Below, piece by piece: positions 1 to 64,000 of a DNA stretch of 64,000 nucleotides. The first letter of the stretch is position 1. The number at the start of each line of letters is the position of its first letter. The notes beneath the pieces are model-generated. The model was not told the DNA's origin. It saw only the letters and a program-made list of their open reading frames with translations, and did no database searches. Source of the stretch: Amoebophrya sp. A120 (lineage: Eukaryota > Protista > Dinoflagellata); NCBI GenBank assembly GCA_905178155.1, contig CAJINV010000010.1, positions 1,440,094-1,504,093 of the forward strand, written 5' to 3'. The position numbers and the translations under genes are program-made.

Positions 1-118
1 TACCTCTTCCACCATTTGCAACTGCATCACATTTACGACCTTCTGTTTTCTTCTCAGTGAAAGTTGTGACTCAATTCTTACTTCTACGCCCGATGCTAGT
101 ACTCTTTAGCAATGCATA

Positions 119-1466
119 CTTGGAGTGTTTCGCGCATTTCCAGAAACACGGGAAGTTCGGGATTTTGGAACCAATAGAGAAGAACCGAACCTCGGCCTGG
201 GAACCGTTTGTCGACGCGATTCTGCAGCTATCGAGGGAAAGAAATAGAGTTATCGTACTTGTAGTACTGGTGGCTGTCATGCATGACAAAAAATCTTATG
301 CGTGTGCTCGTGCTGTCATATTTTGCATGGAGTCTTTCAACATTACTTGTTGAGAAGGCTCAGAAGATCACTGCGAAGATGAGCCTTTACGTACGTACGA
401 TGCCAGTTTTCCGATGCATATGAGCAGGGCGAAAACGATATCAAATGCAAATATGTCTGAGTTGTCTGGAAGGGTGCAACGTCTGTCATGCACATTTTAC
501 CTGACTCCTGATGTCTGTGATGCATGCCCTAGCATCACAGATTTTATGAGGGCTTCCTGCTGCCTATACCGCATGAGAAATGCCCTCCCGCCGTGGCAAA
601 AACTGAACCTCTTTTGCTGTTCATGCAATACAGATTTTTGTAGTTTCCAGAGTCAGCATCTTCACAAGTTCTAGACCCAGACATATTTGCAATGCATAAA
701 CGACATGAAGCTGGTCACGTCAAAGGACAAGGACGGGGCGGCCTACGTGAGTCCGGAGGGGAAAGAAATGACAGCAAACGAGTACTGGCGGCAGAAAAAA
801 TACGACGAGTGCATGTTTAAATTTGAAGACGACGCGTATAACTTCGCCAAACAACGCTACAAACTGGAACTTCTCCGGTTGAACCGCGGCCACGACAGCA
901 TGGACGGTGGAGCGCTGTGGTTGGGCAGAGCATTGATTTGCAAGGACACGGTATATGCTACTGTAGTAGTTGTTTCGTGTTGATTTCTCAGCGTATTGTG
1001 TTTGTCGTTTGATGTAGTAATAGCGAATATATTGAGTTTTTTCATTCTTTGTAGCTTACACGCATAAAGTTGTTCGTAGGCATCACGCACAAGCGCAACT
1101 TTTGCTCTGAAAAGGAGCTGATTTTACATGTTTTATGATGCAGTTTCTTGATACAAGTGTGATTTCTGAAAATTTACATTTCTGCAAAATGTCGTTTATT
1201 TTCCCATATGCATCAAAACGCAGGTATGGCTCGCGTTGTGGGGCAAATCCATGAATCGGTTCACCGTGGTGTTGGATACGCTGCGACAGCGAAACGTGTT
1301 CTGTGACACGCGGATGGAGTATCGACCCCCGGTGGTGCTGCCGAGGCCCTTCATGCAGCTGACGCTGAACCACACCGAGCGACCCGAGGTCTTGAAAGAA
1401 TTGGTGAATTTTGCGCTGAACGGGTTGCCAATACACGTCGTGGACCTGCGGGACGGTTACAACTGA
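119..1466 (+). CDS. 3' part of an intron-containing gene of unknown function (5' end outside window)
   Basis: Removing the introner 439-698 plus one AACGA gives YEQGENDMKLVTSKDKDG...ICKDT. A GT-AG intron then leads to the last exon VWLALWGKSMNRF...DLRDGYN*. The start coordinate is approximate: a family A end (GCAATGCATA) finishes at 118. Confidence 0.55.
439..698. mobile_element. Introner family B
   Basis: TATCAAATGCAAATATGTCTG...CAGACATATTTGCAATGCATA; DR AACGA. Confidence 0.9.
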
Positions 1467-2934
1467 AGAAAAGTTTGTTAACATTCGCGAATAGAGTAAG
1501 CATTAGCCACATGATGCTGTTCTGTTTCGGTTTGCTTTATGGAAGATTGATGTAGAACAAGCGAGCTCTACTTTGTGGTTTCTGTTACTCCACCTTGTAC
1601 GAACTACCTCATTGAACTTTCGAACTACTACTAGAGAATACAATAGCTGTCCTGTGACGTACACGTATCTCTACTTTATTTTATCAAGCTTCGTCCGACG
1701 TATAATCCACCTCGTTTTTACCTTCTTCTCTCGAACTTGTGATTTCCCCTTTTACCGCTTCGTCCTGTGAGGAATACGTAAATTGCTGCACTCACCACAA
1801 AGCAGACGTATTTTATGTGCCGGATGTGGACGAGAGCGAGAGCCGGAGAGCTGCGACTGCGAGAATCCTGAGTTTACCAACTTTATTCTTCTTACTAAAC
1901 TACCCAGAAAAATTATCGTGCCTGTCGCCCCTCGCTCTCGTGCTCTCTGTGATACAGAACTGATGTCATGTATAAGTACTACCCGATATTACAGTTCAAC
2001 TACTCAAGGACTCTCGACGAATATAGATGAAATGGTAATCTTCATCTTCGACTGATGATGTAGATGGCAGCCGACAGAACTAGAGGCGTAGCTCAGGCGG
2101 CCCTCCAGGAGGGTTCGCGTCGACGTGGTCCCCTCGTCGTTTGTTCATGTTGCTCCACCTGCAGATGTCGTTGCTTTTGCTAAGTACAACTGTAGTTCCT
2201 GTTCGCACTGTGCATAAGATGCCGTTGCTTTACTTGTGTCCACCTTCATCGAGAGACTTCTTCTTCTTCTTCTTTCGTGGGCGGCGCCGGCAAATTTACA
2301 ACAAGAAAATGAAGTACAAGCAGCACTACCGCAGGATGAGAGACACCTACCCGAAGATCAGATTCAAGTGCAAACGGGTCGACGAGCCTGTATGAAGAAA
2401 AAAATATGGGGCTGAAAGACAAAGAAGTTGTAGCTGTGGTAGTGGTCGGTGTCTCTCTTCCGCTGTTGCGTACGAACAAAAAAAAAAGCCGGTGAGAAGT
2501 ATTATCGCGACGGCGACTTGTTTTCATTCAAACACGTATCAAAGATAATCGATCTTTCTGGGTGTCGTGGCAGGAGCTGCAGCACGCAGCTCCATGATCT
2601 TGTTCTATGTCAAAGTAGACGAATAAATTTGTGCGATCAGCAGCAGGTAGTGCTGCCCAAAAGGATAAAGTAGATCCGGATCTTATCAATCATCATGTTC
2701 ATGATCAGAGAAAATAAGAAGTGCAGCATCTCACAACCACGCGACAGAATCTTGATCTTCAGAAGAAAACTCGGTAGAAATGTGACTACAACAAGTTGTC
2801 GTGCGTGAGAGAAAAACAGATCGAAATCCTCCCAACCCATGTGACAGACTACGAGATCAACCTTACGCTTCACGATCATTATATCTACGAACAACTCCAT
2901 TGGCTCCAGCATTTTGTCACCTTCGGTTTCTCAA

Positions 2935-3255
2935 CATCTGCGAACACTATTGTCTCTCAGAATCTGTCAAGAGCTATTTCTTCGTCCAACTACACAGGCT
3001 TTAAAGCGTAGTTGTTGATGTCCGCCAATAGTACACTGTGGTACTTAGTTGTTTTTCTTCGCTGAACAAACTTTTTGTGATAGTACTTACTCAAAAACCT
3101 ACTTCAAAACTACGCTTGAAATCTACGAAAAAATATAATTTCCGAGAAGTCGTGTACTGAAAAGCATTTTATCGGTTCTTGTATTCAAATCATAGTTTTT
3201 TTCTTGGTACTAGCCGCGTTGGCTGTTGTATCTTTTCATCGACTTTTCGATCGAC
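2935..3255. repeat. Upstream non-coding block duplicated at ~7110-7430 (part of the tandem gene duplication)
   Basis: Shared strings in the same order, such as CTACACAGGCTT, TCCGAGAAG, CATTTTATCGGTT, TTCAAATCAT and ATCTTTTCATC, upstream of both paralogues. Confidence 0.7.
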
Positions 3256-3394
3256 ATCAGAGTGGATCTTGTTCACACGACAACAACATAATTTATTTGA
3301 CAAAGTCGCGGGGTAGTGGACCACTCGTCAAAACTACTAAAGGTGTACACAACATCTTCAACCGATTGCCTAATTGCAACAACCAGGTCGAACA

Positions 3395-5474
3395 ATGGCG
3401 CAGCCTCGTTCTGCCGGCAAAATTATGCCCTTCTTCAACTCGTTCCTCGCCGGTTGTCTGACGAGTTTTGCGATGCTCGGTCTTGATACAGCTTCTGCTG
3501 CGGGTGGTCCGGGAGGTGCAGGTCTGCCCATGCAGGCGTTGCGCCGCAACCGCAACTCGTCGCCGCGGTCTCGATCATCTTCTGGGTCGCCGGCTCGCGC
3601 AGCAGCTGCCGCGAGGCGAGGAATTGCTTCTGCTGCAGCCGCCCCCTTCTACCCGCCGAGCAAAGATGATATCGTGTCGAGACTCGCCGAAGCCTTTCAG
3701 ACGGGACTTGATAGGGCAAGAACCAGCCAGCTGGCGAAATTTGTGCGTGGACCCGGGGACCTGGACCCCGCTGCGAAGGAGGTCCTCAAGTCCTATTCTG
3801 AAGAGGGTTGGGACCTCGAGGTGCTGTTGCGTCTGTATGGTTACATCGAGGAGGGGAGTTCAGATCGCGGCGGCGATGTAGAACAACACGACCAACAGGA
3901 GCAAGCAGATCGAAAGAACAAGCCCAAGTTCAGGGCCTTGGAGATTAGCTACAAACCAAAACAAGAACGGCTACCGTTTCAGAAGCCAGGTCGAAGCTGG
4001 GTTTGGCTCCGCTATTTGTGGGAACAAAATGCAAAAAGGGGGAAGCAAGAAGTTGTGCCACTGGCTTTATCTAATTTCACCCGCGGCCCCGTTGGGGGAG
4101 TAGAAGTAAATGCTCCTCCTATTACGTCACGCCTGGAAGTGGTCCGAACCACTGGTGACCTAGATGCGGTCGAGGAGGAGAAAAAGGCGTGGGGTTATGC
4201 CCTCAGGCAGAAGCCGCAGTTCGGCACGAAAACCGTTCTGCTGGACAACACGAAATGGGGGCAGCCGATCAATAGCAAGTTTCAACTCGACAATCAAGGA
4301 GAAATATCCCAGGTAAAAAACAACACGTGCCCGCCCCCTGCGCTACAGACTTTGGTAGTAGGCAACTTTGCATAGCCGGCCCGAGAAGCGTTCGCTCCTC
4401 TCGCAGGAGCCAGCGTTCATTAAGAGCCTCACGCAGCAGCGTTCATGATAATGAAGGGCAGTCATTTTTTTATTGTATATTTATGGTGCGAGTGGGGTTA
4501 GAATTTCTATTTCTCATTCTCGACATCTCAGGAGAAGCACGAACTCGGTATGTATCGTTGTAGGATGTGCTGATGTGTTGATGTGGCGCCGTCTGCACTA
4601 GCTATTAATCACGAGTTCTACGGTGCGAGCTGAAAGTTCCTGCCGCGCGTATCGCTACCCTTCGCCGCTTCTTGATTTGAATGGCAATAGGCTGAACTAC
4701 TTCTGCCTATTTGAAGACTTCTCCCGACGGGGGGGGAAGTAAGTACGTTTTTGCTTGGGATGAAACTTTGATCTGGTTTATGTCCGCAATGTTGGGTGCT
4801 TCTGTGCGAAGTCGGGCATTTTGTGCGGTTTCGTGGAGGACGAGGAGAGCTCGGGAAAACCGAAAAAGGCTAAGACATGCGCGCACTTCGAACGTATGTT
4901 ACACGCTGTCATGGACATGCTGAGACCGGGCGGCATTCTAGTTTTGCTCCAGGAGCACAAAAGAGCAATATCTCGGCTCGCCGAGGTTCGAGGACATCTT
5001 CATCTGGGCTCGGAGGCATCGCAACAGGCGCAGCGAAAAGCTGACGGCAGCAGCCTCTCGGATGAGGTTGCTACCTCATTGAAGGATGTCCGGAACCTGG
5101 TTGCGGATCAGGTGCAGCTGTTCCATGACATTGTGAAGCCACAGACTTAGGCTGGAGTCTACATGGAGGCCGAAATTACGATGGGAGTTGTCCAACCCAA
5201 TGAAGACTTCTCAAAGGAGTCGCTTTTCCCTGGGGTGGTCGTCTACCAGGCGTTAATCGCGCAAAAGAAGCAAGACCCTGAGGATTATGCAGCCCCGGGC
5301 TCGTCGTGGTTGGAGCAGAGTGGGTCGAACAGCGATACGGCGGCAGGATTCGGTAACCTTTCCTGGAGAACCAGAATGCCAGATGATGGGGCGCTGGAGG
5401 AAGTCGCAGTCAGTAACGTGGTCGGGAAAGTCGGAACAAAGGGATCACGGCGCCCCAAGAAAGGACGAAATTGA
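3395..5474 (+). CDS. Secreted protein with class I SAM-methyltransferase-like C-terminal region, paralogue 1 (in-frame TAG at 5148-5150, possible pseudogene)
   Basis: Hydrophobic N-terminus MAQPRSAGKIMPFFNSFLAGCLTSFAMLGLDTASA; FDLVYVRN and LHAVMDMLRPGGILVL resemble methyltransferase motif II and post-II; collinear with the 8665-11958 copy. Confidence 0.55.
4305..4762. mobile_element. Degenerate long introner-like element
   Basis: TATCCCAGGTAAAAA...TTTTTGCTTGGGAT; interrupts DNQG/NFDLVY, which is contiguous in paralogue 2; exact ends uncertain. Confidence 0.6.
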
Positions 5475-7635
5475 ATTGTTTGCACCCCGTGTCGTGCAGA
5501 TTGAAAGCAGCTTCGGTGTCGGCAGAATCAATTAGTACAGGGGCGGCGACTACACGTCGTTCAAATCTCAAAACACAGCTCCAGACCGGAGGCATGTGGT
5601 GAGACAGCTGTCCGTGAGTAATATTACTACTCACGGGCAGCTGTCTCTCTTCCTACTTCCACTTATATTTAGCCGCAATTTATCTACTATTCATTCCTTC
5701 ATTGATTCTTCCTTGCTTTAGTGCTTTCATCGGGCACTGAAATTGATGATGGTGCAGATGACGACTTCCAGAGGAAAAAAGGGCTCAACTCATAACGTTG
5801 CATTGTGCTAGCAATGTTGGTCCTTGCAGCTTGCATAAAACCGAAAGCGTTGTAAACTATATCTATGTATATTGCTTAAACCCGAATAAAGCGTTGTAAA
5901 CTATAAGGAGGAAAACTAGATGAGTCCAGCTTTTGGTAAAACGCGTTGCGTTTGTTTTTCCCCAAATAGAAGACACGACAGGTTGCTGCTTTCTTGACTA
6001 CCCATACCTGGATTTTGTTTTTCAGAGGACAAATACATTCTTACTGTACAGCAACATTAGAAGCATGTCACGTTGTATTGCTGGATTTGTTTTCCAGAAG
6101 ATACAAAGCTAGATATTTATTTCAGCATTTCGCGCCACGTATGATTTGGATCTGTTTTCCAGATTATACTGCGAAGTTTTGCATGTCAAGTAACAAGAGC
6201 TCCTCACTTTTGTACACAAACTGTTTTTAGATAGCGGTCACTGTTGACCACGTACTACTGCGCAGTCTATTAGAGGTCATTGAAAGTAACTTCTATTGTG
6301 AGTACGGCAGTAGAATTACGGGGATGCTGAAAAATATGAGGACGAAATGGCAAAGTCTCTCTGAAGCTGTCTGATGAAAAATGGCAAGTCAAATTCCCAG
6401 TGTATTCCTCATGCGGATAAGCATAAGCTTTCCAAACCTCATCTTCCGGCCAGCACAATAAGTAGCCTGGATCTTCTTCCACAAGGCACCTATGTTAAAG
6501 GAAAAGGTGTCGGAGGTGTTCTGCATTTGATTTTCGGCCAAAGATCATCTTGTCGGGTTGGTCACTTCTCCTGTCACTCTCGAAAATAAACTACCGGTCG
6601 CGGGCGTGGAGTTCCTGCGAAGATCTTCTTCTATGGTCGGCCGAGGTCAAAAATACAGTACTCCGGATCCTCATCAGGACGAGAATGCACTGCACAACAC
6701 AGAAGCAGAAAAGTTCGGTATGAAAATGGGCAGTTTTCATGGCTTTGGGTAAGCAGGAGGAGCAAAGAAAGATCGAAATGCGAAATCTGTGGGCCTATTG
6801 GTCAAACCAAGACACTACTCGGTACAAAGTTAGCAACTCACGACGATGACGCAAATGATGAGAGCGATCAAGGACCTAATAAAGTGATGACGTTCTACGC
6901 CAAGAATGACGACACTAAAACACGAACCACGAACATCAGGCCCCTGATGATCCTAGTGATTAGCCCCGCAATAGTCAAGTCTTGAGCTACCCAAAATAGG
7001 GTCAATTTACACGCGACAGCGCCGGCGTTCAGAGCACGAGACAACAAAATCGATCAAGAAAATTACGTAAACCAATAAAGATCATAGTGCGTGGTGATCA
7101 TTGTCGTGGGGGTCTCTGCGAATACTACATGAACCACTGTCGTCCAATCTTCAACCTCCTTGTCCACCTACACAGGCTTCAGCATAATTGTCTGCCACTA
7201 CACTAAGGTAGTAGTTTTGCTCCTTCACTGAAAAAACGCAAACTCTTTCTATTTGTGACACACATCAAAACCTAGAACTATTTTTGAAATCGACGAAAAA
7301 ACAAATCTCCGAGAAGAAAGAAGTCGTCTATCGCAACATTTTATCGGTTGCATTCAAATCATCGTTTTTTTTCCTCGGTAGCCCCCCCGGCTGTTGTTGT
7401 AATCTTTTCATCAATTTTTCTATCGACTACATCGAGGTTCTTCGCACCTTGTGACTCTTGGTGCATCAGCTCTCCTGCGGTGAGCAATCAAACCAGTTGA
7501 AATTCTAATTTACTTTACCGAAGGAACCAGAACCAGTCTTGCATAGAGCTTAGTTCTTCTTGAGCTTAGTTCCTTTTGAAGCAGAAAAAATCTATACAAA
7601 GCCGCGAAGTCGACTCGGTCGACTCGTCTACATCA

Positions 7636-8342
7636 CTAGCTATTATCCGTGTGACCGCAGTATTTGTAATCGAACGCAGCCGCGTTGCTTTCTGTAGCCA
7701 GGACCACAGACTCTAGAGCAGGGGGCGGGCGTGAGTGGGAAAGGAGGCAAAGGGGGAGGGAGCGAGCGGGGGAGGTGGGGGGCCGCAGCGCAGAAAGGGG
7801 GAAGCCGGAGGGGGGGGAAGGGCAGGCAGCAAGTGGGAAGGGGAGGAGGGTGGAAGCCGGGACGGAGGTGCCAAAGAGAAGGAGAAAAAGCACCCAAGAA
7901 GGGCGAAGAGGAAAGGGCGAAGAGGAAAGGGCGAAGAGGGGCAAAGAGGTGCAAACAGGGAAAAACGCTGTACGAGAGGGCGGAACAGCAGGGGGAAACC
8001 GGGGGAAATGCGAAAAAGGACGGCCGTGCCGGGGCAGAGAGAAAGGCGGAAACCGGGAGCAGGCACCGTTGATGGGGGTTCGTGGGGTTCGGGCCTCACG
8101 GGGACGCGAGAGTCCCGGTGAGAGGGAGTCTCCGGTCGTGGGGTTCCCAGGTGATTTTCGGTTACAAGGCTATGGCGTACTGCTTCACAGGACGAGGGTT
8201 CCGAAGGAAATAAATCCGTGCTCCACAGGGAGAGGAAGCTTCTTGGACTCCCGACCCGGGCCCGGCTTCTCCCCGCCCCCCGGGATCCCCCCCTCCCCGC
8301 CCCCGGAACCCCGGGGTCCCCCCCTCCCCCTCCCCCCCCTCC
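7636..8342. mobile_element. GC-rich, purine-skewed insertion flanked by a perfect 44-bp direct repeat
   Basis: CTATACAAAGCCGCGAAGTCGACTCGGTCGACTCGTCTACATCA at 7592-7635 and 8343-8386; abrupt composition change; no counterpart upstream of paralogue 1. Confidence 0.7.
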
Positions 8343-8405
8343 CTATACAAAGCCGCGAAGTCGACTCGGTCGACTCGTCTACATCATTAAAACAAACAGA
8401 ACATC

Positions 8406-8611
8406 TATGGAGAGAAAAAAGTTTGTCACAATCACTAACTTGCAGGTTATGCATTACAAATTTTCTTAGCATCACAAATTTTCCTTGTATTGCAGAAACA
8501 CTAGGGAAATCCCTAATGAAGTTTGGCTGTGATGCATTTTTACGCATGACAAAAAATTTTGTATTGCAAAAATGCGCATGAGTGATCGTGACGAACTTTT
8601 TTTGTTTGATA
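8406..8611. mobile_element. Introner (H-like) upstream of ATG 8665, probably in the 5' UTR
   Basis: TAT...AAAAAAGTTTGTCACAATCACT / AGTGATCGTGACGAACTTTTTT...GATA; DR ACATC. Confidence 0.8.
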
Positions 8612-8664
8612 ACATCATCACTCGTTTCTCTGCCGTATTGGAACAACTACCTCCAGGAAGAAAA

Positions 8665-11600
8665 ATGACGCAGCCTCGTGTTTTCGGCAAAATGCCCATC
8701 AGATCGTTGCTCGCCGGCTGTCTGACGGGTTTTGGTTTTGCGCTGCTCGGTCTTGATGAAGCCTTTGCAGCGCAACATACCCCGGGAGAAGGAAATCCGG
8801 CCATGCCGCTGCCGCGGCGCAGCTCCTCGAGGTCTGGGTCGCCGCGGCGCAGCTCCTCGAGGTCTGGGTCTTCATCTCGGCCGCCGCCTCGTCGCTCGTC
8901 CTCGGCCCGCCGTCGTGACCCGCGGTCTCCCCCGGCGCTCGGCGGGGACGACACCGTCTCGCGCCTCGCTGAAAAGTTCCGGTCCGGACTAAAAGAGGCG
9001 ACCAACGATATGGCCTGCTTCGCTGGAACTACAGTGATCTACTCAATGGATCCATTCAAGTATGCCGACCACGTCTTTTTATATGTCTTGCATGTAGGGC
9101 GGAAGATTTTTCCGAGCCAGCCCCCTGCAGTTCATTTTGCATCAAGGTGGGTAGAAGTTCTTTTCTTGCGGCAGGACCACAAAAGTCGCCAGGTATAAAT
9201 AGTTGGGTCTTGTTCATCATCCAGGAATCACGTTCCATTTGAGATCATTGCTCATGTTCCCGCTGAGGCCGCTATAACGCAGTTCGGTAAGTACGTGCGA
9301 GCGCCGGGAGTCATCAGCACGTCGGGCGGAGCACCAGTCACTGACGGGAAGGCTACGTACCAAAACTTGGCTGAGATTTCCAGGGCCTTCCACACACAGA
9401 AATGGGATATGGGATTGTTGATGGAGGTGCACCGCCACATAGTCCAAGGCGTTTCGGCTGCAAAGGAAGCGGACAGAAAATTTCGCGCCCTAGAACTAGG
9501 TATGGATCCTCAGAGCGATATCCTCAAAAATATAGGCCCATGATCCCCATTCAATTGATCTGCCATCGACAAATCATGCTTCAAGAAGTTCAGGCCGCCT
9601 GAACTTCTTGAAACATGAGTCAGGCCTTAGAAAGTGGATGGGGATCCGGGTGTTTTTTCCTGGATAGAAAAGCGGCTGCCTTTTACCGTTCGCGGCCGCA
9701 CACCACGTGCCTGGCGCCGGTGGACCACCTGGTTGGAGCGGGGGACGGATCTGAGGGACTCGCTGACCCACTACGCTACTTCTGTATGCGTTGCAAATAT
9801 GTAGTCTGTGTCTGGAACAAAGAACTTGTGATGCTGAGTCGTACAGGGGTATTAAGACTCGCTTTTTTTCCCACGCTCTCTTGTGATATGAATGTAGTGC
9901 GCATTGCATCAAGCTGCTTTCTTTTTGCTTGATAAAAGAGGTGCCGTTTGTGTTGGTTAAGTACAAAGCAGCAATTCTGGAGGCGTGCAAAACATCAGTC
10001 AACGCAACCTTATCATTTCCCGGCCCAGGCATTTTTGCATCTGATAATCCGTACTACCCGACGATCTTGCCGACTCGTTTGAAGTCGTGCGCACAGTAGG
10101 GAGCTATCCAGTACGAAAGGGTCGTACTCGTACTACTTGCATGAAAAATACATGTTGACACATGTGGTTTGTTCCTTCTTGGACGATGCGCGTCGTGACG
10201 AAATCCATTTTTGCTTTTCAAATGATTTTTCGTGTTGTCACTTACACTTAGTGCGACGAGGATGATCCTTTCCCATGCATACGAGTCAAGATGAGCGGAA
10301 ATTTTGTGCCGAGCACCAGGGCACCGCAGAGACGCGCACGGTACGGCTCGATAACCGGCAATGGGAACAGCCGATCAACAGGAAGTTTCAGCTCGACAAC
10401 CAAGGCAAGTTTGACCTGATCTACATCCGCAATCTCGGGTGCTCCTGTGACTCAGCACATGGGGGCTATCCTGAGGCGGAAGCTGCGGAACAAGGCGGGA
10501 TAAAAATTTGTGGCTTCGAGGAAGCTCTCCAGCCACATTGCTCGACGATGTGCGGTTTCATGGCAACACAGTACGGGAAAACGCGTCACGGGCGGAAAGA
10601 CTCGGAACACTTGGAAGCTATGTTGCACTCTGTCATGGACATGCTGAAACCGGGAGGGATTCTCGTTCTGGCCCAGCAGCATAAGGGAGCCCTGACTCGG
10701 CTTCACAAGGTTCGGGACTTCGGGGAGAGCCGTTCCTCGTTATGACAGTGCACAACTCCCCCTCGTTCTTTTTTCTCATGCAAAGTAGCAAATCCACGCT
10801 TTCCCTCCTGTCACTATTATGCATGACAAGCTCTACTGGTAGCCCAAATAGCACTACAATCTAGTGTAGATTTGCCATGCAAAACCGGCACTCGTCTTGC
10901 CGATGCTTGTATTGCGGTTCATGCTATACAAATGAGGGGGAGGGGGGGCTGTGCACTCTCATACTCGTCCTGGCAGTACCAGGAGCATAAGTTGCAGGAA
11001 AAGGGGTATGCATTGCAAAAGTATCTTCGGGTTAGAATTATTTCGTAGTGATTCAACCACTGTGATAGTGATTGTATTGCAAATTAGCAGCTCAGGAGGA
11101 TTACTCCCAAATGGAATTTTTTGCACTGCGGATTTAGTAGTACTAAATCCGCACAACTACCCAGCTAATAAGTAACTCATGCATCTGGATCTGCATGACG
11201 ACCACTACGAATACTAGTACCAGTACGATAGTTTTGCAATGCATAAGGGGGCTGCAGCTGGAGCTGGACTGCTCACATCCCAGAGCGAAGAGGTACCTTC
11301 CTTGGAAGTTAGTAGAGCGAAGGACCAGCAGACGCATGCGTAACATTGCCACTAAAGCGTCTTCGTGGTCTACATATTTGTATTTCGTGAGTAGGTCAAA
11401 CTGGGAGAACGCGGAGGCGGACTGCGTGAGTGGCTACGCCGCCGCCGCCTGTATCGTCGCTCGTTCGTTTCCACCTGGGAAGAAGCTTTTTATTTTGTAT
11501 TTGTTTCTTTTTCATCAACATGAGAATGCTATATCAAGAATATCAAGAATATTAAAATGTTGCTGCACATAATATGACCTACAGCCCCATCATGAATAAA

Positions 11601-11958
11601 ATAATGATCTGATATAAGTACTACAAGCACAACTACCTGCAAAAATCATAAATCTGAACAGGCAGCGAAGCCTTTCCGTGACCTGGTGGCCGAGCAGACA
11701 CAGCTTTTCCGTGACATCGTGAAGCCCAAGGTGTCGACCGGTTTCTACATTCAGGCCGAGATTACGACAGCGCTTCCTGCTGGCCCAAGAGGGCTTCTCC
11801 CCGGGATGGTCCTTCAGCAGGTGCTGATCGCGCAAAAAAAACACCTGGAGGTAGTACCGGACGAAGCCCTGGCCTCGTGGACGGAACAAACCGCGTCGAA
11901 CACGGAGGCGACAGCAGAGCTCGGCAAATTGGTTTTTCACGAGGTGCCCATCCCCTGA
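8665..11958 (+). CDS. Secreted methyltransferase-like protein, tandem paralogue 2 (multi-exon)
   Basis: MTQPRVFGKMPIRSLLAGCLTGFGFALLGLDEAFA; LDNRQWEQPINRKFQLDNQGKFDLIYIRN; LHSVMDMLKPGGILVL; LFRDIVKPKVSTGFYIQAEIT all align with paralogue 1. Internal exon boundaries are only partly resolved. Confidence 0.6.
9531..9666. mobile_element. Introner family D (degenerate left end)
   Basis: Ends GGTGTTTTTTCCTGGATA; DR AAAAA/GAAAA. Confidence 0.65.
10741..10963. mobile_element. Introner family C
   Basis: TATGACAGTGCACAACTCCCCC...GGGGCTGTGCACTCTCATA; DR CTCGT. Confidence 0.9.
11007..11245. mobile_element. Introner family A
   Basis: TATGCATTGCAAAAG...TTTTGCAATGCATA; DR AGGGG. Confidence 0.9.
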
Positions 11959-13679
11959 CCGGCGGAGGGAGGCTACGGACTCTGGTGCAGCGTCTTCTCC
12001 GACAGTGCTAGTTGACATCAGGAGCCCAGTGGATACTAGTAGATCCGCTGATCATGCTGTAACTCAGGTATAGAGCGCGAGCGGAGCCGTGCTAGGTGTC
12101 GAGAACAGATGACTCCTGATGTTGTAAAGTATGCAAGTGAATGCTATTGTATGATTTTTTAGCTGGGGGATGAAGTCTTACCTCCCAGCATCCGTGCTAA
12201 CCGACCGGAGTACAGTTAACTAATGGCTAGGTGATAGAAGTCCATACTTCATCGTTCTAGCCAGCGGTCGATGTAGTTGTGCTACGGGGTTTAACTTCAA
12301 GATCTTCTATTTACACTTTTGCTTTTTAACGAGGACAACAAGTAATTTGTCGGCAACAACAAATTTTCCTTGTTTTTTATTTTTTGTAGCCGTAGCACTA
12401 GCTTTGAAGACTTTCAGAGCTGAAGGTAAAGTAGTTCAGTTCTTTCGCAAGGTTCGTGTAGCTGTCCAGCAGAAATTTTTTTTCTAGAGGGGCCATGCCA
12501 CAAGCTGCTTGCCGCGTGAGGAGAAAGCAAAAACCCTCAAGAGGTTCCCCGTGACCATCAACAAAAAACAAACAAACAAACAAACTTCAAGATCTTCCTG
12601 ATCATCGTCATGTCATCAAAGTAAAGAGGGAAGAATTACTCGTAAGCAATTCAAAGTTTTGGGTGACCCGTAAGTACTTCAAAGTTTTGGTTTTAAGGAA
12701 GAGTTATGTATACTTCAAAGTTTTGGATGAAATTGTGAGGACTTCTGCATACAGCACCACACGTAACAACCGTCACGAATTTGACAAGCGAACAAAAATC
12801 AATTATGTGTAAACAAGTATTGTGTTGTGTTTGCGTGTGACTCTAGCACTAGCAAAACACTGCATAGTACTGACACTGAGCAACTTTTCGCAAAAAAAGA
12901 TAGCAAAGATAGTTGAGCGAGCTCATCAGATTGCTAATTTTGGAAACAACAGAGTGGCATTGCCGTTGTTGTTTGCATAGTGTGGTTGCAAAGATTTTTT
13001 TGACGCATTCGAAAAGTGCTGTTACCAATGAAAGCACTACGTGCTGCTGAAGCTTCTGCCCCTTACATTGTTCATAGACGTTCTTCGCTGTAGTGGGTTC
13101 TGTCGCACCAGCTTCAGTTTTTCACGCTGAAGCTCTGCAGCGCGGAGGCCTGCGAGCTCCCTAAGCGACCTGTGTTTTCTTCGAATCGGATGAAGTGCGT
13201 TGTTTGAATTTAGGGTATAAAATCTTCTCTGGACAATGAATTCTCGAGATCACCACGTGACTCTGCTTTTATTCCGAGAGGAGGGTAATGAGAGGCACGG
13301 AAGAAAACGTCTCAGAGAAACGAAGATGGAGCAGTAGAGCGGTTGTGACAGTAACAAGTCACGGCCACTCACTTTTGCACGCCGTCCGTGTTTCTATTGA
13401 TTCAAGAAGCGTGGTGGAAAAGATCACACTAGCTGCCGTGTCGTGACCGTAGACGTGTCAGACGTAGATGTGCCAGCATTTTCGAATGTGAACTACGGAA
13501 AAAGATGAAATGATCCCGAGGAGACCTTCGACTGACCCAAACCAGACGCCTTCTCCGCGGCAATGTGATCAGAAAGGGGAATCTGTCGTCGTCGAGGACA
13601 ACGCACCAGAATTTTGTACAAATACAACCCTGGGCTGCGGTGTCGGTGGTTCCAAAAACGTCGTCCAAGTAGGGCGACA

Positions 13680-14669
13680 ATGGAGGAATCACCTGCTTCT
13701 CTGGTACTGGTTCCAGGATGCTCCTCCACCACCGCGAGTAAGAGTAGTAGTTTCACCTGCTCGGAACGCCAACAACACCCACGACAGCAGGGTGAAGAAG
13801 TCGAAAAATGCAATCAGCCCTATGTGCTCCTGGGTGGACGACGACCAAAAGGAGAACATCAAGAGGACCACGACAGTTCTTGTCCTACTTCTTTGGAAAA
13901 CGCCGGTCGTGGAGCTTGTGTAATAGAAGTAGAAAGAGAAACTACCACAGAGCTACTACACCAGGCGCTTGTACAGACACCTTTGCCAACGCCGCCGTCA
14001 CTTGCAACTGGAGAGGCTGCACGAAATAGAACTACAGCCGTTGTAGTTCATCTTGACGAGGATCATGCAGGCGCGGCAAGAGCGGCGACGTCGACGTCGG
14101 CACCAGCGATGCATGAAAATGCCACGACTTCTCTTCATGCAACAGCGACAGGACCTTCAGCCCCTACTGCACCTCCTAGTTGTGGAGCGGACGAACTACC
14201 ACCCTCTACCATTCCACCTCCACCCCCAACCTTCGTCGACGTGCTTTTCTACGTGCTCCCGTTTCTGACCCAGCAAACAACAAATACGCTGAAGCAAACC
14301 GGCGCAGCAGTTTATCAGCGCTTATCGGAAGAGGACTGCCAGCCGCTCCTCTCCCACTACATCCACAATGTGACGAGCAAAGGGCCGGGGCATTGGGGAC
14401 TCGGGGAGAGCGTGTTGGAATCCTGGAGAATCGTCTTGCAGCAGCAGAAGAACGGGAAGATTTGGCAAATCAAAAACCTCCGGTCGGTGCGATTGGAGGC
14501 GAAAAATCCGTTTCAAGCGGCTAATGTGGGATGTTTTCTGAAGTGTTTCGTGGAATGCTGTAAAACGGAACTGGACGGAAAATTACCGGCGTTTTTGCGG
14601 GAATTCAAAGTCGTCATTCCTGTCCGGTATCTGCATGCTTGGGAGAAAATGCGGCCCTATGGAAATTGA
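13680..14669 (+). CDS. Hypothetical protein, low-complexity N-terminus, possible F-box-like segment; 3' end uncertain
   Basis: Long open frame from ATG 13680; TFVDVLFYVLPFLTQQTTNTLKQT weakly resembles an F-box. Confidence 0.4.
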   Translation: MEESPASLVLVPGCSSTTASKSSSFTCSERQQHPRQQGEEVEKCNQPYVLLGGRRPKGEHQEDHDSSCPTSLENAGRGACVIEVERETTTELLHQALVQTPLPTPPSLATGEAARNRTTAVVVHLDEDHAGAARAATSTSAPAMHENATTSLHATATGPSAPTAPPSCGADELPPSTIPPPPPTFVDVLFYVLPFLTQQTTNTLKQTGAAVYQRLSEEDCQPLLSHYIHNVTSKGPGHWGLGESVLESWRIVLQQQKNGKIWQIKNLRSVRLEAKNPFQAANVGCFLKCFVECCKTELDGKLPAFLREFKVVIPVRYLHAWEKMRPYGN

Positions 14670-16133
14670 ATAACTATCTTTTTTGCTCACGACGAGGAAA
14701 GGAGGCACACTAGCAATATCTAGGATGCTTCTTTTGTCATGGACGAAGTATTCCTTATTTGCTGTCAATTCTTGCATTCGAATTGCGTCGACGTCGCCTA
14801 CTTTGCAGTTCCTGGTTTGCACCACGACCGGTGGTTTGTAGTTTCCAGGCAGCCCGTCGTCCTACACACTTATGACGTCAGCAGATTCAGGTGCCTCTTT
14901 ACGCCTTTCCTGCTGGCTGTGGCTACGTCATGCGAAGATGGTTTTTTCAATTTTAGGCTCTTCCGTGGATTATCACTTTTGAGGACTACTTTTTCCTTGA
15001 AGATAAAATAGCAGAGCTGTCGGAGCGAGCTAATCTTGAGCAGGCTCGCCTTCTGCAAATCGATGTCCGTGATCTCCCACCTACGCACCACTTGGGCCTT
15101 CATTATACCAGCGATTGTAGAAATGAAAGATATGGTGCGGTGGATTCGCTAGAAGACTGTGATTGTCATGTGCGAGGGGCTGCGGACTCGCCTTTTGCTG
15201 GTAATTGCTTTGCTATCTCCTTTTGCTTGCAGTCATTGGTAGAGAACCCTCCACATAATTCAGACGAGGACGGAAAACAAAAGTATTTCGCTAGTCTTTG
15301 CTTTCTGCAACCAATGAAATGACCGGAAGACCAGTATCGACTTGGTGCTGTGTATATAAATATCACACGCGAGCAGGACGTACTTGCAAGTCCAGGCTAA
15401 ATGACCTTGTCGCTCTGCGATTTCAGAGACTGTAGCGACTTGTTCGCTGCAATGAAGCTGGCCTGTTCTTGCGATCATGCCGTTTAAGCACTATGTACTC
15501 GCGGTTGCTGCACCAGATGATGATGATTGCTCACCTTCACTGCCTCTTTGTCCAATCGGCGTGCCCCGGAGCGGCTAGTAAAAGCGTGGATTCATTTTCT
15601 CAGGAGCTGCAGGGCTTCTTCGGCCTCTGCATGTGAGCGAGTAGTGACAGGAGGGGTACTTGATTTCGAGTTGGTTCCTGTAGGCCAAGCAATATAATGC
15701 GGCCGACCACTTACAGTGAAGACTGAAGAGTGGACAGTGAAGAGTTTTTGTTGCTATTATTAAGCTTTTTTCCTTCTTTTCCATTGCCATTGCTGTCTCG
15801 CCATTGCCAATGCTGACTTCACGTACACCATCAGAAGTGTAGCATTGGCGTCGGCCGCAAGAAAAAATACTTGCGTTTCGTAGGTGGTTCGCGCATTTTT
15901 TGAAACTTTCTGATTCTGATTCTGAGCGGCGCGTGTACGATGCACGTGGGATAGCAGAGTTGCTCCTGTTACGGCTGGAACTCTTAGCACTGACATTGAC
16001 TGAGCGATGGGTGGAGGAGGTTGTACTACAAACTTACAGCAAGGTCGTGTCTGCTTATTTTGTATCTTCGGCCTGTCACCGATGTAAAATAGGTTCATTG
16101 CTCCACTTACTTACATACCTCTGAAAATAAACC

Positions 16134-19100
16134 ATGGTCGTCGACGACGTTTATCGCGGCGACGGCCAGGGGTCTTCGGTATGCACAGAAAAAAACCCAT
16201 CCACATCCAATTTGTCATGCACAACACGTATCAAGTCATATGTTTGTCATGCAAAAAATGGATGTGGATGGGTTTTTTTCTGTGGATATTCGGTTTCCGG
16301 TCACACCACCATCACCGCCCCCATTGACTACGATCGAATGAGCAGAGTGTCACCCGGACCTGCTTCTTCCATCGTCACGCCACCACCTGTCGTGACCAAC
16401 TCGCACCACAGTGGTCCCACCGCTGGAGGTGCAGGTCCTGCCGCATCTACTCAAGAAGAGCTCCCTAGTACAATCACAGCTGCGGGCGCGCAGGCGTCTC
16501 CTGGGGCGGGAGGTGGAACAAGCAACGCTTCAAGCCTCGTCCAGAACAAAAACGGCAACAAGCTTCCATTGGCTACTGGTACTGGTCCAATAGCCGACAC
16601 CAGTCCCCAGGCCAGCCACGCATCCACACATTCTCTATCCTGTGCAAAAGTATCGTACTCGTAGTAATCCTCGCAGTCATGCATTACAAATCTCCTTCCC
16701 GAGGCAAATCAGCATGACGAATTCCATTGATTTGTAATGCTGAGCCAATTTGTATTGCAATTACTACTAGTACGATACTTCTGCAGTGCATATTCTCTCC
16801 GGGGGTACCACAGTGGCCAGGACACCTTCAATGAGCAAACGCCTCCGACTATCCTGAGGAAAAACGTCCCCACACCAGAGTCAAGATGGAAAATCTGCTA
16901 GACAAATCAGCCAGCTTTGGTTGTTTCGCATGACAAATTTGTCCTCGTAGTGTAGTCGTGTTTAGGTAGTCTAGCAGCATCACAGGTCTAGCATATCATG
17001 CTGATTATAGCATCGGAAATTCCAAAATGCGATTACAAAATGCCTCTCATGGCGCTTCGCATGAGAAACGTTTTTGGCATGCAGATTTGCATGACAACTC
17101 TGGGGTGGGGATGTTTTTACTCAGAATACCGACTCTGGTCGACGGCGCATCGACACCTCCGACGCCCATTATGACAATGCACAACTCCCGCTCCCCCTCA
17201 TTTGTCATGCAAAACGACAAGCCCATCCTTTTTTCCCTGGCACTGCTTGCATGGCAGGTTCCGGAATAGCCGGAACAGCACTACAACGACCGGTCGCGAG
17301 TTTATATTGGAATCTGTCATGCACAAACTGCATTTATGCCAGCACTTGTGTTGCTGCTTATGCCCTTCAAATGAGGGGAAGGGGGAGTTGTTGTGCACTC
17401 TCATACCGATCACGCCGCTCCGCGAGGCACGCTTCGTCCGGCCGCGGCTAAGGAATCGGTCAGAGCCGTTGACTATGCACTGCAAAAGTATAATGATCGT
17501 ACAACTAGTGTGAACCGCATTACAAATGATTTTCCCAACACGATCATATAGAAGAACGAAACTTTTAGTAATGCTCATATACCTGAGTCTGAGACTGGAC
17601 ATTTCAATTTGTCATGCAACGTTGCAATTAGGACGCTTGCTTTTGCAGTGGAAATTGGCGGCGGAGGAAGAGCAGTTCGAGTATGTGAATTCACTCACCG
17701 GTATCCAGGAAAAAACACCCATCCCCATCCATTTTTTGCATGACAAACACTGCAGCTTATGCATGTTTTGCATGACAAATTGGATGGGGATGGGTGTTTT
17801 TTCCTGGATAACCGGCGCGCTGCGAGAATTGGAGCATTTGAGTTTGCAGTACTACGCACTCGTCTGTACCAAGCCGCCACTCCCGTTGTCCGAGCTAACG
17901 GACCACAACAGTGCGGGAGCTGCACACTTGAGCAACAGTATATGCAACTATACAAATTGAAATTTCCCGTACATGTACAAAATGCATCACAAATTTCAGG
18001 GATTCTTCAGAAGAGCTCGCTTGTCATGCTGATGAAGAGGTTTGACGAAAAAGTTTGTCATGCGGAAGCCACATTTGTTGTACATGTGCGGGAAATTTAC
18101 TGTGGATACAGTACTAGCAGACTCAACAAAGCACTCGGTGATCAACAGCCGCCAAGTCCCTCGGCGAGGAACAGCGACACTGCGTTCAATATTGCCACAT
18201 CCAGTTTAAGCACGATCGGGTACTCGACTGGCTTCTCTCAGCCGAACTACTCGGGCTCTTTGGGCAGCCGGTTCGGCAGCAGTGCGATGCTGGATCCCAA
18301 CAACCTCCCGCGGGAGCTGGAGCACGAACGACCGCTGCGCAAGTTTCTACAGAGACCGGATCTATGAGAGTGTACAACTCCGCCTCCCCCTCATTCGTAT
18401 GGCATGAACAGCAACACAAACAACAGCAGAAAACGGGCTCTCGCATGACAAATCTGCGTGCAGATTGTAGTACTATTATTTGCAGTTCCAAAATTTGTCA
18501 TGCTAGCAGTGCGTACGAGCAGGTTTGAATATTGTATTTTGCATTACAAATGAGGGGGAGGGGGAGTTGTGCACTCTCATAGGATCGGGACAAATACGCA
18601 AAACAGATCCGGGGGGTACAGGACGTCAGTGACGATTTGTACCCGGACGTGGATGAGAAGGATGTTTTGCTGATTTTGGGTGATTTAACCGACGACCGTA
18701 TCATATGTAAAAGGGTCCCCACTTCCATACAGTCAAGTTGGGAAATCTACTCGCAAGATAAATCAGCAAGCTTTTGCTGTTGCGCATGACAAGTCTGGGC
18801 TCGCAATGTAGTATTCTGATTCGACCATCACAAATTTCAAAACAGAACTTAGAAAATGCATCGCATGGGGATACGCATGAGAAACGTTTTAAAGCATGCA
18901 GATTTGCGGGGCAACTGTTGGGCGGGGACGCCGTTTTTGCATAGGACAAAACGATTACCGATCCCGGATTTGGTCCGGCTGTTTGACGCGTACCCGTATG
19001 CATTGCAAATGTATCGTACTAGGAGTAATTGCAATACAAATTCGCTCAGCATTACAAATGGAATTTGTCATGCTGATTCGCCTTGGGAAGGAGATTTGTA

Positions 19101-22100
19101 ATGCATGACTGCGATTACTACGAGTGCGATACTTTTGCACAGGATAATCCGCAGTCGCCGCCGATTCTTGTCGTGCACATCTCGATCAAGGACGCCTATC
19201 CGGCGTCTACCGCTTTGAAACTGGAGTTGAAGGAAAAGATGCGGCAGTATGCACTGCAAAAGCATTGTACTCGAATTGCGATCATGTATTACAAGTATTT
19301 TTCTTTAGGTAAATCAGCATTGCAAATTTTATTTCTCATGCTGAGGAAATTTGCATGAGCATGACATTTTTTACGAGTACGATAATTTTGCACTGGATAA
19401 GCAGTTGAAAAAAGCGAAACTGCAAAGAGGCAGCGCGGAGGTGGTACAGCACCTGAAGGCGCAGGCGGCTTTGTTTCCTGCTGGAGCAGGTGTTCCTCTT
19501 CCTCCGACGTTGCTACCGGTGCAGAATTATGCACTGCAAAAGTATCGTACTAGTATAAATCGCAATACAAATTTCCTTAGCATTAGAAATGGAATTTGTA
19601 ATGCGGGTTTGCCTTAAGAAAAAGATTTGTAATGCAAGACTTGCATTTATACGAGTACGATACTTTTGCAAAGGATAAGAATGAAGATTTGGGGAAAATC
19701 AAAGAGAAGCAGATCATATCAAATGCAAATATGTCTGGGTCTGGAAGAGTTATGTTACTTCTGAATGACACAGCAGGTCTGGCATGGAAGCTCTCGCATC
19801 ACAGGCTTCGAGAAGCTTCCGCAATGCCGAATCTGCATGACAAATGCCCCACTTTGGTGACAAAAAGCGGGCAGCTTTTGCTGCCTATGCATGGGAGATT
19901 TTCATGTGTTGCGAAATGCGCATCACAAGTTGCATCCTTCCAGACCCAGACATGTTTGCAACGCATAGATCACCAATACCAGCAACAGCAGTATGGAAAA
20001 AACCATCAGCTCCATGTTTACCGCGTCGAAACAGTCAGAGTCGGTAAATAATTTCGGAACCTTATGGAAGTGTCAGAATCGGAATTGACAAAATCGAAAA
20101 ACTTGCGATGCATAAAATCGATACCAGTTGGAGCCTCAGTTTGCAAGCGGCGCATGACAAATTTCAGGAGCACCCGAGTACAGTCTGACATGCTGTTTGG
20201 GCAAAGAAGACTGCTCCTGTCGTGCTACTCTGGCAGCGCATTGCATACCCCTGAACAGGCTCACAATCGGTCCCATTTGCCTGCTCCCCAATACAGGCCT
20301 CCAGTGCCCTACATTTTATGCATGGCGAATCATTTCAACTTTGTTGATTTCAATCCTGACACTCCCATAAAGCGGCACCGGTGTGAAAGAAAAAAGTGGG
20401 ACGTCGGTGTCCGCGTTGTTAGACGGCATGGAAGAGGGGGATGAGGAAGGTTTACATCAGGAGCAGGACGATGTAGATGTTGACCAACGACAACAAGAAA
20501 TCTACGAAAGAGTCAACACGACTACAGCCCTTGTTTCCAGCACAACTTCTAAGAACACGACGAAAGACCAGCAGAATGTTGATCCTGCCGAACATCAAAA
20601 CCACGAAGACCATCATGAGAAATTGCTGCAACATCAGCAAGATCGTGGGCTGCATCATCATGAAGATGAAGACCAAAACCACGACTTGAGCATTGACAAA
20701 TCGCCGGACCACGCTGCCAATGCGAACGTGGTTGTTGGGAGTTCTACCGGGCAGATGAAGCAAGAACAACAGAATCCGAACAATCCTGCAAAGCCCAGGT
20801 CCAGAACGAATTCTGGCAGTGACAGACAGCGTTCGCATTCCCGCGTGCCTAGTCTGCCAGGCAGCCATTCTAGCTCGCCGGACCGACAACGAAGCAGTGC
20901 CAGTGGAGACCTTGGTACTGTTGTTGTATTCTAGTAAGTCTAGTAGATTCTTTCTACTCGCTGCGCGAAGAACTTGAACTACTGATGAATGCATAAGTGT
21001 GCATAAGGAATAGATACTTAGCTGCAGCTCCTGGAAGGAGGAGTTTACTAAATTTATCTAAAATGATCAGCATGATTATATTTTTTATTCTTGTTATAGT
21101 TTTTTAGTTTTTTGATCAACACGACCCGACGCCGACCTATCTCTATCACAGTCCTCCCGCGGCTCCTCGACTCCGCCTTGCAAATCGAGATCACGGAAAA
21201 GCTCCTGCAACTCGGCGCCGACGGGGTGATTTGGCGCGCGTGCTTCAATTTGGACTTCCAGGTACGCATGTACTTGATGCGGGTGGAATATCCTGTGCAA
21301 AAGTATCGTACTCGTATTGCAATCATGCGTTACAAATTCTTTTCTTAAGGTCAATCAGCATTACCTCTCATGCTGAGGAAATTTGTAATGCATTTATACG
21401 AGTGCGATACTTGTGCAATGCATATGGAGTCGAACATGGCAAGAATGTCACGGCAGCTGCACTTGAACCAGCAAGCCTCCGCGATCAACATGGCCGATGT
21501 AGAGGCAGTATGCAAAGAAAAAAGTGTTACAGTTACACATTGTGTTGCAGACCAAGCAAGACAGACAACCTCTCTCATGCTGGAAAGGCATGCGAGCCTC
21601 GTTTCATGCGTGTGTTTTCCCCTAGGATCTGCGCATTACAAGTTTTCTGCTCTGCAATGCAGAGCGAGTTTGTACTATTGCTGAATTCACTAGAAATGTG
21701 CATACTGTAGCAGTTTTTTCTCGGGATAGACAGTCGAGTTGAAGTACTACAAGTTTCTCTGGCAGTACGTGTTCAAGCGCATGTTCCAGCACTTCGCAAG
21801 TTGCAACCCGGCGCTGGATATGCATTGCAAAAGTTGTATCGTACTTGTATAAATGCATTACAAATCAATTTCCTCAGCATGAGAAACAAAATTTGTCATG
21901 CGGATTTACCTTGTTCAGAAAAAAATTTGTATATACATGACTGCAATACGAGTACGATACTTTTGCCCAGGATATTGGACCAACTCGAGACCGCCCAGGG
22001 AGTGGATTCCTGGGTGTTTGAAAAGATCGTCTCCGAGGGGAGGTTAGGGGTCACCTGGCGGTGCCACAACACCGCACTGACCGGGGATGACGCGGCGGGC

Positions 22101-25100
22101 GCCGGGGGGAAGAAGAATAAAACCGGAACGAGTAGCACCTCTTCCTCCGACCACAGCACCAGCACATCGCGGAGGAAAAACACGCCGAAGGTGATGAGAT
22201 GCATGCGGGTTGTGGAAAAGAACAAAATTGAGTCGGCTTTGGAATTGGAGGAACTTTACCGCGAGTATAGGCTCGGGCTGCTATAAAGGTGCACAACTCC
22301 TCCTCCCCCGCATTTGTATGTCATGAACAGCAATACAAACACCAGCTCCAGCGTAGATGGAGCCTATGCATGGCAAATCTATGTCCCTAATGTAGTGCTG
22401 TTTTGGCTTGTTCCGGAATTTGTCAAGCAAACAGTGCCGCAGGGCGGCGACTGGATTTGGGATTTTGCATGACAAAGAAAGGGGAGGGGGGGGGTTGTGC
22501 ACTGTCATAGTTACTCAGCTCCATGGAGAAGCACCCGAACATCCTTTGCTGTCACGGGATGCTGCTATCAAATGCAAATATGTCTGGGTCTGGAATCTTG
22601 TGATGCTGGTTGGAGAAAGACGAGCACACCTCAATTGGCTGCCAAGCATGACAAGTTTTGCAGATGCTACAGCGTTGTCTACTCTGCATGACAAACCGCG
22701 CTGCTGCCTGAGAGAAGAATGGCACTTTTGGGCAGCGCGCAAGACAACCTTGTGAATCATGCTAGCAGAGCATGGCAGACCCTGCATCTACTTTTTCGAG
22801 TTCGATAGCTGCACTCCACGAACCATTTGTACTTTATAATGGACGACCTCGGCGACGGGCGGAATCTCATGCACGTTCTGCAAACCTACCCGAACAAGGA
22901 ATTCCCGGAGCAGCAAATTCACGCGGTCTGGGTGCAGGTGTTGTGCGCGATTTCGTATTGTCACCAGGCCCTGGTGTGTCACCGAGATATCAAGCCAGAA
23001 ATCGTGCACATGGGAAGGAACGGAGTGGTATATTTTTATTGTTTTGATGATCTTACAACTGATGGTGATGATTTCGATTAACGCCCTTCTCTTACATACA
23101 TATGCATCTCGAGCATGACAAACAAAGTTTCTCAAGGGAGTTGCGCATTACGAATTTTCACATAGATGAAAAAAATAAATACTGAAAGGTAAAAGTCACG
23201 GATTTTACCCGTTCCACGTTGATGAAGGAAGTGGAAATGAACGGCAACAATTTCAAGCTATGAAATGCAAATATGTCTCAGTCTGCAAACTTGTGATGCG
23301 GGCTGGACAATCTTGAGGACGTCTCAATTCGTGGCCGCGCATGAAAAGTTTTTGAGAGGCTTCTAGGTGTTGCCTGTGCTGCATGGCAACCAACATACTT
23401 TGCATTCTTCCAGACCAAGCAGACATATTTCCAATCCATACAAAGACCGGCTGAACAAAATCGACAACCTCACAGAAGAAGAAAGGAAAGAGTACTGCAC
23501 GGGAAGCATTTACGACAACCCAGCAAGGCTCGTACCGGGCCACTGGCCTTACATGGCGCCGGAAGTGATTATCCCCGGGCTGAACTTTGTCGACGGAGCC
23601 CTAGCGGATGTTTGGGGCTTGGGAATTCTCTTGGTGGACATGATTCTGGGACCTGGAAGGATAGGGCATTTGGTGAAAAAGTTCGTCGCGAAAACCCAGG
23701 CGCAACTCGACGCCAGAGTATCCTGTGCAAAAGTATCGTACTCGTAGTGCAATCATGCATTACAAATCTTTTTCTTAAGGTAAATCAGCATTACAAATTT
23801 TATTTCTCATGCTGAGGAAATTTGTAATGCATTGATACGAGTGCGATACTTTTGCAATTCTAATTCATACAGAGGCGAGGTGTTCGAAAGTTTCGAAAAA
23901 CTGCAAAATAGATCCTCTGAAAACGAAACGAAGCTGAACGCTATCAAGTGCAAAAATGTCTTGGTCTGGTGGAAACTTGTGATGCTGGTTGGCGAATCCT
24001 GAGGACGCCACAGATGACAGCTCAGCATGACAAGTTTCTGACTTGCTAGGTGTTGCGTATTCTGCATGACAAACCCCGTCTCGGCATGACAGAAAAGTGG
24101 GCCTTTTGGGTAACGAGCATAACAGATTTTTGACTCATGCTAGCAGAGCATGGCAGACCTTCCCTTCTTCCAGACCAAGACATATTTGCGATCCATAAAC
24201 GCGAAGCATCTCGCGGAAAGAAACCGTCGGATTCTCGAGAACAACGAGGAAAGCCATTCCCAGAATAGCGGGGATGGCGGTGACGCGTCGTCTCTCTCCC
24301 CGAGCAAGGGTTCCGGCGCCTTTTCCTTCGGATCGCGATCGCCCGCAAACGTGCAGCAGTTATCAATCGGCTTTTCTCAAGCGTGGTTAATAAATTGGTA
24401 GCCGTATACATGTGTGTGCGACACAAGAACTACTACAGTGGCGAGGACCTTGCGTGGATCGCGTTACAGCTTTTCTTGAAAGGATAATTCCCCTGCGCTC
24501 TTCTTGCAGCGCGTCGAGATGAACTTGTCGTCATGCGAGAGGGTGGAATAATCGCCCGGAAGGTGATGGTGAAGATTCTGCATGAAGAGAAGAAAACCAC
24601 ATGTAAAAACTACACAGACTACCTCCAAAAATGTAGTAACGGACGCTTCAAATCCTCCATAGCCTCTGCTCGGAGCCTCAAAAGCGTCGGGCGTAAACAC
24701 GGAATCGCATTCGAGCAAGGAAAGCCCACAGGGAGCGGATTACAGCAACTTAGCCAAAGCGGCGAAAACCTCTCCAACATCCGGCGGCAAGGAACGAAAA
24801 AGGCTGAAAGAAGGCGTAGATAGGAAGAACAGCGGCGCTACTCCACCACCCGAAGAGCTGAGTGGTGAGATGAAAAGGGATATGAAATGCAAAAATGTCT
24901 GGGTCTGGGAGGTTGGAGCTTGTGATGCTAACTTCGGACTCTAAAAAAATCTGTATTGCATGATCAGCAAGAGGAGTCTAGTTTGTGCTACGCGGGGAGG
25001 GCGTTTGTCATGCGGAATAGGCAACATCAGGAAGCCCTCTAAAAATCTGTGATGCTAGGTCATGCATTACAAGCATCATGGGTCATGCCAGTCAAGCATG

Positions 25101-28100
25101 ACAAGCCTTGCATTCTTCCAGACCCAGACACTTTTGCATTTGATAAGGGAAGTTTCCGGGGAGTCTGCAGGGCGGGAGGATACCGTGAAAGGATCATCCA
25201 GCGGGCGCCTTTCCTGGCTATGCATTGCAAATATGTCTGGGTCTGGAAGAATGCAAACTTCGCATGCATCTTTTCCATGCCCTTGCCCCATGAGGTTTGG
25301 AGTGCAGGGCGTAGCATGACAGGCTCTGCGACGTCTCAATCATGCCTATCCTGCGCGACAAACTGCCTCTAAACTTGTTCAAAAGTTGTAGCTTTTGGGA
25401 GGCATGCAACACAAATTTTTGTACGATCTAGACTTAGCAACATGACAAGTTCGCGCCCTCCCAGACGCAGACACATTTGCAATGCATACTGGCCCGATAA
25501 CAACTACTTGGAGCATTTTCAGGCAATTATATGCATTGCAAAAGCATCTGCTCGTACTACCTAGTCATAAATTCTTGCATGAAATTGAACAAAATTTTCA
25601 GCAAGATGAACATGAGTTATGGAATTTGTAATGCTGAATCAGATAGGAAATAACCAGGTCAGCATGACTGATGCAGCAGGCTTGATGCCACTAGTACGCC
25701 TACGAGACTTTTGCACACCAGTATACGCAACGAGATCCAGCAACAGCGGCCTCGAGGAAGACAATAATTTTCAGCCGTTGATAAGAAGGAATTTGGCTTC
25801 GTTAGTCGAAGACAGTCCGATCATGCTATGAAAGTGCGAACCTCCCCGGCCTTCCCCTTACAACTTGTATTGCAAGATACCAATTCCAGCTCCAGCACCT
25901 CTTGCATTGAAGCACTGTTTGCGTGACAAATTTTGGAATCTCAAACAGTACTACTACAGTCCGTGTCAACATGCGAAGGGCCCTCCACTTCTTCCGTTGC
26001 TTGTCTTGCTGCACATGCACCTCAAATGAGGGGGAGGGCGGGGACGAGTTGTGCATTTTCATACATGCTGGCTGCCTTATTTCACGAGATCGAGCAAGAC
26101 GCGCTGGACAATCCCCTGGACGCAATCCCATTGTCTCAGCATATGAATTGCAAAAGTCTCGGTACTATAATGTAGAAATTGCATTACAAATAACTTGCTC
26201 AGCGTGGTTACAAGTGGAATTTGTCATGCTTATTTTCCTTGAGCAGGAGATTTGTCATGAGTAATCGTGATATATTGCTACGAGTGCGAAACTTTTGCAC
26301 AGAATAGAGCAAACTGTTCAGCAACAACGGAAATATCAGTACGGGAAGACTGAGGCAGGGGGAGTATTGTCTCAAGAATTCTTGCATAAGTGGTTCTTTC
26401 TGTGCGTAATCAGATAAGATCGTACTATTGAGACCACATCAGACATGAATGGCGCCCTCATACTTAGCTGCACCGTGCAGGATTTATTTGATATCTGAAA
26501 CTTTTATGCAAGAATTTCGCTCTCCCCGTGTCCTTCCCCTACTTATGTGGTGCGATTCCCAAGTCGAGTAAATTTAGTAAATTGAAAATATTTTTTTGAA
26601 AAAGAAAAACAAGAACCGTGGCGAGGCGGTGACGCGAAGTGATTTGGCCGGATGGAGGTTTTGGAAACGGTAGCCGGACTAGCTTGACCAGCTGGCGCCT
26701 TTGCTAAAGGTCGCAGCGTGCGGTCGCAAATATTTTCGGCACTAGAGTTCCATCGAGAGGGTCGCGCGCGCGCGGCGCGAAGAATGGCTCTCGGACTTGC
26801 CTGGCCACACGCCGGACTTTTTTTTCCGCGAGCAGAAAAAAAATGGCGCGCCAGAAAAAAAGTGTAACGCACCCAGAAAAACCGGAAAAATCCGGCTTTT
26901 TCTGGTGCGTCACACAAAAAGTAAATTGAGTAAATTGAGATTTTTAGGTCGTGTTCCCTGACCAGTGGAATTCGTTCCCAATACGCCTGCACAAAAAATC
27001 GGACCTTTTTTTCTCAATTTACTCAATTTACTTTTTCGCCGGGCGCTTTTTTTTCCCGGTTTTTTTCGGCAAGCCTGCCGTTTTCTTTTTTTGCGTCGAC
27101 GATTTTTCTTTGCCAGAAAACTTCGGTTATTTTTTTCCTGGGCTGAGATCTGGCCGGATTTGTATAGCATGTGGCGCGGAGAAATCGCAGCAACAGTCTC
27201 TTCCCAATAGTAGTAGCTCCATCTAGCAGCACTAGCCGCGAAGCGGTGCAATAGTCGGCGACTGTGGGGACAACCGAAAGGAGCAAACAGGGCGACACAG
27301 GAGACGGAGACAACAGCTGCGGGGCTACATAGCGAAGTCATGTCGAAAAAGCGGCGCCATTTTTTTAATTTCAATCTACTCAATTTCCTCGACTTGGGAA
27401 TTTGGACCTCTTGACCCTACCATAAGCTCCAATACAACGAAGCCCGGGAACCAACGCCGCCGCAAGCCAGTAGCTCCGGAACCACGACCAACACGTTTAC
27501 GTTCAATTCTTCGAGTATGACAATACCTCCTCTCCCCCTCATTTGTCATGCAAAGTACCAAGCCGACTCCTTTCCCTTAAGCACTGCTTGCATGACAGAT
27601 TTCGGAAGCTGAGCCAGCACATGAATCGGTCGCGAAGTTGTCATGCAAAAGCTGCATTTATACCAGCCCTTGTGTTGCTGCTTATGCCTTTCAAACGAGG
27701 GGGGGCGGGAGTTGTGCACTGTCATATCGAGCAACAACAAAACACAATCTTCTTCTTCCTCCGCCGAAAAGCTGCACCACGTGCCGAAAAACGAGATAAG
27801 TTCGGTGACCAGCTTATAACGGTAAAATTGGTATTCGTATTCAAAAAACGCAAAAAATTTTCCCCCCGTCAAGGGCTGCCGGCGACGCAACTGAAGGTGG
27901 TGCTGCAGCGAGAGGTCGAGAACAGAACAGGTAAGTAGGCGGCGTTCGGCGACCCTGCTAATTTTGAGTGGTATTTTTGGAATAATGGAATGAATCTACA
28001 TTAACCTAGCTAGCTTGTCGTGGTGGTAGATAGTTCAAAATGTAGCATGCACTTGTAGATGTGATTTCGCATATCGTGACTTGTCGCCGATTTTTCTGGA

Positions 28101-31055
28101 GAGACGTAGCTCGACCAGGCTGCGCATGTTGGGCACCACTTGGTGCCCAAGTCGGACACCGTGGTGGACCTGCTGTTGGACCGAGCCGGGCGACCCCAAC
28201 TGATTATCTTACTCGCCGAACATCTCAAGTGCTAGCTATTTTGAACTATCTAACACCACGACAAGCTCATACACTTCATTCGCATTCGCATTCGTCATCA
28301 AATAGCCTCGCATTCAAAAATAAAGAACAAAAGGTCGGCGCAGACGAGGTTGAAGCCGGGGGTCGTCGACGTTGGACGGTGGACGGAGGAGGTTGTTCTG
28401 GTGGGCTGAGAGGGGGCTCTAAATTTTTTGTATATTGAATAAGAATACCAATTTTACCGCTATACAGCTCTCAAGTGCCGAAAAACGAGATAAGTTCGGT
28501 GACCAGCTCTCAAGAAATGCGGACGACACCGAAAAAGAACAACAACAATCGCGGGCAAGTGTCACAATATTCACAGTAAATTTCCCGTACACGTACACAT
28601 GCGGTCTCTGCATGACAAAAATTGGCTTCGATCCTAGTCTAGCATTACAAGTTTTACGCTTCAAAGTGGTGAAATTTGTGATGTATATCTTGTACATGTA
28701 CGGGAATAAATTTGTATTGCATACAACAATCACCGACACAAGTCTCACGGATCCGGCGACGAGCTCCCGAGAGTTTAAATCCAGACCCACCTCTGCCGGG
28801 GAGCACGACCTGAATTCGGAAATCACGCCCTCCATTGTGCAGCCGTTCACCATGGCACAGTATGCCGTGCAGCAAGCCTTGCCGCCGGAATTCGGGGCAG
28901 AAGGAGGTATCTTGATGGTGCGCAAAAAATATTTCATCTCGTTTTTAATAATCGTCCACCTCCCTCAGGGACGTTCTAGTGCAGAGCAATGAACATTAAC
29001 TGTTGAGGACTTATTTTTGAAATGGAGGTCATGGTGATGATCATGATCATCTCTTCATGTGCTTCAACATTTCTTGTTCGCTAGCGTTCTAAACAACTTT
29101 TTTTTTAGTAGAAGTCAGCCCAGAAATGCATTTGTCGACGTCCTCGTACTGCAGTATGAAGCTGCATCAGAGTCAAGACCCACCTTGTCCCGTCCCATCA
29201 ATATCACAGCCCAGCAACAAGGCTCCAAGTCCAAACTGTCCAAAACCCCGAGTCTGGGGCATTCGAGCAACAGCAAGCGGCCGTCATCAAACGGATCGAT
29301 TTTGCAGGACGAGTCGGCCGTGCAGTCACAGGCCCTGAGCAATTACAATAACGGAGGTGGGGTTCCAGCAGGAGAGCATAGCCAGAGCATATCAAATGCA
29401 AAAATGTCTGGGTCTGGAAACTTGTGATGCTGGGTGGCGTATCATGAGGAGGCCAGAAGTGCTGGCTCAGCATGACAAGTTTCTGAGCTTCTAGGTGTTG
29501 CTTATTCTGCATGACAAACTGCGTTTCTGCATGACAGAAAAAAGGAGCTCTTGAGTAACGTGCGCGACAGATTTAAGAGTCATGCCAGACAAGCATGACA
29601 AACATGCACTCTTCCAGACCCAGACACTTTTACATTTGATAGAGCATAACAGCACACAACAAGCAGAGCAGTCGATCTTCGTCGAATAAAAAACCACCTT
29701 ATCACAGGAAAAAGTGTTAACGTTAACAATGTTCACAGATTGCAGTCATGCATCACAAATGTAGTCCAATATGCATGCTATGCATGACAAATTCTGACAC
29801 GTTTTGTGATGCATTGCTGCATCACAAATTCCGTTAACGTTAACTAACACTTTTTCCTGTGATACACCTTCGACGGAGCGGAAAAACAGCAGCAGTGCCG
29901 GTGGTGGTGGAACGGCTTCCACTTCAGCGCAGGCTGAACGGCGGAATAGTAACTATCTGATGAACAAAAAGACCCCCACGACAAAAGCCTTCCAGTGGAC
30001 CTGTTTTGACGATATGGAGATGGTGAAAGCGATATTTTCTGGCAATCCGACTTCTCCACTGAGTCACATGCTAAACATAAGGAGACTCGACGTCCTGTCC
30101 AACGACTTGCGGAAGCTGGTGCACAGCTGTTTAGTCTGGGACCCGGTCTTATCCTGTGCAAAAGTATCGTACTAGTATCTATAAATCGCATGACAAATTT
30201 CCTCCGCATGAAAGATGAAATTTGTAATGCGAATTTACCCTAACAATGGAATTTGTAATGCATAAATGCGATTACGATTAGTACGACTACGATACTTTTG
30301 CAGTTCATACGTCTTCCGCCCAGCCTCGAGCTCGTTCCAGTTACCCGAAATCCAGGCACAGTACGTCATGGAGATCGCGGTATGGATTGCAAAAGCATCG
30401 TACTAGTATGAATTGCATTACAATAAATTCACATAGCATTACAAATTTTAAATTTGTATGTAATGCGAATATGCCTCAAGAAAAAGACTTGTAATGCATA
30501 AACGCAATTAGTACAACGAGTGCGATACTTTTGCAATGCATACGCGGCGAAACTAAGCGAATCCCGCAAGGCCATCGACGGTCAACCGGGGAACGCCGGC
30601 CTGCTCATATGCATTGAAAATATGTCGGGGTCTGGGAGAATACAAGTACTTATATTGTCATGCTTGTCTCACATGACTATTGAACCTGTAATGCGTGAGC
30701 AGGAAAAGAGCCTCTTGCCCGTCATGCAAAAATGTAGTTTGTCATGCGGAAAGCGAAAGAACACCACTTGTCATGCGTGGCTGCCTATTCCAGTGTCCCC
30801 ACAATTCATAAATTAGCATCACAAGTTTCCAGTAGACCAAGACACATTTGCAGTGCATAGCACAGCTCCGGATTCAATTCCGCATCCGCCACCCCAAACT
30901 TGCTGCCGCAGAGACGGCAGGGGCTGCAGGGCCGAGGGCGGGCAGTCGCGGCGCCGCCCAAAGCAACGGACCGGTGTGATGTGGCGATGAACCCAAAAAA
31001 GCGAAGTCCAGAAAACCGGGGGGCGAATACCGGTGGACAATCGGAGCAGGCGTGA
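16134..31055 (+). CDS. Very large receiver-like domain plus Ser/Thr pseudokinase gene, ~35 introners and several GT-AG introns
   Basis: In-silico splicing gives VFEKIVSEGRLGVTW (I), RCMRVVEK (II), HPNILCCHGMLHSTNHLYFIMD (IV-V), CHRDIKPEI (VIb), VKVTDFT (VII), YMAPE (VIII), ADVWGLGILL (IX) and LSNDLRKLVHSCLVWDPVFRP (XI). Joins near 20.9-21.1, 24.4-24.7, 26.4-27.4 and 28.9-29.1 kb are not fully resolved. Confidence 0.7.
16180..16288. mobile_element. Introner family D
   Basis: TATGCACAGAAAAAAACCCATCC...GGATGGGTTTTTTTCTGTGGATA; DR TTCGG. Confidence 0.9.
16636..16792. mobile_element. Introner family A
   Basis: A-type TIR; DR TTCTC. Confidence 0.9.
16850..17128. mobile_element. Introner family E
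   Basis: TATCCTGAGGAAAAACGTCCCCAC...GTGGGGATGTTTTTACTCAGAATA; DR CCGAC. Confidence 0.9.
17170..17405. mobile_element. Introner family C
   Basis: C-type TIR; DR CCCAT/CCGAT. Confidence 0.88.
17474..17654. mobile_element. Introner family A (diverged)
   Basis: A-type TIR; DR TTGAC/TTGGC. Confidence 0.8.
17702..17810. mobile_element. Introner family D
   Basis: Near-perfect ~30-bp TIR TATCCAGGAAAAAACACCCATCCCCATCCA; DR ACCGG. Confidence 0.92.
17941..18108. mobile_element. Introner family G
   Basis: TATGCAA...AAATTTCCCGTACATGTAC / GGGAAATTTACTGTGGATA; DR CAGTA. Confidence 0.88.
18363..18581. mobile_element. Introner family C
   Basis: C-type TIR; DR GGATC. Confidence 0.9.
18699..18948. mobile_element. 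Introner family E (diverged)
   Basis: E-type body; DR degenerate; frame restored as DDRLPIP. Confidence 0.75.
18997..19146. mobile_element. Introner family A
   Basis: DR ACCCG/ATCCG. Confidence 0.88.
19248..19399. mobile_element. Introner family A
   Basis: DR GGCAG/AGCAG. Confidence 0.88.
19528..19677. mobile_element. Introner family A
   Basis: DR AGAAT. Confidence 0.9.
19717..19967. mobile_element. Introner family B
   Basis: DR GATCA. Confidence 0.9.
20063..20369. mobile_element. Introner family F
   Basis: TATGGAAGTGTCAG...CTGACACTCCCATA; DR degenerate (AACCT/AAGCG). Confidence 0.85.
21289..21424. mobile_element. Introner family A
   Basis: DR TGGAA/TGGAG. Confidence 0.88.
21509..21728. 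mobile_element. Introner family H
   Basis: TATGCAAAGAAAAAAGTGTTACAG...CTGTAGCAGTTTTTTCTCGGGATA; DR GGCAG/GACAG. Confidence 0.85.
21819..21974. mobile_element. Introner family A
   Basis: DR CTGGA/TTGGA. Confidence 0.88.
22282..22509. mobile_element. Introner family C
   Basis: DR GCTGC/GTTAC; removal gives GLLSSMEKHPNIL. Confidence 0.88.
22566..22807. mobile_element. Introner family B (eroded right TIR)
   Basis: DR GCTGC; removal gives GMLHSTNHLYF. Confidence 0.85.
23259..23440. mobile_element. Introner family B (short)
   Basis: DR CAAGC/CAAAG. Confidence 0.82.
23719..23869. mobile_element. Introner family A
   Basis: DR CAGAG. Confidence 0.9.
23942..24197. mobile_element. Introner family B
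   Basis: DR AACGC. Confidence 0.9.
24881..25145. mobile_element. Introner family B
   Basis: DR AGGGA. Confidence 0.9.
25219..25488. mobile_element. Introner family B
   Basis: DR CTGGC. Confidence 0.9.
25527..25725. mobile_element. Introner family A (diverged)
   Basis: DR GGCAA/CGCAA. Confidence 0.75.
25827..26063. mobile_element. Introner family C
   Basis: DR CATGC. Confidence 0.9.
26142..26306. mobile_element. Introner family A
   Basis: DR CAGCA/GAGCA. Confidence 0.85.
26558..27398. mobile_element. MITE / fold-back-like element inside an intron of the pseudokinase gene
   Basis: Left end CCCAAGTCGAGTAAATTTAGTAAATTGAAA; right end reverse-complements to CCCAAGTCGAGGAAATTGAGTAGATTGAAA; internal inverted copies of AGTAAATTGAGTAAATTGAG at ~26920 and ~27013. 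Confidence 0.75.
27516..27726. mobile_element. Introner family C
   Basis: DR TCGAG. Confidence 0.88.
27781..28513 (+). repeat. 39-bp exonic tandem duplication (VPKNEISSVTSSQ x2), first copy split by an introner
   Basis: GTGCCGAAAAACGAGATAAGTTCGGTGACCAGCT at 27781 and 28475. Confidence 0.85.
27815..28464. mobile_element. Long introner family J (650 bp, ~50-bp TIR)
   Basis: TATAACGGTAAAATTGGTATTC...GAATACCAATTTTACCGCTATA; DR CAGCT. Confidence 0.9.
28568..28723. mobile_element. Introner family G (opposite orientation to 17941)
   Basis: TATTCACAGTAAATTTCCCG...TTTGTATTGCATA; DR CACAA/CAACA. Confidence 0.85.
29390..29641. mobile_element. Introner family B
   Basis: DR GAGCA. Confidence 0.9.
29700..29864. 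mobile_element. Introner, H-like
   Basis: TATCACAGGAAAAAGTGTTA...TAACACTTTTTCCTGTGATA; DR CACCT. Confidence 0.9.
30150..30309. mobile_element. Introner family A
   Basis: DR GGTCT/CGTCT; removal gives WDPVFRP. Confidence 0.88.
30381..30542. mobile_element. Introner family A
   Basis: DR CGCGG. Confidence 0.9.
30608..30859. mobile_element. Introner family B
   Basis: DR GCTCA/GCACA. Confidence 0.85.
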
Positions 31056-32604
31056 AAATAACGATTTAAGTTGGTGCGCTGTACTTTCAGGAGTACTGAC
31101 GTAGCAGACGGATTACAAATATACTTTACTTGAATTACATTTACAAATATACTTTACCTGCTGAAAACTGAAATACTAAAGATACCAAAATCAAATTCAA
31201 TTCCAAGCACATATTTCGATAGAGTACAGAAATAAGACTTCCTCACCTGAGAGGTAGCTTGAGGACGCGTAGTTACACAAACAAAAGGCAATAGTAACAC
31301 AAACAAAAAGTAGTGAAATAGCAAGCAGAGCAACTCAAACATTGTCGAGAGAAATATAGCATCATTCCCTTGTAAAAAAACGAAACGGCAGAAATACCCA
31401 CGCTAACTGTAATTATTTTTTCGTTCCTGTGTGTCTGATACTCTTACTGTTCAGAAGCACCACTAGACTTACTGAGTGTAGTCCTTCTACTGGACTGTTC
31501 CAGATTTTAGAAACGCAAAAAGATGAACACCTTACTTACTCGGAAATAAACAGGTGGATGCGCATGATTATGATATCACGCTTCCACTTTTGGAAGCTGA
31601 ACATTGTGATTGCGGAAGATAAAACCCTTCAAATTTCACTTCTTCAAAAAATTGATGAGCTATCGGTCTATATTCGGTACGAGTAGTAGTTCAGTACACA
31701 CATCATAAGGTTGCAGTTGCTCGTCCGTCCCATAGTTGTATCCTGCTGACATGTGAAGAGCAATCATATGTAAGTAAAATAAATCGCATAAGTGGTAAAG
31801 TTTCAGAAACTGTTATGATTATGTTGAAGGCTGTAAAAGCTTTGTTTTTGAACGAGGTAAAAATCTACTACTGGACGAAGACCCAAACGTTCTCTGATGG
31901 TGTGTAGGTGAGAAGGATGCCAGGTGACAATGATGATAATCATTTACGCGATGAAACGATTTTGATACGGACGGGAGCGAGCACGCGCCGCTGGCGCAAC
32001 CAAAGTGGTGGCCTGTTGCTGTTGAGGGGATCGGTTGCTGCTTATGTGTTACAATTGCTTTTGCTGTCTTGCACCACACGCGTGTGTATATCGGATCTAA
32101 AAAATACACGACGACCGAATTTTGCAGCCTCACTCAATCGGAATGATAGAAAGCTCAGAAGTTGATCTCTCTTCAATCAAGGAGGCTCACAAATCATATG
32201 ATCGTGTTTGTGTCCCTTACAGCAAGTTCGCCGACGAGGAGGCCACCAACAGTCTTTTCCGCACAATTAGGTCTGCTCTGCTAGTAGTTCCTCCTCCTCA
32301 CACAGGTTTTACTGAAAAAAAAAGGATCAACAAAAAGGGAGGTGTCAGATTCAGATAAGCAGGGAATGTAGGGCTACATCGCCATCATGGCCATGGACAT
32401 GGAGAAAAATCCTAAATCGGATCTGTCGTGTCTACTCAGTGTGGCCTAGTATCTCGTCAAGATGAGCCTTAACCTCCACCTCTACCGCAGTGAGCCACTT
32501 ATCCTTACGCTGGAGGAATTATGACAAACAAACTCATCTTCCCAATATCGATCCGAAAGACGTGGTAAACGCGGCAAAGCTTTTCGTTTACACAAAAAAA
32601 AAAA

Positions 32605-34026
32605 ATGTCGCTCCCGTCCGCCGCCTCGGTGAAGCTAGCAAGGAAATCCATGCAAAAATTCTACGCTGGGAAAACCGGTCGTGGGAGGGATTACCTGCTT
32701 TGCTCCAGCCGAACCGCAACTGGTGGTGCGAGTGCTGCAAAAGACCACGGTCAGGCTGAAATTTCTGCTGGTGCGCGACCTGATATAATACAGCAAGTAG
32801 GGGCGGCACAGGATGGAGGAGCTCCAGGTGGAGAAGATTATGAAAAACTGCGCAAGAGGACGAGCACCCGCTTCGAGTCGCCCGACGCATGCCCACCAAC
32901 ATTAGAGTTCGACGAACAAATAGGACCGGCGCCGGACGAACTTGAGCCGCGGCCAGAGAGTTTAACATGCCTTGGGAAAATAAATGCGAATGATTTATTT
33001 GAGCGACCTGCCGCCATTGCCAAGGATAAAGGAGCAGCTCAACAAGCTCGCGCACCGCCACTGCCCCTGCAGGAGCAGCAGACCATTCCATTCTCCCGCG
33101 TCTTCGCCGACCGCTTCGCCGCGGCGCTGCGCCGCGTGATGAAGCTGCGAGAACATGAGACTCTGGAGAAATGGCACGAGACGATTGAAAATTTCGACCC
33201 ACAGCGATCCGTCCGAGCGGCGAAGAGAAAACTCGGGTTTCTATTGCGGGGACAGCAGCAGGAGCAGGATCTTCCGGAAACAGGAGAGGAGACCGCTGTG
33301 CTGGCACAAAACGAGGAAGTTTCTGTTGCGGACAACCCAACGCCGAGGGCTGCTGCAGCGGACCTGGGAGCCGACCAAACTCATGAATCGATCGAGGACG
33401 TTTACCATGACTTTCTACAAGCCGTTGTCTTCCCGCATTTGCAACAGGCGATTTCTGATGCGGGTGGCGGATCGGGCACGTCGGGAACGCAAGATATAAA
33501 CAACGCGACAAATTATTGCTCTGAAGACAGCACACGAGCAGGCCGCTCCTCCGACGACAAACAAGTACTAGAAACCCACTTTTTCGTCCAAGCGACCCCT
33601 TGCATTCGCGTGCAAACCCCGTCTACCCAGCGACTCACCCTCCCGCACATCGACGCGATGTACGGCCACCAACCCGGGCAGATCAACTTCTGGCTTTCGT
33701 TAAACGAAACCGACGGCACGGTCAAGGGGTCGAATTCGCTTTTTTCCGAATCCTTTCCGAACCGGGGCGATTTCCGCAGTTTCGACGTCTGCCGGGGGGA
33801 GCTGGTGCGGTTCTACGGGAATAAGTGTCTGCACTTCACGGAGCCGAATAAGACTGAGTGGAGTCGGGTGAGCTTGGACTTCCGCATCGTGCCGGGCAGT
33901 TGCTTCGAGCTGGATTGGCCTGGGGGGAAGGATCCGAAGGGCCGGCCGAAGTTTCGGGTCGGGGAAGGACAGTATTATCGGCGGATAGACGTATTAGAAG
34001 GTCAACTGGAAGTTGTAGGCCTGTGA
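32605..34026 (+). CDS. StrG-like 2OG-Fe(II) dioxygenase-fold protein
   Basis: 473-aa ORF; C-terminus has PHIDAMYGH (HxD), INFWL, SESFPNRGDF, FYGNKCLH (distal His) and RVSLDFR (RxS). The true start may lie further upstream. Confidence 0.7.
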   Translation: MSLPSAASVKLARKSMQKFYAGKTGRGRDYLLCSSRTATGGASAAKDHGQAEISAGARPDIIQQVGAAQDGGAPGGEDYEKLRKRTSTRFESPDACPPTLEFDEQIGPAPDELEPRPESLTCLGKINANDLFERPAAIAKDKGAAQQARAPPLPLQEQQTIPFSRVFADRFAAALRRVMKLREHETLEKWHETIENFDPQRSVRAAKRKLGFLLRGQQQEQDLPETGEETAVLAQNEEVSVADNPTPRAAAADLGADQTHESIEDVYHDFLQAVVFPHLQQAISDAGGGSGTSGTQDINNATNYCSEDSTRAGRSSDDKQVLETHFFVQATPCIRVQTPSTQRLTLPHIDAMYGHQPGQINFWLSLNETDGTVKGSNSLFSESFPNRGDFRSFDVCRGELVRFYGNKCLHFTEPNKTEWSRVSLDFRIVPGSCFELDWPGGKDPKGRPKFRVGEGQYYRRIDVLEGQLEVVGL

Positions 34027-34867
34027 TTGTATTGTGAAAATGAATACGAACGACCAAAGCGACACTACTTCTGAGAACTACTAAGTGCGAAAGCTCCCTT
34101 TGCTTGCGCGAAGGTACGAAAATCAAGCAGAATTCCGCAGCTCAGCGGCGTAAATCGCCACCGTTTCGGCAACATGGCGGCTGTTGCGACAAATACCAAA
34201 GAAGTAAGCTTCTAGCTGCTGCAGAACTCAAAATTTTTCTAGGTGTAGCAGTTCTTGTTGTTCACGGCTTTCATCATATCATGCATCAGTAAAAAAAGTT
34301 CAAGTTGCATGCGATTTTGTGCATGAGCATGATATTGCGGAATGGAAACACTCGGTCACTATTCGTTCTTGATCTGCTGTAACCAGCGTCCCGGGACGAA
34401 CCTCCCGCATGACGACCATCGGCCTTTGGGAAGGATCTTCTTTCGGTCGTGCATCCGAGCTCGAGCTAGCTGTGGTAGCTCCGGCGGTCGGTTCACCAAC
34501 AACAGATTTATGATTTTTATGATTTCATTGAAAATAAAAAAAAAAAACCTCTGACTTCGTGTCCTTGTTGATCTCTTCCTCGTGTTTGAGCGAGTCTTCA
34601 GTTTCCTTTGTTCCGAATAACGCAGGGCCTCGCACAGGGGACAATTAGCATATAGAAATTTGCAAGAAAATTATGAAGCGAGTATCGTACCACGCGCCGC
34701 ACTGTAAATAGATGAGGTCCTACTTGGCGCGGTTTTTACCTCCTTTCAGTAGGAGCGCAGAGGCGTATAGTCCTGCCGCTCTATGCTTACTAGCACCATC
34801 GCAATGAAAGCGTCTCTCTTTCCTGCCGTGAGAAACAAAGCACCGGCTGCGCAAGCAAAAATAAACC

Positions 34868-35940
34868 ATGCTCATCAACATCGTTGGCATCATCTACATC
34901 CTTGCGGGCATTTTGCCCTGCATGATGCTGTTCATCGCCAAGGATGACATGTGCGATGTATGAACTGCAAAAGCATCGTACCCGTAGTAATTGCAGTCAT
35001 GCATCACAGATCTTTTCCTTAAGGTAAATCCGCATTACAGATTTAATTTGTAATGGTAAGGCAATTTGTAATGCATCTTTACGAGTGCGATACAATACTT
35101 TTGCAGTGCATACGATGGATCCAGCGACAACCCTGACTGCCCACACCCATCCGTTTCCGACGTGGAGCACCAATCCGACCTCCGACCGGCTATAATCGCG
35201 ACCAGTGTGCTCCGGTTGTTCGTGTGCGGAGGGATACTCCTCGTTTCCGGCGTGAATACAGAAATGACATCAAATAGTCCGATAAAACCCACGACAAGAA
35301 GCAGTGCAGGAGCTTCAGCCGACGATACAGAGATTTCCTGTGACTGCGTCGCCTGCAAGCCGCTTTTCATCGTCGGCTGGGCGATCTGCGATATTGTGCA
35401 GCTGATGGTCTCGAACAAATCCAACGCGACGATGCACAATACGCATTGCAAAAGTGTCGCACTAGCTCTAGTATAAATTGCATTACAAATAATTTTCTCA
35501 GGAGCAAAAATGCTATTTGTCATGCTAGTTCAGGTAGAGAATTGGATTTGTCATGCATAACTGCAATTGTTACGAGTGCGATACTTTTGCAGATGATGCA
35601 CAACGTGTTTTCCCAACTCGCGCAGATTTGTCTCGTCTTGTCGCATTGGATCCACATCAGAGGGGTGTTTTCGTCCGGTGGCGGCAGCGGGTCTGGGTCT
35701 GGCATGAAGACCAGTCCAGAAAGTAGTACTTCTGTCGGAGGGATGAACGGCAGTCCGGAAATAGCGTTTGCCTGTGGGATGCTGGCCGTTCTTGCGATGA
35801 TGGCCTTGATCGGTGTGGGTTTCTTCTTGATGGCGAATTTAGGAAATACAAGCGCGAACGTCGCGTGGTCAAATGCGCAGTGGATGGCCGTGGGCATGCA
35901 GGCAGGACTGTTTTTCTGTACGGGATTCACGATACTTTGA
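34868..35940 (+). CDS. Multi-pass membrane protein of unknown family (2 introners)
   Basis: The spliced frame MLINIVGIIYILAGILPCMMLFIAKDDMCDG...AGLFFCTGFTIL* is open and has several hydrophobic segments. Confidence 0.65.
34959..35112. mobile_element. Introner family A
   Basis: DR CGATG. Confidence 0.9.
35440..35598. mobile_element. Introner family A
   Basis: DR CACAA. Confidence 0.85.
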
Positions 35941-37633
35941 CGAGGAAGTAGAATGGCAGCTGCTTCTTGGAGAGCCTCATAATTCTCAGTTTCACTTCCA
36001 TTCTCAGTGACAGCCCAGCCCTTTTGTCGTTTTATTAAGATAAGTTCAAGTTCTGCGCAGGAGACTTTCAGACACAAGAACATCGTGCTGCCAACAGCGC
36101 TTCCCACCTAGGGAGTCGATAATCGATTTTGCGCGAAATTAATAATCATGTTCCTGTTCTTCTTCACACTTCGGTTGAGAAGCTTCTCTGTTCGACGATG
36201 TGTTTTCTGTTGAATCAAAGGCGTGGCTCTTGCTATTGGAGCTCTTGTCGTTCCATGCAAAATTGATTTGTATGGGTATGGCTTCCAAAACTTATTGGAG
36301 GCAGACAAGGCCCGAACATGTTGACGAACTCAGGGTTTTGCGAGAGGCAAAAAATACCGAGAGAAATACACTCCATCAAAGAAATAGGGAATGTGAGCGA
36401 GAGGGGCGTGGACATTTTGTTGCTGTCATGGCAGAGGTATATAATGCACCGACTTGCAGCGTCCTCCGCGCCGATTGGCAAGCAACGCCGCCAGTGGTTC
36501 TGGGGCCGAGCGCAAGGTGATCGCTGTGCAGGCTGGCGCAGAGGAAGCCCGGGACGCGGCGGAGGCCTCGGAGAGCGGCTTTAACGAGGCGAAGGAAAGA
36601 AAAAGCGGGCGCTCTGGATGGTGGGGCGCGGGAAATCAAACAAGAAGGAGCGGCACTGCAGGGCGAACTCCAGGAGGTGAATGAGAGGAGAGCTTCAGGA
36701 GGTGAGCAGGATACTCGAGCCGATGTGGAGGCCCTGGCGCCCGCAGTTCGAGCACCCGACGCGTAGGCCGGTTGTTGCGGCTATTTATTAGCTTGCAAGC
36801 GCGCGCGCCCGCCGGCTCGCGCGGGGAGTTGCAGAAGCGTGCGCGGCCCTCGTTTGGGTTGCGCCTTTCCTTGTGTCGGCCGCGCGCCCCATGCGCCGAC
36901 TCGCCCCGGGCCGCGACATGCTGCCCGGCGGGGGCCCAAGCCGTGTGCCCTGTGTCCGCTTCACGCAGACACCACCCCGGGCGGCCCTTGTGTTCTGGCC
37001 CCGTGTTGGTTGTCTAGTGTGCCTCGCTTCCAGGTTGCAAGGTTGGCGGCCCTTCTAAGGCCGAGCGACGGCGGCATGGCGCCCACGCTCTCGGCAGCCC
37101 GTGCAAGCTGTGTTTGCGGGCCCGGCCGGCCAGCGCGGTGGCCGAGCATGGGCGCCTCGTATCTGTGTACCAACCCACGGCGCTGCGTTGTGTTGGCCTG
37201 CCTGAGGCCCTTCGCCTTCGAAGACAGCTGCTTTTGTTAAAGTTTGTCTGTAAAAAGTTTCATTCTTCTTGCGCATCGCCAACAAAGTCTGGCCAGCGAG
37301 TGCTCCTCGTATGTTCGTTGGCCTGTTTCCTTATCCCGCCCGTGGAGAGCGAAGAGAGGAGACCGAGTGAGGCCCCCCTTCAGCAATATTGGCGAAGATG
37401 CTCTCGTCCAAGTATGAGGGAGGGGCGCCCCCGAAGCAGAGCGATTCTCCTTTCTGTGCGCCCGGGCGATAGAGGCTGTGTGTCTGTGATGAGTGAGTCG
37501 TGACGAGCTTAGTTCTACTTGTTAGTGTGAGTGTTGATGGACGACTCGTCCAGTTTTTTGTTCCATGGATTGGCTTAGTTGGCTCACCTCCTGACACGAC
37601 CGGCTCACGCGGCCGGTAGTATGGTCTACTTTC

Positions 37634-40600
37634 GTGATGTCGGCTAGAGTCGGACCGAACAAGCCAGGTCGGAGGCCTCGCTTGCCTGGCGATGACAAAC
37701 CCGCTCCCGATCCCCTCCTGCGGAGAAAATTCCGCTTTGCAAAGACCGCATGGCTTTGCCACCTTCATCTCCTGCTATACAGCAGAAACTGCGCGGCCCA
37801 CGCACGGGTCCAGACGACCGACGAAACAGTCCGTCTTGTGCAAACGAGCCCAGAGAGGCGTGTGGAACAGTTGTCAGGACAACATCAGATGAGCGGAACT
37901 GCAACTACCCCGACTTCGCCTCGACGAGGAACAGAACAAGATAGTCCTCTACTTCTAGATGGTGCTGGCAAAGAAGAGCTCCTTCTTGATGATGAGGCAC
38001 CGGCGAAAAAAAACGCAGCAATCACGGGAGACCACGGGGGTCTACCGGCCAAACAAGACGCCCGCATTAGCACAGGCGTATATGGGAGTAGGACCGGTCG
38101 CTCTTCACCGACAATACCCGACGAAAGGAGAAGAATCATATTAACGGATGAAGAAGTTCAGCCAACCCTGACACAGCGGCACGAGCAGCAAGCGCAGGTG
38201 GTATCATCTTCGCGTGGACCTCCAGCTCCGACAAAAAACAGTCAGCAGACGGAAGAAGAACGTCAGCATTTGAAGATGAAAGTAGTGGAAATCACGGCAG
38301 CGGACGAGAACCTAGAGCAAGCGGAACATGATGAAACCATTAACAAATCTCTGGCAATTTCTGGAGGCACCGTTCCAGAGCATACTATCGCAGCAGCACC
38401 AGCAGCTGCTGAGGTTCCTCGTCGTGCAGCATTAGAGGCAGGAGAGCCGTCTACTTCTTCTTCACAAATTCTACTTGAGCAGGGCACTGCAGCAAATCTT
38501 CTACCCGATCACTCTGATAGGCCCGGAAACAAGAACTACGTGAACACCGATAAAAATAAGAAACTCCTGGAAGATGATGAGTCCGAAACACGGAAAGGCA
38601 CGGTGGGACAAGATATCAGTAACCCGGACGAAGAACCCGACCACGATCGTGTAGAAGACCAGGAATTTCTGGAGCGCGACGTTGGCCACGGAACGGGTGA
38701 ACATCCTCCGTTGGGACAAACACCGCGACGTAGCGACGGTGAGGAGCCGCGGCACCTGCCTCAGCACGAGGATTTGGAAGTAACGAGCCAAGCATCCACC
38801 TCGTCCACGAAAACGAGCAGGACTAACGAAAGTAGTGGCGGGACGAAGGCTGGTGCCAAGGCGGAGCATAAGAGGGCTATCGACGAAATATCAAACAAGG
38901 ACTCCTTCTTGCAAGACGAACAAAAAAATGAAACAACTTCTACAACTGAAGTAGATTCAGATTCAAAACTAACACGACCCGACCAGAAGAACCCGGCGGG
39001 GAAAGGTGTTGTACCTGCTCCCGGTCTTCCGCATTACGAGTCCTCGGCGTCACAAATGGCGACGGGACAGTATCAACAGTGAATTTCCCGTACAGAACGA
39101 CGTGAGGACGCCGTAGGGTATTACTTTAAGTAGTTCTTGTACGAAGTGTTTTATTGTTCGTATGGATGTTGACACAACTTGAACTTCCCATCTTCAGTAT
39201 CGAAAATCGCATTCAGCATGATTGTTTGCACCAAGAGGCATGCTTGAGCTTGGGGAATGAATTTGTGATGCTGATTGTGCGTCGTGCGGTGCGGTAAATT
39301 TGTTTTGCATACTAGAAAGGAAGAACAGCATGAAGGACCAAACGAGAACAGACCGGACAGCAAAGTCGAGCAAAAATCTACTTCAAAGACGAAAGAGGAA
39401 GCTACCTCCAAAGGCCGCAGTAGTCATAAGCGAGGTACTAGTTCTAGAACAAAGCAAAGAGGCGACGAAGAGACGCATGGAATCTGTGTGCCGAACCTGC
39501 CCATCGTGGAAACCCCGCCCGACATTGATAATCTTGTCCAGCCAACCAACTGCGCCGACATTCTCGGGGTGCCGTCGGCGATTATGCACTGTGGAAAGTA
39601 TCGTTCCTAGTATAAATCGCATTGCAAATTTTTTTGGAATTTGTAATGCGGATTTGACTTGAGAAAGATCTGTAACGCATGACTGCGATTAGTTGTACGA
39701 GTTGGATACTTTTGTAATTCATAGCAATCGGGATCAAGCGATTTTGCATGGGGAAGGACAAGGAGAATTACCCACAGGAAAAGAACCATCCTCATCCAAT
39801 TTGCCATGAAAAACATGACAAAGTAGCTGCACTGTCATGCAAAAAATGGATGGGAGTGGTTGTTTTTTATTTGTGGATAAGAACCACGAGAATTACTGTT
39901 ACGGTCGATCTCTCTACTCCAGCGATCGTGTGTATGGATGTGTCAGGATCGAAATCGACAAAATCGAAAAATTTGTGATGCATAAAATGTAGGGCACTTA
40001 AGGCCTGCATTGGGGAGCAGGCAAATGAGGCCGATTGTAAGCCTGTTTAGGGGTATGCAATGTGCTGCCAGAATAGCATGACAGGAGCAGTCTTCTTGGC
40101 GCAAACAGCATGACAGACTGGATTTGGGTGTTCCCGAAATTTGTCATGCGTCACTTGGAAACTGAGGCTCCAACTGACATCAATTTTGTGCATCACAAAT
40201 TTTTCGATTTTATGAATTTCGATTCTGACACTCCCATAGTGTGGAGCCTGTTTGCGACCAAGGCTTCACACAATTGGAGTGGGATATGGGAGTGTCAGGA
40301 TCGAAGTCGTCAAAGTCGAAATAATATGTAATGCAAAAAAGCGATACCAGCAGAAGCCCAGTTTGCAAGTGGCGCATGACAAATCTTGGCAGCATGGAAA
40401 TCCAATTTGTCATGCTGTTTGAGCAGAGAAGACTGCTTCTGTCATGCTAATATTTTAGCAGCTCTATATCACACCCCAAACAGGCTTAGAATCGGCCTCA
40501 GTTGCCTGCTCTGCAAGACAGGCACTTTGCGTCTAGCATTTTATGCATCACAAACTTTGACGATTTCAATCCTGGCGCTTCCATATGGGAGAAGGATGCG

Positions 40601-43600
40601 ACACTAGGTGTCTCAGACAACGGGTGCAAACAACCCGACCCGCCTATCGAGAGGAAAAATGCCCCCTCCCCATATCAAAACGAAGTTTCTGATGCTGGAT
40701 TTCCGTACACAAATCGGATTTGTCTTGCAGTAGAGCACTGCAGGCATCTGCCAAGGCAATTGTCTATACTGTAAGCCGAACAGCATCACAAACCGCCTGC
40801 ACAATGTGACAGACTCTCTGGGCTTGCGCTCTTGCAAGACAGACAGGATTTGTGGTGACAAATCTGCATGGCAAATTTTCAGACGGATTCGCTTTCAATA
40901 TGGGGAGGGGGGATTTTTTCTCGCAATACCGCCAGTCGGAACATGCAGGAAGGAAAACGGAGACCAAGCGACAGGAACGAACACTTTAAAGCAGTGCGTA
41001 GCTGAGGGAAACAAGTGGGATTACAAAGACTGCGACGATGTTGGAGGCGATAACAAGTTCAGCGGCAAACTCACGTACAAGGGTGTCGAGAAAAAATATC
41101 AAATGCAAATACTTGTCTCGGTCTGGAAAGATGCAAGGAACTTATTTCACGCATGATGCGCAGCAAAAGCTTCAACCATTGACCACACTTAGGAAGGTTT
41201 CCTCATGCTGAGTAGGCATGGCAAAGCTGCCCTCGCAGATCATCCTGTGCTGCTACGCACTGAATTTTTCCACCAGACCGCTCACTTCACACTCTAAGGC
41301 AATATACCGGCGTATGTCGACAAACTCAAGAAACTCTACACTGAGTTCCAGATGCGGCAGACATGTTTGCAACGCATAAATTCTGCGTAGATCTTGTTCT
41401 CAGTGACGAGGACCCTCTCTGCTCCGCAAACTACTGCCTGAAGATATGAAGTTCTCAACCGTTACACTCTCAATTGGTACATGAATGTGTAACGCAAGAA
41501 CAATGGCAAAATTGCAAGGCGGAAAATTTCGCCTTTATTTGCATAACAAGAAGCGTGGCGCAGATCATAATGTTATCTAGTGGTTGTAGTGCGTGGTCGG
41601 GAACTTGTCACGCAAAGCACCTTGATCATCTAGTTATGTTTATGTACTGCGATTCTGCGTGACGAATTCACGCAACAGCTGAGAGTGTAAGAAAGCTTGA
41701 GAATGCCATAGAAGAAGGAAACCGAGACGGACCAATCCCTCTGCGCTTCGCCCCTATCCTGCGCAAAAGTATCGTATTCGCATAAATGCAAGTCGTGCAT
41801 TACAAATCTTTGTCTTAAGGGAAATCTGCATTACAAATTTTCTCTCTCATGCTGAACAGATGATTTGTAATGCATTTATTATACGAGTACGATATTTTTG
41901 CAGTTCATTGCCCCCGTCGATCGGCAACTGTGGAGCCCTGGCCTTCCTCGACTGCGTTGCTGAGGTCACCTGTATGCTAGTATGCAGTACAAATTTATTT
42001 CCGTACACGCAGAAAACGCATATGACATCACTTGGCAAGAACATGCTGAATAGGATTGAAGCAAAGTTTTGTCATGCAGAAACCGCATTTATTGTGTGCG
42101 TGCGTGAATTTTTTTCGTGTGGATAGCGAGACGCGGAGGGCAACTGCGTCCCGCGTTTCCCGGACGCAGTCTGCAACGGGGAGACGTACGAAGAGTGCGA
42201 GGCCTATCCAGAAAAAAAACACCCATACCCATCCAATTTGCCATGCAAAACATGCATAAAATCCACCATTTGCCATGCAAAAAATGGATGGGGATGGATG
42301 TTTTTTCCGGGAGAAGGTTGTGGAAAATTGTCTCTGGATGGCCCACTGCGACACGGGAAATTCTGGGGAACTTTGCACGAAGCGGCCCCGGGACCAGGGG
42401 GTTCCGATGATGGACTGCCCCGAAGAGCCGGACAACACCGTCCCCATTCGCCACCAGGTGTTATCCTGTGCAAAAGCAGCTTACTGGTAGACGAGATTGC
42501 AGTCTGGCATGACAAATCTTCTTCCTAAGCTAGAACAGCATTACAAATTGCATTTTTCATGCTGAGCTAGAGCTTGAGCTATAGCTATTTGATTTGTCAT
42601 GCGAATTCTGCTATTACTGTGATGCTTTTCCGATGCATAATTCTGCTACTGCAGCAACGTCACCTGTACGCTGGAAGACGCGCAGAAGTGCTGCGACGGC
42701 GGTCCGATCGTCTACCCGCTGGAATTTCCCTGCAGAACGGGAGAATTTTTGAACAAGTTCGACGGGTTCTGCGAGTTCAAATACTTGCAAAAAAACGGGG
42801 TTGACCTGGTGGAACAGCCGTTAGACAAGAACGCAACAAATGGAACAAATTCGACCGACGCGGACGAGGCGGAAGAGGCTACAGTATCCTGTGCAAAAGT
42901 ATCGCACTCGTATTCGTATGAATGCATTACAAATCTTTTTTTCAAGGTAAGTCAGCATTACAAATTTTATTCCTTATGCAGAGGAAATTTGTACTGCATT
43001 CATACCTACGAGTGCGATACTTTCGCAATTCATATACAGATGCGGCGGGCGACGAGTTCTTCTTTTCGCTCATGCACGACAACCGGCAGACCACTTCTGA
43101 GCACGGCGCAGTTCTTGATGCACGACACCGTGGACCACGACACCGCTCGAAAAATAACACCACTTTCACGTCGTCTTCATGGGAGCTGTTGCGCAGAGGA
43201 AAGAAAGAACCAGATGAAGGAGCTTCATACAACTCGATAGCATCTTCTCAACACAGAGGACAGCACTCTGTTGATGACAGAAACGCCGAGCAGGAGCTCG
43301 GGCGCAATTACAAGTACAAGAAAAAAGGCACGTCGTCTGTTAAAAGCAAAAAGAACAACTTCTACTTCCCCGGACTGCTGGAAACGCGCCAAGCAGCAAA
43401 AATGATGAACCCGCTCGCGGACCCTGATGTCGACAACATTTCGCACGAGAAATATCCCTGCCGGATGCGGGTCGACGGAAAGGATGGCGTGTTCGTGTGC
43501 GTGGGCGAGCCGCCCCGGGTGGTGCCGGACTTCTGGCCGCAGGCGGCGTTGGAGGAACTGATCGAGCGGCTGATAATCGATTACCAGTATGCAATACAAA

Positions 43601-44604
43601 TTTCCCGTACATGTACAAGATGCATCGCAAATTTCACCAATTTGGAGTGCAAAACTTGTCATTCTACACTAGGATCGAAGCCAAGATTTGTCATGCAGAG
43701 ACTGCATTTGTACGCGTACGGAAAATTTACTGTGGATAACCAGGACCCGCTGTTAATGAACAAGGCGAGCATTTTGTACGGGATCGGGGTCTTGGTCGTC
43801 ATTATTGTTTATGCATCGCAAATATGTCTGGGTCTGGAAACTTGTGATGCTCGGTGGCGTATCATGAGGAGGCCACAAGTGCTGGCTCAGCTTGACAAGT
43901 TTTTGAGCTCGTAGGTGTTGCCTCTTCTTCGTAACAACCTGCTTTTCTGCATGACAGAAAAATGGGGCTCTTGGGTAACGTGCGTAACAGATTTAAGAGT
44001 CATGCCAGACAAGCATGACAGACGTGCATTCTTCCAGACCCAGACACATTTGCATTTGATGTTGTTTTGTACAAGACCAAACCGAAATCCCGCGCAGGCC
44101 CGGAGAGCGGCATGGGATATGAAACCCTCAGAATGGAAATGCTCAAAGTGGAAATGATTTGTGATGCATGAAATGCGACGCAAAAAAGACTGTATGGCAG
44201 AGGACGCAATGGAGGCCGACTATTGTCCTGCTAGGGGTGAAGAATTGTCGTGCTACTTAGCATGGCAGACGGGCACCCCTTTGCCTTAACTTGCATGACA
44301 GACATGCTTTACGCACCCGGGAAATTTGTCATGCGCCGACTACAAATGCCGCTTCAGCTGGAGTCTTTTTTTGCATTACAAATTATTTTCACTTTGAGGA
44401 TTTCCAACCTGAGGCTTTCATATGGGATCGGGTGCGCTGGCCGCCCAACTGGCAACCATGGAGGCGGAACGGGCGGCAGAGAAGGCCAGGAATGAAGAAC
44501 GAGAGAAGTATGGAAAGAAGTGGTATCTTGAGCTTCATCCAGAGTCAACAAGAGGCTATTTTTGTTCGATGAAATTTGTATGTGTCGCGAGCGAGGAGAA
44601 GTAG
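37634..44604 (+). CDS. Large Cys-rich type I membrane (surface) protein, 15 introners
   Basis: Low-complexity N-terminal exon, then spliced Cys-rich ectodomain (e.g. CYCSNVTCTLEDAQKCCD), TM segment ILYGIGVLVVIIVLY followed by KTKPKSR, and a short tail. Start and stop are uncertain. Confidence 0.6.
39583..39723. mobile_element. Introner family A
   Basis: DR GCGAT/GCAAT. Confidence 0.88.
39769..39879. mobile_element. Introner family D
   Basis: DR AGAAT/AGAAC. Confidence 0.85.
39933..40238. mobile_element. Introner family F
   Basis: DR GTGTG. Confidence 0.9.
40285..40585. mobile_element. Introner family F (opposite orientation to 39933)
   Basis: DR TGGGA. Confidence 0.9.
40645..40928. mobile_element. 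Introner family I
   Basis: TATCGAGAGGAAAAATGCCCCCTCCCCATAT...ATATGGGGAGGGGGATTTTTTCTCGCAATA; DR CCGCC. Confidence 0.9.
41097..41378. mobile_element. Introner family B (diverged)
   Basis: B-type TIR; DR degenerate. Confidence 0.75.
41445..41710. mobile_element. Introner family K
   Basis: TATGAAGTTCTCAA...TTGAGAATGCCATA; DR GAAGA. Confidence 0.82.
41755..41909. mobile_element. Introner family A
   Basis: DR GCCCC. Confidence 0.88.
41981..42125. mobile_element. Introner family G
   Basis: DR GCTAG/GCGAG. Confidence 0.82.
42205..42314. mobile_element. Introner family D
   Basis: DR AGGCC/AGGTT. Confidence 0.82.
42462..42639. mobile_element. Introner family A (diverged)
   Basis: A-type ends; DR degenerate; frame restored. 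Confidence 0.75.
42885..43034. mobile_element. Introner family A
   Basis: DR TACAG. Confidence 0.9.
43588..43738. mobile_element. Introner family G
   Basis: DR ACCAG. Confidence 0.9.
43810..44061. mobile_element. Introner family B
   Basis: DR TTGTT. Confidence 0.88.
44118..44422. mobile_element. Introner family L
   Basis: TATGAAACCCTCAGAATGGAAAT...ATTTCCAACCTGAGGCTTTCATA; DR TGGGA. Confidence 0.88.
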
Positions 44605-45566
44605 TGTCGTGTCTGGACAAGGTTCATTTAATATTCTTGTCGGCGTTCTTGTTAGCATCTCCTGTTGATGACTCTGGTAAAAGTTTCGTTCCCATAGCAA
44701 ACAGCGGGATCGCGAGGCTGCACGAGCGCCGGCGCCAGACAGTGGCGGTGGAATGCTGGGGTGGATGATATAGGATTTTGCTTATCACGGTTTCCTCGGT
44801 GTTTACGTTTGTCTTCATCGCGAGGAGGGCGACGAAGATAGAGCTACAATCCGCTCAAAGCATAACAAACTTACTACTTTCATCTCAAGTATATGATCAA
44901 GGCCAAGTGCCGCCCCGGCTCCGGCACAAGTTTAGTCATCGTAATTCATAATTGGGGGCCGAAGATTGTTTATACTTTATCACTTCGTCGAGTCGTGACA
45001 ACTACACTGATTAGAGGACATAAACGCAGAGAAATGTAAAAGCGTAAGCGCCAGCTGTAAATTGCATTTGGGATAATTGATATGATACACATTTTCACTC
45101 TGAAACCACGGTAGAGATTTCGGTGCGTAGGACAGGTGTAGAGAAAGCAGCGATTCGTGTTTTTTGTTAAAGCGCAAAAACCAACGTGAACAATCCTAGA
45201 GATTTTCACAACATCGCTGCGATTGGAGTCAAGGTATTTTTCAACAAAGTAGAAAAAGATAAAGGGACATGGCCAATGACAATGTCTTTACAGACCTCAA
45301 CATCTTCACCGCAAAATGCGGGAGTTTCCGATTAATGCTCTGGGGCTGGGTGGATCCGTAGGCAACAACATGAGAGTCGCGAGGATGTTTCTCCAAAACT
45401 GCAGGTTGCTCGCACAAGAGTCGTTTAAGCTCCGACAAAAAGAGAATCTAACTTCTGTGAGTCGGATCAGAGCAGGTACTCGTAGCTTCCACGTCCATTC
45501 ATATTTTTAGCCCGATATTATAGAGGCAGTGGCAAAACATCAACATATACTTAAGTACAAAAAACC

Positions 45567-47136
45567 ATGGGCGGCAGACATTCGAAAGACGATAAACCAG
45601 GCAATCCCAACCAGAAGAATAAACCCGTTTCCCGCACGACAGATCAAGACCGAACCCTCCTCCAGCTGAAACTCCAGCGCGATGACTTGAACAAGCAGAA
45701 GAAACGGTTCGCAAACTTAATCGAGGAGGAAGCGATAATTGTAAACACCTGCCTACGGGAGAAGAAGAAGCAGCTCGCATTGTTTCACTTGAAGAAGAAG
45801 ACGATACACGGCTACCAATGCAAAAATGTCTGAGTCTGGAAGAGTCGGGGCTTGTCATGCACATTTTGCATGCCCCGTGAGGTCTGTGATGCTGGTGCTA
45901 GCATCGCAGATTTTTTGAGAGCTTCTCGATGCTCATTACGCATGAGAAATGCCCTCTCCGCGTGCCGAGAACTGACTCCTCTTACTGCTCATGCAACACA
46001 GATATTTTTTGAATCCGCAGACAGCATTACAAGTTGCATTCTTCCAGACCCAGACACTTTTACATTTGATAGCGGCAAAATGTTGACGAATTGCGACAAC
46101 GCGTTATTTATGCAATGCAAAAGTATCGTACTCGTATAAATACATTAGAAGTTTCCCCAGCATGAGAAATAAAATTTGTCATGCGGTTTTCCCTTGAGAA
46201 AAAAATTTGTAATGCATGAATGCAATTACTACGAGTATGATACTTTTGCACAGGTGGATATTGTTGAAGCTCCTGGAACTGATCGACAACGTGGAACTGC
46301 TGCAAATGCAGCAGAGTGTGGTGCAAGCCATGCAGGTCGGGAATGACATGCTGAAGAAGATGCGGATATGCAATGCAAAAGCATCGTACTCGTATAAATG
46401 CATGACAAATTTCCTCAGCGTGAGAAATAAAATTTGTCATGCGATTTTACCTTAAGAAAAAAATTTGTAATGCATGACTGCACTACTTACTACGAGTGCG
46501 ATACTTTTGCGCAGGATAGCAGAAGGAAGTGTCGGTGGAAAAAGTGGAAGATCTGCTGGAAGATGCAGAAGAATTGCGGGAATGGGTATATTAGTTACTA
46601 GCGAGTTTGTGATGCACGATTTTTCTGCATGTTCTTGTGATACGTGAACGTGTGATGCATATCAGCACTACATCTCGTACTAGTTATCGTCACCTCTCAA
46701 GATGATGAAGTGGGAATCTAAAAATCAAAAACAGAACGCCGAGATCAACGCCGTGATGGCTCAGTACGGTGTATCAGAGGAAGACATCGACGCCGAGCTC
46801 GCTATGATAGAAGAGCAGGAAACGCTCCGCGTGTTAGAGCCACTGAAACCGGTGCCAGTTACGGAATTGAATGCAGTTTCGACTGCCAGTAGCAGTAAGG
46901 ACAGAACTACGCATGTTGAGAAAGAACATGATGAAGTGCAACGTGAGAGAATACCGATAGCCATACCTGCATTTTGTAAGCATTGTTTTCCTTGTGCTGG
47001 TAAGCAGACCAAGGCTACGTCAAACGAATTGGAGGAAAATCAGTGTTCTACGGAAGAGAGGATCAAACTTTACATACAGAATACCATCCGACTGAAACCT
47101 TTTTCTGAATCTGCCGTGATGTGGTTCCCCCCGTGA
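45567..47136 (+). CDS. VPS20: ESCRT-III subunit Vps20/CHMP6 (Snf7 family)
   Basis: MG N-terminus (myristoylation-type); TDQDRTLLQLKLQRDDL; spliced LLELIDNVELLQMQQSVVQAMQVGNDMLKKM-KEVSVEKVEDLLEDAEE; EEDIDAEL. Three introners plus GT-AG intron 46586-46734. C-terminal end uncertain. Confidence 0.85.
45813..46071. mobile_element. Introner family B in VPS20
   Basis: DR ACGGC/GCGGC. Confidence 0.88.
46109..46260. mobile_element. Introner family A in VPS20
   Basis: DR TTATT/TTGTT. Confidence 0.88.
46367..46518. mobile_element. Introner family A in VPS20
   Basis: DR GCGGA/GCAGA. Confidence 0.88.
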
Positions 47137-47508
47137 CTTGGAAAGATCTTTTTCATTTGTTTCCCACGTCGGTCTTTTTCAATGTGGCTATGCCTCTGGC
47201 GATCAGTTTACATGATTTTTCAAAACTTCCTTTCATTGCAGGCCACCGGATAAATTATCCTTCAGGCTCCTACATCTGCACCCCCCGCCGTTTTTCCCCC
47301 AACTCGCCCCCAGTTTTTGTGTTTGATGATCATTTGACCTGTAGTAAGGCACTTCTCGTTGGTTTTGGAAGAAAAGCACAAGCTGCAGCATCTATCGCAA
47401 CAATTCATCGAAATAACTACGAGGACGAGCCTTCCGCAACCTAGCAACACATCAGCAACAGTAAATTGTAACACCACCGGCGTGCTAAAGTTAAAGTAGA
47501 TCGTAAAG

Positions 47509-49950
47509 ATGGTCCTTTCAAGAAGGTCCTTCGCTAGTACGATACTAGCCACCAGTTCTTTTCTCTCAGCTGACGCGCTGTACCAGAAGGGCTCTCCGGT
47601 CCAGCTACTGGATGCCGCTGCGTTTAAGAAGAAGGTTATCGGTAGCGAGGCACCATTCATGGTGGAATTCTTTGCCAGCTGGTGCGGACACTGCAAGCAG
47701 CTAGCACCGGAGTACGAAAAGGCAGCAAAGGCCACGAAAGGTATCATGTGTTTATTTTGTCATGCGCGACGAGGCTGACGCTACGGCTTCAACTTCGTTC
47801 TATTTCATTGCAATGCTGCGTCGCACCACAAAAATTCTGCCGTTCGTAGTAAATACTTTTACGAGACTCGCATGACAAACTTCTCCTACCGAAGGTGTAA
47901 TCGGCTTCGTCGCGGTCGAAGATCAGGCCGCGATGCAGGAGTATGGTGTCTATCAAATGCAAATATGTCTGACATGACTCAAGAATCTGTGATGCATAGG
48001 CATCAAACGGAATTCTTACCTGTCATGCGAAAACGCAGCTTGCCATGCGGAACACGCAACACATAGGGGCCCAAAAATTTGTCATGCGTGGCTCCGTATT
48101 GCAACGGAACTCCCATTCACTTTTAGCATTACGAGTTTCCAGACCCAGACATATTTGCAAAGCATAGTGTCCAGGGTTTCCCAACCATCAAATGGTTCGG
48201 GGCGAACAAGTCGAAGCCAGAGGACTACAGGTCAGGCCGGGACGCGAAATCCATGGTCGAGTTCGCCATGAAGAAGGTCAACGACATGGTCTCTAGCAAA
48301 ATATCAAGTGCAAAAATGTCTGGGTCTGGAAGATGGTGAGACTTGTCTTGCAAGTCTTGCATGTGCCATGATGTCTGTGATGCATGCTCTAGCCTCAGAG
48401 ATCTTTTGAGGGCTTCTCGATGCCTATTCTGCATGACAAGTGCCCTTTTCCCGTAGCAAAAATTGCGCTCCCTTTGCAGCTCATGCAATCCAAATTTTTT
48501 TGGAGTCCAAACGCAGCATCAGAAGTTGCATTCTTCCAGACCCAGACATTTTTGCATTTGATACAAAATCGGCGGCGGCAACTTCGGCGGAAGTTCATCT
48601 GGTGGATCCGGCGGTGGGTCCGGTGGGTCTGGCGGGTCGGGAGGCGGCGATACGGTCGTGCTCACCGATAGCAACTTCGACGATTTGGTGATGAAGGACA
48701 GCAAAAACGTCTGGTTTGTCAAATTCTACGCGCCCTGGTGCGGACACTGCAAGGTATGGTAGTTGTTTTCGTGCTTGAAGATAAAGGCCTGCGCCTGAAC
48801 GAACTTATCACCATAGATTGATAGAACTAGAAAGCGCTAGACAGCTGCACCACTTTTCTTTAGATGCATGATTAAGTAGGGTTTCGGTGCATGATTTTTT
48901 ATTTTACAACGAAAAAGAGTTCCACTTGTGATGCAATGCAAATGCAAATGGCGCACGAAATATATTCAGAATCGAAATCACATTTGTAACGCCGTACTCA
49001 AATTTTATCAGGCCATGGCGGGAGACTGGGACAAGACGGCTACTGCTATGAAGGGCAAAGTCAAGGTCGCCAAGATGGACGCCACGACAGAGACGGGTGT
49101 GCCAGGAAGGTTTGGCGTGCGAGGATTCCCAACAATCAAGCTGTTTCCAGCTGGTATTTACATTTTTTTGTCGTGCGTTTTTGCATGACTGAATTTGGAG
49201 GTTCGAGTTCGCATGTTGCAACATGATGTGTCGCATGTTGTTCGAAAACAATACACCAACAGGTCCCAAATCCGATAGCAGCGCCGTTGACTACAACGAG
49301 GGGAGAGACGCGGGTTCCCTGCAAAAGTTCGCCGAGAAGTATTTCATGATGACCGTGGAGGCCGAACAGCTGTTGTCCCAGGAAATGTTCGACGAGAAGT
49401 GCAGCGGGGGACAATTGTGCCTGATCGCCTTCCTCCCACACATTATGGAATCCAGTGCTAAGGAGAGGAAAAAGTACGAAAATAATGCCGGAACTTTTTT
49501 GCACTTATGACCCTCTGAAGCTGCAGTTCTGGTTGCTTTAATATTCCCGCATCCTAGCAGTTCGAACTTAATATCGTGATCATCAACTCCTTCACTTTAC
49601 AACTTTTTGACGAAATAACCTTTATCAGGTACCTCGAGCTTTACAACACCGCTGCCCGGTCTGCCGGCGGTGTCCCCGCCAGCTTCTACTGGTCGCAAGG
49701 AGGCGACCAGTACGAATTGGAGGAGAAATTGAACCTCGGCTTCGGGTTTCCCGCACTGGTGGCGATCTCCAGGAAGAAGAACATTTTCGTCACCCACCGC
49801 GGGTCCTTCACCGAGTCCGCGGTTAGGACGTTCATCACTGGGTTGTCAGCGCCGAAGCACTTGAACGATTTGCCCAAGGATTTGCCGAAGTTGGTGAAAC
49901 AGAAGGCCTGGGATGGAAAGGACGCGCCGAAAGAGGATGAGGAACTGTAA
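47509..49950 (+). CDS. PDIA6: Protein disulfide isomerase, PDIA6/P5-like
   Basis: Signal peptide, two WCGHCK thioredoxin domains each followed by GFPTIK, Gly-rich linker, C-terminal DEEL. GT-AG introns 47741-47894, 48754-49011, 49154-49262 and 49474-49628, plus two introners. Confidence 0.92.
47951..48166. mobile_element. Introner family B in PDI
   Basis: DR GTGTC; removal gives [10 protein letters not shown]. Confidence 0.93.
48302..48563. mobile_element. Introner family B in PDI
   Basis: DR CAAAA. Confidence 0.92.
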
Positions 49951-51188
49951 ATGAAATTCGTTTAGCCTAAAATGAAAAAGAATAGCGCGGTAGCAAAAGG
50001 AGAGCAAATAATATTATCGAGGCTTTATTTAAAACGTACTTACGACAGCTTCAAAACTTCAACGTCAACCAAAAATATTCGTATAGTTTTCAACAATCAA
50101 ATTCACAAGTGTAAGTTCAAGCGCTGTTCTTGACGCGATAGCTTTCCTTTTACCACGAGTTTTTCGAGATTTGGTTTGTAGAAGAGGGCACGAGCATTAG
50201 CACCTGAGTCTCTTTTTCCTAAATGTATCAGTTTGAGTTGTTCCTCCAACAGTAGAGGGATTTGTTTACTGTTCAGTTATTTTACATTCTGCTTTGGTAG
50301 AAGCAGAAGGCACGAGTAATTTCGATTGACGTATAATTTCGATTTTGCTTTAGCTTTACAACAGGCGACTGTTCGCTCTAGTATGATGTATCCAGTACGA
50401 ATTATTCACCTCTGTGACAACAACGACAGTGCCCGATATTTGTTCTCCACGCATAGATTCCCCTATCACGTCGCCGAGAAACCTTTTTCGAATTTGTTTT
50501 TGGAAATGCCCCGAGCGAAGATGAAACGACAAAAGAAGCGATGGTCATCTGGCGACGCCAGCTGCCCACAAGTAAGGGCAAGGCAATGCGCGAGGCGGTG
50601 TGTAGAGCTGCAGTGTTCTTAGAGTTGTCTTCAGCATTTGTTGCAACAGCAAACTTGCGGAGGAGTGATCAAGAATTTGGTCTTCAAAACAGTCGGTCAC
50701 GATTGGAAGATGACAGAACACAGTATCTTGCAACAATTGCACTGGTTGAATTTGGGGACAGCGCAAGCAAAACAATACGATAGAAAACAAAGTCGTGGGG
50801 GTGGGAAACTTAAACTCTACAAAGCGGAAACGTGGCCGTTGTTGATGTACCAATCAAATCTTCGTCTTGGCAAACAGGAAGAGAACACCTAGTATCCCTA
50901 GGTCTTAGTCTTACCGAACCCGAAGGCGACCTCCCTGAAAAAACGATTACGAAAACAAACCCTAGTAGGTGTGGCAACTTCAACTTTCAGAGTTAATAGA
51001 CTGATGCGCCAAAACTGCATCGTTTGTACATCCTTGTTCCAAATAAAGTTGTTTGTTTTAGCTCACCCGAAATAAAGTTCCGTTGCCCCGTCGCCGTCCT
51101 CACCCTCCGATCAAAGAGGATTTTTTCTCAATTCGAATTTCATTCTCAACGAAGTGCCAACTCTTATTTCTGAAAAATTCAATTCAAA

Positions 51189-54100
51189 ATGTCCTACGTC
51201 TGTGAAAAAGCGTCTCTCACGACCAACAAGGGTGAGCAACTCTTGCAGGATATCGATCTGAAATGCGAGCGCGGGGAGGTCACAGCGATTCTCGGACCGT
51301 CTGGGTCGGGGAAGACGGTTTTGTTGAATTTGCTAACATTCAACACCGGGAAAAAGACTACCAACACCGCAAAATCCGTCACGGTCGATGGGAAGGGAGT
51401 CGCAACATTACAACAGTGGATGGAGCACTGCATTTATGTCCCGAACATCACCGACTTGCAGTTCCCGACCTTAACCTGTAAACAGGTTTTAACCTACGCC
51501 GCCCGGTGGCAGTCGCCTGAATTGATCGAGGAGAGAGTCAACGACGTTCTCCAGCTTCTCGGCTTGGAGTCCTGCCAGGACACGCAGGTTGCGGGCGCTT
51601 TCGGCTTAGCGAAGGGTTTATCTGGCGGGCAGAAGAGGCGATTGGCGCTGGGTGTTGGGCTTCTGCGTCAAGCGGACGTGTTGTTCATCGATGACGTTAC
51701 CTCTGGCCTCGATTCCGCCGCGGCGTTCAACATCATGAAGTGCTTGCAGAAGATCGCCGTGGAGCGGAATGTTAGTGTGATCTGCACGTTGCAGCAGCCG
51801 GCGGAGGATATTTGGGATCTGTGTGATAGGATTTTGCTTCTCTCCGACGGGAAGTCCGCCTTTTTCGGGTACCGGGGGCATTGTTTGGATTACTTCAAGG
51901 AAACTTGCGGGCTGAAAAAACCAAATCAGCAGAACGCGGCGGACTTCGTGTTGAACGCGATTAACGCAGATTTTGTCGCGTTGGATGAAGTCGAGCGGGT
52001 GTTGCGACTGTGGGAGGAGAACAAAGAGAATCAAGCGGTGAAAACCAGGTCCGGATCCAAGGACAAAACTGTTGGGTTGATCACTGGACTACAACAACCT
52101 GGAACTGGTGCCAACGCAACCTCCCCAGACGACGGTGAAAACACGACTGTAGTCTTCAAATCGCAGAAAACGATGCAGCAACAGTTCCAGAACTGCCGGA
52201 AATCGACAAATTTTGAAAAGCTGAAAGTCACCTTCGCACGGGATCTCCGAGTCACGATGACCGACCCGGTACTGTACTGGGCCCGGGCGATCATGAACTT
52301 CGTTATGAGCTTCTTTCTATGCATTGCAAAAGCATCGCACTAAGCGTAAATCGCATGACAAATCTGCTCAGCGTGAGGAGTATAATTTGTAATGGGGATT
52401 GACCTCAACAAAGAGATCTGTAATGCATCTCTGCGATAATTTTTACTACGAGTGCGATACTTTTGCTGTGGATACTTTCTCGTCGCGCTCTGGTGGGAAG
52501 GAATCGAATACGACAACGAGTTTGCGATGAACTATCCTGTGCAAAAGGATCGCACTCGTATTGTTATCATGCATTACAAATCTTTCGCTCTACGTAAATC
52601 CGCATTACAAATTTCATTTCTCATGCTGAAGCTGAGGAAATTTGTCATGCATTTATACGAATCCGATACTTTTGCAATCCACATGAACCGCATGTGGCCC
52701 ATGGCAATGGCGATGAGCAACATAACGCTAGAGTCGATCATCTGTGTGTACTTTTTCAACAAGGCGCACCAAACCTGGAAGGTGGAAATCCGGTCCCAGG
52801 GGTTCTACCCGAGCTACTGCGTCGTGGTTAGTAACTTTCTTTTATCTATCCCCTGCCTCGGTTTCACGGTGTTCATGGCGATGTTTCCGGGCAACATGTA
52901 CGGGCTCGGGAATTACGAGATTGAGGGCGGGTTCGAGGCTTTTACGGTTATGCTCCTGATGGCGATCGTCTTCGACGGGTTTGGGAAACTCTGCTCCTTA
53001 ACTGACAACATGCTGGTCGGCTTTCTGGGGTACATCCAGTTCTGGTTCGCCTCCTTCCTTTTCTGCGGGTTCATGATCGAGTTTGACTTGGTCGTGTGGC
53101 CGTTGCGGGCTCTGACCTACACCAGTCCCCACCGACACGCCATCCCCGCGGTGTTGTATGCGGACTTCGCGAGACACACGGAGTGGAAAAATGCAGCGCC
53201 GTGTGCAGCGGGCATGCTGGAATCCGTCGCGACACAGGCGAACTGCATCTTCCAAGACGGATTTACCGGTGCTGCTGGTGCGAGAACGGCGGTTGGTGCT
53301 GGGTTTGCCTGTGCCTACCAAGAGTACCAGTGCTGGGGCTACACCGGGATCCAGGTGTTGCGCACCATGCACAAGGTCTACCCGGTGGTGGATTACGAAG
53401 ATCCGGTTTTCGAACGGTCGATGATTTTGCTGGGTTTCGTATCCTGCGTAAAAACGTCCCCACCCTATAGTCAAGTCGGAAACTTAGCAACACAAATCCA
53501 GAAGTTTTGGGAGGCACGCATGACAAGTTCGTCTCTATATTGTAGATAGTGCAGTCGCATCACAAACCGGGATCCTTATCCTGTTTACAGCATTACAAAT
53601 GCCAAAACACGGTTGGAAATGCCTCTCATGTAAATGCGCAGTACAAATGTTCCTGTCATTGCAAATCTGCATGACAAATCTGGGGTGGGGACGTTTTTGC
53701 AGATGATACTTCGGGTTGTTGTGGAACTTGTGCTACGGAATGGGGTTGATTTACAAGATGATCGGGGACGTGCCGAAGATCGGTGACTCGGCGCTACAGC
53801 CAACCAGTGGTGCAAACGGAGTGGTCCCGAAGAACAAGAAACGACTCTCATACCACCAGCACGACAACGACTTGCAGAACGACAAAGCTGGTGATGTAAC
53901 AGCAACAGGCACAACTAGTACATCCACGGAGCTGAAGTACAAAGTGCAGGACAACACCGCTGAAGACAACTCCTATGGGAGTGTCAGGTTTGAAATCTAC
54001 AAAGTTGAAATAACTTGTAATGCATAAAATGGATGCCAGTTGTGACCGAGCTTCTAAGTGGCGCATGACAAATTTGGGTAGAGCCGAAATCCAGTTTGTC

Positions 54101-57100
54101 GCGCTGTTTCGGTAAGGAAGACGCCTTTTGTCATGCTACTTTAGCAGCTCAGTTTCTACCCCTTAACAGGCTTACAATATACCTCACTTGCCTACTCTGC
54201 AAGACAGGCACTTTGTGGGCTGCATTTTATGCATGACAAATTATTTCAAAAACTTTGTCGATTTCAATCCTGACACATCCATAACTCCAACCCGGGAAAT
54301 ACTTCCTCTTCCGATTCCAACCCGATCATCCCTTTGTTAAAAATCGACAACATCAACGTCGTCACGAAGGAAATCAAACCGGGCTTCCTCACCAACAAGC
54401 AGGGAAAACCGGCGAAACAACTTGTCATCGACGTCTCGTTAGAAGCGAACCGGGGCGAAGTCTACGCGATCCTTGGTCCGTCCGGCGCCGGGAAAACGAC
54501 TTTCTTAGACGCGATTACCTGCAACGCGGCGAAGAATTTGAACACGTTTGGGACTGTGGCGATAAATGGCGAGAAGGTGGAGAATTTACAGGATTTAATC
54601 GCGCACCGCTGCGTCTACATTCCGCAGCACAACGAGTACTTCGCGACCTTGACGCCGAAAGAAGTGTTGGAGTACTCAGCAGATTTCGCGAATGTGGATA
54701 GAAGCAAAGTCGACAAGGTGATTCGGAAACTTGGCCTCCAATCCTGTCAAAATACCAAAATCGGCGGGAAGTTCGGCACGGTCGGGCTCTCCGAAGGGCA
54801 GAAGAAAAGACTTTCGGTCGCGCAAGCTCTGATCAAGGAGCCGCTGATTCTGTTCTTAGATGAGCCGTATCCAGTGCAACTATGTCTGAGTCTGGAAGGA
54901 TGCAACCTGTGATGCTATCTTTTGATCCTAGATAAAATCTGTGTTGCATGAAAACAGCAAAAGGAACCTGTCCAGTGTTTGCTACGCGGAAAGGGCATTT
55001 GTCATGCGGTATGAGCATCAGAGGGACTTCGCAAAGTCTGTGATCGTGATGATACCGCCTGCATCACAGGTATCAGGCGTCATGGAAAATATGCATGACA
55101 AACTTGGCACTTGTTCTCCAAACCCAGACACATTCGCAATGCATAAGCCAACCACAGGCTTGGACGCTGCCTCCGCCTACTACACCATGCGGTACATCCG
55201 GAAAATCGCCCACGAGGACAACATGTTGATCATTTGCACGATCCACCAACCTATCGAATCCAAATATGTCTGTGTCGGGAAACAAACTTGTGATGCTGGT
55301 TGGCGAATCCTGAGGACGCCCCAAGTGATGGCTCAGCATGACAAGTCTCTGACTTGCTAGGTGTTGCGTATTCTGCATGACAAACCCCGTTTCGGCATGA
55401 CAGAAAAGTGAAGCTTTCGGGTAACGAGCATGACAGACTTTGGAGTCATGCTAGCAGAGCATGACAGACTTTCCATTCTTCCAGACCCAGACATTTTTGC
55501 AATCCATACAACCCAGCTTCGACGTGTGGCAAATGTTTGACAAAGTGCAATTACTGGCGAATGGGTTTACCGCTTATGCTGGGAGAAAGTCGTTTGTGGA
55601 AACGTACTTCAGCAAGTGCTGTGGGTCGAAAGACAATGTCGGTGCGCATGCGTTACCTTTTGGCCGCAACCCCGCAGAAGTGTTGTTGGACAAAATCAAC
55701 GCGGATTTTTCGCCGAAGGAAGTCGTGGACGATATCATTGAATCATGGAAGATTTGGAATACGAAAAAGATGAACACGACGATGCTGCAAAATAACAACT
55801 TAGTTGGAACAACAACCGATGACGTCGTCAAGCCGAGCTCGTTGGAACTGCAGCAAAAACAACACTCCGGTAGCGGCGCCGGGGATTCTAGTACGGGGAA
55901 CAGCGGAACGGGAACAAGTGGGAAGGACGGGATGAACAATCAAGACGAACAAAACTCCTCATCTTCCGGGGCAAACAACGCGAACGCTTTTCCGGAGAAC
56001 CAAGGCCATGTTTTTAACGTGCCTGCAATCGAGGGGTCGCACAACGCGGCTCCTGCTGGTTTCGTCCTCGGAGGAGGCTCATCAGGTACTTCTATCGCAA
56101 AGGTTTACCCCATGGAGATGGAAGTAGCCTTCAACGTGGAGGGTAATCACAACCTAGAAACGGACTCCGACAAAGCAGGAACGACAACTACTTCGACTTC
56201 CATCCAGAAGATGACCACGATCCAAACCTCTTCCTCCTTCGTCGCCGTCACGAAACGGGCCTTCCACGTCGCTTTTACCGATTACTCCGTCTATTTAGGT
56301 CGGATCCCGCTCTACTGGGTTTCGTGCATGTTCTTCTGCTTAGTTTACGTAGAAGTGCGGGAGATGAAGCAGCCGAATGTCCTCTTCCGCATGTGGCTCA
56401 TCATGTGGTGCATCTGCAGTCAGTGTGTCTTCGGCTGCGTTTCCGTGATTTTCTACGGGAATGAGTACCAATTAGTCCGAGATGAGATTCGGAACGGGTT
56501 TTATAAGGCGCGGGACTACCATTTGGCGTTGGTGTTGGTGTCCATCCCGATGGTATGAAAGTGCGCGACTCCACCCCCTCCCCCTCATTTGTCATGCAAA
56601 ATACCCAAGCCACCCTTTGCCTCTTGGCATTGTTTGCATGACAAGTTCTGGTAGCCCAAATAGCAATGTAATCCATTGTAAGTTTGTCATGCAAAGCCGG
56701 CATTTTTGCTGATGAGAGTATGGCTGTTCATGCAATACAAATGAGGGCGGGGGGAGTTGTGCACTGTCATACATCGTGTTTCTACTCGCCTTTGCGACCA
56801 TAAGTGGGAACGCTTATGGTGTGGGGAACTTCGACTGGGAGGATGGGGACTACGGGATGTTCTTGATCAACTGCTTTGTCAACCACTTGGTGTTCGAAGC
56901 GTTCGCCCAGGCGAGCTCGGTGCAATTCGATAACATCATCATCGGTATTGATTGCTGGTTGACTAGCTCATGTTCATAGTCGCATAACGTGCATCACAAA
57001 CGAGTCTCGCCTTTGATATTTCGCAATACAAATTTGATCACACCAGGTATGCTCAACTACGTCGGCTACTGGTTCAACGCGTTTCTCTATCCTGAGAAAA

Positions 57101-60100
57101 AAGTGTTACAGTTACACATTTTGTTGCAGGCCAAGCAAGACAGACAAGCTCTGTCATGCCGGATATGCTAGGAGCCTCCAATCGTGGCTCTTTTTTCGTA
57201 GGATTTCTGCATTGCAAGTTTTCTCTCTCATGCAGAGAAATTTGCGTTGTGAATTGATAACAAATGTGTAACTGTAGCACTTTTTTCGTGTGATATTCTC
57301 TTCATGGGAATGATGCTTGACCTGGATAACACCCTGATCGTGTTCCAGTGGATGTCCTGGGCCATGCCCTTCAAATACAGCTACAATACCGCCGTATGGA
57401 TCTGTCAGGATTGAAATCGTCAAAGTTGAAACGATTTGCCATGCATAAAATGCGAGGCATGAAGTGCCTGTCTTGCCGGGATGGCAAGTGAGTCAGATTG
57501 TGCGCCTATTTAGGGTTTGGGATATAGCTGCTAAAGGAGCATGACAAAAGCAGTCGTCCGTGCCCAAACAGCATGACAGATTGGATTTCGGTGCTCCGAA
57601 AATTTGTCATGCGCCGCTTAGAAATCGGTCTTCCATCAACTGGCATCCATTTTATGCATGACAAATCATTTCAACTTTGTCGATTTCAAACCTGACGCTT
57701 CCATACGCCGTCTACTTGGAGTACGAAGGCCGAACCCTTCCCGGCGCGGACCGCTGCCCAATGATCACTAGTTCTCTCATATCCTGTGCAAAAGTATCGT
57801 ACTCGTAGTGCAATCATGCATTACAAGTCTTTTTCTTAACGTAAATCCGCATTACAAATTTTATTTCTCATGCTGAGGAAATTTGTAATGCATTTATACG
57901 AGGACGATACTTTTGCAGTTCATATCTCACCCCACCGAGCAACACGGTAAACGGTTACCTACTCGCCCAACAGTCCGCCGGGTCGAACCAGGGCGGGTGC
58001 ATTTGGAAGCCGGATGACGTCGTGTCTGTGAACTATCAAATCTAAAAATATCTGGGTCTGGAAGAATACAAACTTGTGATGCGCATTTCAGAACACAGAA
58101 AAATCTCTCATGCATAGGTAGCAAAAGCTGCCCACTTTCTGTCACCAAAATGGGGGATTTGTCATGCGGATTCGACATGGCGGAAGCGGAAGCTTCTCGA
58201 AACCTGTGATGCTGGAGCTTCCATGCCAGACCTTCTGCGTCATGCAAAAACAGCATGACTCTTCCAGACCCAGACACTTTTGCATTTGATACGAACGGCG
58301 TGCCGACAACAACCACGGACTTAGGGTATACCTGTGGTTTACCCGGGAGCTACAAGCACATTTGCTACGGGTTTACCGGGAATGAATATCAAATGCAAAA
58401 ATGTCTGGGTCTAGAACAACAATGCAACTTGTCATGCTAAATCTGAATCATGTAAAATAAAAATCTGTGTTGCATGATTGCCAAAAGCTGTCCACTTTTG
58501 ACCTAATCGAGAGGCAGTTTCCCATGCAGGATTACTATCTATTATATTCATGCGAAAATATTGTTGTAGAGAGGGTAAACGAGAGGTGGCAGGGAGGTCA
58601 AAAAGAGGTCAAAAGAGGTAAAAAAGAGGTCGACAGAGGTGGAGAGGTGGCGCGGGAGGTAGTTCGAGAGGCTGGCCGAGAGGGGGCGCGAGTATAGCCC
58701 GCCGAACCGGTCGCCCTTTAGGGCCGCTAAGGGGCACGGAGGTGGCCGAGAGGTAAAACAGAGGGCAAGCGGGAGGTGGACAGAGGTGCCGAGAGGTTGC
58801 GCGAATAAGGGCGAACCTCCCGCGCACCCTCCTGGCCACCTCTCGGCCACCTCTGTCGACCTCTACCCGCGAATATAGCCGGACTATTAGCGGGGACCCC
58901 CAAAAGAGGCCAAAAAGAGGGTCTGCGAGAGGTCTGCGAGAGGGTAAAAACAGAAAGAAGTGGGCGCGAATCCGCATGGCACTACCCACATTTCGCATTG
59001 CAGGCCATTCGCGAGCTTGTTTTCTTCGGAGTCTTTCCGTGCCACCCTCTCGCGCCGCGCACCCTCTCGCGCGACCCTCTCGCGCAACCCTCTCGCGCCA
59101 ATCTACTTACAGGCGCAGGCGTCACAATTTGTGGCGTCTCGCGCCACCCTCTCGCGCTACCCTCTCGCGCCAGGCGGCTTTTGTTCGCCCCCGGTGCTCT
59201 TTGCAGCTGCTCCCTGCGCAGAGCGCCTACGGGCGCGGGAAGCGCGCAAGCGGTCCTGCGGGTTGGCGCGGCGCAAACAGGCGGCAGGACTCCAGTGTGT
59301 TTCATTGTGCATCCGCCCGTGGCGTTGTGGTCCGATTGGCAAACAGTCTTTCTCCGGCCCAACAGCCTTGCGCTCCGGCGTTAGCCGGAGCATGGCTGGT
59401 AGGTATGATAGAACTCTCACAGAATCTGCCATGCTACGTCCTACATACCAGACGTCCTGGAACATGGAAAACCTGCATGACAACTCTGGCACTCTTCCAG
59501 ACCCAGACACTTTTGCTTTTGATAGCGAAGCGATGGACACGATTCACCGGATGGGATATTCCGCTACGAAGGACGAGGATTTCATGTTGCGGAACTTTAT
59601 CCTAAGTAAAAGCGTCCCCACCCCATAGTCAAGATGGGAAATCTGCTAGACAAATCTACCTGCTTAGGGTGTTGCGCATGACAAGTTCGGCGTCAGGAGG
59701 TAGTTCTGTTTACCTCGTTTAGAAGCATCACAAATCTAGCGCACTATGCTGATTGGAGCATTATAAATTCCCAAACGCGACTAGAGAATACCTATCATGG
59801 GGCTCCGCATGAGAAACATTTTGGGCATGTGTTTCCGCATGACAACTCTGGGGTGGGGACGTTTTTACACGGGATAAACTTTATCGGGTTGTTGGTTTTA
59901 TTGGTTTTGAACAAATTGACGCATGTCATGTTTTATGCATTGCAAAAGTATAGTACTCCCTCGTACCAATTGCAACTATGCATAACAAATCTTGTCCTTA
60001 AGGTAAAACAGCATGACAGAGTCCAGTTCTCAACATGCTGAGAAAAGTTGTAATGCGTTTCTACTAGTGCGATACTTTTGCAATGCATATGTTTTTCAAC

Positions 60101-60503
60101 CAGAAAGTCCACTATTCCAGCAAATTAGCAGCTGCTGGAGGGGATTTGGAGAAGGAAACTGGTTTGAAGGAGGCATATGAAATGCAAAAGTGTCTGGGTC
60201 TGGAAGAATGCGACTTGTGATGCTGCGTTTGGATTCCAAAAAAAATTGTATTGCATGAGTAGCAAAGGGAATGTAATTTTTTTTTACGCGGATAGGGAAT
60301 TTGTCATGCGAAATAGGCATCAAGAACCCCTCGCAAAGTCTGTGATGCTACGGCATGCATCATAGACATCATGGCTCATGCAAAACGTGCATGACAAGTC
60401 TCAGAATCTCCCAAACCCAGACATTTTTGCATTTGATAAAGCATCGGGAAAATCAAGTCCGGCTGTGGAAGTGTCTGCGGCCATCGGTGACAAGATGATG
60501 TAG
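51189..60503 (+). CDS. Full-size ABCG/PDR-type transporter (NBD-TMD-NBD-TMD), 15 introners plus 1 GT-AG intron
   Basis: GPSGSGKT/LSGGQ and GPSGAGKT/LSEGQ/LFLDEPTTGLD/TIHQPS motifs. One continuous frame to TAG 60501-60503 after removing every element plus one 5-bp repeat and intron 56945-57046. Confidence 0.92.
52318..52474. mobile_element. Introner family A in ABCG
   Basis: DR CTTTC. Confidence 0.9.
52533..52683. mobile_element. Introner family A in ABCG
   Basis: DR TGAAC. Confidence 0.9.
53440..53708. mobile_element. Introner family E in ABCG
   Basis: DR TTTCG/CTTCG. Confidence 0.9.
53974..54283. mobile_element. Introner family F in ABCG
   Basis: DR ACTCC. Confidence 0.9.
54868..55145. 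mobile_element. Introner family B in ABCG Walker B/D-loop
   Basis: DR AGCCG/AGCCA; removal gives LDEPTTGLD. Confidence 0.93.
55252..55508. mobile_element. Introner family B in ABCG H-loop
   Basis: DR CAACC; removal gives TIHQPS. Confidence 0.93.
56554..56771. mobile_element. Introner family C in ABCG
   Basis: DR GATGG/CATCG. Confidence 0.85.
57088..57295. mobile_element. Introner family H in ABCG
   Basis: DR TTCTC. Confidence 0.9.
57395..57705. mobile_element. Introner family F in ABCG
   Basis: DR CGCCG. Confidence 0.9.
57780..57924. mobile_element. Introner family A in ABCG
   Basis: DR TCTCA. Confidence 0.9.
58034..58291. mobile_element. Introner family B in ABCG
   Basis: DR TGAAC/CGAAC. 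Confidence 0.9.
58387..59524. mobile_element. Introner family B in ABCG, expanded by a nested Helitron-like insertion
   Basis: B-type TIRs 1138 bp apart; DR ATGAA/GCGAA; removal gives GFTGNEAMDTIH. Confidence 0.88.
58532..59399 (+). mobile_element. Non-autonomous Helitron-like element nested in a family B introner
   Basis: Inserted between A and T with no TSD (CATGCAGGA|TAGG); AT-rich 5' end TTACTATCTATTATA; 3' hairpin GCTCCGGC-GTTA-GCCGGAGC (59372-59391) followed by terminal CTGG (CTRR). Confidence 0.75.
59598..59876. mobile_element. Introner family E in ABCG
   Basis: DR AACTT. Confidence 0.9.
59934..60089. mobile_element. Introner family A in ABCG
   Basis: DR TGTTT. Confidence 0.9.
60176..60438. 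mobile_element. Introner family B in ABCG
   Basis: DR AGGCA/AAGCA. Confidence 0.9.
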
Positions 60504-61597
60504 CAATGTAAGTAAAAGTCAGAGCTTCCCGTAAAAATTTGCTAGTACCCAATGTTTATACGTTTACCAAAAATACCACGATGAACACGACAAGTGCTCG
60601 CTTTTTTACAACTACCCCTTATTATCAACCTGGCCATCAATCCTGATTTTTTATCATATCTTTCTCGTCTTTGTGCCCTCGTGTTTCGGTTTTCCCGAAC
60701 ACAGCAACAGCTTTGCTGGGCACTCTTGATCACCTGCTTTTCATGCACAGTGTGGTGCACGGTGCAATAGTTGCATTTCGATATTGCAACTTCTTGCAGC
60801 CTACATTTTTTATTTTTTTCATTCTTTTACCGTCTTTAGTGAGTTCTTGTTTATCTTGTTTGTACGACAGATATTGAATGGATACGACTGCGGTCGACCA
60901 GATCGCACGATTTTTTCTTGATGTTAGAACTCTGTGTAGCCTTGTACGATAGTTGTCGTACCTCAACATCATTTTCCGATGCTCATCTCGTTTGTTAAAA
61001 AGTTGAGGTGGGTGTCACATCCATAAAGCAAAACTTCAGGAGCTGCATATGGGACGAATGCGAAACTATTGATGCTAAGTAGCTTTTTCTGCAACTTCTG
61101 TATGATAGAGCTTGTCCGATTCGTGTACAATCATGCTATGGTAGTTAAAAACAGAATCTACCAGCAACACCACTGTGTACAATTTTCTATCATGCAACGC
61201 AGACGATGACGAACCAGCACAACATTTCACTCATTGACAGCATGCGCTGGTGCTGGAGCTGCAAAGACGGCAATTATCAGAAATTTTGAGTCTGTTCCGC
61301 CTTGTTCACAGATATTAGAATTGGAAGCGCGATAGATTTGAGGCAATGTTGACCACCTTTTCGTGCAGGAAGCTTAATAAGCACCACAGGTAGAATTAAA
61401 ATTCTGCCAGCATCGTCCTCCCGATAGAGGTTCTATTCCGGTCGGTTCTGAATCTGATTCTGAATCCGTGTCTTTATTTGTTTTTCGGAATGAAAAGAAA
61501 GTATAACCTACTTACAATCAGCAAAGCACTACCTAGCCGAGAATATCAAGACAAGACAGCTCACAATTTTTACCTGAACACCCAACGCCAGATCAAG

Positions 61598-63996
61598 ATG
61601 ATCGCACAGCAGCAACCGCCTCAGCCCTTGCAAAAGAACGAGCAGGCTGGTGGCTCCTCCCCTTCCAAAACCCCGAAGAGCGCGGGTGATGCAACCCCCA
61701 CGGCCGCGGGTGGATCATCAGCTGCTCAGACCGGTGGAGGCGCAGCTGCTTCGAAAAAGGTCGATTTGACGAACTTTACCGATGACAAACTGCGGGAGCT
61801 GATCGTCAAGGCGTTGGAGAGGACGAAGCGCGCGGAGAAGCAAATCGAGCAGCTGAAGACGGAATTGGAGGAAAGCAAGAAAAATGCAGTTGCTGGCGGT
61901 GCAAGAACTGATGCAACAAGCAAGACCGCCGAAGAAAAGCAAGCCGAAAAAGCCGAAGCCCTGCGGAAGGAAGCCGAGCTTCTTGCGAGTTTGAAGAAGA
62001 AACAGGAGGAGGAACTGAAGAGCATTCTCGACGAATTTCTCAAAAAGCAAAGCACGGAGAAAGCCGAGTTCGAAGCGAGATTGAAAAAGCTGAAGCAATT
62101 GAAATCATCCGCGGAAGAGGATTTGAAGCTGCAAGAAAGGGCGAAAAAGCGACGCAAGCTGCAGAAGCAGGTGAATTTACTTGTGGAGAGGGAGAGGAGT
62201 GGCTTGGAAGAAGAGAAGGCGAAAGAGGAGGAGCAGCTGAAAGTTGAATTGGCAGAACTAGAGAAGGAATGGGAGGAGAAAGTTAGGGTTCTTGCAAGTA
62301 GTGAAGACGCAGCTGGAAACAAGGAAATCCAAAGCGGTGAACAACAAACTGCTGCTGCTGCTGTCTTGGAGGCCTTGCAAGACAAACTACTCTCCTTGCA
62401 GAGCGAGGTCGACAGTTTGAAAAAACAAAAGGAGGCGCTAGAAACCGAGTTAGTAGAGAAGCAGTCTGGCATCGCGACATTGGAAGAGGAAAAGAAGTGC
62501 AAAAGTGCAGCTGGCGAAACAGAACAATCGGGACCTCCAGCTGCCCCACCTCCACCACCACCTCCCCTCCACACAACATCTTCCACAGACAAGAAGGCAG
62601 AGGAAAAACTAAACCAGCTCAAAACCGCAATAAACAAGTTGGCATTAACCGCGGAGGAAATTTCAGGGGCGACGGCGGATTCGCTTCTCGCTTTGTCCAA
62701 CGAGTACGCCGATGTATTGGAGCAAGGTCTCTCTATTTCCGCAGCTGCGGCGGCCGCTGCAGAAACTACTACAGAATCCACTGCGTCCACCGGTACTAGA
62801 AGTCAACCGCTAGATTTCGAATCCGCATCCGTCCACTCCCTCGAGCAAAAACTTCAAAAAGTCAACGACCAACTCGCGGACCAGGAGGAAATAACAGCCA
62901 CGATTTCTGATTCCAACAAGGAGTTAAAAGATAGCCTTATCACGAGTACCAGCAACGAGCACAAGAAGCTCCTCGCCAAGCACGAACAGGAGCTCACCGA
63001 CACGGACACGCTGTTGAAGCAACTGGAGTTGGAAAACTTAAAACTCGCCGACCAGCTGAAGTCCATCGAGACGAATACGCATGAGAACAAATCGAAAATT
63101 TTCTCCGAATTGGAGGAAGAGATGAAAGAAATCAACAGGAAGAGATTACTTGTCGAAGAGGAGAAAAGACAGCTCACCGCTGAATTATCCGACCTCGACG
63201 AGAAAAAGCAAAATCTCAAGGACACCATGTCGAAGTTGAAGGAAGAAATGTCGGCGTCAAACCAGAATTTGGAGCAAAACCAAAAGGAAATGAACGAAAT
63301 GCAGGAGTCTCTGCAAACGGTGTCCATGCAAATTGAGCTGACGAAGCAGAATCTGAAATCTTTACAGGAGGAAGACAGGTTGGACTTGGAGATTTTGCAG
63401 AAGGAGTGCGGAGACGCCGAGGTGGTGGTCGAGGTGGATTTTGAATCTGGGTTGGAACCGGAGCTGGAGAGACTGATTGAAGAGGCGAAGCAGGGAGAAG
63501 AGAGCGGTAGGTCTGTACTGTACGATGGTTGAGAATGTGAATGTGATGCGTGATTTTGATCAAATTCAGTGTACTTTGTCCTTCAACACTCAGAATCCCC
63601 GCTTGTTTTGAATCCTTATTCTAGTACTAACGCCCCTTTCAGATATACACTTTCACTTTTTATTTTTCAATTTCGCAGGAGCCAGCGGCGCACCCAAATC
63701 CCCCACACGACCACCTTCCGGTATCAAATCTCCGAAGCAAAAAACGACGACAACCTGGTCCTACGTCTACCACAGCGGGCGAAGGAAGGGCTACTGGGTC
63801 ACCCAGGAGACGTTGGAAAGGAGCAAGATGGCCGCTGGAGACAGCGATGATAAATGTAAATCAGCGAAACCGAAGATGTTGACCAAGCGGCTCCACGAAG
63901 ACTTTGAGTCTGGGTTTAAGAAGCTGCAGGAGGAGGAGAAAACGGCAAAAGAGGTCACGACAAAGACGAATTCCGAGGTGGACACACTACAGGCAG
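61598..63996 (+). CDS. Long coiled-coil (golgin-like) protein, continues beyond window
   Basis: E/K/L/Q-rich heptad ORF; GT-AG intron 63507-63678; frame stays open to 63996, where TATC may begin another introner. Confidence 0.75.
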
Positions 63997-64000
63997 TATC

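Follow-up and report, generated by a model that had tools for sequence, protein, structure and literature searches.

Transposon-like introns of Amoebophrya sp. A120 leave transcripts at a fixed 1 + 4 register

How can genes be expressed when they are interrupted, over and over, by short inverted-repeat elements that begin with TAT, end with ATA and mostly lack GT-AG ends? We examined this in a 64,000-nucleotide stretch of DNA (the window), in which + strand reading frames host 80 such elements and two decayed copies between positions 439 and 60438 (Table 1); the original prediction had counted ~78. The 80 elements, which cover 18,063 bp (28% of the window), were catalogued by a relaxed end-library search with registers set by hand, and the decayed copies were added from gaps in annotation and from transcript length. 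An unbiased scan for combined direct and inverted repeats (k = 2-7) singled out k = 5, with TAT..ATA in 24 of 34 hits. A strict search for DR5-TAT..ATA-DR5 (≤600 bp, inverted-repeat score ≥ 8) recovered 36 elements in the window and a mean of 0.0 (maximum 0) in 30 dinucleotide shuffles, confirming the predicted system as real. The predicted 5-bp repeat length also holds, but the repeat is perfect in only 45/80 elements (4/5 in 21, 3/5 in 10, and 2/5 or less in four).

Table 1. Positions of elements, introns and host genes in the window.
Feature	Positions	Strand	Remarks
Family 1	16636-16792, 17941-18108, 18997-19146, 19248-19399, 19528-19677, 21289-21424, 21819-21974, 23719-23869, 26142-26306, 28568-28723, 30150-30309, 30381-30542, 34959-35112, 35440-35598, 39583-39723, 41755-41909, 41981-42125, 42462-42639, 42885-43034, 43588-43738, 46109-46260, 46367-46518, 52318-52474, 52533-52683, 57780-57924, 59934-60089		26 copies, 136-178 bp; orientation to host gene 12:14
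Family 2	439-698, 19717-19967, 22566-22807, 23942-24197, 24881-25145, 25219-25488, 29390-29641, 30608-30859, 43810-44061, 45813-46071, 47951-48166, 48302-48563, 54868-55145, 55252-55508, 58034-58291, 58387-59524 (nested insert), 60176-60438		17 copies, mostly 216-278 bp; orientation 10:7
Family 3	10741-10963, 17170-17405, 18363-18581, 22282-22509, 25827-26063, 27516-27726, 56554-56771		7 copies, 211-237 bp; orientation 5:2
Family 4	20063-20369, 39933-40238, 40285-40585, 44118-44422, 53974-54283, 57395-57705		6 copies, 301-311 bp; orientation 3:3
Family 5	16180-16288, 17702-17810, 39769-39879, 42205-42314		4 copies
Family 6	16850-17128, 18699-18948, 53440-53708, 59598-59876		4 copies
Family 7	21509-21728, 57088-57295		2 copies
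Singletons (one copy within window)	8406-8611, 9531-9666, 9785-10046, 10105-10281, 11007-11245, 17474-17654, 23259-23440, 25530-25725, 27815-28464 (650 bp), 29700-29864, 39071-39311, 40645-40928, 41097-41378, 41445-41710		14
Decayed element	24361-24661	+	missed by end search; TAT..ATA retained; repeat 2/5; annotated kinase P0121 reproduced in registers 4-5 only
Decayed element	44509-44696	+	missed by end search; TAT..ATA retained; repeat 2/5; length + 5 closes transcript-length sum (200 predicted, 200 observed)
~870-bp repeat nested in 58387-59524	58533-59399		
Pinned intron	39070-39315	+	element 39071-39311 plus 1 base before, 4 after; joint 39069-39316, ambiguity 0; repeat 0/5; ends GT..AG
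Pinned intron	41096-41382	+	element 41097-41378 plus 1 and 4 bases; joint 41095-41383, ambiguity 0; repeat 2/5; ends AT..TT
Pinned intron	42204-42318	+	element 42205-42314 plus 1 and 4 bases; joint 42203-42319, ambiguity 0; repeat 3/5; ends CT..GT
Host gene, protein kinase (annotated part = P0121)	16131-26414	+	27 catalogued elements, decayed one at 24361; 2 canonical introns
Kinase canonical introns	20915-21151, 23028-23188	+	donors GTACT, GTATA
Host gene, cysteine-rich	37595-44601	+	no Pfam match in exon tested; 16 catalogued elements, decayed one at 44509; 13/13 covered elements skipped by one transcript contig
Host gene, protein disulfide isomerase (PDI)	47509-49950	+	2 elements, 4 canonical GT-AG introns; Thioredoxin PF00085
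PDI canonical introns	47741-47894, 48754-49011, 49154-49262, 49474-49628	+	donors GTATC, GTATG, GTATT, GTACG
Host gene, full-size ABCG-type transporter	51189-60500	+	1579 aa after removal of 15 elements and one canonical intron
ABCG canonical intron	56945-57046	+	donor GTATT

The elements fall into seven multi-copy families (26, 17, 7, 6, 4, 4, and 2 copies) and 14 singletons, four of which have relatives in related loci; this is compatible with the "about 12 families" first proposed. One grammar is common to all families, as predicted, and their inverted repeats, which had been thought unrelated, instead have TAT(G/C)N6-AAA in common (position counts over 74 strict ends, then over 160 ends). 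Sequencing depth in run X1 reaches 170,000 in element bins, compared with ~44 in unique DNA. In the related loci we detected 498 elements, and retained for strand statistics the 236 with a clear host strand and a repeat of at least 3/5.

Two exons are 100% identical to proteins named Amoebophrya sp. A120, and the elements are therefore the introners described in that organism (Farhat et al., 2021; PMC7789003), so that the class was indeed already known, as the original prediction held. The published A120 introners have repeats that start with TAT, continue with seven looser bases and AAA, and are flanked by direct repeats of 3-5 nt (5 bp in the legend of Fig. S19); they are described as MITE-like, as forming many families, as removed with RNA support, and as lacking a detected transposase in A120 (Farhat et al., 2021). 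The window elements share the TAT, seven loose bases, AAA, 3-5 nt repeat, and non-canonical removal from transcripts. In the passages of that study available to us, the splice signature is not clear, where the cut falls with respect to the hairpin is called variable and the border unknown. In contrast, we find a cut fixed one base before TAT and four after ATA (1 + 4), a repeat that is always 5 bp in origin and dispensable, and removal in both orientations. While TAT ends, 5-bp repeats and RNA removal were already published, the 1 + 4 register does not appear in the available portions of the published text; the system is known, and the splice rule is new and directly testable. Lengths given for A120 introner families (~106, 149, 209, 255, 278, and 305 bp) by Gozashti et al. 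(2025; PMC12130899; family 38) match window families. Their table lists target site duplications of 2-6 bp and splice-site sources that conflict by family, and places A120 introners in several transposon classes.

A single transcript contig (run X6) skips 13/13 elements, each skip being element length + 5; together with length sums (for PDI, a transcript span of 2016 predicted and 2016 observed), this bears out the expectation that the element plus one repeat is absent from transcripts. Even the nested element 58387-59524 is gone from the transcript as an entire 1143-nt unit. Because mismatched repeats pin the position, the cut can be placed after repeat base 4, and the intron is N-TAT...ATA-NNNN. 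This register was proposed from four junctions and then matched by 7/7 informative X6 junctions, three of them without ambiguity, an agreement that a random cut would give with a chance of ~3e-4 (arithmetic on junction rows); all pinned junctions lie in a single gene and were read from the assembled contigs of a single run, X3 and X6 being presumed RNA runs. Register 4 also fits 22/22 elements inside annotated kinase P0121, and the ABCG gene model equals P0001 in registers 4-5 only (with P0001's retained element kept in), although these annotated proteins may themselves draw on such transcript data. The direct repeat is dispensable, with exact skips at 0/5, 2/5, and 3/5 repeat identity.

Reverse-transcriptase jumps typically happen at hairpins with short repeats on either side, and the evidence here comes only from contigs. 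However, jumps between direct repeats are an extremely improbable source of skips that are exact at such low repeat identities, and once the elements are taken out, frames of 1183 and 1579 aa reappear, whose alignment to a relative with 67% identity is gap-free at most junctions. Protein relatives without the insertion were seen; among the related loci compared, we found no orthologous DNA that could show an empty-site allele. A stretch of 19 protein letters and TIHQPS are broken in raw DNA and restored by removal, as had been claimed; HPNIL, named with them, is intact in raw DNA, with the element five codons further on.

The original prediction asked whether removal might instead be excision from DNA at some life stage, as for ciliate internal eliminated sequences (IESs). 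The TA-containing ends recall that process, and X1 is the one likely DNA run examined. We consider such excision very improbable: among the matches listed, X1 contigs cross whole elements (40839-41830, 48540-52562) at a single-copy depth of 41-44, contigs without elements also lack canonical introns, and the cut falls inside the repeat rather than at the element end. Ciliate IESs are absent from somatic DNA, and in this one sample (run X1) the elements are not.

In the 1 + 4 register the 5' dinucleotide is NT in 80/80 elements (CT 23, AT 22, GT 21, TT 14), and all 16 dinucleotides are present at the 3' end, with AG in 4/80. The elements thus follow neither the GT/GC donor rule nor the AG acceptor rule of U2-type introns. 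GT-AG ends occur in 1/80 window elements and in 6/236 from related loci (6.1 expected), where 3' AG occurs in 21/236, and no base is demanded at +1, -1 or -2 in either set. As predicted for many copies, no sliding yields GT-AG: GT/GC-AG is found in 0/45 perfect-repeat copies at any register. Insertion into proto-splice sites (NNAG|G) was rejected, since base composition at the target is almost uniform and GT-AG occurs as often as by chance, and the intronic repeat copies in the window and related loci show no drift toward G or AG.

The element donor, N|NTAY, has NTAY in 80/80, and the host canonical donors have GTAY in 7/7. Removal does not depend on GT-AG, as predicted, but a machinery foreign to GT-AG splicing would overstate the case, since +2 T and +3 A are preserved in the element donor, which echoes host GTAY. 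Departures from TAT differ between the ends, with 3 at the 5' end and 17 at the 3' end for positions 1-2, and 11 and 2, respectively, for position 3 (interaction p = 1.6e-4; related loci alone p = 0.012); this asymmetry is based on 33 departures, and single positions are non-significant in the related loci. Elsewhere in the repeats we found no matching T-to-C strand bias (48 vs 66), but repeat position 23 is also asymmetric (3 vs 14), which weakens the signal.

We think that the elements are probably excised at one fixed register by a divergent major spliceosome without need for a G at +1 or a final AG, and we favor this over a pure hairpin-cutting enzyme because the TAT departures are strand-asymmetric. 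The element TAT would supply intron +2 U, +3 A, and +4 U/C, the same word as in host GTAY donors. The position of the acceptor may depend on its distance from the ATA word; the first A of that word, at -7, would be a candidate branch point, and the terminal stem could bring the intron ends together. Insertion would be the work of an integrase-type enzyme that cuts with a 5-bp stagger and shows little preference among targets, and because 1 + 4 = 5, each new insertion would be removed without a scar.

It is rather unlikely, in our judgment, that a spliceosome-independent endonuclease and ligase read the terminal RNA stem and cut one base before and four after it, a mechanism put forward for euglenid nonconventional introns. 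Such an enzyme would suit the lack of required terminal bases and removal in both orientations, the repeat arms are predicted to pair (at positions 9-14 the probability exceeds 0.5 in 68-75% of 79 copies), and in euglenid introns the stem offsets are fixed and the excised product is a circle. However, the terminal TAT/ATA pairs are present in only about half of predicted folds, and TAT, ATA, and the register persist in the two decayed copies, in whose predicted folds these words stay unpaired. Moreover, TAC..ATA and TAT..ACA mismatches are commoner than their G-U wobble mirror forms, so that two of three asymmetries go against pairing, and the element donor word is that of host spliceosomal introns. 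Euglenid introns do resemble ours in non-canonical ends, a terminal stem, junction repeats, a proposed MITE origin, and an unknown enzyme. Their stem joins +4..+6 with -8..-6 (usually CAG/CTG) at Y/R junctions, whereas here +2..+4 faces -7..-5 (TAT/ATA) with no junction preference, and their circles have been shown, whereas ours are known from contigs only.

Introns of Fritillaria borealis are also transposon-derived and non-GT-AG, and a U2-type spliceosome removes them (PMC13326754); they prefer AG-AC/AG-AT ends and a TAC target, whereas here there is no target preference and the terminal dinucleotides are free except for +2 T. Duplicated, divergent U2AF subunits serve non-canonical 3' ends in Fritillaria and A120 has two SF1 entries, which would accord with a second, dedicated snRNP or protein-guided machinery beside the ordinary GT-AG spliceosome. 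We regard this as improbable, given the shared GTAY/NTAY donor word and the same repeat anatomy in 15% of A120 canonical introns (Farhat et al., 2021). Canonical introns as hairpins were unsupported in our own folding, with z-scores from -1.6 to +1.1 for nine introns (four checked by transcript length, two by annotation, three by eye).

In its fullest form, the divergent-spliceosome model is one that we hold tentatively, with slightly less than an even chance. The A120 major spliceosome may have dropped both universally conserved terminal bases, reading an N|NUAY donor, cutting four bases after AUA and branching at the -7 A, such that any TAT...ATA transposon that duplicates 5 bp would become a scarless intron wherever in an exon, and in whichever orientation, it landed; A25 would have the same +2 U/+3 A rule with TTA ends. 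In Table S4 of Farhat et al. (2021), 9/9 top A120 non-canonical motifs start with NT and 9/9 A25 motifs with TT, and the A25 repeat begins with TTA. Their Table S6 lists U1-70K, U1C, U2AF65/35, and SF1 (two entries) for A120, with no snRNP27 there, and U1 snRNA was undetected. In fungi, SNRNP27K loss accompanies +4 U donors (PMC10581693).

Pairing of the first and last intron bases is a conserved feature of spliceosomal catalysis; we saw no covariation between +1 and -1 (p = 0.44), an observation that counts against a spliceosomal reading, as do the undetected U1 snRNA and the lack of drift toward G or AG in the intronic repeat copies. The sequence around the element -7 A matches no common branch consensus and -7 is A in only 3/7 canonical acceptors, both of which count against the branch-point proposal.

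As short, non-coding inverted-repeat units with 5-bp flanking repeats, the elements are likely non-autonomous cut-and-paste transposons; like MITEs, they combine terminal inverted repeats with a fixed-length target duplication and many dispersed copies. The three longest elements tested (650, 815, and 1138 bp) gave no Pfam match at cut-off in 13 frames, and thus no integrase in the 815-bp TAT..ATA copy of locus L035. For the one transposase type put forward in the original prediction, no candidate emerged: no transposase or integrase was found in the window, nor by Pfam in the 114 longest of 170 frames of at least 220 aa from 152 related loci, and viral contigs yielded no hit in pattern scans. 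A 4.2-kb TAT..ATA candidate in L060 proved to be two separate elements flanking a host exon. Family 38 is reported to have partial homology to a Gypsy-integrase-like transposase of the Ginger type (Gozashti et al., 2025); we found no such frame in the window, those 114 frames or the longest elements. Ginger2/TDD transposons likewise have terminal inverted repeats, and TDD-4 and TDD-5 duplicate 5 bp (PMC2836005). The 5-bp duplication here agrees with the 4-5 bp of Ginger, while the TGTNR termini of Ginger differ from TAT(G/C).

The 1 + 4 rule takes the place of tens of apparent splice motifs, explains insertion without choice of target or orientation, and predicts exact ends and a candidate branch base for ~30,000 introns (29,850 introner family members in Table S7; Farhat et al., 2021). 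If removal is spliceosomal, a spliceosome can forgo both the initial G and the final AG, bases regarded as constrained by its catalytic core. The rule also corrects gene models, as in the public ABCG protein P0001, which keeps one element in frame.

An unbiased scan for direct repeats around inverted repeats singled out a repeat length of five with TAT..ATA ends (24 of 34 matches at k = 5), and strict elements of this kind number 36 in the window versus none in 30 shuffles. A relaxed end-similarity search, in which the registers of nine copies were assigned by hand, yielded 80 elements between 439 and 60438 that account for 28% of the window; 45 of the 80 have a perfect 5-bp repeat. They comprise seven multi-copy families and 14 singletons, all of which have TAT(G/C)N6-AAA ends. 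In element-free DNA, every one of the 80 falls within a plus-strand frame of at least 111 aa, and restored frames of 671, 1183 and 1376 aa span 14, 16 and 7 elements, respectively. The element-bearing genes are all on the plus strand, which agrees with reports of one-directional gene clusters in Amoebophrya. An internal word, TCATGC / GCATGA, occurs in elements across families at 20-40 times the exon rate; a looser pattern matches both forms in 55 of the 80 copies, and the distance to an end is often 33-46 bases. This word is possibly a transposase or splicing-factor site.

Sequencing run X1 looks like DNA with the elements still in place, because its depth over unique DNA is even (~44) and its contigs read straight through canonical introns as well as whole elements. 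For runs X3 and X6, the assignment as RNA is a software guess only. X3 behaves as spliced RNA, since the protein disulfide isomerase (PDI) transcript spans 2016 nt, exactly as predicted after subtraction of two elements and four GT-AG introns. One X6 piece starts at 49629, the first base past a canonical acceptor, and a 4082-nt X6 contig skips 13 of 13 aligned elements, each by its length plus 5. Removal of more copies was confirmed by length sums (gaps of 52, 258 and 200 nt). The original prediction of a TAT...ATA element system with 5-bp direct repeats is confirmed. Three of the four conserved motifs that it expected removal to restore are interrupted in the raw DNA and regained, but the fourth, HPNIL, is uninterrupted there.

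Where the two repeats of an element differ, the transcript reveals which copy is retained. The first hint of a cut after repeat base 4 (register 4, with one base before TAT and four after ATA) came from four junctions (53440, 54868, 56554, 58387), taken from piece ends plus one loose end under an assumed leftmost-cut convention. The X6 contig served as a test of this prior hypothesis, and seven of seven informative junctions agree; three admit register 4 only (see table), and a fourth has the ends TT..TC. In the annotated protein kinase P0121, 22 of 22 elements are compatible and their registers intersect at 3-4, the annotated ABCG-type transporter P0001 is compatible with registers 4-5 only, and two decayed copies found later follow the same 1 + 4 rule. 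Because pinned junctions, kinase, ABCG protein and decayed copies all agree, the intron is N-TAT...ATA-NNNN. Exact cutting persists at repeat identities of 0/5 and 2/5, so the direct repeat is an insertion footprint and not a splice signal.

Introns whose junctions in the X6 contig admit a single register
Feature	Coordinates	Strand	Ends
Intron, register 4 only	39070-39315	+	GT..AG
Intron, register 4 only	41096-41382	+	AT..TT
Intron, register 4 only	42204-42318	+	CT..GT

Two window exons are 100% matches to proteins labelled Amoebophrya sp. A120. For this genome, Farhat et al. (2021; PMC7789003) describe MITE-like elements with repeats beginning TAT, 3-5 nt direct repeats and RNA-supported removal, and report neither a transposase nor a detectable U1 snRNA. 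The entry for family 38, a published A120 introner family, reads "Ginger, 5-bp TSD, TA/TA termini" in Gozashti et al. (2025; PMC12130899). By these entries, element class, ends and duplication length are already published, and neither the system formed by the window elements nor the genome that carries it is new. Within the accessible Amoebophrya, introner and Ginger literature, a scope that leaves aside most subscription papers, we found no report of a fixed register, orientation independence or a dispensable repeat. The logos of Fig. 3, and Figs. S19-S25, in Farhat et al. (2021) may display part of the pattern, although the legends describe the position as variable. As far as these sources extend, the addition beyond print is one splice rule for A120 elements, with which the open question becomes directly testable.

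Register-4 introns start with any of the four bases and end in any of the 16 dinucleotides. GT-AG occurs at chance level, in 1 of 80 in the window and in 6 of 236 (6.1 expected) in the related loci outside it (L001-L152), all from one other assembly. In Farhat Table S4 (PMC7789003), the nine top A120 motifs all start NT. Canonical host donors are GTAT or GTAC (7 of 7), and the three departures from TAT at window 5' ends are all TAC. Such departures are strand-specific: the 5' end retains T and A, the 3' end A at -7, with 3 departures at the 5' end versus 17 at the 3' end for positions 1-2, and 11 versus 2 for position 3 (p = 1.6e-4 pooled, 0.012 in loci alone, on small counts; no single position is significant in loci alone). 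General mutation bias was rejected as the cause by comparison with the rest of the repeats.

The donor word of the elements, being the host's own, would be read by a divergent U2-type spliceosome, the putative machinery that we favour and consider the probable one. This preference rests on the shared donor word, on the A120 complement of U1 proteins, U2AF and SF1 without snRNP27 (Farhat Table S6; PMC7789003), and on Fritillaria, which shows that such a spliceosome can evolve (PMC13326754); in fungi, snRNP27 loss is described as accompanying +4 U donors (PMC10581693). Counting against a spliceosome, first and last intron bases do not covary among window elements, and the elements have no evident branch consensus. 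The main rival, which we regard as rather unlikely, is a nuclease and ligase that would measure the stem, as suspected in euglenids.

Both orientations are removed in families 1, 2 and 4, and the two large families have no orientation bias (12:14 and 10:7 in the window, 42:35 and 27:34 in related loci). Family 7 (21509-21728, 57088-57295 and loci) is an exception, biased 18:4 in loci (p = 0.004, uncorrected for 11 families); this bias may be genuine, or its near-palindromic body may have produced it as an artefact.

The ends that the elements have in common, together with the published entry for family 38, suggest that they would be mobilised by an enzyme of integrase type that cuts its target with a stagger of 5 bp. 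Pfam searches found no integrase or transposase in the window or related-locus frames tested. An 815-bp TAT..ATA element at 6184-6998 of related locus L035, which has its ends in common with window 41445-41710 and gave no Pfam integrase match, is near family 38 in length (808-810 bp; PMC12130899).

Several loci deserve individual mention. A repeat of ~870 bp (58533-59399) is nested inside a family 2 element and has copies of 72-77% identity in L008/L009, L061 and L020, the L008 copy lying within an element of family 4. Introners may offer this repeat safe places to land. One of its ends resembles Helitron-type termini. P0001 retains element 52533-52683 plus repeat in frame as 52 extra residues, likely an annotation error; an X3 contig removes the element. 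Within 16131-17660, at the start of P0121, 45 residues mismatch the element-free frame, which remains open five elements further upstream. The canonical PDI intron 47741-47894 has a 4/5 flanking repeat, a GTATC start and a paired GTCATGC/GCATGAC motif common within elements, and on this sequence evidence is possibly an old introner turned GT-AG. Regions 3374-5470 and 8391-11955 form a paralog pair, ~50-65% identical in blocks, one copy without a catalogued element and the other with six. Between kinase-region exons, at ~26560-27240, lies a non-TAT insert that contains long inverted repeats as well as short tandem ones.
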